DNA of 64,000 nt from Phoronis australis (Eukaryota > Animalia > Phoronida): positions 1 through 64,000 of the forward strand of contig NMRA01000580.1 of the NCBI GenBank assembly GCA_002633005.1. The letters run 5' to 3'. A model generated the notes under the pieces. It saw only the letters and a list, made by a program, of their open reading frames with translations. It was not told the origin of the DNA and did not search any database. The position numbers and the translations under genes were made by a program. Position 1 is the stretch's first letter. The number at the start of each line of letters is the position of its first letter. Below, piece by piece: positions 1 to 64,000 of the stretch.

Positions 1-160
1 TCATGTGACCCTGTTTTATATTGTAGGTGTGTTTCACCATGAGCGTCAACATAGCCAGTGTGCATGTCGACTCCCAATGGTCATGCGACCCTGTGTTATA
101 TTGTAGGTGTGTTTCACCATGAGCATTATTGTGGCCAGTGTACGTGTGGATGCCTACTCC
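1..160 (+). repeat. 80-bp tandem duplication spanning the Piezo 3' splice site
   Basis: 1-80 resembles 81-160 (tcatgYgaccctgtKttatattgtag|gtgtgtttcaccatgagc...gccagtgt). May continue upstream of the window. Confidence 0.9.
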
Positions 161-317
161 ATTGTCTATGTAATACTGTTGGGTATCGGCATGCTCTGCT
201 GGCGTGTCAGCCGTCGATGTCTCTCAATATGGTGGCCCGCTTATGTCATCCTACTTGCAGTTCTACTTCCTGTGCAATATGTATTGGCACTAGGAGCACC
301 ACCTGGATTTTGCTGGG
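107..317 (+). CDS. PIEZO: Piezo mechanosensitive channel, internal exon
   Basis: ttgtag| acceptor and |gtaagt donor. Translates VCFTMSIIVASVRVDAYSIVY...WWPAYVILLAVLLPVQYVLALGAPPGFCW, matching the Piezo segment WPxY...QY..CLG.PP.LC. Confidence 0.9.
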
Positions 318-1070
318 GTAAGTTATTTCAGTGCAGTTCTGTTTCATTACTAAATGCGACCCCATATTGATAATAGCCAGTTGTTCACAACTATTTCTCA
401 TTCTTTTTTATGAAAAAATTAGTTGCGCTCTATACATGGGATTTTTAATGTCCAAATTAAATGTTGGTATGAATGTTTTAATTTCACCAGCTCTCAATAT
501 TACATGTCATTGAATAATGGTATTGACGATTGTTTTGATGAGTATTTCAAACGTAGAAAGAGATGTAGTGAAATTTGTTGTCCTGTCATGAATTGATCTC
601 AGAACCTCTTGGTTGAAGTGTCTTTCCTTTACTTCTACACCGCAAACCTGTCGCTACAGTTTGAAGTCTTAAAAAGGCTTTATGTGATCCACTTCTTGAC
701 ACCACGCTAGTTTGTATATTTAACTGTAAGATAGTGAGCAATTGTTGGGTGTAAATGTGCACGAAGGCATGACAATTGCACCATCATGTGATCATTACAC
801 AAAACTATACTGTATATTCATCGATTTTTCATACTGTACGCAATAGCTCATGCGTGTGGAACGAGCAGGCACAAATCATGATCGCTATTATTGTTATGAT
901 TTGATTAAGGTCTAAAGATTGGTAAGTCTTCCGAAATTTTTAGCTTTCTTTAGTGTTTTGTTTTATGTTTGTTTAGAATGGTGACTGAACAATGAATGTG
1001 ATAAATGTGTTGTTCCAGACCAAATGCAGATGTCAGTCTGGCCTATTGTTGAACTTTTCCTTCTTTTCAG

Positions 1071-1166
1071 TTTATCCGTGGAGAGTGTCCATGTTTCCAG
1101 CCCAACTTCAGCAGTGGATGTTTTTACCTCCCCAAGAAGGTTCCCTCCCTGCCATGAAGTTACTTG
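1071..1166 (+). CDS. PIEZO: Piezo internal exon
   Basis: ttttcag| and |gtatga, phase 1-1. Translates YPWRVSMFPAQLQQWMFLPPQEGSLPAMKLL (Piezo YPW...WLYLP motif). Confidence 0.88.
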
Positions 1167-1346
1167 GTATGACACTGGTTTACAAACACCACTTTTAAAT
1201 TTTGGATATTATTTGACAGCCCACATGGTGCATGCCATTTGGTGAAGACAAAAACATTTATAATCTGTTGTATTTATAGAAATTGACGACTTAACATCGT
1301 TGTAGTTTCTTTTCTCGTTTACATTATTTTGTTCTATTTCCACCAG

Positions 1347-1512
1347 CTGATTTTTTTCAACTGCTGTTTGCTTGTCAACTATGGACCGTGTTCCGTCTGG
1401 AGAACAGTGCCAAGATGGCTGCCTACGGTGGTGGTAGTAATCAGCCAGTGATGCCTAAAGATGTTCGTGAATACACAGACATACCAGGAGAGGACTTCAT
1501 CGCTGAGAAAAG
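1347..1512 (+). CDS. PIEZO: Piezo internal exon
   Basis: caccag| and |gtattg, phase compatible with the previous exon. Translates DFFQLLFACQLWTVFRLEN...YGGGSN...DF (Piezo DF.LL....Q..VF..E motif). Confidence 0.88.
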
Positions 1513-1668
1513 GTATTGTGTATTGGACCGAAGAGTGTACTGGATGGAAATCACTGGGAATTGTTTAAAGGCGTTACTGGTCTTACAAGTTCACGCACAC
1601 AAACACGCTGGTATCTACCTATACTTATATTTCACAAACCAGTTGAAGTGTAGACTAAAGTGATCTAT

Positions 1669-4600
1669 TACGGTAAAGTCGCGTGATTTTCGGACACTGA
1701 AAATTAATTCCTATAGAAAAAATTCATTCTTGGACGAATCTCGCGAAACATCATTTCTGTGGTGTCCGAATTTGGTGGACTTCCAAATTTGGGTTTCTGC
1801 TAGTGTCCGAATTTCGTGGGTGTACATTATTTCGATGAGCGGTCGTAGCATCAACATTGCTGGCTCGGTCATTTGATAGCAGTATAATTGCAGGTAAATG
1901 AGACTCAAATGGTCTGAGCCATTAATTTTTGAAAATCTGGCTTTCCCAATAAGAAATGTGCGCCGTCGACGCACAAAGACCGTTCCCAACAAGTGTTGGT
2001 TCTTCTTTTCAAAGATGTGCTTTCTCAATATGAAATATTTGGCTTGCATTGCCGATGCTCAAAAACCGTTCTCGGCAAGTGACGGAATCTTTTCAAAACT
2101 GCGCTATCCCACTTGAAATATCGGGCTGCGTTGCGAAGAGTCTTCCTGGTGACAAATATGGGCTTTTCAATGAGTGGGTCTGGTTTGCGTTGTTGACGCA
2201 CATGAAACGTTANNNNNNNNNNNNNNNNNNNNNNNNNNNNNNNNNNNNNNNNNNNNNNNNNNNNNNNNNNNNNNNNNNNNNNNNNNNNNNNNNNNNNNNN
2301 NNNNNNNNNNNNNNNNNNNNNNNNNNNNNNNNNNNNNNNNNNNNNNNNNNNNNNNNNNNNNNNNNNNNNNNNNNNNNNNNNNNNNNNNNNNNNNNNNNNN
2401 NNNNNNNNNNNNNNNNNNNNNNNNNNNNNNNNNNNNNNNNNNNNNNNNNNNNNNNNNNNNNNNNNNNNNNNNNNNNNNNNNNNNNNNNNNNNNNNNNNNN
2501 NNNNNNNNNNNNNNNNNNNNNNNNNNNNNNNNNNNNNNNNNNNNNNNNNNNNNNNNNNNNNNNNNNNNNNNNNNNNNNNNNNNNNNNNNNNNNNNNNNNN
2601 NNNNNNNNNNNNNNNNNNNNNNNNNNNNNNNNNNNNNNNNNNNNNNNNNNNNNNNNNNNNNNNNNNNNNNNNNNNNNNNNNNNNNNNNNNNNNNNNNNNN
2701 NNNNNNNNNNNNNNNNNNNNNNNNNNNNNNNNNNNNNNNNNNNNNNNNNNNNNNNNNNNNNNNNNNNNNNNNNNNNNNNNNNNNNNNNNNNNNNNNNNNN
2801 NNNNNNNNNNNNNNNNNNNNNNNNNNNNNNNNNNNNNNNNNNNNNNNNNNNNNNNNNNNNNNNNNNNNNNNNNNNNNNNNNNNNNNNNNNNNNNNNNNNN
2901 NNNNNNNNNNNNNNNNNNNNNNNNNNNNNNNNNNNNNNNNNNNNNNNNNNNNNNNNNNNNNNNNNNNNNNNNNNNNNNNNNNNNNNNNNNNNNNNNNNNN
3001 NNNNNNNNNNNNNNNNNNNNNNNNNNNNNNNNNNNNNNNNNNNNNNNNNNNNNNNNNNNNNNNNNNNNNNNNNNNNNNNNNNNNNNNNNNNNNNNNNNNN
3101 NNNNNNNNNNNNNNNNNNNNNNNNNNNNNNNNNNNNNNNNNNNNNNNNNNNNNNNNNNNNNNNNNNNNNNNNNNNNNNNCCCCCCCCCTCGGCCTCCTGT
3201 TGCACACCAATGTCGATTTTGCGCCACTAATTCTAAGGGAGTCTACTAGGTGCAACCCCCTGCCAAGACCGTTGTTGCGCACTTTGATACAATAGGATAC
3301 TGGGCAGATCACGACTATTAGAAGAATCGACTAGTGACGACCTGAAAAGAAAAACGAAAGCACTCAATTTGGGACAGGTGAACTCATGAAGGACGTAAAC
3401 CAGGCAATTCAAGTACCATTCTACTATTTACATACTTAATTTTCTTTCTTAATGTATATTTAACCAGTTACAATTCATCTATGTCGACCGTTTTCATTTC
3501 ATTTCGTCATATATTTGCTACAGTTACGGAAAATAGTTCTTCCCACAGGTCTCTGCTGTTGGACATTACACACTTCTGCTAACATTTAAAGTATGAACAG
3601 TCGCGAGTTTACTGAAGTCTCATTATAAGTACAGAAATGTTGTTGCAGAATAACAGTGACTATCTGAAGACAGGAATACATAACAAAATAAAATATGGAA
3701 ACACCAAACAAAAATCAAAACAACACTTACCTGTTGCAATAACGCCTTAAATGCGAACGTACTGACCGACTTGCATGAACGGAATGTTAGTTGAACATGT
3801 TAGTAGAACAAAACTGTCTCAATGAAATTTTCATGGTTGACAGGTTTAAGAAGATCCACCGTAGATTTCCGTATATAAGTCCAGGAGAATATATGGCCAA
3901 TTTGCGTATCTTAAATTTTTCCCTAAAATATACCTGGGATGCATATCTGAGAATAAAAATGCATGCTTGAAATCTAAAAATAATGCTATTCCCACTAGGA
4001 TATAATTAGGGTGAGCTACAGTATTTATACTGTGTTCGTGTATTCGGCATTGCTGAGTATAGGCCCTGGTGTATTTTTACATAAGACGTTTGGTTTCCCC
4101 AACTTATATACGGAAATCGCTAGTAATACTTCCCAAAATTATTTACCCTTGCTGCAAGTAAGGCATCACCTCGGGTAAAAATAGAACAATAATAATTAGC
4201 AATGTAACAGTCAACACAATTAAACACACTTACAGCTGAAATGCCTCTAAAACTATATTAAGTAATACAAAAAACATGGTCTGTAGTTTAAGATCACGTT
4301 TCTTTTTTGTCTCAAAACTATCAACTGAAGGCGGTAACATAGACATGAAGACAAGGTCCTGTGGAAAGTAGATATGGAACTCCGGTCGGAAACACCTATC
4401 AGGTTCCAGGCCCGTTGCATCGGACTCCAGGTCCTGTATTCTTGTTAGCCTACCCCTAGGACCACAAGAAGCAACGACTACCAAATCTGATTCAACTGAC
4501 TTGTCATTTTTCGAAATGATTGGTGGAGGATTTTCTTAGTCGCCGCAGACAGAGAGTGCCACAGGGTCCCGGTGTCCTTGTCGGGATTCATCTTAATCTC

Positions 4601-5965
4601 GGGACACCATGGAGTTCAGGGTGTTGTACCTCAGACGGTACAGCTAGGATGTGAATTAACAAGACCACAAGTACACAGACCAGTGGATGAGCAAGCAAAA
4701 TTGGGTCGCCGCAAGTTAAATCTTTTTAGGTTTACATCTGGGGTTAAGCTCGTAACGCTAGAACTTCGCTAAAAAGCACGAATTCATGAAATTACGTGAT
4801 GTATTGTGTTTTTTAATTGAAAGCGTGATTTTGGCCTGATTTTTGTATTTCCCAAGACAGCTACTGAACTCTACCCTAGTCTGCGATCGGGGGCGCAAGG
4901 GTGAGAATCTCACGAACACGCTAGACTTAAGACGTCGAGACGTATGGTGAGGCCTTGCAAACGAAGCACACGATCACACTATCTTCTTTAGCGAGATTCT
5001 TGCATCTGCGATGCTTATCAGAGAGCAACAGACAATTTGTAAGGGTAGTGAAACGTGGTTACGTGGATGTACATTAGTTTTTGATATGTGTTGTAGCACA
5101 CCGGCACTTACACAACATAGGACAGGGATGCAATGTCTCTGTAACAATTGCGTGTGCGCCGCACCCCTTTCTGAGTGCTGGGCCTTGCCCTGTGTTTGAT
5201 TTTTAACCAGTTTTACTTTGGCTCCGTCTCATTCGGCTGCTGCTGTTCACTATCTACACTACTTTGAACGCGCGATATCCTACGGACATACTTAGCTGTG
5301 ACCTATTGTATATGGGGGCCTAAACAAAAAATATTTCTCATCACGTCAAGAATAAAATCCAGACACGTCGTCGGGAGATTTTAGCCACTAACAAGGGCAT
5401 TTGCAAAGGCCAGGACGTTTTAAAAATAAAAACGCTTCCTAAACACGCAAGTTGAGGCGTGCAAGTTCAATGTCACAGTCGGAAGTTGAACAACACGGTC
5501 TAATTAAACCAGAGCACATGTTACGCTACAACAAAAAACTGCAGCCTTCCGTGTATTTCCCATTTGTATTTTCATCAGAAATTTTCGTCATAGCTAAAGC
5601 GCCAAACTCAAGCTAAACGCAAGACAATCGAGTAACGATCATGACATCGTCAAGACAAGGTAAAAATTACAAAGCCCGTTACCCCAATTCTCAGATTCAA
5701 GCCTTATCGAGTAGTAATCATCCCTTGAACGCTTTAGTGACACGGGAGTTGCGTCGATCCTAAATTAGCGTTTCTAAAATTTTCCTTGTCCGAAAGTCGC
5801 GGGACAAAAATCCGACGTTTATGACATTGTCCGAAATTCGAGGATCGTTGAAAAACAGGTTTTGGACCTTGTACGAATTTCGTGGACCATGAAAAACTCA
5901 TTTCGGAAATATTTATTCTTGGTCGAAAATGGCGGGCCGTCCGAAAATCACGCGACTTTACCGTA
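1669..5965. mobile_element. TA-flanked TIR DNA transposon ends bracketing the assembly gap
   Basis: Perfect 27-bp inverted repeat tacggtaaagtcgcgtgattttcggac at 1669-1695 and 5939-5965, with subterminal gtccgaaWttcg-like motifs at both ends. Confidence 0.7.
2213..3179. other. Assembly gap (967 N)
   Basis: Run of N. Confidence 1.
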
Positions 5966-6458
5966 CTCGTTTTCAGAACATTACCCGTTGGATGAGGATT
6001 CATCAAAAAGTAGTTTTTTAAGATTTTCATGAAACAATTTATTGCAACCAGAAATGAAATTATGACTACAGCATTTTTGAGAGTTCATCTCGAACATTCA
6101 TATCCAAATGAATTTAGTCATGTTTTGCTGAATGTTGCTAAAAATGGTCACATGATCCAAATGAGGACAGATTGGTCAATAATCAGAAGTCAATCTGTAC
6201 ATGCTTTCTTCTTTTATAAAATATTATACTTTTAGGGACTTGAAATGTATCGTTTTGTAGATACTTGACTAATTAAACAGACTTGTAGATAAGGTCCTGC
6301 ATATTTGATAAATTTAGCATACAGATACTTATCAAATGCTGTAGAATTTTCGCTTTTGCAGTTTATTTTGTAAACGTTGTTCCTGGCCGACATTTTACGC
6401 AAGAGTGTACAAATTAAAGTAGCGTTAAAACCATGTCAACCTCTTCTTTTCTCTTCAG

Positions 6459-6569
6459 GCATCATCGTCATGTTCTTGTAGAATGGCTCCAAGATGGCAG
6501 CGCTGAGTTAGACTTTACTGAGAGTATACTGCGCGATGATGCAAAAAACTATCACGCCTGGCAACACAG
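6459..6569 (+). CDS. FNTA: Protein farnesyltransferase/geranylgeranyltransferase-I alpha subunit, internal exon
   Basis: [37 protein letters not shown] (PPTA repeat); AG/GT boundaries. Confidence 0.95.
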
Positions 6570-7137
6570 GTTTGTTAGTCATGTTAGATAAATTGAAAAA
6601 GTGTACAATGTTTACGGTGGTAGATAGCCTTAATTTCTTTTCGTCAATACATAAATAATAAAGCATACTGATTGTGAGACCACTTCACATATTTTTATTA
6701 GTAAAAACTGCTCTCTCTTAACTGATAAGAACTTTTCATATTATTAAAATTTGGTCGTAGAGGAGCACGAGTTATAACAGGGGCGGAAAATGTGTAGTCA
6801 CTGGTATGAGCTTCAGATTTAAAAAAAAATAATTCTGTTGAATTTTGCCTCTTTGAACAAGTTAGTGTGTTAGTGCAAGTGAATAGGCTTATCAATATAG
6901 AGGAGTTGCTAGGGTGTGGCGTAATCATTTTTGTCCATATTCTAAGCATAACAGTTACTGTAGTGGTAACGTGTTTGTCAGTAGTCATATACATAACTAC
7001 GTGATGTGGCCAACAGATGATGTGCTGGCAAGACTTAAATGTTAGTCAGTAATAATTGAAATTATTGTAACAGTTCGAGAATCACCTTCCATTTCAATCA
7101 CCTTGAGCTTCAGCTGGTTCTCTTTCCCTTTCTACAG

Positions 7138-7299
7138 ACAATGGGTCATCAGAGAGTTCAATCTTTGGGATCAGGAACTAGACTTTGTCAACAGTTTGTT
7201 AGAGGAAGATCTCCGCAACAACTCGGCATGGAACCAGCGTTACTTTGTAATCTCCAATACAACGAAATATACCAACGAGGTGCTTCAAGGGGAGGTCAG
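7138..7299 (+). CDS. FNTA: FNTA internal exon
   Basis: [42 protein letters not shown]; ctacag| and |gtacgt. Confidence 0.95.
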
Positions 7300-9109
7300 G
7301 TACGTACACCAAACTTTAAGCTGTTTTAAGTTTACTGACCTTCATATGGAACTCGTTAAAGTATTGTTAATTAAATCAGAGCTGTATGTTGGCACTTGTT
7401 GTCCTAAATTGTTGTAAATATGATCCTGATGATGCCTAATGAAAAGACGAAACGTTGAATTGAACATGAACTTTTTTTTTTGTGCGGCGATCGTCCGGTT
7501 TTTAATCATTAAAGTATGCATGCGCAACCCTGAGCAAAGGTTTTTGGAAAAAATGGCTCTCGAACCAGGTTGCTATGAAAACCTAGTCACTTGAACTTTG
7601 TTTTCCATGAATTTGCAAAAAAATACTTTTAGATTTTGCCTTTCTTCCGTTAATCAAATTCTAAATATATCACGGCAAATGATGAAAACTTTACGATATC
7701 TCAATGTTCACAGTACGAACGGAAATCGGACCAAATAGACAACCCCTCCCATCTGAGTAGGGAACAAGTAGACACCAGTGCCCAGTTGCATTGAACCATC
7801 CCAAATATGGACACAACTAAGTTCCCTAAATCATATGCATTTTTGTGTTGTTTTACTTACAAACGTTTTTCAGCCATCGTCTTGTATTTTATATGCACTC
7901 TTCCACTAATATCTAAAATCCTTATTTCAATGAAAGCAAATGGGGACTTATTCTTTAAATTAGACACATTGTCTGAGAAGATCTTCCGTATTATTTTACT
8001 TTTAATAATATTGAGAATTCAAAATTAGAGTTTATAAATATTCTCAGTTTCCACCAAAGACAAAAAATGACTTTATTTTAGTAAATGAAATAAAACTAGA
8101 AAGGGCAACCTATGTTTCCACAAGTCCATGCAGTGAAAAGCTAAGCCATATAGTTCGGGTAGTCTGGTAGAAAAGGCCCAAATCAAAAATCAATCTGTTG
8201 GACGGAACAAAGGTTTGTTGCAGCTTTAAAACTGCCAGACTTAAATTGTTATCACTAGGATTCTCAAATGCGTAGATTGTCAAGAGCTTGTTCTGTATTG
8301 CATGCTCTTTGGTTTAAATTTTTCAACACTTGTCTTTTATGGGAATTATTTTCTCTGGCAGGATTATCATTACAAGTTGCAGTCACTTAGTAATGCGGTC
8401 ACACAAACACAAATGAAAATTCCCAGCACCCTCTGATGATCATGTCTGTGGCTGAATTGCCATCGGGGAGAGTATCGATTCTGTTATTGGAGAGGAATCG
8501 GAGAGAGTTTCATTGTGAAGATTCCATACACTGGAGAATTCATAACTGGGATACAGTGTAGCTACATTTTAGATAAGTTCCATACATGTATTTTATGAAC
8601 GGGGATTGTCACATCATGTGCTTATATGAATTCTGAACTAAAGCAGTTTGCATGTGAAACCTTATGCTTGACTCTTTTTACGTGGAACTTGTTTCATCAA
8701 AATTATGATGTTGGCTTTTTATTTAATATCTTGCTCCTTCAGGGGGGTCTTCTTACTGGTCAAGAAACAATGTAACGTTTTGTGTGAATGGAGCTTTGTG
8801 GGTAAATCTTTGTAAATAAATCTGTCCAAAATATATCAACTACTCTTGGGGAATTCATTTGTGTGGTACAGTTGCATATGTGGGATTGAGTCAGCTGCTC
8901 TGCTATTCAATAATTCAAACTCGTATACGCATGATGAACAGCGTTGTTACCAGGATGTGATGAAGCAAATGTCAGTGGCCACTGTGTTAAAATGATTTAC
9001 CACGACTGTTCTTTTTTCATTTCAAATTCAAAACCTTGGCCAGTATTATTAAACCGGGGGAGCATGCATGACATTTATACATGTTTGATCATCTTGTCTT
9101 TGTTTTCAG

Positions 9110-9172
9110 TTTTACTCAGCACATGATTCAAAAAGCTCCAAACAATGAGAGCCCATGGAGTTATTTACGAGG
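9110..9172 (+). CDS. FNTA: FNTA internal exon
   Basis: FTQHMIQKAPNNESPWSYLRG; tttcag| and |gtaaga. Confidence 0.93.
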
Positions 9173-9710
9173 GTAAGATTCAGCGTGAAGTTGTGAATAT
9201 CCAGTTAAACTGACAGAACATTTGTGAAAACTTCTTGAAGGAAAGAATCTGGTTTCTGAGTAATTTAGCAAGTGTTGTATTATGTTATACTCTGTTATAT
9301 TATTATGTAACAATTGACTTTCGACAAGGTCAATATGTTGGTTTTAGACCTCAAAATTGTGATGATGACCAAGGCGGAGCTAATTGGTCTGTTACAAATT
9401 AGCAGACAATGTCTAGACTAGTCGCGGACGCATTTCCAACGGATTACACTAAATGTTCTGTATTTACTGACATATTGGCCACAAATTCGAAATAACTTTA
9501 TCCAGCTAATAGAGCCATCAAGGAATTTTGGTTATCATCGGTTTGTCTAACTATTCCACTGGTCCTAGCAAAGAATAAAGTGCACAAGAATTATCACTCA
9601 AATGTTATCTATTAAATTTCATCTGTTCGCCAGAGTGTGTGCTAAACAAGTGAATAGTTGCCAAATATTTATCTATGACCAGTCATTTAATTCAAGTTTT
9701 TGAATTTCAG

Positions 9711-9885
9711 CATCTTGGCAGACCATGATATTAGCCGGTATCCTACTGTGGAGGAGTTTTGTCAGGAATTGTACGCAAAAAATATACGTTCACCCCATCT
9801 ATTGTCTATGATGATCAGCCTCTATGAAGATAGACTTGAGTTGAATCATGAAGACAAGAGTGCAAACTTAACTAAGGCTTTGGAG
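9711..9885 (+). CDS. FNTA: FNTA internal exon
   Basis: ILADHDISRYP...SPHLLSMMISLYED...LTKALE; tttcag| and |gttggt. Confidence 0.9.
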
Positions 9886-10589
9886 GTTGGTTATGTTGTG
9901 AAATGGGGTATTGTAAACTTAAGGTCTTCATTACATCACCAGGTGGAGCTGTCATTTATTTTATTTGGTTTGGGAGGGAGTTGTTGGCAGCTGACAGGTG
10001 GTAATCATAGGCTGTATGAGTAATGTAAACATATTCTGAATGACTCATGTTTTTAAAAAACGCAATTTTCACACACAGTTGCTTTAACAAATTTTCGAAA
10101 AAGTTAACAGTTACAAAAAACATTGAAAATCCTGAAAAGAGGGTCAGTAATGCTCAAAGCTTAACTTTGGTGTAGTCAGATCTGGTTTTATGAAGCGACC
10201 CCTAGTGGGAAGAGAAAGGAAACAAACTCCAACCTCGTGCACCTGAGGTAGTTTCATTAATTTTTTATTATTATTTAAATTTCTATTGTTAAACAATTGA
10301 AATTAGTATGATTGTTTCCTTCTGTTTATCTGTCTAAAGCTTAAAACTTGATCACTTTTCTCTACATTACTGAAATTTTCCTTTGTGATAAGAATTTTAT
10401 TTCTGTTGTTAAGTACTGGTATTACTAATCAGAGAACCATATTATTAGCCATTCCTACCAAAATTTGGCTGCTTCGATTCAATGGCAGTTGTAAATTCTT
10501 AATAAAACTTCCAATTCATCTTTCTGTGCATAACTTATTTTTTGCATTTAATTTTTTTTTTTTGCTATTTTTAATTTTTCTTCTTTCAG

Positions 10590-10682
10590 CTGTGCGAAGC
10601 TCTCAGCACAAACTTTGACACCATCAGAGCACAATATTGGAAGTATATTGCGGGGAACATGTCGGCCAAGTACGGTCCTTGA
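10590..10682 (+). CDS. FNTA: FNTA terminal exon
   Basis: LCEALSTNFDTIRAQYWKYIAGNMSAKYGP* (DTIR..YW.Y motif) after a long polypyrimidine tract. Confidence 0.93.
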   Translation: MCEALSTNFDTIRAQYWKYIAGNMSAKYGP

Positions 10683-11908
10683 AGAGAAGGCACGACTGAA
10701 AATATTAGTGTAACATTACACCAAGTCTGTGTTATGTTTAACTGACCATTGTGAAATCAGTGCTGCCGGAAAGTTTGATGCTCGGATTTCCATTTTCTCA
10801 CATGATTGCGTGATGAATGTTTCCAGAGAGAGACACCACTCTTATGTCATTGTGACCAATTGAGAAACATGTCCTAGTCCTGTTCAGTATTGCATTATTT
10901 GATTTCTGATTTCTTGGTAAATCCACAATTGCTTTGCTTGTGTCTTCTGTGAGCTGGTCAGTCAGTGTCTCCATATACATCTCACATTTTTAATCATGGT
11001 AATGTGATACGTCATTGTTGTGTAATTTGGTATTGTCATTTTAATTACAATAGAATATTCACTGTGAATGTTAAATTGTTGCTTTTCCTTCGATTTTGGA
11101 CTTGGAGGGGATAACCAGAAGGCATGGTGGCTTAGAATTTTGCAGATGTTTGTAAATTACTGGTGTCCTTCACACTCAGTGAATGTAGTTCTTTGTGAAT
11201 CCTGCTCATAAGTATACCAGTCTCACTTGGCCTGTATGAGTAAATGGCTTACAAAGTGCTTAGGGTCCTGTCTGAGAAAATAAAAGATCTGGTGAGAAGT
11301 GGAAGCTTAGGATACGAGAACCTATTGAGATCCAAGTCCATAGACCTAGTCATAACAGAGGTCCAGGACTTAATCCACATTGGCGAATCCAGTACTGTTT
11401 GTATTGTTTTATTCTACTACAACAGAGGATGAACCGGTGGTGAATCAACCGAAAACGATATGGACAAAGCGGCTGTACACTTTCGGTCTGATTTATTTGG
11501 TTCCAAAAAGAATCTTCACTTTATATTTTATCATTTAAATGGAACCCAGTAATATACATAGTCTCAGTGAAAAGATTATTACGGTATGGTCATGTGTCAT
11601 ATTTTTATTTTTTCAGTATAGTCACACGTGCAACTGAATTTTTTCATGTAAGACGTGCGGCACATAATTAATTTTCAATTAAGTTTCGTGCAATATCTAA
11701 CATCACGCAAACATGAATTTGAAAACTTAGTTGAGTGAACGGGTATAGCCTCGATTCTTGTAGCTATGTAGGCCTAAATACAAATAAACTGAACGAAAAC
11801 AACGTTTCTATACGATACCAGCGTGCGTTCAGTAACCTACGCCTAGGACCTAGCTAAAATCTAGCCAAAACGACGTCATTCTCATTTAAAATACACTGCC
11901 ACATCTTA

Positions 11909-12290
11909 GTTGCACGACAACAGTACGGGTCCCCAAATTTTTTTGCATATTTGTCGTTCTTTACTTACAGATTGTAATATTTTTCTACCATATCTATGAA
12001 CTGCCTCTTTGACTCCTCATTTTCTAATGATATAACTAAAATCTGAACCCTAAGTTGTTGAAAACGAATGGGGACTTACGAGCGTGGCCTGAAAAGGTTC
12101 CCACCAGTAGGTCTACTCATTATTTTATTGAGAATTCAACGTCCGACTCTCGCTTTGTATCAAAGCCAAAAATTGACTTCAATAATGAAATTACAACAGT
12201 ATGAAAAAGGGCATTCACTTCAATAACAAGTCCACAAGCATGTTTTAGATTTAGGGACCTTAGTCCCTATTTGGGACTGTTGCAACCGGG
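11909..12290. mobile_element. MITE, degenerate copy of the element at 38759-39190
   Basis: Shared internal sequence (gtccc.aaat.ttttgc.tattt..tcgttcttta) and shared end gtccctat.tgggactgt...tgcaaccggg. Confidence 0.7.
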
Positions 12291-13559
12291 GACGTCTATC
12301 ACGCTGGTGTGCGTTCAGTGGCCGCTATGACCCAACATGGGACCTACTAGCCGCTAAAACCTAGTCCAAGTCACGTGTTTTTATTTAAAATACACGGCAA
12401 TATCTCATGTAATCTCGCGAAGTTTTGCTTTTTAGCGAGGTCCAAGCGTTACTGAACGGGAGGCATGTCTGTACAGCCTATGGTTGTTTCCGTTTCTGTT
12501 CCTTCAGATATAGGATTCTGTGGCTGTCTGATCGAAGTTCGTCGGCGAAGTGGGTTAACAGGTCACTGATTGACACTACCACCATCTGAACTGGGCCAAC
12601 GCAAAGGTCAACGATACTCCTCGCTGATAACAGAGCGATCTGTGTCGTTGAGAGGTAAGCGAAAAGAACAGATTCTTTCAAAATCGGCTTATAAACTCGC
12701 CTCCAGCACTTTCGCAGTAGAAATTGGTCGCGACTTGCAAGGAAGTCTAGGAGTATACCTAATTTGTGAATATGCTAAGCTTCCTGTGACTTAGGCAATG
12801 ACCATGCCTACCTGTGACTGTGTCGTGACAATACGTATACTCGGGAACCCAATGGTCGTCCGCCTAAGCATAAAACCGACTTGCTGTTGTACTCACCGAA
12901 TTATTCCACTTCAAAGTTATGATCTGAATAGGATTCGATTTAACTCTCACAGATATACCGCATTCATCGATTCGGAAGTTTTCTTTAATTTGTGCCGAGT
13001 TATTTCAAATGTGCACTGCCTTCGGCAGCCATTTTATTGTGACACCTAAGTTCGTCATATGCTGCCCCCTTTTGTAAAAACTGAGAAACATGCAGAAAAA
13101 GGCCAACGAAGTAATGAAAATTGCAACAGCCTGTTTTTATTGACATAAACTCGATTTGAAGCTTTGATGTTGAGCTCTGCACTGTGGTTTCCAATAAAAG
13201 CCAATTGGACAACATTTCAATGCAGTTTAATGGTGAATGCGTGAGGCAAAAATGTTAAGAACCCAGCGTATCGCATTTGTCTGCGGATTTTTCCTTTGGC
13301 CTTCTAGATCCTACTAGTGCCTGGGACAAACAGATACATTGCATAAACAAACCCTGGATCATGTTTTGTGTCCCGTCGGAAGAAAATTTAAATTCGAAAA
13401 CATCTTCTGAAAACGCACAAAAAAGTGTATTAGTAAAATCTACTGATTTTTAAGTGGTTTTAAAAAACAATCGGTAAACTCACCGATTTTTGTCTCATTA
13501 CTTTGATACGTGTCTCTTCCGATAAGTTAGTACCTAACGTGCACACGAGCACTCCAAAT

Positions 13560-13636
13560 TGGAACGCTAAGTCCCGCGTGGTTGCGCTGCACGCGAAACA
13601 AGATGGCGGACGACCTTTGGAGCCTGACGACAATAG
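13560..13636 (+). promoter_or_regulatory. Probable promoter and first (5' leader) exon of the aldo-keto reductase gene
   Basis: CpG-rich patch, caagatggcgg (YY1-like motif common near transcription starts), strong donor ag|gtaagc at 13636/13637. Confidence 0.55.
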
Positions 13637-16600
13637 GTAAGCGGACTATATTTATCGTGCTCTTGGACTTTTGGAGGCCTTGGAGGGGTCTAACAAGACT
13701 CTAACATCTGTGTCAGGAATGTTAAACTTTTAGTTTTTTGTGGAGTGAATGCGTAACTTGCTGTTTGTGCAGCAGATGGCTTTAATTTGCTGGTTGACGA
13801 TATATTACACAATAAAGATTAGTACAGTATCCTATCAAGCCACTATCAAAGGGCTGTCAAGAGTGTTTGTGCATGGTGTTTTGATTGTGCTATATGCTGA
13901 GAGTTGTGTCCATAGTCAGTGAATGTCACTTATTGTTCTCGTGCGGTCTTACCTTTACGCATAACTTAAATACACGCTGTAGAACAGAGGCCAGAGCGCC
14001 AAACGCAGACGTCCTGCATGCAGCGGGATAACACGAAGAGAGAGAGAGAGAGCAGTCCCATGATTCCCCAGTCACGTGACAATACTAGAACTCACAACAT
14101 CCAGCCACTGATGGAAACCCATGGACGAACATGAACACACGAGACAACATGAAAGACGAGACCACACAAACCAACATTCACAACAGTGCTCTGCGAACTT
14201 CTGCTTGTTACAAATGTGCCATATTTGTGCCTGGACATATACACACGTACCCCTCCCCCCACACATACCTTATTGTGCCTGCGTCTGCGATCGTTCCCTA
14301 TAGGACCATTTCTAGAAAATTGATCAATAATGTACTTCACAGAATTCTATCCAAAGTCCGAAGACAATGTTGCATCAATTATAACCAAAGGGATTTACAA
14401 GACAAGACAGATGGGTCCCTGATTTGAGAACCAGTTACTCCCACTGAATAATGTCTGTTATTCAGTAGTAGTCACACTGCTTGGTCAATCCGGGACTCTT
14501 TATCCAACTGTTGCACACACTCAGTGACAGTGGCACTAGTGGCAGGTCTGTTATGCTGGTGACCTGGCCAGATTACCTGGCCCATAATTAGGCAACTTCT
14601 ACGATAACATTTGGGGTTTTATTACCCAACGCCAAAGCGAGTTTAAATCAGTCTGACTAACCCGTCCTAATCGATTCACAAATCAGCGCGCGTGGCTTTG
14701 ATGTGCTGAGGAATTTGCTGGATACTCTGGGGTGTACACTGAGTGCATGCTTTTCCATCCACTTGCGTGCACATCCTGTTAGCGTAAGTGTTGCCTAAGG
14801 TCAGTTCAGAGAATGGTACTGCAAACTGGACATCATGCTTGGCACACGTAATTACATACCATGACAAGCCAACTCTAGCCTGATCCACAGCAATGACAAC
14901 CTTTCAGTTCTTCCCTAGGGATAAAGTAGACTAGTATAGGCCCTACTAGTATGTGGACCACCAACAGAGCCTCTGTATAGTCAATACAAAACCTGTAGTT
15001 TTGCGCTGGAACTGAGACCCCTTCGACATCATTATTTATTAGCGGCACTTGGTGTTAAGTACAGTGATAACCCTTGGACACTTGAGCAAGTTGAGTGAAA
15101 AGGTACTTGTGCCTTCTGATTGAGGTGGAAATTAATTCCCCCACCCCCAGCACTACTGCTTCTAACACTGAGGCTTTTAATCGTTTTTATGAACGCGAAG
15201 CACAGTCATTATGGTAGACTATAGACTATTATTGTGGACAAAAAAACATTTGGAATTAAACAAATTTCTACAGTTTCTAAGTAGTACGGAGTCCTGCGAT
15301 GGATCTTCTTAAAATTTGACAAGTATTTCACCTGGAACAAAGAGTACGCGGCAACAGAGTCGGACACAATTTGTGATTACGACATTAAGCGGCCATAAAC
15401 TATTATAGTGAACATCTGCATGTGCATACTGGCAAATTTTCAAAATCCATAAACCAATAATTTTCGTTGCAGCGGTATTCAGCTGTAAAAGTCGATATAG
15501 TATGGTGTTTGATTTTTAAAAACTGATGAACTGATAAACTAAAAGTCACAAACATTGGTCAGGTATTTAAAAGAAACAACTCTGCATATTGACATAAACT
15601 TGGACGCTGCTCATAATTAACAGTTATATCACATGGTTTATTCTTTTGGCTTACCAATAAACTACATCACGACAAAGAAAAGCAACACACAGTGACCAAA
15701 TTAGATGTCAACAGCTTTCAAGACGGCACTGGTTGCCCAGTCATGTTGAACTATTTTAGTGGAGGAGTAACACGTTAACGGAAAAATGTGATATTTGCAA
15801 GAATGTGCAATGGTAATCAGCTGGCTATGAAACATGTTAAGACTAACACCTGCTTCATAGTCAATGAGATGGTTCGTCCAATGGATTAGTTGGGTTGATG
15901 GATGAGAGCTGACTACCGAGTAGTTTCGCTGATGATCAAAATCTGCCAATTTTTGTAGTGGCTCTTCAAACTTAAAAATAAAATCAAACTATAGCAACCT
16001 GGCAAGGAAAAAAACAAAGTAGACTTCGATGAACACCCGTGTGAAACATTTAAAACCAACAGTTGTTTGGGAAATGACCCTTTGTCAAGATGAACCAAAA
16101 TTTGCAGTTTTAGTTATTTACGTAATATTTAAATTGTGCCAAACCTTAAATCATACTTTGGACATTTCAGGGTGTAACTCTGTGCAAATGCTTTCAGTGT
16201 AGCTGTAGAGAAAGTAGCCAGTAGTGCTAATGATTATAACCTTTCCGTTTCATTAGATGAATACAAAGAGCATGTTGAATAGGCATTATAAAAGTTGTCT
16301 GAGGGCAAAGGGAATCTTGGCAGTGATCAGTGTAATAGATAATTAAATTCTCCATGCGCCATGTCAAAGATTGAAGGGCACTTTTTTATTTTCAGACGGG
16401 TCAGGATCAAGTGAAGGCTGTGCCGCTTTATGACAATTTATTTTTTGCAGCGATCTCTCTATTTTGAAACATTTATGAAGAGTGACTTGTATGTTTGTAC
16501 TGGGGATGAGACCGCACCTATTAATGGTTCATCAAATCTGTCTAATGCTGTGCCCTCTGGTGGCAATTCTATGTCATGGCATTCAGCTGTTTCTCTCTAA

Positions 16601-16946
16601 CCACTTCAGTGAGTGTTGTGAATGTGAAATTTTAGTCCTATGTTCCTATTACACATGTCAAATGTCATTAGTGCTACATCTTGTGATGTCCACCTGAGTT
16701 CGTATACCATACTGCTTGTTCAATGTTTCATTTGTTACAGGATTTCTCTGACAATTTTGGAACGGCCTGTGTTGTGCCTCCTAGAGGCTATTTTAAGGTT
16801 ATCAGTATTGCTCCCTCTTGTGGGTTTATCATCTTTTGTAAATCTGTGCTATATGCGATGCACGCAGTGGGCACAAATCAGATGCTCTACGTTGCTCACT
16901 GTGTATATTAATATGCCATTGGTTTATCCTTTTTAGTTTGTTGGCC

Positions 16947-17066
16947 ATGGAACACATCACAATTCCCGGAAGTGACCTGAAGGTTTCGCCACTGTGCGTC
17001 GGTTGTTGGCAGTTCAATGACTCTGTGATGACTGCTGACAAAACTTGGGAAGCTCAGCCACTCGAG
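16947..17066 (+). CDS. Aldo-keto reductase (AKR11-like), coding exon 1
   Basis: gccATGG start; MEHITIPGSDLKVSPLCVGCWQFND...; acceptor at 16936/16937 and donor gtaggc. Confidence 0.9.
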
Positions 17067-17521
17067 GTAGGCCTAGTTACAAATACAGCCTCATCAGAAC
17101 TGTCTTTAACACAATGACAGGTTGTTGTCTTTCCAAACCAATTAATGTGAAGTTGTGTGACTAGTGATTTTGGTGTCACTTTTATAACATCATGGGGAAC
17201 ATGCAAGCATCGTTTCTGTGTGTGCATTCGGCTCATAATTACACACAATTATAGGTCAAAGAATGACTTAAAATGAAACATGGTGACAAATAATAAAAGA
17301 AGGTGCTCACATGTGTAGTTTAAAGTGATCCACTGAAATGCACAGGGATTGGATATATTGTTCTGTTTGTTTTTTGAACTTTGACAAGTTAGTGTCTCAA
17401 AATGTAGGATAAGTAGGCTATTACATGTCTTTGGCTGTTATTTAAGTACTGTATCTAATTCCCTTTGAGGAATTTGGAGGATTTATAACCCTCAGGACTA
17501 GGGCTCCTCAGATCTCTTTAA

Positions 17522-18200
17522 AGGCGAATGCCACCCGATTTAATTAGTCTTTTTTGCCTTCTTAATCGGTCTATTTCCACATCGCCCCTCATATGGTCAA
17601 CCTTACCTTGCCAAGAGGTGTCGCGCTAACCTGTGAGGAAGGTGAGAAACGACGCTAGTGACGTCAGTGGTTCATATGCAGAGTGAATGCCGCTGTGTTG
17701 CGGTGTATCGTTCTCGCTTTTCCGAAATAAGCAGCCGCGAGGAAAGCGAGTATATCAGTTTTTTTACTTCCTCGAGAGTCCGAAATGCTTAGGAAGTGGC
17801 TCATGATAGTGAAGAATGAAATGTACGCTGTAAATAGCAAGTATGAGGCCCTGAAACATCTCTGTGTCTGTGGCCTGCAGACGACGTCGACAGTGCCTCA
17901 CGAATGCCGGCTTACCAAATAACTCCATACGTTCCGTTGTCTGAGCTTGTTTACGGCGCCTCTCTAGTATTTCTTCATCACTGTATTCCTGTTCGAATTG
18001 ATAGCCTGTAAAACTTAACGATCCACCTGCGGAGTTGGGATTGATGAGCCGCTCTAGCTTGTCCTAAGTCAGGATTGCGAGTTGCCATGTTGGCGTTTAT
18101 TGCTGAGCATTCTGTTTCAAAATGAATTGTTCTCACCCTAACCAATACTAAAACTGAAACAAAGTCTGTCTCATTAAATGCAATTTGTAATGTCTTTGGA
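17522..18200 (+). mobile_element. Kolobok-like transposon remnant (left end plus decayed THAP-like start)
   Basis: ttaa|aggcgaatgccacccgat, homologous to the left end of the MITE at 62491. Contains MPLCCGVS...FFLLPRESEMLRKW. Right end not found, so the end coordinate is approximate. Confidence 0.55.
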
Positions 18201-18259
18201 GTGTTCGTGAGTGCACGAAATGATTTGAGAAGCCAGCAATGAATAAATCATTGCGTTAC

Positions 18260-18540
18260 CGACACTTGGTCAACAGATCTATTTTATTCCAGTGTCCAAC
18301 CATCGACACTTGGTCAAAAGATCTATTTAATTCCAGTGTCCAACCATCGACACTTGGTCAAAAGATCTATTTTATTCCAGTGTCCAACCATTGACACTTG
18401 GTCAAAAGATCTATTTTATTCCAGTGTCCAACCATCGACACTTGGTCCAACAGATGTATTTGATTCCAGTGTCCAACCATAGACACATAGTCCAACAGAT
18501 CCAGTATCCAAGCATCGACACATGGTCCAATAAATCTATG
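18260..18540. repeat. 44-bp minisatellite, about 6 copies
   Basis: Unit cgacacttggtcaaaagatctattttattccagtgtccaaccat, period 44. Confidence 0.95.
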
Positions 18541-18734
18541 TATTTCTGTGGCTACTTCATGTGATTATCTGGGGATGATGTAGTGTAGCATACACTTGAA
18601 GTGTCTATTTATAGAATGTTGTGCTTATAAACCTGTTGACTTACTGTTAGCAGGTCTGGCTGCCATCTTCACCACCTCCCAGGTCACATCTTTACAATCT
18701 TTCACAATGAATCTTTAAGAATTCACAATCTATT

Positions 18735-20154
18735 TACAGTACAGCCACTGAATTTTTAGACTTTGTCCGGGTTACCTCACGCCTGGCCAGACCGGAGTGC
18801 AACCGGAACACAGGCGTGACAGAAATCGGTCACGGTCGCCTCACGCGTACTCTCCGGGTAGTCCTCACGCTTACCTCCGCTTTAGTTAACGCCTTCCTCA
18901 CGCCTCGTTCACACTTTCTTCGCGCCTCCATCACGCTTGCCTAACGCTTTCTTCACGCCTTCGGTAGCTGTGGTAACCATGGAAGGGCACCGGGCTAATC
19001 AGTAAAAATACATGTAACGTCTTGATTGCCTGTCGTTTCGGTCAAGTTGCAAAGACATTATAGTATATTATAGAATATCTTTGCAAGCGGTCATCTATCA
19101 CTCTTGGGTTCCGACTAACTCTGTAATTCCACGTGTTCATATAAATGTCTTCCTTCAGCTCGTCTTGTGTTACACTTACATGTACATGTTCAATTTACGA
19201 CTTAAGAGCCAGTCCCATCAACGACAAACATGTACAGTAACCACGACGGTTAGTAATTACGAATAAATGCGATCCTGTGCCCAGAGTCATCTTTACATGG
19301 CTGTGGACTCCTTGAAACTTGTCACTGGTGGATATAGTTAATTTGCCCTAAAAATAGCCTACGCATCTTGTGAAGTATTTCTGTCACTCCGTAAATTTTT
19401 GCACCGCACTGGTGTACAGAAAATTTCAATAGGCCGCCCTTCTGACATACCCATCCCTTACTGCAAGCAAATGTTTTGACTTAAAAGTCCTGAATCCGTA
19501 GTGCAGTTCAATTATTTGTAGCCCCCTCCCCGTAGTAAATGCGTTTCGACTGAGTACACAGTATCCCGGGGTACTTCTTCACTAAAGTAATAATAGCGGT
19601 CATCTGTTTGACTCGTCAAATGCATGGGCGTGATCAGTTTTCTCCGCATGATGCCGCAACTTGGGATAAATGTGCTCAGAATTGACATGCTATGTTCCTT
19701 CATATCGTGAAGGCAATTGAATAATTCCGCCGTGTACACGCGTGTTAAGATTCTTTATTAGTTTATATAAAAAACAAATAATTATATATAAGTGAAAAGT
19801 AAAGTCCACAGGTCTGTTTTCTGAAGTGACTTAAGATTTGAGACGGAAATTTTGGTCTTTTACTGCACGTGACGATTTCAAAAAAAAAATAAACCTCACA
19901 TTAGCAAAAGTCTATGAGAATACACATATCACTGCTAGTTACAGATGTAATTTTAATAAATTACTTTATCATCTGCGATACTGGTAAACTCACGCCTAAC
20001 TCACGGTAAGCTCCGGGTACAGTCACGCTTAGGATCACGCCAGCTGTCACGGTTGATTCACGCCTCACTCTCCAGTCTGTCTCCGGTTACGGTCACGGGT
20101 GGCTAGGCCGGAGAGACACCGGAGAGAGTCTAATAATTCAGTGGCTGTACTGTA
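18735..20154. mobile_element. Non-autonomous TIR DNA transposon (~1.4 kb)
   Basis: TIR tacagtacagccactgaattWttagact at both ends, with subterminal tcacgc clusters. Confidence 0.85.
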
Positions 20155-20960
20155 TTTCATTTACAGATTGCTTGTAAGAGTTCACCTTCTACTTCTTTCT
20201 CTTTCAATGAGCTTAAAAGAATTGACTCTCTAGTTCTTTAATAGAGGACTTTTCATATTGGCGCTCTCTAGAGTATTGAGAGCGAGAAAGGGATTTCGGC
20301 TTGATCCTGACTCAGATTTGATGGACAAAAATAAACCACTACGTATAATAGTTCATTAACTTAAAAACAGATAAATTAATTCCATTGTCCATCCCCTCCC
20401 ATTTTTTGGTTACGTTTAAGTATCTAATTTATTTTTGTTTTTTTAAGATTGGGTGATATCAAAATTCTCACGCTTTATCAGTCGCAGCCACTGACTATGC
20501 AGCCACAGATTCCTCTTTGCAGTGAGAATTCAATTGTATGGGACAGGATGTCCTTCATTCATGGATATTTCAAGAGGTTTGCTTTTTTCCACAAGCCATT
20601 AGTATATCCCACCACACACCAGACTTGCCGGCATTGTGATAGCAGGAAAGGTGTTGAAACGCTGTTTATATCACTAGGTTAAAACTTCTCATCAGCATTA
20701 CGTGACATCTGTAGATGGCGCTGAATGCCTGTCCACCAATGACATGATCGTGTTTTGGGATAGTGAATTTCAATATGGCGCAGGTATTTAGGAAGTCATC
20801 TATTTACAGTGAACCTATATGAGTTAACCCTCTGTTTCGTTCTTTACCAGTTAACCTTCACAAGTTCGCCTTCTATTGTTTTCATTCCCCTTTGTTTAAT
20901 TGGGGTACTAATATTGTTTCCTAAATTAAATTTTTTGTTTTGTTTATCCGTTTATTATAG

Positions 20961-21023
20961 GTGTCCTGCAAGATTGTGGATAAAGCTCTTGAAATGGGGG
21001 TCAACTTTTTTGACACAGCTGAG
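20961..21023 (+). CDS. Aldo-keto reductase coding exon 2
   Basis: VSCKIVDKALEMGVNFFDTAE (catalytic Asp). Confidence 0.95.
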
Positions 21024-21494
21024 GTAAAAAGCTTAAGTTTGTTAGATGTTTTTAAAAGTGAGTACTGTAGTATTAACTTTCAGCAGGACCTGGTGGTGGC
21101 ATAACTCTAAACGAATGCAAGTGCACTGAGCCCATGCAGTGGGGGACGTAATGGTCAAGGGATACCAGGCATTTGTCAAGACATGTGTACCAATGTCATT
21201 AATTTCTTGACAACAGAATTTGTCAAAGACAACACACGAGAGGGGAGCAATTCTCTGCAGTGTTTTCATAAGAACCTCCCCCCATTTACTCCTTTCATAT
21301 GCTAAAGTGAAGACCAAACTTGCCAAAGACTTGCCCACAAGTTCAGCTGAAATGGTTAATATGCAGAGAATCTACTGTACAATACAAGTGATAACGTGAA
21401 ATATTTTAACTTATAGTGGCACGTATTATTGCATTCAAATCGCTGTAGTTTTGGTGCCTCTAAAAATAATTTCCTAATCTACTCATCATGACAG

Positions 21495-21680
21495 GCTTAC
21501 AAAAACTCAGAAGTTGTGCTGGGGAAGGCCCTGGCTGGTCGAAGGCAGAATGCAGTGGTGGCTAGCAAGTTTGGTTATGGACCTGGAGATGTCAAGTCTG
21601 GTTATGGTCCTGAGGACATTGAGAGAGCACTAACCAGGACACTGCAGAACCTACAGACAGATTACCTGGACTTATATCAG
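21495..21680 (+). CDS. Aldo-keto reductase coding exon 3
   Basis: AYKNSEVVLGKAL...VVASKFG...LQTDYLDLYQ (catalytic Tyr and Lys). Confidence 0.95.
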
Positions 21681-21830
21681 GTATGTTGATGGGAGGCAGA
21701 ATTTGTGTTAATGGGCATTGTGGGCTGTGTAGAGACGGATTACCTCGACTTGTACCATGTGGGTTGGTGGTTGAGGTTGGCGGTGTTGAGACTGATTAGC
21801 TCAACGCGGACCATGTATTTTTATGGGTGA
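21654..21830 (+). repeat. Degenerate triplication of the exon-3 end plus 5' splice site
   Basis: agacagattacctggacttatatcag|gt (real), agacggattacctcgacttgtaccat|gt (~21733), agactgattagctcaacgcggaccat|gt (~21789). Confidence 0.75.
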
Positions 21831-22119
21831 GGTGGGGAAAATTCGAAATGAAGCCTTTCTCACAAAAATCCTGATCTCCGTGGTGCGTCAGTGACAATAT
21901 GTCATGCACGGGTCACCATTGTTGGCTGATGGGAATTTCTAGTCAGGACTGGATTATTGGTTTTCTGTTCAGCAAATTGGCAAGACTAGTACTGAGCCTA
22001 TCATTTGGGTCTGTCATAAAAACCAAGAACAAGTTTTTACCTGATTTCTTTGCTATGCACACGTGACTACTTACAGTAACTCATCCTTTCTGTCAACAAC
22101 ATTTCCCACAATTTCCTAG

Positions 22120-22278
22120 GCTCACTGGGGCGCCGTGTTTGGTGACATGGAGGCATGTGTCAAGGAGTTAAAGCGCCAGCAATCTTTGGGTAGGATCCGT
22201 TACTATGGAGTCAGTAACCATGGTGTACAGAACTTGACGGCTTTACTTAATGGAGGTGGGAAACCATTGACAAATCAG
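22120..22278 (+). CDS. Aldo-keto reductase coding exon 4
   Basis: AHWGAVFGDMEACVKELKRQQSLGRIRYYGVSNH...NQ (catalytic His; G.IR..GVSN motif). Confidence 0.95.
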
Positions 22279-22456
22279 GTGACTTTTAATTTATTAAATT
22301 GTGCTCTTGTTTGTTTTTGTATAACCCAGCAGTCTACTCAGTCTTCCATTGGCATTTGTCACAATTAAAGTTCTGCCAAAACTGCTGTCCATCTGTGGTT
22401 GTCAGCCCCTCTGTTCTGATCAAAATGAATTACATACCGCAAGCAAAATACTTTAA

Positions 22457-23293
22457 GGTTTATGTGGGACCTTATCAACTAGACAGCATTTAGCCAAATA
22501 TCAACAAAATTACAGATTTTAACTCTTAGTAAAAGTTTCTGAAAATAGAAAGACTGTAGAATTTTTAGTAGATATTTAGGATCATTTGCCGACCATGTCC
22601 TTGTGGTAACATTTAACAAAATAGTGCAGTACATTGATATCAAAACAATGGTGTTAACAACATGTTTAATATAAAATAATTGGATGTTGTACGTGCAATC
22701 TTAAAACACTGTTACAGTTTTCTGAATTACTATTTCGTTTTCATGTTATGTAAATTGTTGAGTTTTTTCATGAAAATCATCGGAGTCTGATTTTTGGCAG
22801 CCCTTCAGACATGCAAAAGTAGAACATTTTAAAAACATTTCCTAACAGGCTTGTGGAGAACAGTGCATAACGCATAGTATCTGTAATGCCTCAGAGGCAA
22901 ACATCCAAATAAAACTATAATAGATTGTTCCGAGAAATACTGTACATTCATTGGACTAGTTTACAGTAGATGGTCAACAATGTGAAGCTACATTTCATAA
23001 ATCACTATTCTCTATCTTCTCCAAGAATTATCAATACTAACTATTCTAGATATTACATGTTTCTCTTTGACTTTGTTTACTTTTTGTATATTAAAACCCA
23101 GCTTGTATATTTTATTTTAGCTAAATCCAGAACTCTAAAAGTAAGGCCATGGAATCCCTGACCTTTTTCCTTGCTCATCTGAACTGGGAAAATATAAATT
23201 GAAAAAACAGTCTGTCTGCAGATCACCCATTTCTGAGATGTGATGTTCCAAAGTTGGCCAAAATTGGACAATTTTCTAAAGTCCTACATCACC
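22457..23293. mobile_element. TTAA-flanked non-autonomous element (piggyBac/Kolobok-type MITE)
   Basis: ttaa|ggtttatgtgggac ... gtcctacatcacc|ttaa; internal similarity to 41110-41630. Confidence 0.65.
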
Positions 23294-23437
23294 TTAAGTT
23301 ACGTGTCATTTATTTAGTAATGCATTAAATTGTGTTCATATAAACTTGCCCTTGGATTTAATATTTTTAAATTAAAATGTAAATGTGTTCAACCTGCACT
23401 AATTCCTTCACAGTAAAATGAAATCCTGTTTTTGCAG

Positions 23438-23616
23438 CTATGCTACAACTTGCTAGCAAGAACTATTGAAGATGAAATCGTGCCATTCTGCGTTGACCAC
23501 GAGCTGAGTATCTTGGCTTACTCCCCTTTACAACAAGGTCTCTTAAGTGGTAGATACCTCAAAGTTGATGATGTTCCTATTGGCCGACGTAGGACTAGAC
23601 ATTTTAAAATGAGCAG
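23438..23616 (+). CDS. Aldo-keto reductase coding exon 5
   Basis: LCYNLLARTIEDEIVPFC...ILAYSPLQQGLLSGRY. Confidence 0.95.
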
Positions 23617-23804
23617 GTACGTCACTGATTCAGAAGTAATCAACCTTGATTAACTCTTGTGAACAACTAGCAGTAGTGAAAATAGATTCACAATGTGGTT
23701 CTCACAACAGCAAGGTATTCACATAACTTGTGCTTTATTTAAAGGTTTGTTAATAAAATGTTGTTGCATTTACACCCCAGTCACACCCGTTTTTGTTTTT
23801 TCAG

Positions 23805-23856
23805 TTGTTCCCTGAGTCGCCACGGCAAGGATGGCTGTGAGCAGGAACTTTTCGAG
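23805..23856 (+). CDS. Aldo-keto reductase coding exon 6
   Basis: CSLSRHGKDGCEQELFE; phase 2-0 fits both neighbours; tttcag| and |gtaaga. Confidence 0.88.
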
Positions 23857-23928
23857 GTAAGAATGATTCTTCAAGTTGGTTGTCTTGTAAAACTTTATAA
23901 CACATGTGGCATGGTGGCCAAAGCATAT

Positions 23929-24080
23929 GCACAGGGTGTGGCTCTATTGGTCTTTAGTCTTGGTGCACAGGGTGTTGCTCTATTGGTCTTTAGTCTTGGT
24001 GCACAGGGTGTGGCTCTATTGGTCTTTAGTCTTGGTGCACAGTGTGTGGCTCTATTGGTCTTTAGTCTTGGTGCACAGGG
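23929..24080. repeat. 36-bp minisatellite, about 4.2 copies
   Basis: Unit gcacagggtgtggctctattggtctttagtcttggt. Confidence 0.95.
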
Positions 24081-24983
24081 ACTGTCTGTGGATAGCTGGC
24101 CTACTGTCTCCGTGTGTTAGAGGGGTGGGATAAACCAGTTGAACCTTGTCTTTATCTCCATGTCCATCGCATGTGATCGGTAGTTTTAAAAAAGGTATTC
24201 ATATGTTTCTTAAAGAATCCTTCACTGATGCTAAGAATGTTGACTTGCATTGTGAAGTGCCCCCTAACTGAAACCTCCATTTTTACATGAAAAGCAACTT
24301 CACCTTTGGTCATCTGCTCTATCAAGGCACTGAAAAACACAGTCTGACAGTATGTTGTCTAGTAGTTGTTGATCAAAACCATTTATTGGTTGGATTATGC
24401 TATGTGGCATAGACACAGCCTCATTGTGTCAAGCACTAGAAGATTTCTCCCATGTTATGTTAAATACAATAAACAAGCAAATGAATATTTTGTCTTCCTG
24501 TTTTGGGGAAATTGAGCCTAACTGTTGTGATGTGCAGCAATGTAAACATCCTGGCATTACGGACACTTGTCAAAACAAGGCAAATGTTGCTTTGAGTCAT
24601 TTTAAAGGTGCACTTTGTCTGTTAACACTACGGTCACTCATCGCAACAATTTGAATTGTGATTTTTTGATCTTTATAAGTGCATATATTCACATACACTG
24701 TAGTCACCCATCAAAACAAGTTAGATGGTTGCGGTTTGGGGGACTTTATAGGTGCACCTCTCTGTGTACATTACATTCACATATCAAACAACATGAAGGT
24801 AAATTCTGGTTTGGGTCACTTTGAGTGCATGCGTAGGCTTACTCTGCAACTGTAAGTCACATTTTATAGTTTAACACTTTCAAATATGTTTGGTTTTAGT
24901 TTTGTTCTTGCTAGGAGGATTTTTGTTGTAAGTTTGAAGTCATGCTTTTATGTGAGGCTGTATTCTTCTCATCTTTTCTTCAG

Positions 24984-25145
24984 GCCATTCATGCCATAAA
25001 GAATGTGTGTGACCGTGAGAATGTTGTGATGAGTCAGGCGGCACTCTCGTGGCTACTGCAGCAACAGGGTGTGTCTTGTGTCATAGTTGGAGCGCGCTCA
25101 CCTGAACAGCTGGAGCAGAACTGTAAAATGGTCAAACTCAGCAAG
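24984..25145 (+). CDS. Aldo-keto reductase coding exon 7
   Basis: AIHAIKNVC...SQAALSWLLQQQGVSCVIVGARSPEQLEQN. Confidence 0.95.
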
Positions 25146-25686
25146 GTAATGGTCGCTGTTTTTCGGGTACTCACGCTTCTGTTGTATGCTTTAATATGGA
25201 CCCTTGTACGGTGTTGATATGTCAGGAATGAAAGTCAAATAAAATTAAATGAAACCCATTTGAATACACTCGAAAGATCCTTACGGAACTTGGCATAGAA
25301 ACTATCATGCTTCTTGCTAAGAATTCTATGCTGTATAAGCTGCACATGGTGTGTGCATATCTACACTCTGCATTGCTCTCGTCTAAAAACACCGTAAACC
25401 ACGGAATCTGAATCTTATTTGCAAAAATTATGTTGAAGCCTGCCAGACTTGCATCTAGAAGAACATTCATCATTACTTGATAGCAGACAGGACTTTGACT
25501 CACCAGTTAGAATGCAACCAACGCTTGTGAGAAACACCACCAGTCATTCATTCATTATCATTAGTCTAGATATTTCTATAATTCTATTTCACATTTTCCA
25601 TTTGTTGTCCCCTTTATCCACACGTGGTTCTATTTGGCTTAATGGAAAAGTAAAAAAATGCCTCTTTCTTAATATAGGCTCTGGAA

Positions 25687-26626
25687 CTCAGTCAGTGTTT
25701 GATGTGCTGCAGGATGTCCTGGCTGAGCTCAGTTAGTGTTCATTGTTTTAGATTGTCCTCGTTGAGCTCGGTCAGTTTTCATTATCTTGTAAGATATCCT
25801 AGCTGAGCTCAGTCAGTGTTCATTATGTTGTAAGATGTCCTTGTTAGATGAGTCAGTGTTCAGTACGGTGTAGGATGTCCTTGTTGACCTCAGTCAGTGT
25901 TCATTATGTTGTAGGTAGTCCTTGTTAGCTCAGTCAGTGTTCATCATGCTGTATGATGCCCTAAGTGGCTCAGTCAGTGTTTGTTGTGTTGTAGGATGTC
26001 CTTGTTGGCTCACTCAGTGTTCATTATGTTGTAGGATGCCCTCATGAGCTCAGTAAATGTTCAATATGTTGTGGAACGACCACGTTGAGCTCAGTCAGTG
26101 TTCATTATGTTTAGGATGTAGCTGTTGGATCATTCAGTGTTCATTATGTTGTAGGATGTCCTAGCTGAGCTCAATCAGTGTTGAACATGTTTTATGATGG
26201 CCCATTAGCTCAGTTATAGTTCATCGTGTAGGATGTCCCCGTTGAGCTCAGTAAGTGTTCAATGTGCTGTAGCATGCACTCTATAGCTCAGTCAGTGTTC
26301 AATATGCTGTAAGATGTCCTCATTGGTGCAGCCACTGTTTATTGTGTTGTAGGATGTCCTAGCTGAGCTCAGTCAGTTTTCGATGTTTTAGGATGTCCTC
26401 GTTAAATCAGTCAGTGTTCATTATGTTGTAGGATGTCCTCATTAGCTCAGTTAGTGTTCATTTTGTTGTAGAAAGTCCATGATAGCTCATGCAGTGTTCA
26501 TTTATGTTGTAGGATGTCCTTGTTAGCTCAGTCACTGTTTATTTGTGTTGTAGGATGTCCTTGTTAATAGCTCATTCAGTGTTCATTATGTTGTAGGATG
26601 TCCTTGCTGAGCTCAGTCAGTGTTCA
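25687..26626 (+). repeat. ~40-bp tandem array (~24 copies) made of the 3' splice site plus the start of the terminal exon
   Basis: Consensus ctcagtcagtgttcattatgttgtag|gatgtccttgYtgag; the last copy is the real junction at 26596/26597. Confidence 0.95.
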
Positions 26627-26698
26627 GAAGATGTCAAGAAGGCTCTAGGCCCAGTGGCTGACCTTTGGGGAGCAGACGAAGAAAACAGAATCTGCTGA
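26597..26698 (+). CDS. Aldo-keto reductase terminal exon
   Basis: DVLAELSQCSEDVKKALGPVADLWGADEENRIC*; gives a 1023-nt CDS (340 aa). Confidence 0.85.
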   Translation, partial: DVLAELSQCSEDVKKALGPVADLWGADEENRIC

Positions 26699-27924
26699 AC
26701 ATGCTGCTATAAACACAGTGATGATCCGCTCTTGGCTTTTTTCGGCTCGTTTCCAGTTCTCCTAATAGTTCGAACAGGAACTACTAGGCATCTGTAAGCC
26801 TCAGTACCACTTCACACTCAAGGACTGATTTAAAATCACCAATTCTCCCAGCAAAGTGTGTAATTAAATGTGTTACTGTTAACAGTAATCCAAAGTTTGT
26901 TTATAATTTCATTGTGCCATAACTTAAGCTGTTTTCTGCAGATGTTCATAATCAGTATGAATCACCATGTGGATCCTATTAGTTTGTGGTCAGAGACCTA
27001 TTATTGGGATGGCTTGTATTTACCATGTCCTGGCTGTACACCCATCAGAAAACAATGTACCTTTGCTCCTGAATGTTTAATTAGGTGTTTGGCGCCACCT
27101 GGGGATTATGAACAACATCAACCAAGACTATTATTCAAGACTTTCTGGGATTGAAGTAAAGTGCTTTTAATTTCCCAAAAATGTTATTCATATAAATTCA
27201 TGATTATTTTGGTAATTATATTTTTGTTAGGAAATTGATTTCAACTTTTTTCCTTATTCAAATTATATGATTATATGATTTTACGGAAACCAAATGATGG
27301 TTCACTGTTGCTTGACACTGGTCCATTAAGTTGCTTCTCAGGGGAAGAGGAGTTAGTTTCAGGGTCAGTAGAGCTGAAAGGGGAGAATTCCAAGGGTTTC
27401 ACTGTAAAGAGTTACATACAAACAGAGCATCTGAACCAATCTGGTTACCTTTCTTTGGAAGTGCAAATTTGCTCAGTGTGAAGAAAGTTGATATTTTTAA
27501 CACCAGAGCATGGTTAATAGCTTTAAAGTGAAATATCTTACAATCTAAAGTTGATTACCTTAACTTTGTTGATTATTGATGGGGGGGAACAATGTATCGT
27601 GGATCTCAATGTAGACATGTTGTCATTCAACTTGATCAGGTGATCACAAGTGGTGCTTTGGAGTTGTGTGTGTGCTAATAAACCGGTGGTATGCGAATGA
27701 AGTGTTTTGCTTGGGTGATCCAGGGATATAGTTAGCCACTCGCCTGCCCAGTTGCCAATGCGACTATGAAGGCGCAGGGCAGGTTACCCATGTGACGAGC
27801 GAATTTTCCAAGTGGTTAGGCACGCTAATCATACTTCTGTGTGGAGTTCATGTCTCTTCACTGGTGTTTAATGAACATTAGTCTTGTTGCAAAACAGACA
27901 ATAACCATGTTTCTAGTGAAGCAT

Positions 27925-28680
27925 CATTATGCGCCCACATATAAATATGTTGTCACCCCTGTCTGTCGTCCAGCGTCCTCTGCTCTGTCCCCAAAAGCCT
28001 TTGGTGTATGTTCATGAACTTTTGGGTATTTGTTCCTTTTGTATGGTTGGGATAGCATGAGCAAATTTTCGGACAGATCCAACTACCGGTGTGCCCCTTG
28101 GTTTCCTTTATATTTGTTCAAAGGTGCTCTACGGATTTTCATAAAATTTAGCCATTAGGTATCTATTAGTGATATGACGCTACCTTCCAGTTTTTGGATT
28201 GTTTTGAGTTTTGTGTCACATAGTGCCATCTGGTGGTCATTATGAAAATCATTCTTAAAATTTAAAGATGTGTTCTTGATGAAAAGACCTAGTCTGGCGT
28301 TGATTTTCGAATGTGTTCGACTACTCTGTCACCCCTTAGCGGCAATTTTATTGTTTACGTTTGCCTCTGCCTTCAGAGTTCCATGGTGCTTTCTCATAAA
28401 GTTTGGCCAAATTAGTTTCTATTCTGATGATAACGCATTTTCTTTTAGTGATGGATTCGACGTATTGTGCATCAAATAGTGGCCATTCTAGTTATTTTAG
28501 TCGTTTTTTTGTCGTCTGCTTCTGTATCTGCCAAACTGTGCACATTCGCCGATGTGTTCCTATACTTTCAAACGGGACCAACTCGTGTGGTTCCCCATGA
28601 CATTTTAAGTCATTGCGTAGGGCTCAAATTTTTAGTGGGCTCTCGACTTTTTTAGGGCCAGGCTGGTCCGACCTTGTATG
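27925..28680 (+). mobile_element. Possible degenerate Helentron/HINE-like non-autonomous element
   Basis: 5' ctgtctgtcgtcc microsatellite remnant, weak ~120-130-bp internal periodicity, short GC hairpin before cttgt. Boundaries approximate. Confidence 0.3.
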
Positions 28681-31587
28681 TTTTTTTTACTTTGCCTTGT
28701 GCCCTAAAGCGACTCGGCGCGTTCTAAACGCACGTCGCCCTGGCAGGAGTGTGCTTATTGCAACCTGGCCGAGACTGGTCAGTGATCGAAATGCTCTACA
28801 TGCCGACCATACCAGCTAGACAATAGGCTATTTGCAAGCACTTTTTAGGCCGTGACGTACACACATGTCGCACATTGCAGCCCGAGCACTGAGTTGTCAG
28901 CGATGTGGGCTTGTAACCTCATTTGTCAAAGACATCTTTCATTTGGGGTCCGGTCTGCCGCACCGTGGTTCGCGCCACTTCAGTCTAAGGACGTAAATCT
29001 GAATACCTCATTACGCCGATACTAGTATGATCGACGGTGAGAAACTATGAAAATGGTAAATCAAAAAAAAAACTAACTTGGCAATTTACTATGGCAGTTT
29101 GTTTCATCAAACTGTCCGCCCTGAGCAGCCAGTGAAAAAAGTTTTCACTCCTGCAACAATGTGGAGAATTTCTCAATGCCACGGGTCACCGCTCAGATTC
29201 CCTTAGCCCCAGACAACTTTTACTATGCCTATTCAGCACGCCCTTTGTACTGATGTAGATCTGAGCTAATGAAGTGGAAAGATAATAGCTAGCATTATTA
29301 TGTCAACAATTGTTGTTGTTAGAAACGCCAATTTGGTTTTCTCTGACATTTGCTGTTACAGCGGCCTGCAACTCTGGAGAGTAGCTTTAACTTGGTACCG
29401 GTACATTATAAATATTACAAAATGACTAAAAAGGTTAACTTGTGTTTATCTTCACAAAGGGCCACTTCCCAAAGGAACGATGTGTTTCATATTGGTTTTC
29501 TTTATTTAATTTGAATGCTTCTGCCCATTTGTTTTTTTTTTTTCAGGAACTGGTTGATAACTTTTTATCTAAGTTTTAAACTTAAAGTACCAAAACAGTG
29601 ATAGATTTTGATCACCAGCGAAACTTAGTTAAGTCCATTGTGAGCTCATCCCTGAACTTTCCACATTACGGGCACACTAAACATTTCATTAAAGTTTAAT
29701 TTTCATTAGTAAGAACTCTTCATTAGAACTCAAATCATCAGTAGAATATATACAAAAGTGCAAACGTGGTGATAACCAAACTGAAGACTTGGAATTTTAT
29801 TGGCACTGACTAGACTATTCTAGCTTTTTGTCAGTAATAAAAAATTGTAAGTGGGCACAAGTTAAGTACAACTGTTTCCTGGTCAAAAATCTGGTTAAAC
29901 CAGATTGAAAGAATATTAAATTATGAATCCATGTCTATGTGATATCGTTAACTCTGATCAGCGTTTGTATATCCACCGAGTACATCAATACCCGCGGTAG
30001 TCTATCTTCAATCGAATCAATGGTTGTAGTTTTTGGATTATTATTTTATCGATTTTTAAAAAACGAAAACCGTACTTGGTTGTTTTTTCCAGCTGAATGT
30101 CGCCGTGGCGAAAATCAGTGGTTTGCATTTTGAAAATTCGCCATTATGTACAGTCAGAGATGTGTACAACAGTTTATGGTCGGGTTATTACACTTAACTG
30201 GGTCTTGCTCGTATCGGGCAATCGGCGGTCATCACAACCGTACCTGACTCAGCGCTGTCGTTTGATACTGGTAAAAGCCGCTCAGGAGGACGAGCGCCCG
30301 TGAAAATTCCCGCGTTTCTTTAAAAATGCGTGACTTCCTTGTAGGCTAAGTGTATTATTCACGGTATGCATTTCTGTCGGCATCAACCTTTAACTTAAAG
30401 GTGGAAAGGTGCCCCATGCGTTGTTCTATTAATAATTATTCGACCTGCATCGAACCATTTGATCCTATTTTAGAATGGATCTGTGCCTCTGTGTAATCGC
30501 GATCAATAATTAGCAAAGTCAGCCCCTGCCAGGGCCAGACCACCCCCGGGCTCCTGACAGGCTCTCAACGGCCCCGGTTGAGATTCCCGAACCCTGCTGA
30601 CGTCACATTGCTGAGTCAGGGACCTGACATCCACGTTTTGTGGTCAGCCGCTGATCCAAAGCAGCATGGCAACAGTACAGAGAGGAGTAAACGGATCACC
30701 GAGTAACAAGACAAGGACTTTCCTCAGAATAATGCCACCTTTGATCCGCGACCATGTGGTAACTGTGCCGTTTTCATTTCTTAACCGATAGGGGTCATAA
30801 CCCGTGCATGTTCAGGCAAAACTGCCAGAGTGGATTGTCGTGGTAACAAGAAATAATTGATACTGCCCCTAGACGTTAGATGTCAGTACTTATATAGAAA
30901 ATGCAATGTACGAAATGAATTTGATTGTGGGTTGAAGGTCAACAGGCATGTCACGTGAGTGAGAAAAGTAGCCAGTTCCTAAGTTCACTGTGATGATGTT
31001 ATGACGGTGTAATATGATCGTAGTGTGGCAAAAGAGACAAGGTGTCCGTTTTGCCCCATCCTTTCCTTTGTAAAAATAATTTTCAACATGCCGCAGAAAT
31101 AGATACGAACGTCTACAATGAAGAAATGTGTTGGAAAGTGAGGACATGGAGATAGCTGCGGTTACTAATAAGAGGGATGAGCTAAAACGTCTTCACGTCA
31201 TTTTGGAATACCCAGAAATACTATGAAGCGTAGATTCAAAGACCAGAACGTTCGAATTACACGAGTTTTCAAGTGTGGTGACCGTTTTACAACCACATTG
31301 GGGTAATTGTGGTTTCATTATAATAGTCGATATACCATTATACAATTACATTCGATAGCGCACACAAATTTTATATTTAAAAATTAAGCTTTAAACATAC
31401 AATATTAACTGTAATAAATAAATTTGCATTTCAGAGCACCTTTACACAAGCAGCACTAATTACTGGAGTTTGAATTATCGAAGGAACAACGTTTGGCACT
31501 GGCATTAACAACAACCGACTTCTTGCTGTCAAGATTGTCGTTTTATCCGCTTATTCTCTCGTTCTCGAGAACAAGACTCTCTTGTAA

Positions 31588-32336
31588 GGCCTTTTCATAC
31601 TAACTTAGCTGACGTCGGAGTTAACGGCAGGTGACGCTGTTGTCATCGAAGTAATCCTCGCTGGTTCCTTGCGTGTTGACTGACCACACACAGGTATCAT
31701 TCAGTAGCACGCGCTTTATCACTGGTTGGTGTAACCTCGGCAGTCATTGGTTAGGTTTACAACAAAGAGAGAAAATGGCACACTGTGAACGATTTTTAGC
31801 CTTGTCATGCAAGTGGCGGAGCAGCAACTATTTCGTTTCTGCAGTGATGTTTCATAGCCGCGTGCTTGAAGCACATACATGAACAATAAACACATATATG
31901 GCCGTTTTAACAGGTGTGGTATTCATATACTGCATTAATACAGGACAGCAACGTAAACAAAATCAGTGATAGTAGAAAGATGCACTCCGAAAAGGCACAA
32001 CCACAAATTTCTGGGATTCACATTTCTTGAAAATGAATTAAGCACCGATTTGTCTGTGCAACAGACCACATTTACTATACTTGCTCCATCAGTCATGCCA
32101 GTTTGATTGCGTAAAGCGCTACCTGTTGAGAATTCAACCAGCGAATCAGAAACGCCCATGTAAAAAATTTCAGAAGAAAACCAAATGGTACCTGCGCGTG
32201 TTCTCTGCCACCTAGCGACACGCAGGGAACCCGACCAGCGAGCGAAGTAAACGCAATAGCAGTTGACCGCCGACGCTGTTATAAATCCACATGTTTGCTG
32301 TGAAGTTATAACTGGCGCTGTTAGTATGAAAAGGCC
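31588..32336. mobile_element. PIF/Harbinger-type MITE (749 bp)
   Basis: Perfect TIR ggccttttcatactaac / gttagtatgaaaaggcc with TAA on both sides. Confidence 0.85.
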
Positions 32337-33619
32337 TAAGGCAATTTCCATCTCTCTAAGAGGGAGCAAACTTGAATATTCTTTGACATGAAAAGACGAT
32401 TCACAGTTGTCTACTACCCCACCACTAACCTGCATAATGACCCCCCNNNNNNNNNNNNNNNNNNNNCCCCCCCCCCCCCCCAGACCGGCGTCAATCATAG
32501 TTTTTAATTCCTCGTGGAGATCTAGGCCTACTAAAGCACAGTAAGAACATTTTTAATAATAAGAATCACTGAGACAGGCGGGCTCAGAGCTCGGGTGACG
32601 GAGTCCCTACATTTGTGACACGGCAAATAGTCACGATGGGTGACGTAGTTCCTACACAAGCAATGTGCACAAAAGCTTCTCTCATTATAAAGAATTACAC
32701 TGTAGGCCGCCTTTCACAAATATGTAGAGCGATAATCTTACAGGAATACCTAGTTTGACGTGCCGTACAACACCCGTAGTGTCGGTAGGCCTGAAAGTAA
32801 ACAGAAGCTGAGCTCTAATATGTCCTTTGATTACAATTACATAGCACCACAATGTCACATTACACACAGACTATATAATGTACCGTGCTTCTATCGTGAA
32901 AGTAAATTGTAGCCAAACTGTAGTAAATACTCGTTAATTGTAACGTTCCGCGCGTCGTGAATAGCAAAAATAACTACTAGCCCCTGAGGTGTGCAGTTTG
33001 AATCGTGACCAAACTAGATATTTCAACACTTTTGTAGTTCAGGTTCATTAACCTGCTGATAAATCGATTTTCACCTGCAGAAGATTGCTACTTAGGACCA
33101 AGCTTGCTTGAATCATATCATAGAACTTAAGCTGACATGTTCATGTCATCTCTGACTAACGGGTTCCCGTGTCTACATCCCATCTGTATCTAACTTTGGC
33201 ACTAAGCCTACAAGCGCTTAAGCTTGCATACCTTATCACATTAGTCAAACACTCCCCGAGCGTTTATGTCACCACTGTTTCAAAGCTCAACGTTTTTGCG
33301 CATATGACTTATCTGGGACGTCATATTTTTCATTTAAATTTAATTAACACTCCCACTAAACGTATGCTGGGCATTGATAATACCTGATAAAATTTGGTAC
33401 ATTGCCACGGTACAGAGAACAAAACTCTGTTGCTCAGTTTTTCGACAGACAATAATATCCTTGAAATTGTACAGTTTTAGTCACAATGAACATGAAGAAT
33501 ATATTTTCGGTGGCGTAGTCTTTAGAATGGACATTGCAAAGGCAATGAATGAATTAACCAGCAGTAATCATGGTGACGAGGTCTGCCACTTGCAATAATT
33601 AATCAAAATACAAGTAAGT

Positions 33620-34125
33620 TATAGTCACGTAGGACCCTATAGATGAGAAATATTCAAATTTGGCTTACTTCGAAACACCATGTGTCCCAAATGGCCGAAT
33701 CCATTCTTATGACACATAATGCATTGTGCCTTAAAACTCGATCAGCATCTTTTCAAAATGTTCCACTTTTGCATGAGGAAGTAACAAAAATATCACTATT
33801 ATGATTTTTATTAAAATAATCAAAACGAAAACGAAAAGATAATTTATAAAACAGTAACAACTTTTTTGAGATTTCATCCTGAACATTTATGTGGTCATGT
33901 CATAAATACCGTTATTTCGCTATGAATGCGCCAGTCGTTTTCTCCAAATTTCATTAAAAACACGTGATCACCTGTCTTGTTTAATAGAAGATTGGTATAA
34001 AGTGAATAGGCCCTACCCAATTTCACAAGCTTTCTACTTTAAGAAATGTGAATATTTCTCTTGAGTTCAAATCTATAGTTTTGTAAACTATATATTGAGC
34101 TGAATACTCAGGGTCCTACATAACC
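33620..34125. mobile_element. Degenerate MITE related to 22457-23293
   Basis: Ends gtcacgtaggaccct ... agggtcctacataacc|ttaa. Confidence 0.5.
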
Positions 34126-34299
34126 TTAAATGTAAGTCGATTTTATTTCCCTCGCTAATTTGCCTAAATTTGTGAACCTGAGAGCTTTACGTACGTAGAC
34201 CATGTCCGTGGAATTCAACGGATAGGTCTGACATGAAAAAATTATTTTGCGATGACACTGCGATATGTCATGACACCTTTTGGAAACAAAACATGTTAG

Positions 34300-36048
34300 T
34301 CACAAATCACATTTTTTCAACCACTGTTGACACTTTCGCGAAGCTCTCTTCTTAGCTTCTTGTCTGTATTCGTATTCATCCTCACTGAATTCGTCTCCAC
34401 TCATCATTATGGGGTTGGCGAATCGACTGTCATAGCCCTGGGGAGTTATTTGAAAAGACTCTTCTCTACGCATGAATGAATCTCGACAGTGGTTATTTGT
34501 GACATTTTCGAACTTCATAAACGATAAACGCGATTCTTTACGCGTTCTTGTGGTAAACATTGCAGTTTCTGGAATACTGTCGTGTATCGCTTGAATTTTT
34601 GTTGACGAAATGGGTGGTATTGGTAATCGTGATCGTGTCGGCTGCTTCGGTAATATTGCTGCATCATTGTTTCTTGAACGCAGTCTAACGGGGCGCTTAA
34701 ATTTCTCGGAAGTATTCGATATGAATAGACCCTTAGTGCGATTGAGGACACTTTTATCGGATGCGTCGTCTTCCGACATAGAAGAGTTTATTTGAGTATT
34801 GCACTTGCAAAGAACGCTGTCTTTTTGAACATCTTTGTCGCTATCCAAAAACAGGCTTTCGCTGGCTTTATCGGATATTGAATTATTGTTATTCGAATCT
34901 TCGTTGTATTTATCCGTACATGACAAACTGTCATTGGCACTGAACGTTAAACCACCTTGAACCAAGTTTTCCTCGACACACGGGTTGTCATTCGGGCGAA
35001 TTTGAGGGAGGAGCGCCATCTCTTTACGTGTCTCGTCAAGTGCCAGTTTGGCTTCCTGAGACATTCTCGAAAACACTCTTACGTCGCTTTTACGCTGCCG
35101 TAATCGTGAGTTTTTCCTGATTTCTTTACGACCCCGACTGTCCTTCCTAGAGGTCTCATGTTCCTTATTATGGACATCCACGCGAGGCCCAAGCTGTCGC
35201 TTTACTCCGCTAGTTTCTGCCAAAGAAATCATTTTTCGTTTATTCAGAAGTCTGTTGGGCCTATCACATGCTTCACGTAGCGTTGAGAAATGTTTTCTAA
35301 GCTTGTCTTTGTTCGAGCTATCCGAATGTTTATCAACAACGTAATATTTGCTGTACAACTCCTGTCGCTGTTGAACCGAAATCAAAATTGACTGTTCGCA
35401 TCCAGCGTTAATCAATGGTTGTTCATAGATTTTATTGAACTTCTTTACATAAGGTTTATCCACTGGAAGAGTCTTGTGTGAAATCTTAAGCATCGATTCG
35501 TCATTGACACCCAGGATTAGCGGAGATTTACGACATGTATCACGATGTGAATTTTTTCCACCGGTCGATTTCTTGTACTCCGCACCATCTGGCCAAGAAC
35601 CTCTTCGAAGTGAGCGATACAGCTGTGGATAACATGTCCTGGAAACGTTTTTAAAATCTAATTCCTTCGGAGGACTGCTAACGTCGCGTTCCTCGGGGCG
35701 CTTACTTTTGTGCGCTGAGTATCTTGATTTTCCTGAGTCAATAACGTGTGTTTGTTTTTCTAGATCAGTGGCCTTACCGTTGACAGTCAAAGCCCAGTCT
35801 ATTGAGACGATATCACTCCCGGGAATATCACTACTGTGTTGACCAACCACGGGCCGCAAACGTTTGTCGGCTGCTGTCCTTAACAACGAACGATTATCAC
35901 CGTCCTCTGTCCAAGAGCGCGTCTTGTAAAAGTAGCAACATTCTGAGGGTTCCTCTCCGTCAACTGTGATTAAATCCAGACTGCGTGGCAGCTGGCCTGG
36001 GGCAGCCTCATCACCGACTGCAAGTTTTTGTTGACGAAGACTGGCCAT
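34300..36048 (-). CDS. Uncharacterised 582-aa protein, single coding exon, S/K/R-rich and probably disordered
   Basis: 1749-nt uninterrupted ATG-TGA ORF in AT-rich DNA; no recognisable enzyme or transposase motif. Confidence 0.8.
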   Translation of the reverse strand: MASLRQQKLAVGDEAAPGQLPRSLDLITVDGEEPSECCYFYKTRSWTEDGDNRSLLRTAADKRLRPVVGQHSSDIPGSDIVSIDWALTVNGKATDLEKQTHVIDSGKSRYSAHKSKRPEERDVSSPPKELDFKNVSRTCYPQLYRSLRRGSWPDGAEYKKSTGGKNSHRDTCRKSPLILGVNDESMLKISHKTLPVDKPYVKKFNKIYEQPLINAGCEQSILISVQQRQELYSKYYVVDKHSDSSNKDKLRKHFSTLREACDRPNRLLNKRKMISLAETSGVKRQLGPRVDVHNKEHETSRKDSRGRKEIRKNSRLRQRKSDVRVFSRMSQEAKLALDETRKEMALLPQIRPNDNPCVEENLVQGGLTFSANDSLSCTDKYNEDSNNNNSISDKASESLFLDSDKDVQKDSVLCKCNTQINSSMSEDDASDKSVLNRTKGLFISNTSEKFKRPVRLRSRNNDAAILPKQPTRSRLPIPPISSTKIQAIHDSIPETAMFTTRTRKESRLSFMKFENVTNNHCRDSFMRREESFQITPQGYDSRFANPIMMSGDEFSEDEYEYRQEAKKRASRKCQQWLKKCDL

Positions 36049-38758
36049 TGTAACTAGGACAGTCTTCGTCTAATTGGATTTTTTATTGCCATTATATAGA
36101 GACATATGAGCATTATCCTATCTTGATAAACTTGTCCGGCGATTTGTATGTAATTGGATACGGATTGTAGAGGGGAGTAATAATTTTCTGCTTTACGCAC
36201 ATTCTTATTATACGGTATCGACGGAAATTATTTCCAAGGGCGCTAGGTATGTAGACGTACATGTATTGGTCAGGCATTCATTAGTTGCCAGTGGGAATAT
36301 TAGCGAATCGATTCTTTTCCGTTCTTTAGGGGCCTAATTGCTTGTTACGTATCCTGGAAAGCTTGACAGCGTTCGAATTACCACTTCTAAACTAATATGT
36401 GCTCGTCTTAAATGGAACCGACCAAGTAAGCATTGAACCCGCTTCCTGAAAAGAAGTAAACATAATTATCAATATTTTATAAGATCTGAAACAATTACAA
36501 CAATCGATTAAAATTCCTCTCTTTATATTTTTCAGGTAGCTGGCAGTTTCCTCGTATCTTTCGGAACATTCAGACATTGGCTATTGTACGATATACCACG
36601 TCGGCTAACATTGCTTGTGTTTACCAGTTACAATGCAACTTGAATCCCGCCTTTGTATTAGGTCAGTCTGTTTTCGTATTCCTGGGCCGTGCGCATATTT
36701 ATAAATCAAAACACGTCCAAAGATATACGTACAAGAAATCTTGTGTAGAAGGTTTACGCGCATTAAACTCTTACGTAACAGATCTAGTGCAGTAGGCGAG
36801 TTGTGTATTCCGCTCATTAGTGCAGCTAAAGGTGGCGCTCTGCGCTTTGTTCACAGACGCGAATTTTTATTGGACCCTCGTGGATCCAGGCTTGCTCGAT
36901 GCACTAGGTGGAAACGAATCATTCAATCTGCTATCGAACCCCCGCCGAGTCTCGGAGTAATGTTTTTCTCAAGGAACAATATAAGGTCGCTATGTATTTT
37001 ACATTTTCCACTTTTCATTAGCAGGCCCCCTGGCTCACTTTAGTGTTGCAAAATCGTTTTTAAGATTGAAAAAACTGCAAACGACTTGTTTTGATTCGCG
37101 AACATATCCTACCATCAGTCTGGCTGGAGCAGGAAAACAAACGTAACTTTAATTTACACCTCTCTTTTCATCCACCAACTTTGGACCATACACGTAGTTT
37201 CAGTGAAAACTTCATGCAAAGCCTGCGATTGCTGCAGTGAATGTCGGCTAACGTGACTTGCGACGGCGACGGACTCAGTCAGATTAGTTTTCACGCTTGA
37301 AATGGTTGCATCGATCGGCCCGCGACAGTCGGGGGATTATTTGTTGGAGTTCCGAATGACCAGTAATCGGTGCCCTTAAAGGCATGGTGAAATATACTTT
37401 GCGCGAGACGATTTCGTGATCATAGACATCGGCAGATTGATGTTGTTAAATGTGATCGCTACTTCGGATCTGACAGAAATCGCATGAACTCAGTGGAGCG
37501 AGTTCAGTCGACGACGGGATCGCCGAGCAGTAATCGATGCGACCTGCCGTTCCGTAGAAGGCAGATCGGACGTAAGAAAGCAAATTTTTTTTTTCCTGGT
37601 TTATGGGCAGAAATATAACACAGAGTATCAGACGTCTGAAAAATATTATCATGTGGGATTTTTCAATGAGTCGGCAGACGCCTAACCTGCCTTCTGCTCG
37701 GGCGGCATTCATGTGAACCGTTCACGCTTTTTAGTAGGCCACATCGAACAAAGAACTGTCCGGCCTCTTGGGTCCCATCTAGGAAGTGGTTAAGATGAAT
37801 CGTGTTTTCCCTCAATCGTACGGTAGGCGAAGTAGCCATTAATTTTTCTCTCAAAGATATCGGGTTTGAGGTATATATTTGACTGGCAACTCCGAAGAAC
37901 ACGACAAACGGTACGATGCACACGTGGCGAGACTATAGACTACTAAGCAGACTCGCTTGATCTCTGGTTGACATTCACGTTTCAGTTGGCGATACGCAAA
38001 TTCTAACGCTAGTAAAGAAAAATCACGTCGTGATAAAGTCAATTGACGAATCGACTGCCAGTAGGAGTGTGTTAAAATGTTGGATAGTTTTGCGTAGTTT
38101 GTCAAGTCACATTTAGAGTACAAGGCACAACAGATTGACTTGAGTGAACACCGTCGTATTACTTCTTGTATAATTTGACGGGTAACACCCATACGAAATT
38201 TCACAAAAGAAAGTCACGTAAGCAAAAATATACCCAGGATTCAATTTGGCCTAGGCCTACAATCGCACAACTCGAGCAGGATGCACTAGTCTACCAGCTG
38301 TTTTAAAACACAATCAGTGACAACCAAAACGAGTTGCCAGTAAATCACCGCCATACACACACCAGTACCGAACGAATCAACGTTACTAAATACAGCGTTC
38401 GTGCCGTCCGATCACAAGGCAGATCGAAAATCGGATCCGCCATCTAAAAAATCAAATGTCAACGCTCATTACTGAGATTTCTGATCTACACTGTCTTTCT
38501 CCCAAACCAAACGTCATACTTGCCGTTCTATCGGGGCGAGAAGGCCACAATCTCATGAGCGTAGTTGTAGTTGGGCTCTTTTCGCCTCTGGTCCCTTGCA
38601 CAGATCAACACTTTGCATATATTAACCAATTAGTGCCAATCGCTTGTAACACGGTATTCAGGGCTCAGAGGAACACCTTTGCTAGCCTTCGTTTCAAGGG
38701 ACTGATCTGCAGATCGAACGCTGTGTAACAGTAGACGGATTCAAAGAGGGGTCTGTGA

Positions 38759-39190
38759 CAGGTTGCATGACACAGTCCCGAATAGGGATTAACTAAGGTC
38801 CCTAAATCTTTTGCGTATTTGTGTCGTTCTTTAACAGATGTTATATTTTTCTGTAATGTCGTCTTTATATTGAGTTCCTCTTTGACCAATGACGTTTTTA
38901 ATGACGTTTTCTGATATGTAACAAAAACTTGGCCCTTAATTCACCGTAATTAATAATTAGGAATTTAGTTCCTAAATTAGGGGCGTTGCATGAAAAATCC
39001 ATACTTATTTTCAACAATATTAAGAATTCAACTTACAGTTCACTCTCCATTTTTATCAAGGCTAAAAAGTAAACTTAGTAATGAGACTCAAACAGCATAA
39101 GACGAACAATGTTTTCAAAAGTTCACAAATACACAGTAGATTTAGGGAACTCAGCCGGGTCCCTATATTGGGACTGTTTCATGCAACCGG
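38759..39190. mobile_element. MITE (~430 bp)
   Basis: TIR ggttgcatgacacagtcccgaataggga / tccctatattgggactgtttcatgcaacc; second copy at 11909-12290. Confidence 0.8.
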
Positions 39191-41109
39191 GCACTGACCT
39201 CTTTTCTACCTATTTGAAGCGACAAACAAAAAGTACGGGAAAATAGACGAATTCTATTTTCCATTTCATTTACAGCTTGGCACAGAGACCGGCAACGACT
39301 ATCAAAATTCATTACCGGTTTTCTACTCATTCTCTGTTATGTATAATTTCTTTTCAGAAACCTATCGTTTTATCCGACAGTTGTTGTCTGAAGCGATATT
39401 TGAGACCAGTCTGTTTTCAATAATTTGTATGGTGAACCACGCAGCGCTTTTTGTTTTCATCAGAAGTAGGTCAATTCTGGCCGGCTTGCCCTGTTATTGT
39501 TTCACAACGTGTCTGCAGACAAGAACGTCTTAGATTCAGTGTTGTCCAAAAGGTTTTTCTCCAACTCGACCGGTTATGACACCATATGTTTATGTCAAGT
39601 TGATGGTTTATCGGAAAACATTATCAAAACTAAAGATGACATCTTGAAGTCTAGTCGTTACACGTATGGAAAATGAAAATGGGTTTTTAGTTAACTATAA
39701 AAGCAGGAGTGAATGTCGCCGGGATGATATTTCTACACATGGCAAAACTCATTAAACTGAATGAGTTATTGAAAAGTGCACAAAAAGACAGCTTCAGGTA
39801 AATAAATTGTATTTTGATAACGGGCAACTGAGTCACGCGGCCCGTGAGAATGCCGTGGTATAAGCTTACTGATACGTGGTGTTTACCTTGGGCTTCAACA
39901 GTTTTTGTTGGCTCAACCGTGCACCGAGAACTGTTGGTATGGCGTTCGTTTGAGAGAAAAACAATCAAGATTTTTTTTCTGACATCTTCACGTACTGAGT
40001 AGGTCACCGTTCCTACTCAGCTATTGCCTCTCCACCGTCAAGGGTTATGTCTCACCGAATGGCGCCGCGAGAATGAAGAAACGTTTCTGACACATAAGCC
40101 CGGAGACGTTCAAGTTCATTCCGAACACGCCCATCTATCTTATTCTAGTAATTTCAAGAATTTTTTCTTTTGTTTCATGTGTCGACGTCAGTACTTCTTA
40201 AACGTTCGACATTTTACTTGAAATTTCAAAGTTCATAGTTGAAGAGCTCTTGCAAGCGGGGTCAGTATGATTCGGCAAATGACTGTGCAATGTATGAAGG
40301 TCAGATGTTGTTAACAGGCCCAGTTGATACCCCGGCAATGGTAAACAAATGAATTCATTTAATATATTAAACATATCAATTTGATATGCACATGAATAAA
40401 ATAATCATCTTGAAATACAGTGTAAAAATTACCCAAAATGGGTGGCTATTTCATGACTACGATTCGTTATTCAAGGACAAAAGCAGTAAACGCAGTTAGA
40501 ACAATGGCGGTAGTCTGTGCCGGAATATTAGGCTTAGGCCTACCCGTCTGTTGAAACCACCGTCAGTCATGTCCTCAACAAATCATGCCGGCCACTACGC
40601 GCTCAACAGTATGACTTACACAGTTGCTGTCGCCTGGGTTACGACTCGTTTCCTCAGCTTATCCTTCCGCAGAAAATCCTGAACTCAGAAAAGCAGAGAA
40701 TGATTATATGCGTCCGCACCACAGAAATTGTGCGTGTTGCTGCAGGATAACTTTCCGCCGTAACCTTTATGGCTATAATGTCAATTGAAAACACTGGCAC
40801 CGGGCACAAGACCAACTCTTTCGGTGAATTAAACACGACAAAGGGTAAAGTCGCAGGAATTGTGTTTAATATGAATAGAGTCAACGATTACTTACATTGT
40901 GGGTTCATGCTTAATATATTATTTTATTTTGTGTTCGTTGTACCGTGAGAAGGTTACATACAATGTCAAGTAAGGAACTGGTAAAGTTAACTAAATACAA
41001 AGGCGATGGACTTGTTTGGCCACAATACTATTAGAAGAAGTTAATGGGGTTATCGACCAAAATATACCCACTACACGCATTTGTTACTAAGTAAAAGAGC
41101 CAACGACTT

Positions 41110-41630
41110 TAGAAAGCTTTATGGGGTAGGACCTTTTGACAACTCTACGTATTTGCCAAATATCTACAAAACTATAGGGCTAAGGTAAAAGTCTACATAT
41201 TTTCTGAAAGTAGAAAGTTTGTAATTTCAATTTTTGACATTTGACCAATGTGGTACTAATTAGGTCACGTGATCACGTCGTTGTAAAATTTAACAAAAAT
41301 CAAGATACATTCATAGCAAAACATCGGTATCACGACCAAATTATATTTGAGGTACACGTAAGAGTTCAAGATGAGATCTCCAAAACGCTGTCATATTTTT
41401 CTAAATGTCGTTTCGTTTTCGTTTAATGTAACGTTAGAGGTTTTTCATGAAAATCATAAAAGTACCATTTTTGATAACTGTTCATGCATGTACTAATATC
41501 GTTGGAAGACAGTTCATAATTAAACAATAGTATCAGAAAGCTCCATTTGAATTCGATCAGCCATTTCTGAGATAATACTGTATGTCCCGAATTTATCCAA
41601 ATTTAAATATTTCTCTAGGGTTCTAGATAA
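41110..41630. mobile_element. Old copy of the MITE family at 22457
   Basis: Shared blocks ggacctt, gccaaatatc.acaaaa, tttctgaaa.tagaaag, atttaacaaaa, tttcatgaaaatcat in the same order. Confidence 0.55.
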
Positions 41631-43256
41631 CAAATGTTTTAACTAAAACAAGCTATTTATTTTATCTGCCTTTGATTATTGGTTATTTTAACGAACTTGT
41701 TGCACGTTCAACAGTTTTTGTGCAACTCGCAAAAAATCAGAAGGCGTCATTTTCATTTTGTTTGTTATTTATTATATATGTAACTCCTCTCTCATTCATT
41801 CACCGTCGTGTATCTGTTTATCTCGTTATAAGCATGTTAAGCAGGATGGCGTGTGAAAGTAAAATTTGCGCATTTGGACTCCATTTGCCAGGACATCGTC
41901 AACAGCGATTATTTCGCAACCCACTTCAATGAAACTACACCAGCAGAATACATACGCAATATTTCATTATAGGACTCATTACAAAAGTCAAATCGGTACT
42001 AGTCCACCCGAGGGTTTCCACACTTTAACACAACTTCATCTAGCGACAGTCCAAGGCATCCAACTGGACGTCCGGTGTCGGATTTGGACGCATTCAAGGA
42101 GGACGACCAAACTTGATTTTGGATGCTCAGTTTCACTGACATCAACTTCGATTTTTGGAGGCCCAATTTATTTTTGTGAACCAGCGCCAGCGGTGTCTGA
42201 GTGAATGGCGAGAACGGCGAGCCAGCGATTTTCATAAGGAACAATCGGACCGAACGGGATGAAAAGGCTAATCCCGGTGGGCTTTGTGGGGCCCACTCAC
42301 GAGTGTCCTGTTAAGTGTCACTTAGCGGGGATTTAGCACACTGGCCTTTATGCGAGTGCAGAGGATTATACAGCGGCGTAGAAGAGCGGTAACACCAGTA
42401 GATTTGGTTCCTGCAGTATCTTTTGTTGTTTTACATTTACCTGGGATCTCGCGATGTCCCAGTATGGCAGCTTCACTTGACGGGCCTACATTTGAGTGAT
42501 TGAATTCACGTTTTCTTATTTTGCTTAGGCTTTGCTAGGACTACCTCATGGTTAGCCCAATACATCAAAGATAACATAATTCCATTGAAGCTAGGCTTCA
42601 ATTATGTATGAGAGAATTTTATTTTGGCCGGGTTCGACGGGACGCCGGCCTGAATTTAAAAGACGGGCAAACATTTACAAAATTATTTAAAATGACGACT
42701 ATTTTCTTAATATTATCAGTTGGTCAACTAGAACGACCATCAGTCATTTCAGAAATAAGAAATTTACTGCGCAAAAAGTGCTTTCTTAGCGCAGCTTTCA
42801 ATATTCAGTTCGCCTCGTGAAACTGGGCAACAGTGTTAGAAATCTCAACAAAACTTTGAATGAAATTGCTTTTGACGATCCTAGTTGTTTCTTCAGCATT
42901 TCAAACTAAAATGTAGATGAACCCTATTGGATTATTTCAGTTCGGCCTATTGAAATTGAGCTCATCTCATTACCGACCTTACAAGGTGTTTCGTTGGCTG
43001 ATCCAATATTTACGGTTACCCCCAGTGAAAAATAATCATGCCGTTCACAACTCTGGTAGCGTCCGAAACAGAGTGCGCGACGCTTGCACAAGGAGTAATT
43101 CAGGAACCCCTTTAGACAGCCATTTTTCGTCACTGGCTTCCGTAATGATTGACATGCGCATTCGACATACATGCAGGCACGGGTCTGCCCCGGTCTGCGG
43201 AAAGGTCTTACAAACGTTCCAAATGCAGACGTTGACCCAGATACGACAGGCAATCC

Positions 43257-43365
43257 CAGGGGCGGATCCAAGATTTTTAGTTAAGGGGGCCTGCCTAGGA
43301 GGATTTTGCCCGAAAACATTCGCACGGGGAATGTCTCTCTTGCCTCCCCTCTAAATCCACCACTG
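43257..43365. mobile_element. Short hAT-like MITE
   Basis: caggggcggatcca ... taaatccaccactg, flanked by aatcc on both sides. Confidence 0.7.
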
Positions 43366-44654
43366 AATCCAATCCGAATCATGGTGTTAACATGATGTTA
43401 TGAACGTCCGACGGGTCAACTTTTAGCTGAGCAGGGGCAGTCATGATGGTTCAGCCAACGAAACGCCTTTTGTACGCGTGCCATGAACGATGGACATTTC
43501 AAAGTACCGGCGGATTTTTGCCGCCAATATATCCCATCGGTTCCAATGCGCTACCAACTTGAGAATAGATGATTCTCAACAGGAAGAATGAGTTTTTGAC
43601 AATCCTAAAAATATTGTGAATGACATAGTTGCCCACGTTTAACAATATCGATATCTTCTTGAGGAAAAATGGTTTCAACAGGCCTTACTCTCCCATCCAA
43701 TGGAAACGCTCGTGAATCGGTTTGTTAATCTACCTAATTAACATATTGGACGAAACGCAGACTCGCGTGTTTGTGGAATAGCTTCGTTCCAGCCTGAATG
43801 CGCAGCCGGCTTCGTGTAAGCCGAGATGTAGACATCTCTAAAATCCCCTGGTCATTTCTCCAGGTACATTTGCTCGTTCTTCTAAGGACGCTTTGTACCT
43901 CAAGAAGGCCGGAGACTGACCGACCGAAAAGCCATGCCAACCATAAACGGATGGTGTGAATAGACAGGGAGATATTTTAGACAGTGTTACTACACCACTA
44001 TCTCAAAGCGGCTTTATGAAGTTATTAAATTCTTGACTGTATTGACTTCCTCAATTGGAAAGTTACATGAGTGTATAGTCTCACAAGAGTCACTTTCTCG
44101 TTCAGAAAAAATATGCAGAGAATACATAAATCACTGTTTGTTTGTGATCTTGTTCTTATTCTGTACACAAAGGGTTGTTCTTAATAGCCAATGAGTAGTA
44201 TAATATGAAACAAGCATACAAAATGCAGGATGTTTGCATCACCGGGCTGCCCGCTTAGTTTTACTGCGAACACCAACACTCGTGGAGGTGGACAACAATC
44301 TAGATTAAAAAAAGATAATTGTTTTGTCGAAGGGGCCCATCTGAGCTCTTTTTGGGAAGGCCAGTCTTCTAGATCGGAACCGTCATGCTTCTGCAATTTA
44401 GAAACTGTGACAAAACCGATATCCTATTGCGTAACGTCCAATAATGTTTGTTGCCTTGCACGTGGAAAACCAGTATGTACACATTCCTGCTATGAAGTAC
44501 CACCGCACGATGATGCCAAGGGACTTAAGGGACAAAGTCTCATTACAATGACAACTTGTTAGTAATAATTATGAATTTGCTTCACGTACATGTAGATCGA
44601 GCCGTACCCTGTCAACTTCGTCCGAATGGTGTTTGATGATGGGATCGTGTAGAC

Positions 44655-45405
44655 TATTACCCCACCCCACGACCCCCTCGACCCAAGACCCCCTCGACCC
44701 ACAACCCCCTGGACCCNGCCTACACAAGCTCGCGAGACTCAATCTGAGCATAGAACAAGCGATGACTTGCAGGACCAACGAGTTGCGCCGTGAGCTCGGC
44801 TGGCTTTTACCATTTTCGTTTTGCAATTAAGAGAGTCGATTTGGCAAGTTTGAAAACCAAAAGCAGAAAAAACAACGCGAACATTAGAAATGTCTTTCCA
44901 GGCAGAGTGTAATCGTCTCGTCTGCTCTTCAGTGAATGGCAAGTTCAAGCTTTTTTGTGGGAGAGTGCGAGGAACCGACGAATATGTAATTTCTTCGGTA
45001 AATAGAGTTTGAAAAGCAAACTATTAACTAAAAAGTATAGCATCGTGATATGGAGTATATTGTAAACAAGTATATAACAGAACGCAAATAATAGAAATGT
45101 GAAATTAAGTACATTCACGTTAACGCTCTCTCCCTCGTGGAACTATTTTTGTGACAATTGCGCTCACAATTCGCTATTTCAGATTAGCGTTCTCACGCCA
45201 CTAGTTTGTTTTTAACCACCAGACTGGAGCCAGAGCAGACTCGCGTGTAAGTACGTCGTATGGGAAAGTCATTCAGCGATGTAATATGATTATGAAATGT
45301 AAAAAGCACAAAGATAATTTATTGCCACAGGTCGTGGGTCGAGGGGGTTGGTCGTGGGGTTTGTAGGTCGAGGGGGCCGGGCCGTGGGGGTTTTAGAACA
45401 AGCCG
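44655..45405. mobile_element. Element with inverted subterminal ~16-bp repeats, interrupted by N at 44717
   Basis: (gaccccctcgaccca)n on the left and (tgggtcgagggggt)n on the right, ending ttttagaacaagcc. Confidence 0.55.
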
Positions 45406-45917
45406 GCTTGATGTTATTCATCCGGGTAACAAGGGTGTCTAGAAGTAAATGTCTAGGCCTACTAAGGCTTATAGCAGCGAGAGCTCCCAAAACCTTAAAA
45501 TGGACCAAGAAACAAAACAGCAGGTTTGTTATCTGTTCTTTTGGTAGCGGCAGAGTACGGTAAAGTGCAAACGTTTTCAAATTTCCACTTAGGTTGAGGA
45601 TTGGTCGATGCCATGCATTCGTGTACACGTGTGTGCGTTTTCATTCTTTTAAATCCAGTACACGCCGATGATAATTAAGTTCACTATAAGCAGCCATCCG
45701 TCGTTGCTAAAAAATATGACATTTAACTAGAGTGTTTTTCGCACTAACAAAACCTCGACGAGCATGTTCATATTATTAGGGAAAAGTAGATCTAGACCTA
45801 ATAAAAACTTTGGTCAATGAAGAAAGTCTTCTCTTGTCAATCAGTGCCAATGGCGCACAGCCTCTTAGACGTCATACGAGCAATAAACTTGATGGAAAAG
45901 ATTTCCAAGGTTACAAG

Positions 45918-46040
45918 TCACTATTCCGAAGGATCACTTCTCCGAAAGTCCACTACTCCGAAATTCCACTGCTCCGAAGTTACTCCGAAGGTTCGCTACT
46001 ATCGAAAGTTCACTTCGAATGTCCACAAATCCGATACTAG
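45918..46040. repeat. ~16-bp degenerate tandem repeat (MITE subterminal-type)
   Basis: cactaYtccgaaRgtt repeated about 6-7 times. Confidence 0.75.
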
Positions 46041-46819
46041 AAATCTGCTAATTAGTCAGAACTGACACGAGAAAAGTTTTGTATTTGTGCACATTTAGTA
46101 ACTATTTAAAGGATGTGCAAAAGTGGAATAGTTCTTAAAACTTTGATTACTTTGTTTCCAAATGAGCTCAGTTCCAATCACTACCAATCGTGATTCTTGA
46201 ATCTAACGACTCCATTCAGCCTCAAGCAGGGGCAGCATCGGGTAGGACTACAGCGACCAATAGCGGCGGTTTTAAATTTAAGAACTGAATGGGACTTTCC
46301 GACTTCGTGAAGACTGGCAGGGACAGGGTAGCACATTTAGTTTCGACCCGGCCATGCGCGTGGTTCCGGCGGGTGAGCTTGAGGTGCAGCGGCCCTAAAC
46401 TGGCTCAGCCAATCTGTGAACTGATGCGACCTTGACGGATTCGATGGTAGATAATTCAATATTCCCACTTCATATTCAAGCATGTACTCATTTTCCGTGC
46501 TCGAAAGACATGCGGGCAATTTCGCATGCGCATGAAATCCGAGCGTCGTTTGAGCACCACCAAGTGCATCTAATAACCGAAGTGTCGTTTATTTTTGCAA
46601 GTAAAAGTGTATCTTTTACGGTCTTGCGTCAAGTCGGTTTTTGGTCCGCGTCATCCACCCGAAGAGTATATTTTTTCTAATATTCTCATTTTTAAAATCT
46701 CCAGGACATGAATTTAAGGCTTTTTGTTGTTGCGTTAAAATACAAAGTTTGTGCTCTTAGCCTCAGTAGTGAACATTTTGTGGGGAAATGAAATTCGACA
46801 TTTTTAGACTATTTAGGCA

Positions 46820-46977
46820 GCTAGACGGATCCAGGGGGATCAAGGGGGCCCGGACCTCTCCCTTTTCACTCGATTTTAGTGATATCAAATTTAGAATTTT
46901 CGAATTGCTGACTTGGACCCCCTTTTTAAAAAATCCTTGACCCGACCCCCTCTTTTAAAAATCCTGAATCCGCCCGT
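46820..46977. mobile_element. Degenerate MITE related to 43257
   Basis: cggatccaggggg ... aaaatcctgaatccgccc. Confidence 0.5.
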
Positions 46978-48973
46978 TAGGTTTACCCAGGCCCGTAGGA
47001 AGTGCAGAGGTGGCAAGTGTCCCAATTAATTTGCAGGTGCTTGATGATGGCTTCCCGACGTCCAGTAGATTCGGTCGAAAATGATACCGGGCAGGCACAA
47101 CAAAGATAAGAGCTACATTAAGATTAAATTTAAATTTTAAAACACATTTTTCAGAAACTATCAGTGCCGAGTTTAGGCTTTGAAAGGCCAACGGCTGATA
47201 CATGTGTGTTAGGGACTCACACTTTAAAAAAATCAAGCATGTATCATCCACACCCACTTGAAAAGGACAATTTACCATGCCCCAGTGTAACAAGTTAAGC
47301 ACTGTATATACCTGTAACCTATAAAATGCTAAAGAAACTGGTTGTGGCGCATTGTCCAAACTAAGCAACATCTTCACAACTTTCTAAAAACATGTTTCCA
47401 AATGTGCAGAAATAATGCAAGACGAAATCAATAGTCCTTGAAGAAAAATTGACGATAGGCGCAAATGAAGCTGTGCAGTTGTGGTACCCCAGGTGCTTTA
47501 TAACTGACCGGAAGCTCGGAGAAAATCTATTTATCACTGTTTCAATTTCTTGCTTCATTTTCAGTCTGTTTTTGAACTCTCAAGTTTCTTGCAGACACAC
47601 AGGGACATTGTTCTCACATGTTTATCATCTGTTTGAAGTTCCTAGTTGGTATTCCACTGAAAAGTGAAAATTTGCCAGCTGTAAATGCCGCAGCCTCAGC
47701 CACCAGGTGGCGAGACCATGTTGCCCACTAGTGGGCTCACCGACTTGAACTGCTGAACAATGTCGTGGCAATAGACACTTCGCTTGTCCTCTCGAAAACG
47801 GTCCGGTAAAGGAACGTTTTGTGAAAAAGGGAGCAGAAGGTACAAAAAGCAGAAATAGTCGCTTGACATTACTTGAGGTCCGAAGTTACAAGTGATGCTT
47901 TTTAATATACACTCTACCGGCGCAGGTCGGTGAATGGTGAGTAATCTGAAGGGATCTAAGTAAGATAATAACTAAAATACACGCTAGTGTTCGCTTACGA
48001 AGTATCTCATAAGCCAATATTAGCGCTTTATCTTAGTTAGACTTGGACAGATAGACAGGAGCTTGTAATATCTGGTATCAAAATAGCGACCATTTCAGCC
48101 GGTACTGACATTGTCAGCTCGATCACACGGCCTTCTTGCAAATTGTCGAACTATTTTAGATTCTATTCACGAAAAGTCGTTCATTTCCACGAGATCGGTG
48201 TGCCGACACGACGATAGAGACGATCTAGTCACCCTGTGAGTGCTTAGTCTCTAAATAACTCTTTTACAGACCCTCTAAATCAGTAGTTTGCAACAAAACT
48301 ACCACGCCACCTCTCGCAAATGTGTAGGAAACACACCCGAGTTCTCGTGGGGATTCAGTCAAATGGGTTGTTTTCTGACAACTTAACTCTTAAATGTGTA
48401 AACTGAAGCTTCATTGCACCCTCTTTCAGCAGCTGTCAGTCACGTTCAACGCATTTGGAATCCCAAAGAACCAAAACCAACGGGTGATGTGCGACATTCT
48501 CATGGTAAAATGATCATTGCTGCGTCACCAGACTGACGTATTTTGTAATTTGTAATTCCATGCATTCCATTTTCGAATTTCAGTGTTCACCCTAACTCAG
48601 CCCAGGCAAAATAAAATCAGCTATTCAGTTTTGATGCATTTTTAAATCTATTGAGGTTTTGTATGTTTTTCATTGTAACAGAAAACGTTCTATCCTCGTC
48701 ACAACGTTTTTGAGACAGACTCTATCAAGTAAAAGGCCTAATCTGATTTTCATTTTATATCCAGCTAAACAGGATGGAGTGCAGCTTTAATTCATGGGCA
48801 GGAAATGAATTAATTATCAACAGGGTACTTAATTCATTATTAAAATCATAAATGATTTAGGCATGCACTGTGGGAAACACTGTCTCCCATGCCAGTAATG
48901 ATGGCAATATTAATTACTATATGAATATCTGGGAGCCCAAAAACAGGATAACTACAATCAACATTCAACAGCA

Positions 48974-48979
48974 TTTATT
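48974..48979 (-). terminator. Candidate polyadenylation signal of CPVL
   Basis: AATAAA on the minus strand about 325 nt after the stop codon. Confidence 0.5.
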
Positions 48980-49022
48980 ATTGTTTATACAAGTTAACAT
49001 CATCAGTGGTGTCTCACCCAAT

Positions 49023-49154
49023 AACAGATTAATCAAACAGTAAACTAATGCCTTCCAAACAGGTCTAACAGATTAATCAAACAGTAAACTAATGCCTTCC
49101 AAACAGGTCTAACAGATTAATCAAACAGTAAACTAATGCCTTCCAAACAGGTCT
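49023..49154. repeat. Perfect 44-bp x3 tandem repeat in the probable CPVL 3' UTR
   Basis: aacagattaatcaaacagtaaactaatgccttccaaacaggtct x3. Confidence 0.95.
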
Positions 49155-49304
49155 GTAAAAGTATTCCGGCATAGTTTAGAACATGAGTATTGTGAACCAA
49201 AACAATCTCCAGTATACAGTCCCATCAAAATGATCGACAAATGAATGATTTGAGTTTCTACAGTTCTAAAATCCCTTGAATAATGTATATCTCAAATTAA
49301 TAGA

Positions 49305-49403
49305 TCATTTGAAGCCACGCCCACTGACAAACCTATCAATCATGTCAAAGGCTCTTTCTGGCTGGTCATACGGCAGTATGTGGCCACCTCCTCGAACAAA
49401 GAC
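49305..49403 (-). CDS. CPVL: CPVL-like serine carboxypeptidase (S10), coding exon 12
   Basis: VFVRGGGHILPYDQPERAFDMIDRFVSGRGFK* (catalytic His). Confidence 0.95.
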   Translation of the reverse strand, partial: VFVRGGGHILPYDQPERAFDMIDRFVSGRGFK

Positions 49404-49655
49404 CTGCAAATAAACATGTTCGACATTAAACCCTGAAAAATAAGATGGAACACAGCTCAGCCTATTCAATGGCAAGCAAGATGGTCTGCAACTCAGCACT
49501 TTAAAACAGTAACAGGAAATAACTATAAAGAATCAATAGTATAATGGTCTACAGAAATTCATGGCCAGTATATCTATAGCAATCAGAGTGCTTTCAATGA
49601 GTTCGCTTGATTGGTTTTACGGAGACACATTGCGATCTATTTTTTGTTATGATAC

Positions 49656-49838
49656 CTGGTAGAAGTTGTTCACTTGACGTGCATAACCAGCCACCTCTGT
49701 GTCTGACTGTTGTATCCTCCATATTGTTCTGTTGGCTGTCTGGTACTGTTGTTGACCCTTCCAAGGAATGGAGTCTATGAATGACTCGGTCAGGGGGTAT
49801 GCAATGATAATGTCCAACTGACCACTGTATATCATCAC
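49656..49838 (-). CDS. CPVL: CPVL coding exon 11
   Basis: VMIYSGQLDIIIAYPLTE...EVAGYARQVNNFYQ (catalytic Asp). Confidence 0.95.
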
Positions 49839-50075
49839 CTACAAAACATGTATATCATCACCAACCAAACAGTTATAACATGTATATCATCACCTACAAA
49901 ACATGTATATCATCACCTACCAAACAGTTATAATATGTATATCATCACCAACCAAACAGTTATAATATGTATATCATCACCTACAAAACATGTATATCAT
50001 CACCTACCAAACAGTTATAATATGTATATCATCACTTACCAAACATGTATATCATCACCCAACTAACAGTTATAA
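49826..50075 (-). repeat. 23/32-bp tandem array (9 copies) of the exon-11 3' splice junction
   Basis: Minus-strand unit (tataac)tgtttKgtag|gtgatgatataca; the terminal copy is the real junction. Confidence 0.95.
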
Positions 50076-50120
50076 AATTGTAGGTTTTCATGTGTATGAC
50101 TTGGAGGTAGTCAGAATTAC

Positions 50121-50297
50121 CTTATAACCAGCGTCCATGATAGTTGTGATCCAGGGTTTGGTGGAGTTCATTACATCATTGATAAGGGCAAGTTCCACTT
50201 TGTCGCCAGCGTTAAAGGTGAGATTACCCACATGGATGGAGCGCCGGATGTCAGATCGTGAAAAATACTTGTTGTATCGGTCAAATTCAGGAGGTTC
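50121..50297 (-). CDS. CPVL: CPVL coding exon 10 (copy B)
   Basis: EPPEFDRYNKY...IRRSIHVGNLTFN...KPWITTIMDAGYK. Confidence 0.9.
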
Positions 50298-50491
50298 CTA
50301 GTAAAAATGAATCAAATAAAGAAAGATGCACAAAAAGAAGTTATAAAAATTGATCATTCTTTTGAGATGAAAAAAGAAATCAGAGTGATTACGAGAATAA
50401 GAGAGGCAATAGCCAATCACAAGGGCTTGACACATGTAATTCAATGAAGAAAACTGGTTCTTAAAATGCAGGGCTCGTATTAGTGGCTATN

Positions 50492-50757
50492 ATGTATATC
50501 ATCACCTACCAAACAGTTATAATATGTATATCATCACCTACCAAACAGTTATAATATGTATATCATCACTTACCAAACATGTATATCATCACCTACCAAA
50601 CAGTTATAATATGTGTATTATCACCTACCAAACAGTTATAATATGTATATCATCACCTACCAAACAGTTATAATATGTATATCATCACCTACCAAACAGT
50701 TATATGTATATCATCACTTACCAAACATGTATATCATCACCCAACTAACAGTCATAA
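50492..50757 (-). repeat. Second version of the exon-11 junction array (probable other allele)
   Basis: Same units in a different order, starting right after the single N at 50491. Confidence 0.9.
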
Positions 50758-50802
50758 AATTGTAGGTTTTCATGTGTATGACTTGGAGGTAGTCAGAATT
50801 AC

Positions 50803-50979
50803 CTTATAACCAGCGTCCATGATAGTTGTGATCCAGGGTTTGGTGGAGTTCATTACATCATTGATAAGGGCAAGTTCCACTTTGTCGCCAGCGTTAAAGG
50901 TGAGATTACCCACATGGATGGAGCGCCGGATGTCAGATCGTGAAAAATACTTGTTGTATCGGTCAAATTCAGGGGGTTC
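50803..50979 (-). CDS. CPVL: CPVL coding exon 10 (copy A; one of the two copies is probably an assembly duplicate)
   Basis: Identical to 50121-50297 except one synonymous change (CCC/CCT); offset 682 bp. Confidence 0.8.
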
Positions 50980-51799
50980 CTAGTAAAAATGAATCAAATA
51001 AAGAAAGATGCACAAAAAGAAGTTATAAAAATTGATCATTCTTTTGAGATGAAAAAAGAAATCAGAGTGATTACGAGAATAAGAGAGGCAATAGCCAATC
51101 ACAAGGGCTTGACACATGTAATTCAATGAAGAAAACTGGTTCTTAAAATGCAGGGCTCGTATTAGTGGCTATAACCAAAATAATTAGTAACTTGTTATTT
51201 TCCACTTTTCAAAGGCTGATTACTTTACTGCAAATATTATGAAAAATCCTACACTCCCGACACTACAAACCAAGCTGGTAATAAACTGGAAAATTTTGAT
51301 AATCGTTCTTTTCGTGGAAAAATTTGTGAAAAAATCAAAAATCACTTGTTGGTCATTTTGTGTGCTAAACAAGTGAAAAATTAGCCTAGTTGATAAAAAA
51401 GGGAAAAGAGTTATTAAACAACTACCTTCACTGTACCAAGAGCATGTGCAGATTAAGTGCAATGTAGCTGGTTATCAAATATTTTTAAATTCAATTCTAA
51501 TGAGGCTAATACTGATACTTGCTAATTCTGATTCCACTTACAGTAATCCTTGATCTATTCAATTTAAATCGTTCTGAGTGATTCTGTTTGCACAATTAAC
51601 GCCACACTGGGAAATCCTGATTCTATTTGGAGCATGTTGAGCAACACACGTTACTTGGTTAATTCCAGTTGCAGTAGGGTGATTAAAAGGCAAAAATTGA
51701 ATGCCACAGTTTTCGATTCTAACTACAGAATAGTTCTTGCTACATTATATTCATAGTGAAGTTCAGTCATAGGAGCGTAGGTCTAGTGCTTTGACTTAC

Positions 51800-51895
51800 G
51801 GTTGTCAACAGGAAGTTGTAGTAGTTGCTGATGCCAGTGATGTTAGAGAAGTATGATGAAGAGGTCGTGTCACCATTCAGCAGACGATCAAAAGC
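51800..51895 (-). CDS. CPVL: CPVL coding exon 9
   Basis: AFDRLLNGDTTSSSYFSNITGISNYYNFLLTT. Confidence 0.95.
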
Positions 51896-52623
51896 CTGCA
51901 TGGGAGATAAGTCATGATACATTTCCATTGAATTGGTCAATGGTAATGCTTTTACGATTGAATAAAAACATTGTGACAATTATAATTATAAATTATAAAT
52001 TACACCTCTGTTATCGCATTAATATCGAAGATGCGATAAAAAACTCTGCAGTGATGTGAGAAAGCAATATTCACGTGACCCAATGTCAGATGCAGTTGTG
52101 CAAGATGAGCTAAGCTGGCAAAGGTGAAACATAACTTATTTCTTTCCCAAATATTTTCTGCACAACAGCATTAACTTGATGGAATGGTGGCAGTAAAGTA
52201 TTGAAAAAAAATGTGAAATTCTTAAACTTAAAAGTCAAAGAGAACTGAAGGTGGTTCCGAATTTTATTTGCAAAATACTTTCATTATTTCACAAGTTTGC
52301 CCAAAAAATAAATATTGGCAAGCTTATATGTTTTCCTGCCCTTTTATGTTTAATTAGTCTCAAATTTGGCAAAAATAACAATGGATAAGACAATAGGTCT
52401 CACAGCAGATTGGTCTAGGATTCAACAAACAGTTGCAAAAGTTGAGTGTTTGAGTGCACATAAATATACAACTCAAGGCTCAAGATATATCACACAATGT
52501 TACTTTTTTATATCAGAGTTGTCTTGCTGCAATGAGTAAGAAGAGTTATAGTCAAACTAACAAAAGAATCATCAGCAAATTCTAATATGACACAGAATGA
52601 CATCAGCCTTTACTTGTACATAC

Positions 52624-52752
52624 ATAGAAAGCTTGCGAGAAGTTTCCAGCTTGTATCAGCTTGACAATGTAAGCAGACTGGGTTCGAAACACTTCAGCTT
52701 GTGACTTTGTGACTAAACCAATTTGGTAAAGATAATCACCATAGTCCAGCAT
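52624..52752 (-). CDS. CPVL: CPVL coding exon 8
   Basis: MLDYGDYLYQIGLV...IQAGNFSQAFY. Confidence 0.93.
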
Positions 52753-52829
52753 CTGCAATAAGTAGAACATCAGAACTTTATTGATTCAGCATGCATGTGA
52801 GGTTGGCATACCTCTCCAAGGCAATACTT

Positions 52830-53483
52830 TTCAAATGGGACAGGCATGTACACTAAAAATCCATCACAAATAGCCATCTTCACAGTGACAGGATTTCAGA
52901 ATCCACAACCAATAACTAAATATAGCCACAGTGACAGGATCACACAATTTATACCCAGTAGCAATGTATATTTACAGTGACAGGATCTTACAATCCATCA
53001 CCAATACGCAATAGCCTTGTATACTCAAAGTGATGGGCTCACACACTCCATCATCAATGCAGCCACGTATACTCAAAGTGACGGGATCACACAATCCATC
53101 TCCAATAGCCATGTATATTGAGAGTAACAGGATCTCACAATCCATGACTAATAGTCATGTACATGTATAATCACAGCGACAGGATCATACAACACAACCC
53201 ATTAGCAATATTAAAGACATGTATACTCAGGATCTCACAATCCATCACCGACAGTCACGTATACTCACAGTGATCACACACTTCATCAACGATAGCAATG
53301 TATTCTCACAGAGACAGGAACACACAATCCATCATCCATAGCCATGTATAAGGCCATGACAGGATCAACAATCCATCATCCATATCCAGGTATGCTAAAA
53401 GTGATGGGATCTCACAATCCATCACAAATAGCCATTGTATACTCACAGTGACGGGATCACACAATCCATCACCAATAGCCATG
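52830..53483 (-). repeat. ~45-bp degenerate tandem array (~14 copies) of the exon-7 end plus 5' splice site
   Basis: Minus-strand unit catggctattggtgatggattgtgtgatcccgtcact|gtgagtata; the first copy is the real junction at 53447/53446. Confidence 0.92.
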
Positions 53484-53575
53484 CCTTTCAAATTGATTTT
53501 CATCTTGGCGGAAGGGTTAGCATTCTCAAAGTGAATCTTGTATGTTATGGCCGGTACGTACTTTCCCGCATATGA
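53447..53575 (-). CDS. CPVL: CPVL coding exon 7
   Basis: SYAGKYVPAITYKIH...INLKGMAIGDGLCDPVT (catalytic Ser of GE/SYAG). Confidence 0.95.
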
Positions 53576-54170
53576 CTGAAACAAAATCAACTGATCATTG
53601 GCCATTTCAAAGAAAAACCAAAGACCTTTAGCTGCCAGCTGAACACTGTTTATCAGCAACAGTGGTCAATGAAACATGTTAGAAATGAGGCAGATGTAAA
53701 CGGGTGTTGGGGAGAATGGACAAAGAAGCAAAAGGCCTCAAGTTTAAATGAAAAAGCTCGATTCAAACAATGATTTTTATAAAAGCTTTCCAGTTTCAAG
53801 GTTATTGATAGCCAAAAAATGCACACGGCATTAATAAGTGAAAATTTTATGGAAACTTTTACAAAACATTTATAACTTTTTCCAAAATGAGTGATCTTGA
53901 AGGGAAGACAACTGCTCAACATTGATTTCAGAATACCAGTAGCTCAAAATTAAGCCTAGTAAACATTTTGGGGTAAAACTGCACAACATTTGAAAGTTCA
54001 AGAGATTGTATTCAGGAGAATCTAAGACAATAGTGCTCAAGCATTGTACACTTCTCTTTATGCTGTGTTCATTAAAAAAAGCTTTCAGCTCGTTTCAGTA
54101 ATCAAGTCATCATCATGTTTACTGTTCAACTTTTAAAACCTTGGCTGTAAGCAAGTTGTCAAACGCATAC

Positions 54171-54237
54171 TTCTCCAGTTGCATAGAAGTCATTCTTCTG
54201 ATATTCATAAAACAACGTGAAGAACTGGACCAGGGCA
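54171..54237 (-). CDS. CPVL: CPVL coding exon 6
   Basis: ALVQFFTLFYEYQKNDFYATGE. Confidence 0.95.
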
Positions 54238-54468
54238 CTGAAATAAGCCAAATCAAGGTTCTTGGTTATCTATAGAAAGATGGAGGAATTTACTTGAGAA
54301 GTTTATATAAACATACAGAACAAAGACAAATAAAATACTGCTACATGTGATAAAACAGAAAAGTTAAGCATCTCATTGACAGTATTGTCCTCAAAATAAT
54401 GTAATATGTCGTGCTTCAAGATTCAAGAAGATTCATATCTTTTAGATTGTATCAAAATTAGTAATGTT

Positions 54469-54956
54469 CAGGGCTTGGAATGACCAATGACAAAAAACGC
54501 GGATACTTTGAAACTTTTACTGCCCAAATCATGCCCGATAACCAGCCTTTCCCAAAAATCGGGAGGACTAAAAAAAAAAAAAAAACCTTACCACCATCAG
54601 TAGTATGCGTCGGCATCCTTTTAGCTCGCCCGTCCACTCCCAACCCACACATTTTTGGCTGCAGAGCGGTAGTATTTGTCGCCGCGCTTAACAATAACAC
54701 GAGACGCCATTGAAAATCCCACCACGCTGTCCCAGATGCCCCGGCAATGTTGACAATTTACGTTCCTCCGAAACATAAAGAGCAACTTCCGCTTTTCGAG
54801 GTGAACGTCGTCTGCAACGCCGCGGTAAGAAAGGAATTTGCCGAGAAAATTTTATATCAAATCCGATTTTTTTACGCGGATATATTATAAAAAAAAGCGG
54901 AAAGAACATTTGAAAAAAGCGGAAATCCGCGTTTCCGCAGAAAATTCCAAGCCCTG
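54469..54956. mobile_element. hAT-like MITE (488 bp)
   Basis: TIR cagggcttggaat / attccaagccctg, flanked by the direct repeat aatgtt. Confidence 0.85.
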
Positions 54957-55422
54957 AATGTTTGTCCAAAATTACAATAATAACAAGAAGCCCACAAGTG
55001 TAGTAACAAAAAAATGAACACTAAAAATGTTCCATCAAAAGTAGCCAGTAAACATAACTGCCCACTCAGGCACGAAGAAAAAAAAAACTGGTGCACATCC
55101 ACATAAAACACATAGAAATTAGGTCGTCACAGCAACATGGCTGTATCAGGTTTTCTCTGTAGATATTAATCGGCATGCAGATGTACCTGGAGCCCACAAT
55201 TGTCATAAATGCGAACAGTAGGTTAATGCACAAGACGTGAGATTAATGCTAATCAACTGGTTTTACTACTTCCCAGCACCAGTAAGCTTCATCTTGACCT
55301 TCACTCGCTGTTTGCGACAGCACTTTTAATGCTCTCAGTAAGCTCGAAAATTTACCTGATTCTTTGGACTTCAAATCAAACTGAAAACCATAACTAAAGT
55401 GTTATCAATGCTAAATGGCTAC

Positions 55423-55502
55423 CTATAGAGATCCCTAGCAACATCAACCTCGTCTTTTGCGTAGCCATCAGCTGATTGAGTAAAGCTGAAGCCTGTACCA
55501 AC
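55423..55502 (-). CDS. CPVL: CPVL coding exon 5
   Basis: VGTGFSFTQSADGYAKDEVDVARDLY. Confidence 0.95.
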
Positions 55503-56136
55503 CTGCAGTAAAGCAAACATGCATACAGTGACAGTCAAACACAGATGGAGACTCACATGGCATTAGCAACTCATCAGCTGGGCAAATTGACCGGTTATTC
55601 CAAGGTGATGCATATCTACTGTACGAGGATGACAAAGTACATAACTTCCAGTCAGGTTAAAGAACTGTCAGCCGTGAAATGAGACTTAAGGTGGACGGAG
55701 CAAAGTGTTACCACACCAGGTGAAGCGAGGTTAACTATGAAACCTGCTGCGATATTGTAACAGTTCAAGTTTCATGCCAATTTGCAAGAATTGAAGAGTG
55801 ACCCTTTTATGTTGGCATCCATTTCTTCAAACAGTTGATGTTGTTACCATGGTGACATTATGGTAAAATCTCATGAATTTCTTCACTTCAGATAGGAAAA
55901 TTTTTCTCCAAGTCATTATTCATTTTTTGCCATTTTCAGACAAATACCGAGAATCATCACTGTAAGTTTTGCCTCTTTCAGATAAGGCTGAAAGCTGAAC
56001 TGAACTGTTTTCATTATTATCAGAACCAAACGTGTATTAATAGTTGCCCAGCAAATACCACGACAATACACATAACATCTGACTAAAGTAACAACTACAA
56101 AGAATATTCCTGGTTTTATTCAACTCTTGCACTTAC

Positions 56137-56195
56137 AGGATTGTCAATGTATAGTAGACTGTACTTGGAGTTCCAGGTTATGTTTCTTGATTTTA
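56137..56195 (-). CDS. CPVL: CPVL coding exon 4
   Basis: KSRNITWNSKYSLLYIDNP. Confidence 0.95.
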
Positions 56196-57108
56196 CTACA
56201 ACAGATATGACACCCAGATTATAATGGATTACAGTTTGTATGAACTGAAGACACTCCTCATATATCACTAGTTAGCTTCATAAGGTTGGTAACAGTTGAT
56301 TATTAGTTTCTTTTTTCAGAACCAACAAGATCATGTTTACCCTTGACGATTAATCACGTGATTAAATGGGATCATGCACGCTCTGTTGAGTATGAAAGTA
56401 ATCTAAGATCAAGGCGGATAAGAGGGTCAGGAAAAGTGGACGATGGAGGAAATAAGATGTGCAGAATTTGGAACAGCCTAATCGCCACTCTACCCAGTGT
56501 CCAATAACTTCAGAAGATGGCTTCTGACAGGAGCTGGAACTGTCAAGGGTAAATATGCTCTTACTGGTTGTGAGTAGAAAGCACTGCTCGACACTTTTCA
56601 TATATTTCATACGGAGTTAGTTGGTATACAGTATCTTGTCAACATATACAGAAACACAATTTTAGAGCACAGGCAAAACTGGTAGGTGGAAATGCATTTA
56701 GCTTTTTGCTGATTTAGTTCTGAAAATTCAGATTAAGCATCAAGGCTTTATTTCCTAACAAGACAAAATAGCAACACAAAACAGCTCAGCACTGATTAGT
56801 AACAAATGCATAATGGAACACTAATTGGGTCATGACAAAGGCATGGAACTGCAGCAACAAATCAAGTTTGAGATGAAGAGCTCCACTATTAAATACCAAC
56901 GTGAACTCTACTTGGTTCCATGTGTATATCGGAAAAATTTGAGATACAAGTTTGATGTATCAAAAAATTCTAAAAGAGTGCCAGTTGAAGGCATGCATCA
57001 AAACAAAGGTTCTTGAAGATGACATGATTGTATGTGTATTTGTTCCAGGATTACTCTACTATCTTGACATTTGTCACAACACCACAGAACACATCACACC
57101 CAACTTAC

Positions 57109-57223
57109 AACGAATGGTTTCATCCAATTCAATGGGGCCTTGCTCTACAAAGAGTCCAAACATGGAAGTCCCTCCTGGACCACCTTGAAGCCACAGCAAC
57201 ACAGGTGCATCAGCAGTATTTGT
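57109..57223 (-). CDS. CPVL: CPVL coding exon 3
   Basis: APVLLWLQGGPGGTSMFGLFVEQGP. Confidence 0.96.
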
Positions 57224-57399
57224 CTGAAAGTAGAAAATTCAACCAAAACCACTCAGACCTTTAATATTCATCAGGAATAAAATAAGTTGGGCCCAACACA
57301 TTGTTCTGCAGCAGTGAGACACTTGAGTTTACACTAGTCAGGGGGGGGGCTACTTTTGTCTAATGTTAAAAAATGAAGCGAAATGATTTTGATCAATTG

Positions 57400-57570
57400 T
57401 GTCAGTGCATGTGTCAATATTTGGCCCACTGTGCTAATACACAGGGTCACATTTAACCCATTGTGTCAACATTAAGCACCAGATCTGACCCATGGTTTCA
57501 AGACACGTCGGCCACATTTGAGCGGCAATGTCAGCATATGGGGGCCCATTTGACCTACAGTGTAGGTACA
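57400..57570. repeat. Old degenerate ~33-bp tandem repeat
   Basis: Recurrent ggccacatttgaccca.tgtgtcaaca-like unit, 4-5 copies. Confidence 0.45.
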
Positions 57571-57749
57571 TTGAGCCTTATTGGATACTATCTCGTTCCC
57601 CATCACTATAAATGATGTTATGAAGAGTGACAAGGATGAAGTCACAACTGATTAGCACAGGAAAATTGCCTTGATAATTCTTAAAAGTCTACAGCCAGAG
57701 GGCAGAGCAGGTCTTATTTGAATATCTGTATAATTTTGAATGAGCTTAC

Positions 57750-57868
57750 AGCAGCAGGGAAGAACCAGAAGAACATGTTACTGTTGAACTTCTTATTAAC
57801 AGTCAGATAACCCGAGAAGCTTTTGCGGCTGAATCCTTTGAGAGGGCCCACTAAACTCAGTTGGCGGG
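57750..57868 (-). CDS. CPVL: CPVL coding exon 2
   Basis: RQLSLVGPL...SFSGYLTVNKKFNSNMFFWFFPAA. Confidence 0.96.
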
Positions 57869-58214
57869 CTGTAAAACAAATTTTGTAAGGGTTACAGCGA
57901 CACCTTACTCAAGGATCAAAGAAGCTCCACTGTAGAATTAAACAAGAGAAAAAACAACAGCAGCAGCACAGAAACAGAAACAAAAACAACAATAATAGCA
58001 CCTATATTTGAAATAGAGGCCACCGGCCCTCAGTTCACAATTTGTATTTTATGCAAACTCTACACATGCGTACACAGTCCATAAGCTTTAAGATTTCGTT
58101 TCTGATCGTCATTGCCCGCCTCTGTATACACTGAAATGTTTTAAAAAGTGCTTGCTGTTCTCGAATCAAAAAGAGACCTAAATCGTGGCAGCACGGTATG
58201 AATCTGTTCCTTAA

Positions 58215-59178
58215 AGTGTACACAACATGACTCTAGTACCTCAAAATAAATTTTATTATTATATCTTACTTGATTTCAGTGCCTTTAGTGCACAGCTCAT
58301 AAAGAAACACGCAAAAATTGAAAAAAATAATAATTATGTACAACGTCATGGGTTGAACCCAAGTCGTTCGCCATACTGTTCGGATCAGAGACAGTGTATA
58401 GAGTGAAGAGAAAGCAAAGTACATTTAGCGTCGAGAAGGTTCGTAGAGGGATCAAAAGATGCGTTTCCGGAGGCTGCAGCAACAGAAGCCAGGCGGAGAA
58501 CGTCTCGGTGTTCCGGAGGACACCAAAGTTGCGCAGAAGTGGCATCGCTTCGTGCGCCGAACGAGAGTGTGGGACGTCATCGTGGACCAAGCGATTCGGT
58601 CCGAGGCCACTCTGTGTTCTGCCCACTTTGAGGACTCGTGTTTCGACTCCAGTCACAGGAGACGTTACGATGAAGGCCTGGTTCAATAAAGGACATTATT
58701 TATCATTCAGAAACATCAGCTCTTAATTCAGGATCGTCTGTGATGACTGGCCGGTTGACTCGCGCTGAGCCCGAGGCCGCTTCTCTCGCGGGAGGATCTA
58801 GTTCGTAAGGCTCAAAGTAGAAAACTACGCAGCCGTAAGCAAATTAAACTTGTTCTCGCTTTCGTGCAACCCCATTTCCTCATCCTGGCCACCATTGCCG
58901 TACGTTTCTTCATAGTATTCGTTCAATTCTTGCTCATAATCGTCGTCGCTTTCAAATTCCCTGCTCTCCGCTATTGTTCAATGCTAGTCACTGATCTCCT
59001 GTGTTCAACCCATGACGTCACAAGGCGGCAAATGTGAAAATTGGCAAAATTGAAAGAAAAATCAAAATTTCGAGCTAATTACACAAAATAAACATGGGTC
59101 TAGCTAAATTTTACGTCATATATTCAGTCTGTGGCCACTGGTAATTCAAAATGTGCAAAAATCCATGGTGTGTACTGT
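58215..59178. mobile_element. Internally deleted Kolobok-like transposon with a frameshifted THAP domain
   Basis: TTAA on both sides; imperfect TIR agtgtacacaacatg / catggtgtgtactgt; subterminal inverted acgtcatgggttgaac; THAP motifs CVSGGCSN...P....KW...LCSAHFEDSCF split over two frames. Confidence 0.8.
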
Positions 59179-59478
59179 TTAAATCAACCACAGAATAATG
59201 TGATGTTGGTTTGTATGTACTACTGACAATAAAGTTGACTTCATAAAAAGTTACATCTAAATATATTACAGTGACAACTGTCCGTGCACTAAGTTAAATG
59301 CACAAACAACATGCACTACACAATAACGTACAGAAAGAGTGTATTAAGAAAAAACAAAAAGAAAATTAAATAAAAACTGATGTATGCATAATTAATAATT
59401 AAACGCCTTTTACACAGTGATCTTGAGTTTCTTGACTCCTGAACCTAAGACTTTAATATGTAGTTGTAGAGGGCGCAC

Positions 59479-59665
59479 CTCTCTGAATCTGACCAGATTC
59501 AATATAGGGGGTGAGGAACAAGGGGTCTCCAGGATCAACTCCATTATATGTAACCACTGCCAACTCATCGTGGAAGAACTGACGACGAAATGGACCCCGT
59601 TTGCAGCTGCCTTGGTAAACACATCCAGCAAGGAAAAAAACTGCCGTGATCACTAGGCGCAACAT
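59479..59665 (-). CDS. CPVL: CPVL coding exon 1 (signal peptide)
   Basis: MLRLVITAVFFLAGCVYQG...DPGDPLFLTPYIESGQI; with one copy of exon 10 the CDS is 1440 nt (479 aa). Confidence 0.95.
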
Positions 59666-60289
59666 TTCTGCAAGTAAAAAAATACAAATAGATTTTAATG
59701 AAGACAGTAACTGCCAAGTGGATTAAAAATGAATTCACAGTGAATATAAAAAGCTCTAAAAACTTGCCTTCCATCACAAAGAAACAACTTTTTATTTAGA
59801 CACAACTCGATCATTCGTCATCTTCAATGTGTCGAACCAGTTAGGCACTGGTCGGATATACCAGTCCCTATTTGAGAACCATGCAGGCAATCGATGAATG
59901 ATGGGGCTGTCAGTGGATGAAACTGGTTCTTAAAATCAGGGACCTCTTTATCCGACCAGTGGCAGTGCGAATTATGCGTGTAATTTTGCCGAGTACCACG
60001 TTCAGACATTTGACACTACCGACGTGGAAAATATAAAGACAAGTATGTTCTGTACTCTAGCATGTAAACAAATGAGCTGGTGCGACATTGTCATTGACAT
60101 TGGGGGAAGCGGGGAAGTGGGGCCGATATCCATATAGGAAGGAATGTGAACAACTTGGGTCAGTTGGGATCACATGACGATGCCGGGGGTGGGCAACTTA
60201 TAACTGAAGCGAATAGGCTACACATTACAGCTACTAGTAGCGGTGCATGGGCAAAACCGAAATGAACTTGGGTAACCGCTATCGTTTAC

Positions 60290-60380
60290 CTTTCAACGAG
60301 TTTGCTCTCACGTGGATTTTTCCTGAAAAATACGTAACCAAGCTTCTGGTGACTGCCCCCTACTGGTGGCGTAGTGCCCG
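60290..60380 (-). promoter_or_regulatory. Candidate non-coding first exon/promoter of CPVL
   Basis: Minus-strand donor aaag|gtaaac at 60290/60289. An acceptor sits 2 nt before the ATG, implying an upstream exon. E-box cacgtg nearby. Confidence 0.4.
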
Positions 60381-61569
60381 ACCCTGGCGGTGGGAATTAG
60401 GCCCCTGATGTCTGACCTTATTCCACATGAACAACACTAGGCCCGCTAGGAATCAGGATTTTTAAGGCCTTCATTTAACTCGTTGGTGATTCCTACATTT
60501 GTTGAGATTGTTGGAGAATAGCTTTAGGTATAAAAGCACAACTTACTCAGCAGTGATCAGTTGATACAGACACACTTAGAAGCCGCTGCGTCAGTCACGA
60601 GACTGCCCATGTGATAATTATTTTGTTTTCATCGGTAACCATCGTCCTGACATCTGTTGTCAAACAGGCGCACCACTCAGGCAACAGGTAGAGATGCTGA
60701 GTGTCCCCGGCCTGCTTAATCCCGGCGAAGATCACGTATGCGTGAACCTGGAATACACCATGAAACTTGGATAGTTCACTCAAATAATCAAGTTACCGGT
60801 GTTAAAAATTTGCACTCCACCAAAGCGGCTAATTATATACCAGTACATGCTATAATGAAGCAATATAAAAAAATAAACTTTGACCAACTAAATCATCACA
60901 AACAAAAAAATCCCGATTACCATGCATTCACATCAGATATTCCACTGATTCTGTGACACAAGTTCCAGTAAAGGAGAAAAAATGGGCGATCGTGATGCCT
61001 CATTATAACTGCACAATTCTTTGCAATTAATGGACAAAAATTCACCTGATTTGTCCAATATTCAATTTCATCTTCAATCATGCACACGCGATCTTGAGAT
61101 TAAGCCGCTCGCCGCGGGATTCCTAGTTCACGCGCTGCAGACGGACCGGTTTCGTCCTCGCCGTAGTACGTGTTGGATTGGTTTGATTGCGGCCGAAGGC
61201 TGACATCCATGCACCTAGAGGGCGCACCAGTTTCTGAGCCCCTGACTTCACCTAGGCCTATAGGCCTATGTCGAGTCATCCAACCGGAAATTTACACCCG
61301 GCAACGGCCAATCACCAATCTCGCACCGTTTGCAAATTCCATGTCCCGCGGTAACGAATTTCTGTTAGGGAGGCCTCCACTTGCCAATGAACAATGGGAC
61401 AAATCCTATATGACCGTCAAGAGCACTTTAGCATCATTACTAGATGACGCGAGGCCAAACATCTGACCATATCTAGGAGCGACCGAGTCCACCACTTCAG
61501 AAATTGGGGCGTCTCTCGTTGCCTGCAGCTGTGGGGTGTGTCCCTTAGGTGAGCCTTACGAGGGGGCCA

Positions 61570-62185
61570 AAAATGAGCTAGATTAGATATTCGAGGTACC
61601 GGCTTAAAATGTTTTAAAACGGACAATAGTACTGCACTGAAACTGAACACCGAATGACCCATGGCTGCAATCTAGAATGGGTCCGGCAGAAACCAAAAAG
61701 CGTCCACCAACTTGAAATGAGCCAGCTCATACATTCGAGGTAACACAAAAACAATTTCATATGCCGGATCAATACATATAACTTATCACACAAGGCCCCA
61801 TGACAGACAAAAATACACCCTGGGGATTGTGCCCCCAAGAGGCCCAAAAAATGTCAACCACGGCATGACATTCAAAATTTGAGCTTAGATGTTCGAGGTA
61901 CTTGCTAAAGTAAAACTGATTAAAACGAACAATAGTGCCGCACTGAACACCGAATGACCCATGACACTTGCAGACAAATTATCCTCTAGAAAGGGCCCAG
62001 TAGAAACTCAAAAACGACGCCTCAAAACTCAGCTGAAGGAGCTAGTTCTTATAATTATTCGCCGCCGGTACCACAGTAAACGATTCCATGTGATTCGAAG
62101 TTAGGCCTACTGATTCAGTACTATAATTGGCCAGTGACAGACAAAACCAACTCTGAGTTTTGCGCGCCAACCGGTCCCACGTAAT
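61570..62185. repeat. Degenerate ~300-330-bp tandem duplication
   Basis: ttagatRttcgaggtac...acaatagt...actgaacaccgaatgacccatg...ctagaa.ggg.cc.g.agaaac...gacagacaaaa occurs twice in the same order. Confidence 0.75.
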
Positions 62186-62490
62186 TCTGTTGAAATGTGT
62201 GCCTGATATCAGCTCATCCCGGCGTTAAATCTTGGTACATAAGTTTCCTAGAAACAATCCGACAAGGAAGGTGTTGTGATAATATGCTTCGTTGACTGGC
62301 TAACTCTTGTATTTTCGTAATAACACTTTCGCGTCTACTGAACCCTCTATTTGATTAAAATTAATAATTGCGTCAGACTGAGTGCCAAATGGATGTTGGC
62401 GGAAAGTAAGCATATTGGAAAAAATCTGATAACACTAAATCTTTGGGATACCAGGAAATGCTAAACTACAACCCATTAAGTAATGATTAA

Positions 62491-62753
62491 AGGAGAATGA
62501 CACCCGATATATTTTGTTATTTACCGTCTTAATTGGTCTATATCCACATCACCTAGTATACGGTAGATCTCACTTCGCCGATAGGTATCACTAAACAGAC
62601 TGTGTTCGAATCTATGGCGTCATCGGTTAACTTCAGCACCTCCGTCTGCCGTCAGGTGTCAGGTAAAAGAACTGAACTGAAGTTGCTGGTATGAGTGGAT
62701 CTACTTGACCTAAATCGATACAAAGTAAGTTGTTTTTTTGGTGGCATTCTCCT
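62491..62753. mobile_element. Kolobok-type MITE (263 bp)
   Basis: ttaa|aggagaatgacacc ... ggtggcattctcct|ttaa. Confidence 0.85.
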
Positions 62754-63419
62754 TTAAGACCGCAGCTAGTGTAGTGTAATGGGCTATCGAAACATTCCCG
62801 TTCTTTCCTTTTTAGTCCACCGGCAAAATATAGCTTAGTCGCGTCGGAAATTACAATAATTTATATGTCAATTTGACCGTGCGTTAAAGAGTGGAACATT
62901 TAGATGGTGTGGCAGATTGGCGAAAAAAAAATAAGAAGTGGTACAGTCCACAAAGACCTAGTCAATTGGCAAATACATTGTACGTTGCCAGCAACACGAA
63001 GTACTGGATTGGGTTCTTTTCTAAGGTAAACTTTTCATTTGTTTTAAATTTTATTTCTCCGGTTAAGTTAAGTACTACATTAGTTATAGGTAAAAACTAC
63101 AGAGTTAAATAGTTTTTTTAAACAAATCTGTTTTTAGGTCCTAAACTTTACATTTAGACAAATGAAGCTTCTTTCCGTAAAACAGAGTTACACGATTTTA
63201 ACACCTAAAATATCTTGTTAAAAACCTCCTGGCATGCAGAACGGGAAATTTCAAATGCCAAACTGTCCTTAAAAGGGCAGTTTGTAAGGGCGGCCCAGCT
63301 CTGAAATATGTGGGGCTATGGCCCTACAGCCCTGATATAATTAAGTGGTGGTACAGCTCCCCCCGCCTTCCCCAACCCCCTATATGGTGCGCTGTCCATG
63401 GTTTGGCAAGCTTCGTGTT

Positions 63420-63780
63420 ACAAGATTTGCAGACAGATTCATATGGACCATTTCCTGGGGAGAAAAAGAAACTTGTTGTCCCACATGGCGGCTACAGTAT
63501 TTGCGTTTCTTACAGTGGTACCATGGCAGCTAATCATCCACTGGATCTTCAAGGTTCCCATGAAGAGGCCGACACGCCACTTGCCTTCCATTTATCCACC
63601 TCAGATGCCAATGCATTGATCAAGGCCTCTTACACGAATGTTCTTGGAATTGTCATCGGAATGATAACAAATGGAGAGCGGCAGAGAAATGCCTTTCGAG
63701 CATGTAATAATGTACTGCGGATCTGGACATAACCGCACACGTATAGACGTCATCGCTATTGTTCAGACTTTAAAGTCTAT
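63420..63780 (+). pseudogene. Decayed transposon protein fragment (XPG/PIN-like region as in Academ-type elements)
   Basis: SHEEADTPLAFH...IKASYTNVL (degenerate HEEADTR...DTDV), then CGSGHNRTRIDV in another frame. Confidence 0.6.
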
Positions 63781-64000
63781 ACAACATGGTCTCGTCTCGC
63801 ATTTTCTTCATCAAATGTCGTTTGACCATTCGTGCTGCTTTGTGACGCAACGAATCCGGGCCTTGTCGGATTGTAGCAATCATCTTCGTCCTCTATGTAG
63901 TTTTATGCTCTTTCCGACAATCTGCATGTATATCATCCCCCGGCACGTCATTCCTAATGCCAGCATTAATGACCGACCAAGTGTCAACATCTGCGCAAAC

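Follow-up and report, generated by a model that had tools for sequence, protein, structure and literature searches.

Junction-spanning arrays in three genes

The window, the whole stretch of DNA analysed here, comprises 64,000 nt of Phoronis australis contig NMRA01000580.1 and contains 55 hand-annotated splice junctions, 24 of which are confirmed by RNA joints (among the joints listed). Pfam matches were obtained for an FNTA-type PPTA repeat, an aldo-keto reductase and a peptidase S10, and the exon at 107-317 matches PIEZO2/1 (PDB match, E 5.5e-5), which underlies the Piezo label; the gene labels hold. CPVL proteins, in a list centred on a clam query, match the window at ~41-61%, and no group among them stands out as the nearest; an exon search yielded four hits at 45-63%. 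An earlier note on this DNA had described five tandem arrays whose units straddle splice junctions, and we found all five again. They lie in three genes and consist of 2-24 head-to-tail copies of units of 23-80 nt, each unit spanning its junction.

A1 (1-170, forward strand) is made of two 80-nt copies of the intron end and exon start at a Piezo acceptor. The copies are 84% alike, the decoy AG ends at 26 and the real AG at 106, and use of the decoy would shift the reading frame. This array is cut by the window edge, and further copies to the left are possible. A2 (21652-21826, forward strand) comprises an AKR donor at 21680 together with two copies that have decayed and carry decoy GTs after 21758 and 21814. 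Its three copies have spacings of 78 and 56, and the decoys match the real copy at 78% and 66%; the array was missed by TRF and picked up by an offset scan. At the AKR terminal acceptor, A3 (25668-26626, forward strand) has a ~40-nt unit of 11 intron and 29 exon bases and contains 23 decoys plus the real copy, whose acceptor ends at 26596. The AG is intact in 17 decoys, and the splice score of eight decoys equals or exceeds that of the real site.

Both CPVL arrays lie on the reverse strand. A4 (49826-50078), at the exon-11 acceptor, is built from 23/32-nt units of 11-20 intron and 12 exon bases; eight decoys, four of them with AG, accompany the real copy, whose AG ends at 49839. A second stretch of such units at 50492-50760 (reverse strand; nine copies, six with AG) is most likely the intron-distal part, or another allele, of A4. 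A5 (52826-53483) lies at the exon-7 donor (exon end 53447) and has a ~46-nt unit of 36 exon and 10 intron bases. It contains 13 decoys, six of which keep the GT, and the real copy, a weak donor with a score of 4.1 (ordinary donors 2.8-10.4). If the arrays were taken away, the introns of A4 and A5 would shrink to ~56 and ~83 nt, below all other introns listed in the window (minimum 138). Every intact decoy would, if used, lead to a stop or a frameshift.

The offset scan, which is blind to annotation, yielded 15 clusters compared to none in each of two block shuffles. Exactly 5 of the 55 junctions carry a local tandem copy (scores 37-81; next best 16), in agreement with the earlier count of about 5 in 53. 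The share of arrays at junctions, in contrast, had been put at roughly half, and our census gives 5 of 14. Over the window, 5 of 13 arrays are at junctions where 0.35-0.55 are expected (9-14 fold); inside genes, the figures are 5 of 8 and 0.56-0.9 (5.6-9 fold). A seed model gives P values of 7e-4 to 7e-6 for the junction excess, and 7e-3 without A1 and A2. Outside these arrays, 2.2-2.5% of intron positions lie in a local duplicate (per base), and at a rate of 2-3% the probability of 5 in 55 junctions is 0.005-0.024. All three arrays of at least nine units sit at junctions, compared to none of the eight other arrays (Fisher p 0.035, a comparison chosen after the data were seen). Five arrays straddle a junction, and the nearest other array begins 72 nt from a donor. 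For a greater age (p 0.11) or length (p 0.09) of junction arrays, rank tests gave trends that were not significant, and we retained neither idea. Apart from A4, the youngest clean arrays of the window (92-100% alike) lie away from junctions. The local junction excess is real inside this window, which was selected for the pattern, as an extreme.

Splice-site use and assembly support

RNA joints were examined at A2-A5, using 18-19% of the reads of three raw-read runs chosen by species label. The real joint was supported in the three runs by 44/44/86 reads at A2 (174 in total), 45/26/58 at A3 (129), 71/59/91 at A4 (221) and 39/21/66 at A5 (126). Beside the real joints of A4 and A5, the complete CPVL joint table contains no decoy joint. 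Among the AKR joints listed, which cover all but 127 minor rows, A3 is spliced only at its last copy, despite the 17 intact AG copies upstream. RNA depth is 0 over 26128-26578 of A3 in all three runs and low over its distal half (2.13/0.04/0.86). The exon-side copy is the splice site used at A2-A5 (in AKR, among the joints listed). At these four arrays RNA supports the earlier description of the functional copy as the one at the exon end, but this position carries no weight as evidence: since decoy use gives a stop or frameshift, it is a necessity in a working gene. Unspliced depth over the A5 intron was 2.6-2.8% in all three runs, where two stretches free of arrays gave 0-0.8%. For the A4 intron it reached 7.0% in one run compared to 0.3% and 0.1% in the others, so neutrality is not complete.

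DNA reads came from run X1, possibly the assembly's own sample. A2 is bridged by an 874-nt DNA contig, and a 3289-nt contig spans A5 with one difference. Depth over A3 is 55-85 compared to 44-64 in its flanks, and the A4 unit pieces reach 93-302 compared to ~45 for single copy (2-7 times). Beside A4, CPVL exon 10 with its flanks appears a second time at 50020-50490 (reverse strand), identical to 50702-51172 except for two bases and followed by a single N at 50491. We rejected a real tandem duplication of this exon, since X1 depth on the second copy is zero (at 50144-50292) and the complete CPVL table has no RNA joint that leads from one copy to the other; the doubled exon is an assembly glitch. 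Because this glitch splits A4, the length and inner order of that array are unreliable. Its two assembled stretches have a different unit order, and the RNA of run X6 has different letters at five places in A4 (read without spanning long reads). Two X1 contigs at 24424-24876 differ in 33 letters and 11 gap letters in 442 and represent strongly differing intron alleles. In the AKR coding span, X1 depth exceeds 100 in 12 of 23 bins, likely owing to dispersed repeats.

Relation to mirages and human VNTRs

The arrays add new cases to a repeat type known from lancelets (mirages) and humans (junction-spanning VNTRs), and are likely not a new splicing system. In all five, a minisatellite-size unit holds intron and exon of one real border, which is one criterion for mirages and junction-spanning minisatellites. 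Variation in length among alleles also counts as a trait of this class. The Adh3 mirages were reportedly first described by Canestro et al. 2002. The portions of PMC3087553 and PMC3902484 available to us report amphioxus mirages in Adh3, the globins BflGb6 and BflGb9, troponin C and PGBD5, and portray them, like A1-A5, as minisatellite-like tandem copies of intron/exon boundaries on the donor or acceptor side; the earlier remark that no named system was known is contradicted by these mirages (PMC3087553) and by VNTRs such as that of F7 intron 7 (PMC1557585). According to the same portions, the unit sizes overlap (10-72 bp for Adh3 mirages, 23-80 nt here), many but not all copies carry AG or GT (30 of 47 decoys here), normal splicing is undisturbed, and assembly trouble at the array is common to both. 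Unlike the amphioxus mirages described there, five arrays occur here in three neighbouring genes. Moreover, A3 and A5 show star-like decay without concerted evolution, whereas BflGb6 units are 81-100% alike and homogenised within the cluster. In these portions, somatic instability is reported for Adh3 only among mirages, and the generating mechanism is called unclear (PMC3087553).

Human junction-spanning VNTRs occur in F7 intron 7 (37 bp), 6-16, CBS intron 13, LMNB2 and PDGF, according to the available part of PMC1557585. Their first unit covers the exon-intron border with donor pseudo-sites behind it, as at A2 and A5, and in F7, LMNB2 and PDGF the authentic, most upstream donor alone is used, again as at A2 and A5. 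The F7 pseudo-sites are identical in sequence, unlike the decayed ones of A2 and A5. In 6-16 and CBS, splicing also takes place at two pseudo-sites (PMC1557585), whereas no such joint is listed at A5. Three of our arrays are on the acceptor side, which the donor scanning rule of the human VNTRs does not cover. Closest to A1 is CBS c.844_845ins68, a two-copy repeat of intron end and exon start of which the downstream acceptor is used, as described in the part of PMC7490669 at hand. Its unit contains 52 intron bases compared to 26 in A1. In A3 and in the short unit of A4 the number is only 11, so that the branch point there would have to sit in the preceding exon-derived copy.

In the Rogers model of AGGT tandem duplication, splice signals are duplicated as well, but a new intron arises from exon sequence, whereas existing introns are lengthened here (available portions of PMC3265369 and PMC2812944). 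We compared CPVL with ten distant metagenome loci, which are matches of only 48-58%. The exon-11 intron position, the one junction compared for intron gain, is present without an array in nine of them, while the tenth has no intron there, and we rejected intron gain by AGGT duplication at this junction on these grounds. None of the three distant loci that reach the exon-7 donor has an array at it. A genome-wide enrichment test of mirages was not found in the literature searched, and the available portions of PMC2206037, PMC12783039 and PMC10078293 contain nothing on this repeat class.

Origin and persistence of the arrays

In A3 and A5, the functional copy takes the most central place among the units (rank 1 of 23 and 1 of 12), real-to-decoy identity being 0.80 and 0.78 compared to 0.71 and 0.64 between decoys. 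Higher-order periodicity was absent from A3 and A5 at lags 1-7, and the exon and intron parts of the decoys decay evenly (0.83/0.85 in A3, 0.83/0.78 in A5). Polar growth from the exon end was rejected, as there is no identity gradient (rho -0.07, -0.22, -0.03). Edges could be read in two arrays, A4 and A5, and both show ordinary 4-nt microhomologies.

We favour, with a probability of roughly 0.6, ordinary microhomology-type duplications that were tolerated and are likely to outlast repeats deeper in introns, with the exon-side copy spliced in the four arrays tested; the arrays are likely near-neutral. A stretch of 23-80 nt over an existing junction would have been duplicated by slippage or break repair, a mode suggested by the microhomologies, and expanded by slippage or unequal exchange. 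Most units of A3 and A5 seemingly stem from a single old burst, after which each decayed on its own. The spliceosome takes the copy attached to the intact exon, as shown for A2-A5, and at donors this agrees with the upstream-first rule. The junction excess may stem from slower loss, since deletions near the exon would mostly be harmful: collapse to one copy would involve the functional copy and bring decayed letters into the exon, while expansion would leave the functional copy intact. The choice of the window as an extreme would add to the excess. A toy deletion model with free parameters, built on the actual exon map, gives 2.7-6.5 times lower loss at up to 60 nt from a junction than in the interior of introns; slower loss beside exons and window choice could, in this model, give a similar excess. 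Against this reading, the observed excess reaches or surpasses the upper end of the toy model's range for introns, and slower deletion alone predicts arrays beside as well as across junctions, whereas all five straddle.

That straddling (5 arrays versus 0-1 merely adjoining), the large local excess, the strongly different intron alleles and the unclear mechanism of mirages would fit a process in which duplications arise more often across exon-intron borders. Strand invasion from the conserved exon might re-anneal out of register where intron allele similarity falls, or splicing-linked R-loops or breaks, as suggested earlier, might act at the border. Biased birth of this kind nevertheless appears improbable, as similarity shows no gradient from the exon end, the youngest clean arrays except A4 lie off junctions, and the array edges carry plain microhomology. 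More doubtful still is that junctions have no effect, the window being the tail among many in a repeat-rich genome with randomly placed arrays. The selection of the window, the duplicated intron background with its P of 0.005-0.024, and the deep AKR bins, owing to which a uniform null may assume too large a target, point in this direction; the seed-model P values, even without A1 and A2, and the position of all three long arrays at junctions point away from it.

Selection for decoys seems very unlikely, whether these were to recruit or titrate splicing factors, as had been suggested earlier, or to tune intron retention. The small rise in unspliced RNA over the A5 intron (three runs) and the A4 intron (one run) and the shortness of these introns without their arrays would suit it, but the weak A5 donor can explain retention, and the 30 decoys that keep AG or GT compare with 33.1 expected by drift (p 0.34; copies not fully independent). 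In addition, CPVL shows no decoy joint, exon and intron parts decay alike, the host genes are unrelated, and the orthologous acceptor carries an array in none of nine distant loci, which are too distant to weigh much. Least probable is that the arrays are assembly artefacts. A4 adjoins the false 471-nt duplication and the N, yet units of A1, A2, A3 and A5 differ from the real copy by 10-35%, a divergence that does not arise by mis-assembly; A2 and A5 are bridged by DNA contigs, and A4 has units at multi-copy depth and is covered by X6 RNA.

Taken one by one, the elements are ordinary members of a repeat class that has been described before. Arrays of this kind lead assemblers and gene predictors astray, as illustrated by the false exon copy beside A4, and A3 offers a natural acceptor-side test of splice-site choice. 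The dense case would make the question of birth rate versus survival testable for mirages at the scale of the genome. We regard as possible, though well short of probable, that borders in this lineage act as genuine hot spots or traps, with tandem duplications at them exceeding chance several-fold across the genome. It is equally tentative that they would become so through exon-started repair slipping where allele similarity ends, or through a ratchet by purifying selection on the functional copy. If true, this would provide the first general mechanism for mirages and a way for very short introns to grow longer.

Repeat arrays at exon-intron junctions

The window contains parts of Piezo, an FNTA-type gene, an aldo-keto reductase gene (AKR), and CPVL. 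We annotated 55 splice junctions by hand, of which 24 are confirmed by RNA joints; the set leaves out any further exons of a minus-strand 582-codon open frame (34300-36048) with many Ser, Arg, Lys, and Asn. By a junction-anchored score, just 5 of the 55 have a local copy nearby (scores 37-81; next best 16), precisely the five arrays listed in the earlier note: A1 at the Piezo acceptor (80-nt unit, 1..170), A2 at an AKR donor (21652..21826), A3 at the AKR terminal acceptor (~40-nt unit, 25668..26626), A4 at the CPVL exon-11 acceptor (23/32-nt units, 49826..50078), and A5 at the CPVL exon-7 donor (52826..53483). They hold 1, 2, 23, 8, and 13 decoys, respectively, that is, units with a copied splice border other than the real exon-side copy.

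An annotation-blind scan returned 15 clusters of local same-strand duplicates compared to none in each of two block shuffles; 14 arrays remain, since two clusters are halves of one. The enrichment count left out the in-frame exonic cluster at 21566-21612, a 27-nt duplication just upstream of A2 that repeats a 9-residue AKR motif, and collapsed every array to one seed. Junctions are straddled by 5 of 13 arrays versus 0.35-0.55 expected (P = 1e-4 to 7e-6). Within coding spans the count is 5 of 8 versus 0.56-0.9 (P = 7e-4 to 5e-5), and 3 of 6 versus 0.46 when A1 and A2 are removed (P = 7e-3); none of these P values allows for the window having been selected because of the pattern. The proposed junction excess thus holds inside the window, but less firmly per base, where local duplicates occur at 9% of junctions versus 2.2-2.5% of intron positions outside the five arrays (P = 0.005-0.024 at a 2-3% rate, under the same window choice). 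The only three arrays with at least nine units are all junction arrays, and none of the eight off-junction arrays is that long (p = 0.035 for a comparison made post hoc); by rank test, junction arrays did not differ significantly from the others in age or length. Two young off-junction arrays (23928-24080 and 49022-49154; units 36 and 44 nt, 96-100% alike) lie 72 nt from an AKR donor and downstream of the CPVL stop codon.

Assembly of the arrays

Mis-assembly cannot yield such arrays because their units are 10-35% diverged from one another, and contigs of 874 nt and 3289 nt (the latter with 1 difference) from the DNA run X1, possibly the assembly's own sample, span A2 and A5, respectively; an artefact is scarcely credible. 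X1 depth is 55-85 over A3 versus 44-64 in its flanks. Unit pieces of A4 reach 93-302 versus about 45, so A4 is real; it is badly assembled, though. Apart from 2 differences, the segment 50020-50490 is a further copy of 50702-51172, with a single N between them; the second CPVL exon copy has X1 depth 0, and no RNA joint between the two copies was found in three RNA runs.

Elsewhere, around a 967-N gap (2213-3179) in 1512-6459, Piezo ends after three internal exons on one side and FNTA begins mid-gene on the other; sequence is likely missing there, or the scaffold is misjoined. At 24424-24876, a pair of X1 contigs disagree at 33 letters and 11 gap letters over 442, so intron heterozygosity is high in this animal. 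Very high-copy dispersed repeats with sharp ends occupy 17518-18261 and 13509-13650, where summed X1 depth peaks at about 300,000, and a 44-nt array (18260-18539) starts at the end of one.

Splice-site use at the arrays

In 18-19% of each of the three RNA runs, reads across the real joint numbered 44/44/86 at A2, 45/26/58 at A3, 71/59/91 at A4 (counting the two exon copies together), and 39/21/66 at A5, which shows that the spliceosome uses the exon-side copy at A2-A5. The complete CPVL table held no decoy joints at a threshold of 3 reads in these runs, limiting use of any single decoy to about 2.6% at A4 and 4.5% at A5; for AKR, 15 joint rows were covered, with 127 further ones beyond, so minor decoy use there is possible. 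RNA depth over A3 was 0 in the exon-side half and 2.13/0.04/0.86 in the distal half, compared to 50/40/65 in the last-exon bin. By a matrix built from the window's 26 other acceptors, four A3 decoys score above the real acceptor and four equal it; sequence alone does not single out the real site. Splicing at any decoy whose AG or GT is intact introduces a stop codon or shifts the frame, and a working gene must therefore use the exon-side copy. The observation that the functional copy always sits at the exon end, while borne out at A2-A5, accordingly carries no evidential weight.

Unspliced depth was 2.6-2.8% in the A5 intron, whereas two stretches free of arrays gave 0-0.8%. In the A4 intron (CPVL intron 10; 49846-50120) it was about 7% (7.0%) in run X6 and 0.3% and 0.1% in the other two; the arrays possibly carry a small splicing cost. 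In the X6 reads, other letters restore AG at two A4 decoys (4/6 and 5/7 reads), which may reflect allele-linked retention or else reads from other array units.

Origin of the arrays

Of the 47 decoys, 30 retain the core AG/GT, where decay in the rest of the unit predicts 33.1 (p = 0.34), and there is therefore no sign of selection maintaining them; A4 alone keeps AG in 4 of 8 versus 6.8 (p = 0.02), its copies not being independent. Functional decoys under selection, as proposed earlier, are thus very unlikely. Copies farther from the exon show no drop in similarity. In A3 and A5 the most central unit is the functional copy, decoys differ by about 20% from it and by 29-36% from one another, and no lag structure was found, a pattern that fits a burst long ago, with the units decaying independently since. 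The A4 and A5 edges, read by eye, carry the 4-nt microhomologies TACA and CATG, and we found no evidence for the new splice-site-focused amplification system that the earlier note had envisaged. Most of the A4 (49839-50120) and A5 (52753-53446) introns is array; without it they would measure about 56 and 83 nt, whereas the shortest of the other listed introns in the window has 138 nt.

Nor is the class without a name: it is known as mirage (PMC3087553), and PMC1557585 describes donor-side cases in human F7, 6-16, CBS, LMNB2, and PDGF, with upstream-first donor choice in F7 constructs. CBS 844ins68 is a two-copy, acceptor-side case (PMC7490669). Intron gain by AGGT duplication (PMC3265369) differs in outcome: the suggested comparison of orthologous introns, covering distant loci, places the CPVL exon-11 intron position in 9 of 10 metagenome loci, all nine without an array. 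The literature searched, a scope excluding most subscription papers, yielded no genome-wide test of junction enrichment.

A raised birth rate of duplications at exon-intron borders could also produce the excess, but we consider this unlikely; chance alone, in favor of which stand the weaker per-base view and the choice of window, is improbable. We favor, at a probability of about 0.6, ordinary duplication and expansion. Duplicates would be born by microhomology, and their expansion would be tolerated since the exon-side copy gets used, the acceptor presumably being chosen by exon definition. Slower loss beside exons, together with window choice, would then account for the junction excess. A toy deletion model using the actual exon map, a feasibility demonstration only, gave 2.7-6.5 times lower loss for sequence no more than 60 nt from a junction than for intron interiors. 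The five arrays are genuine, lie unusually close together, and belong to a repeat class already known.
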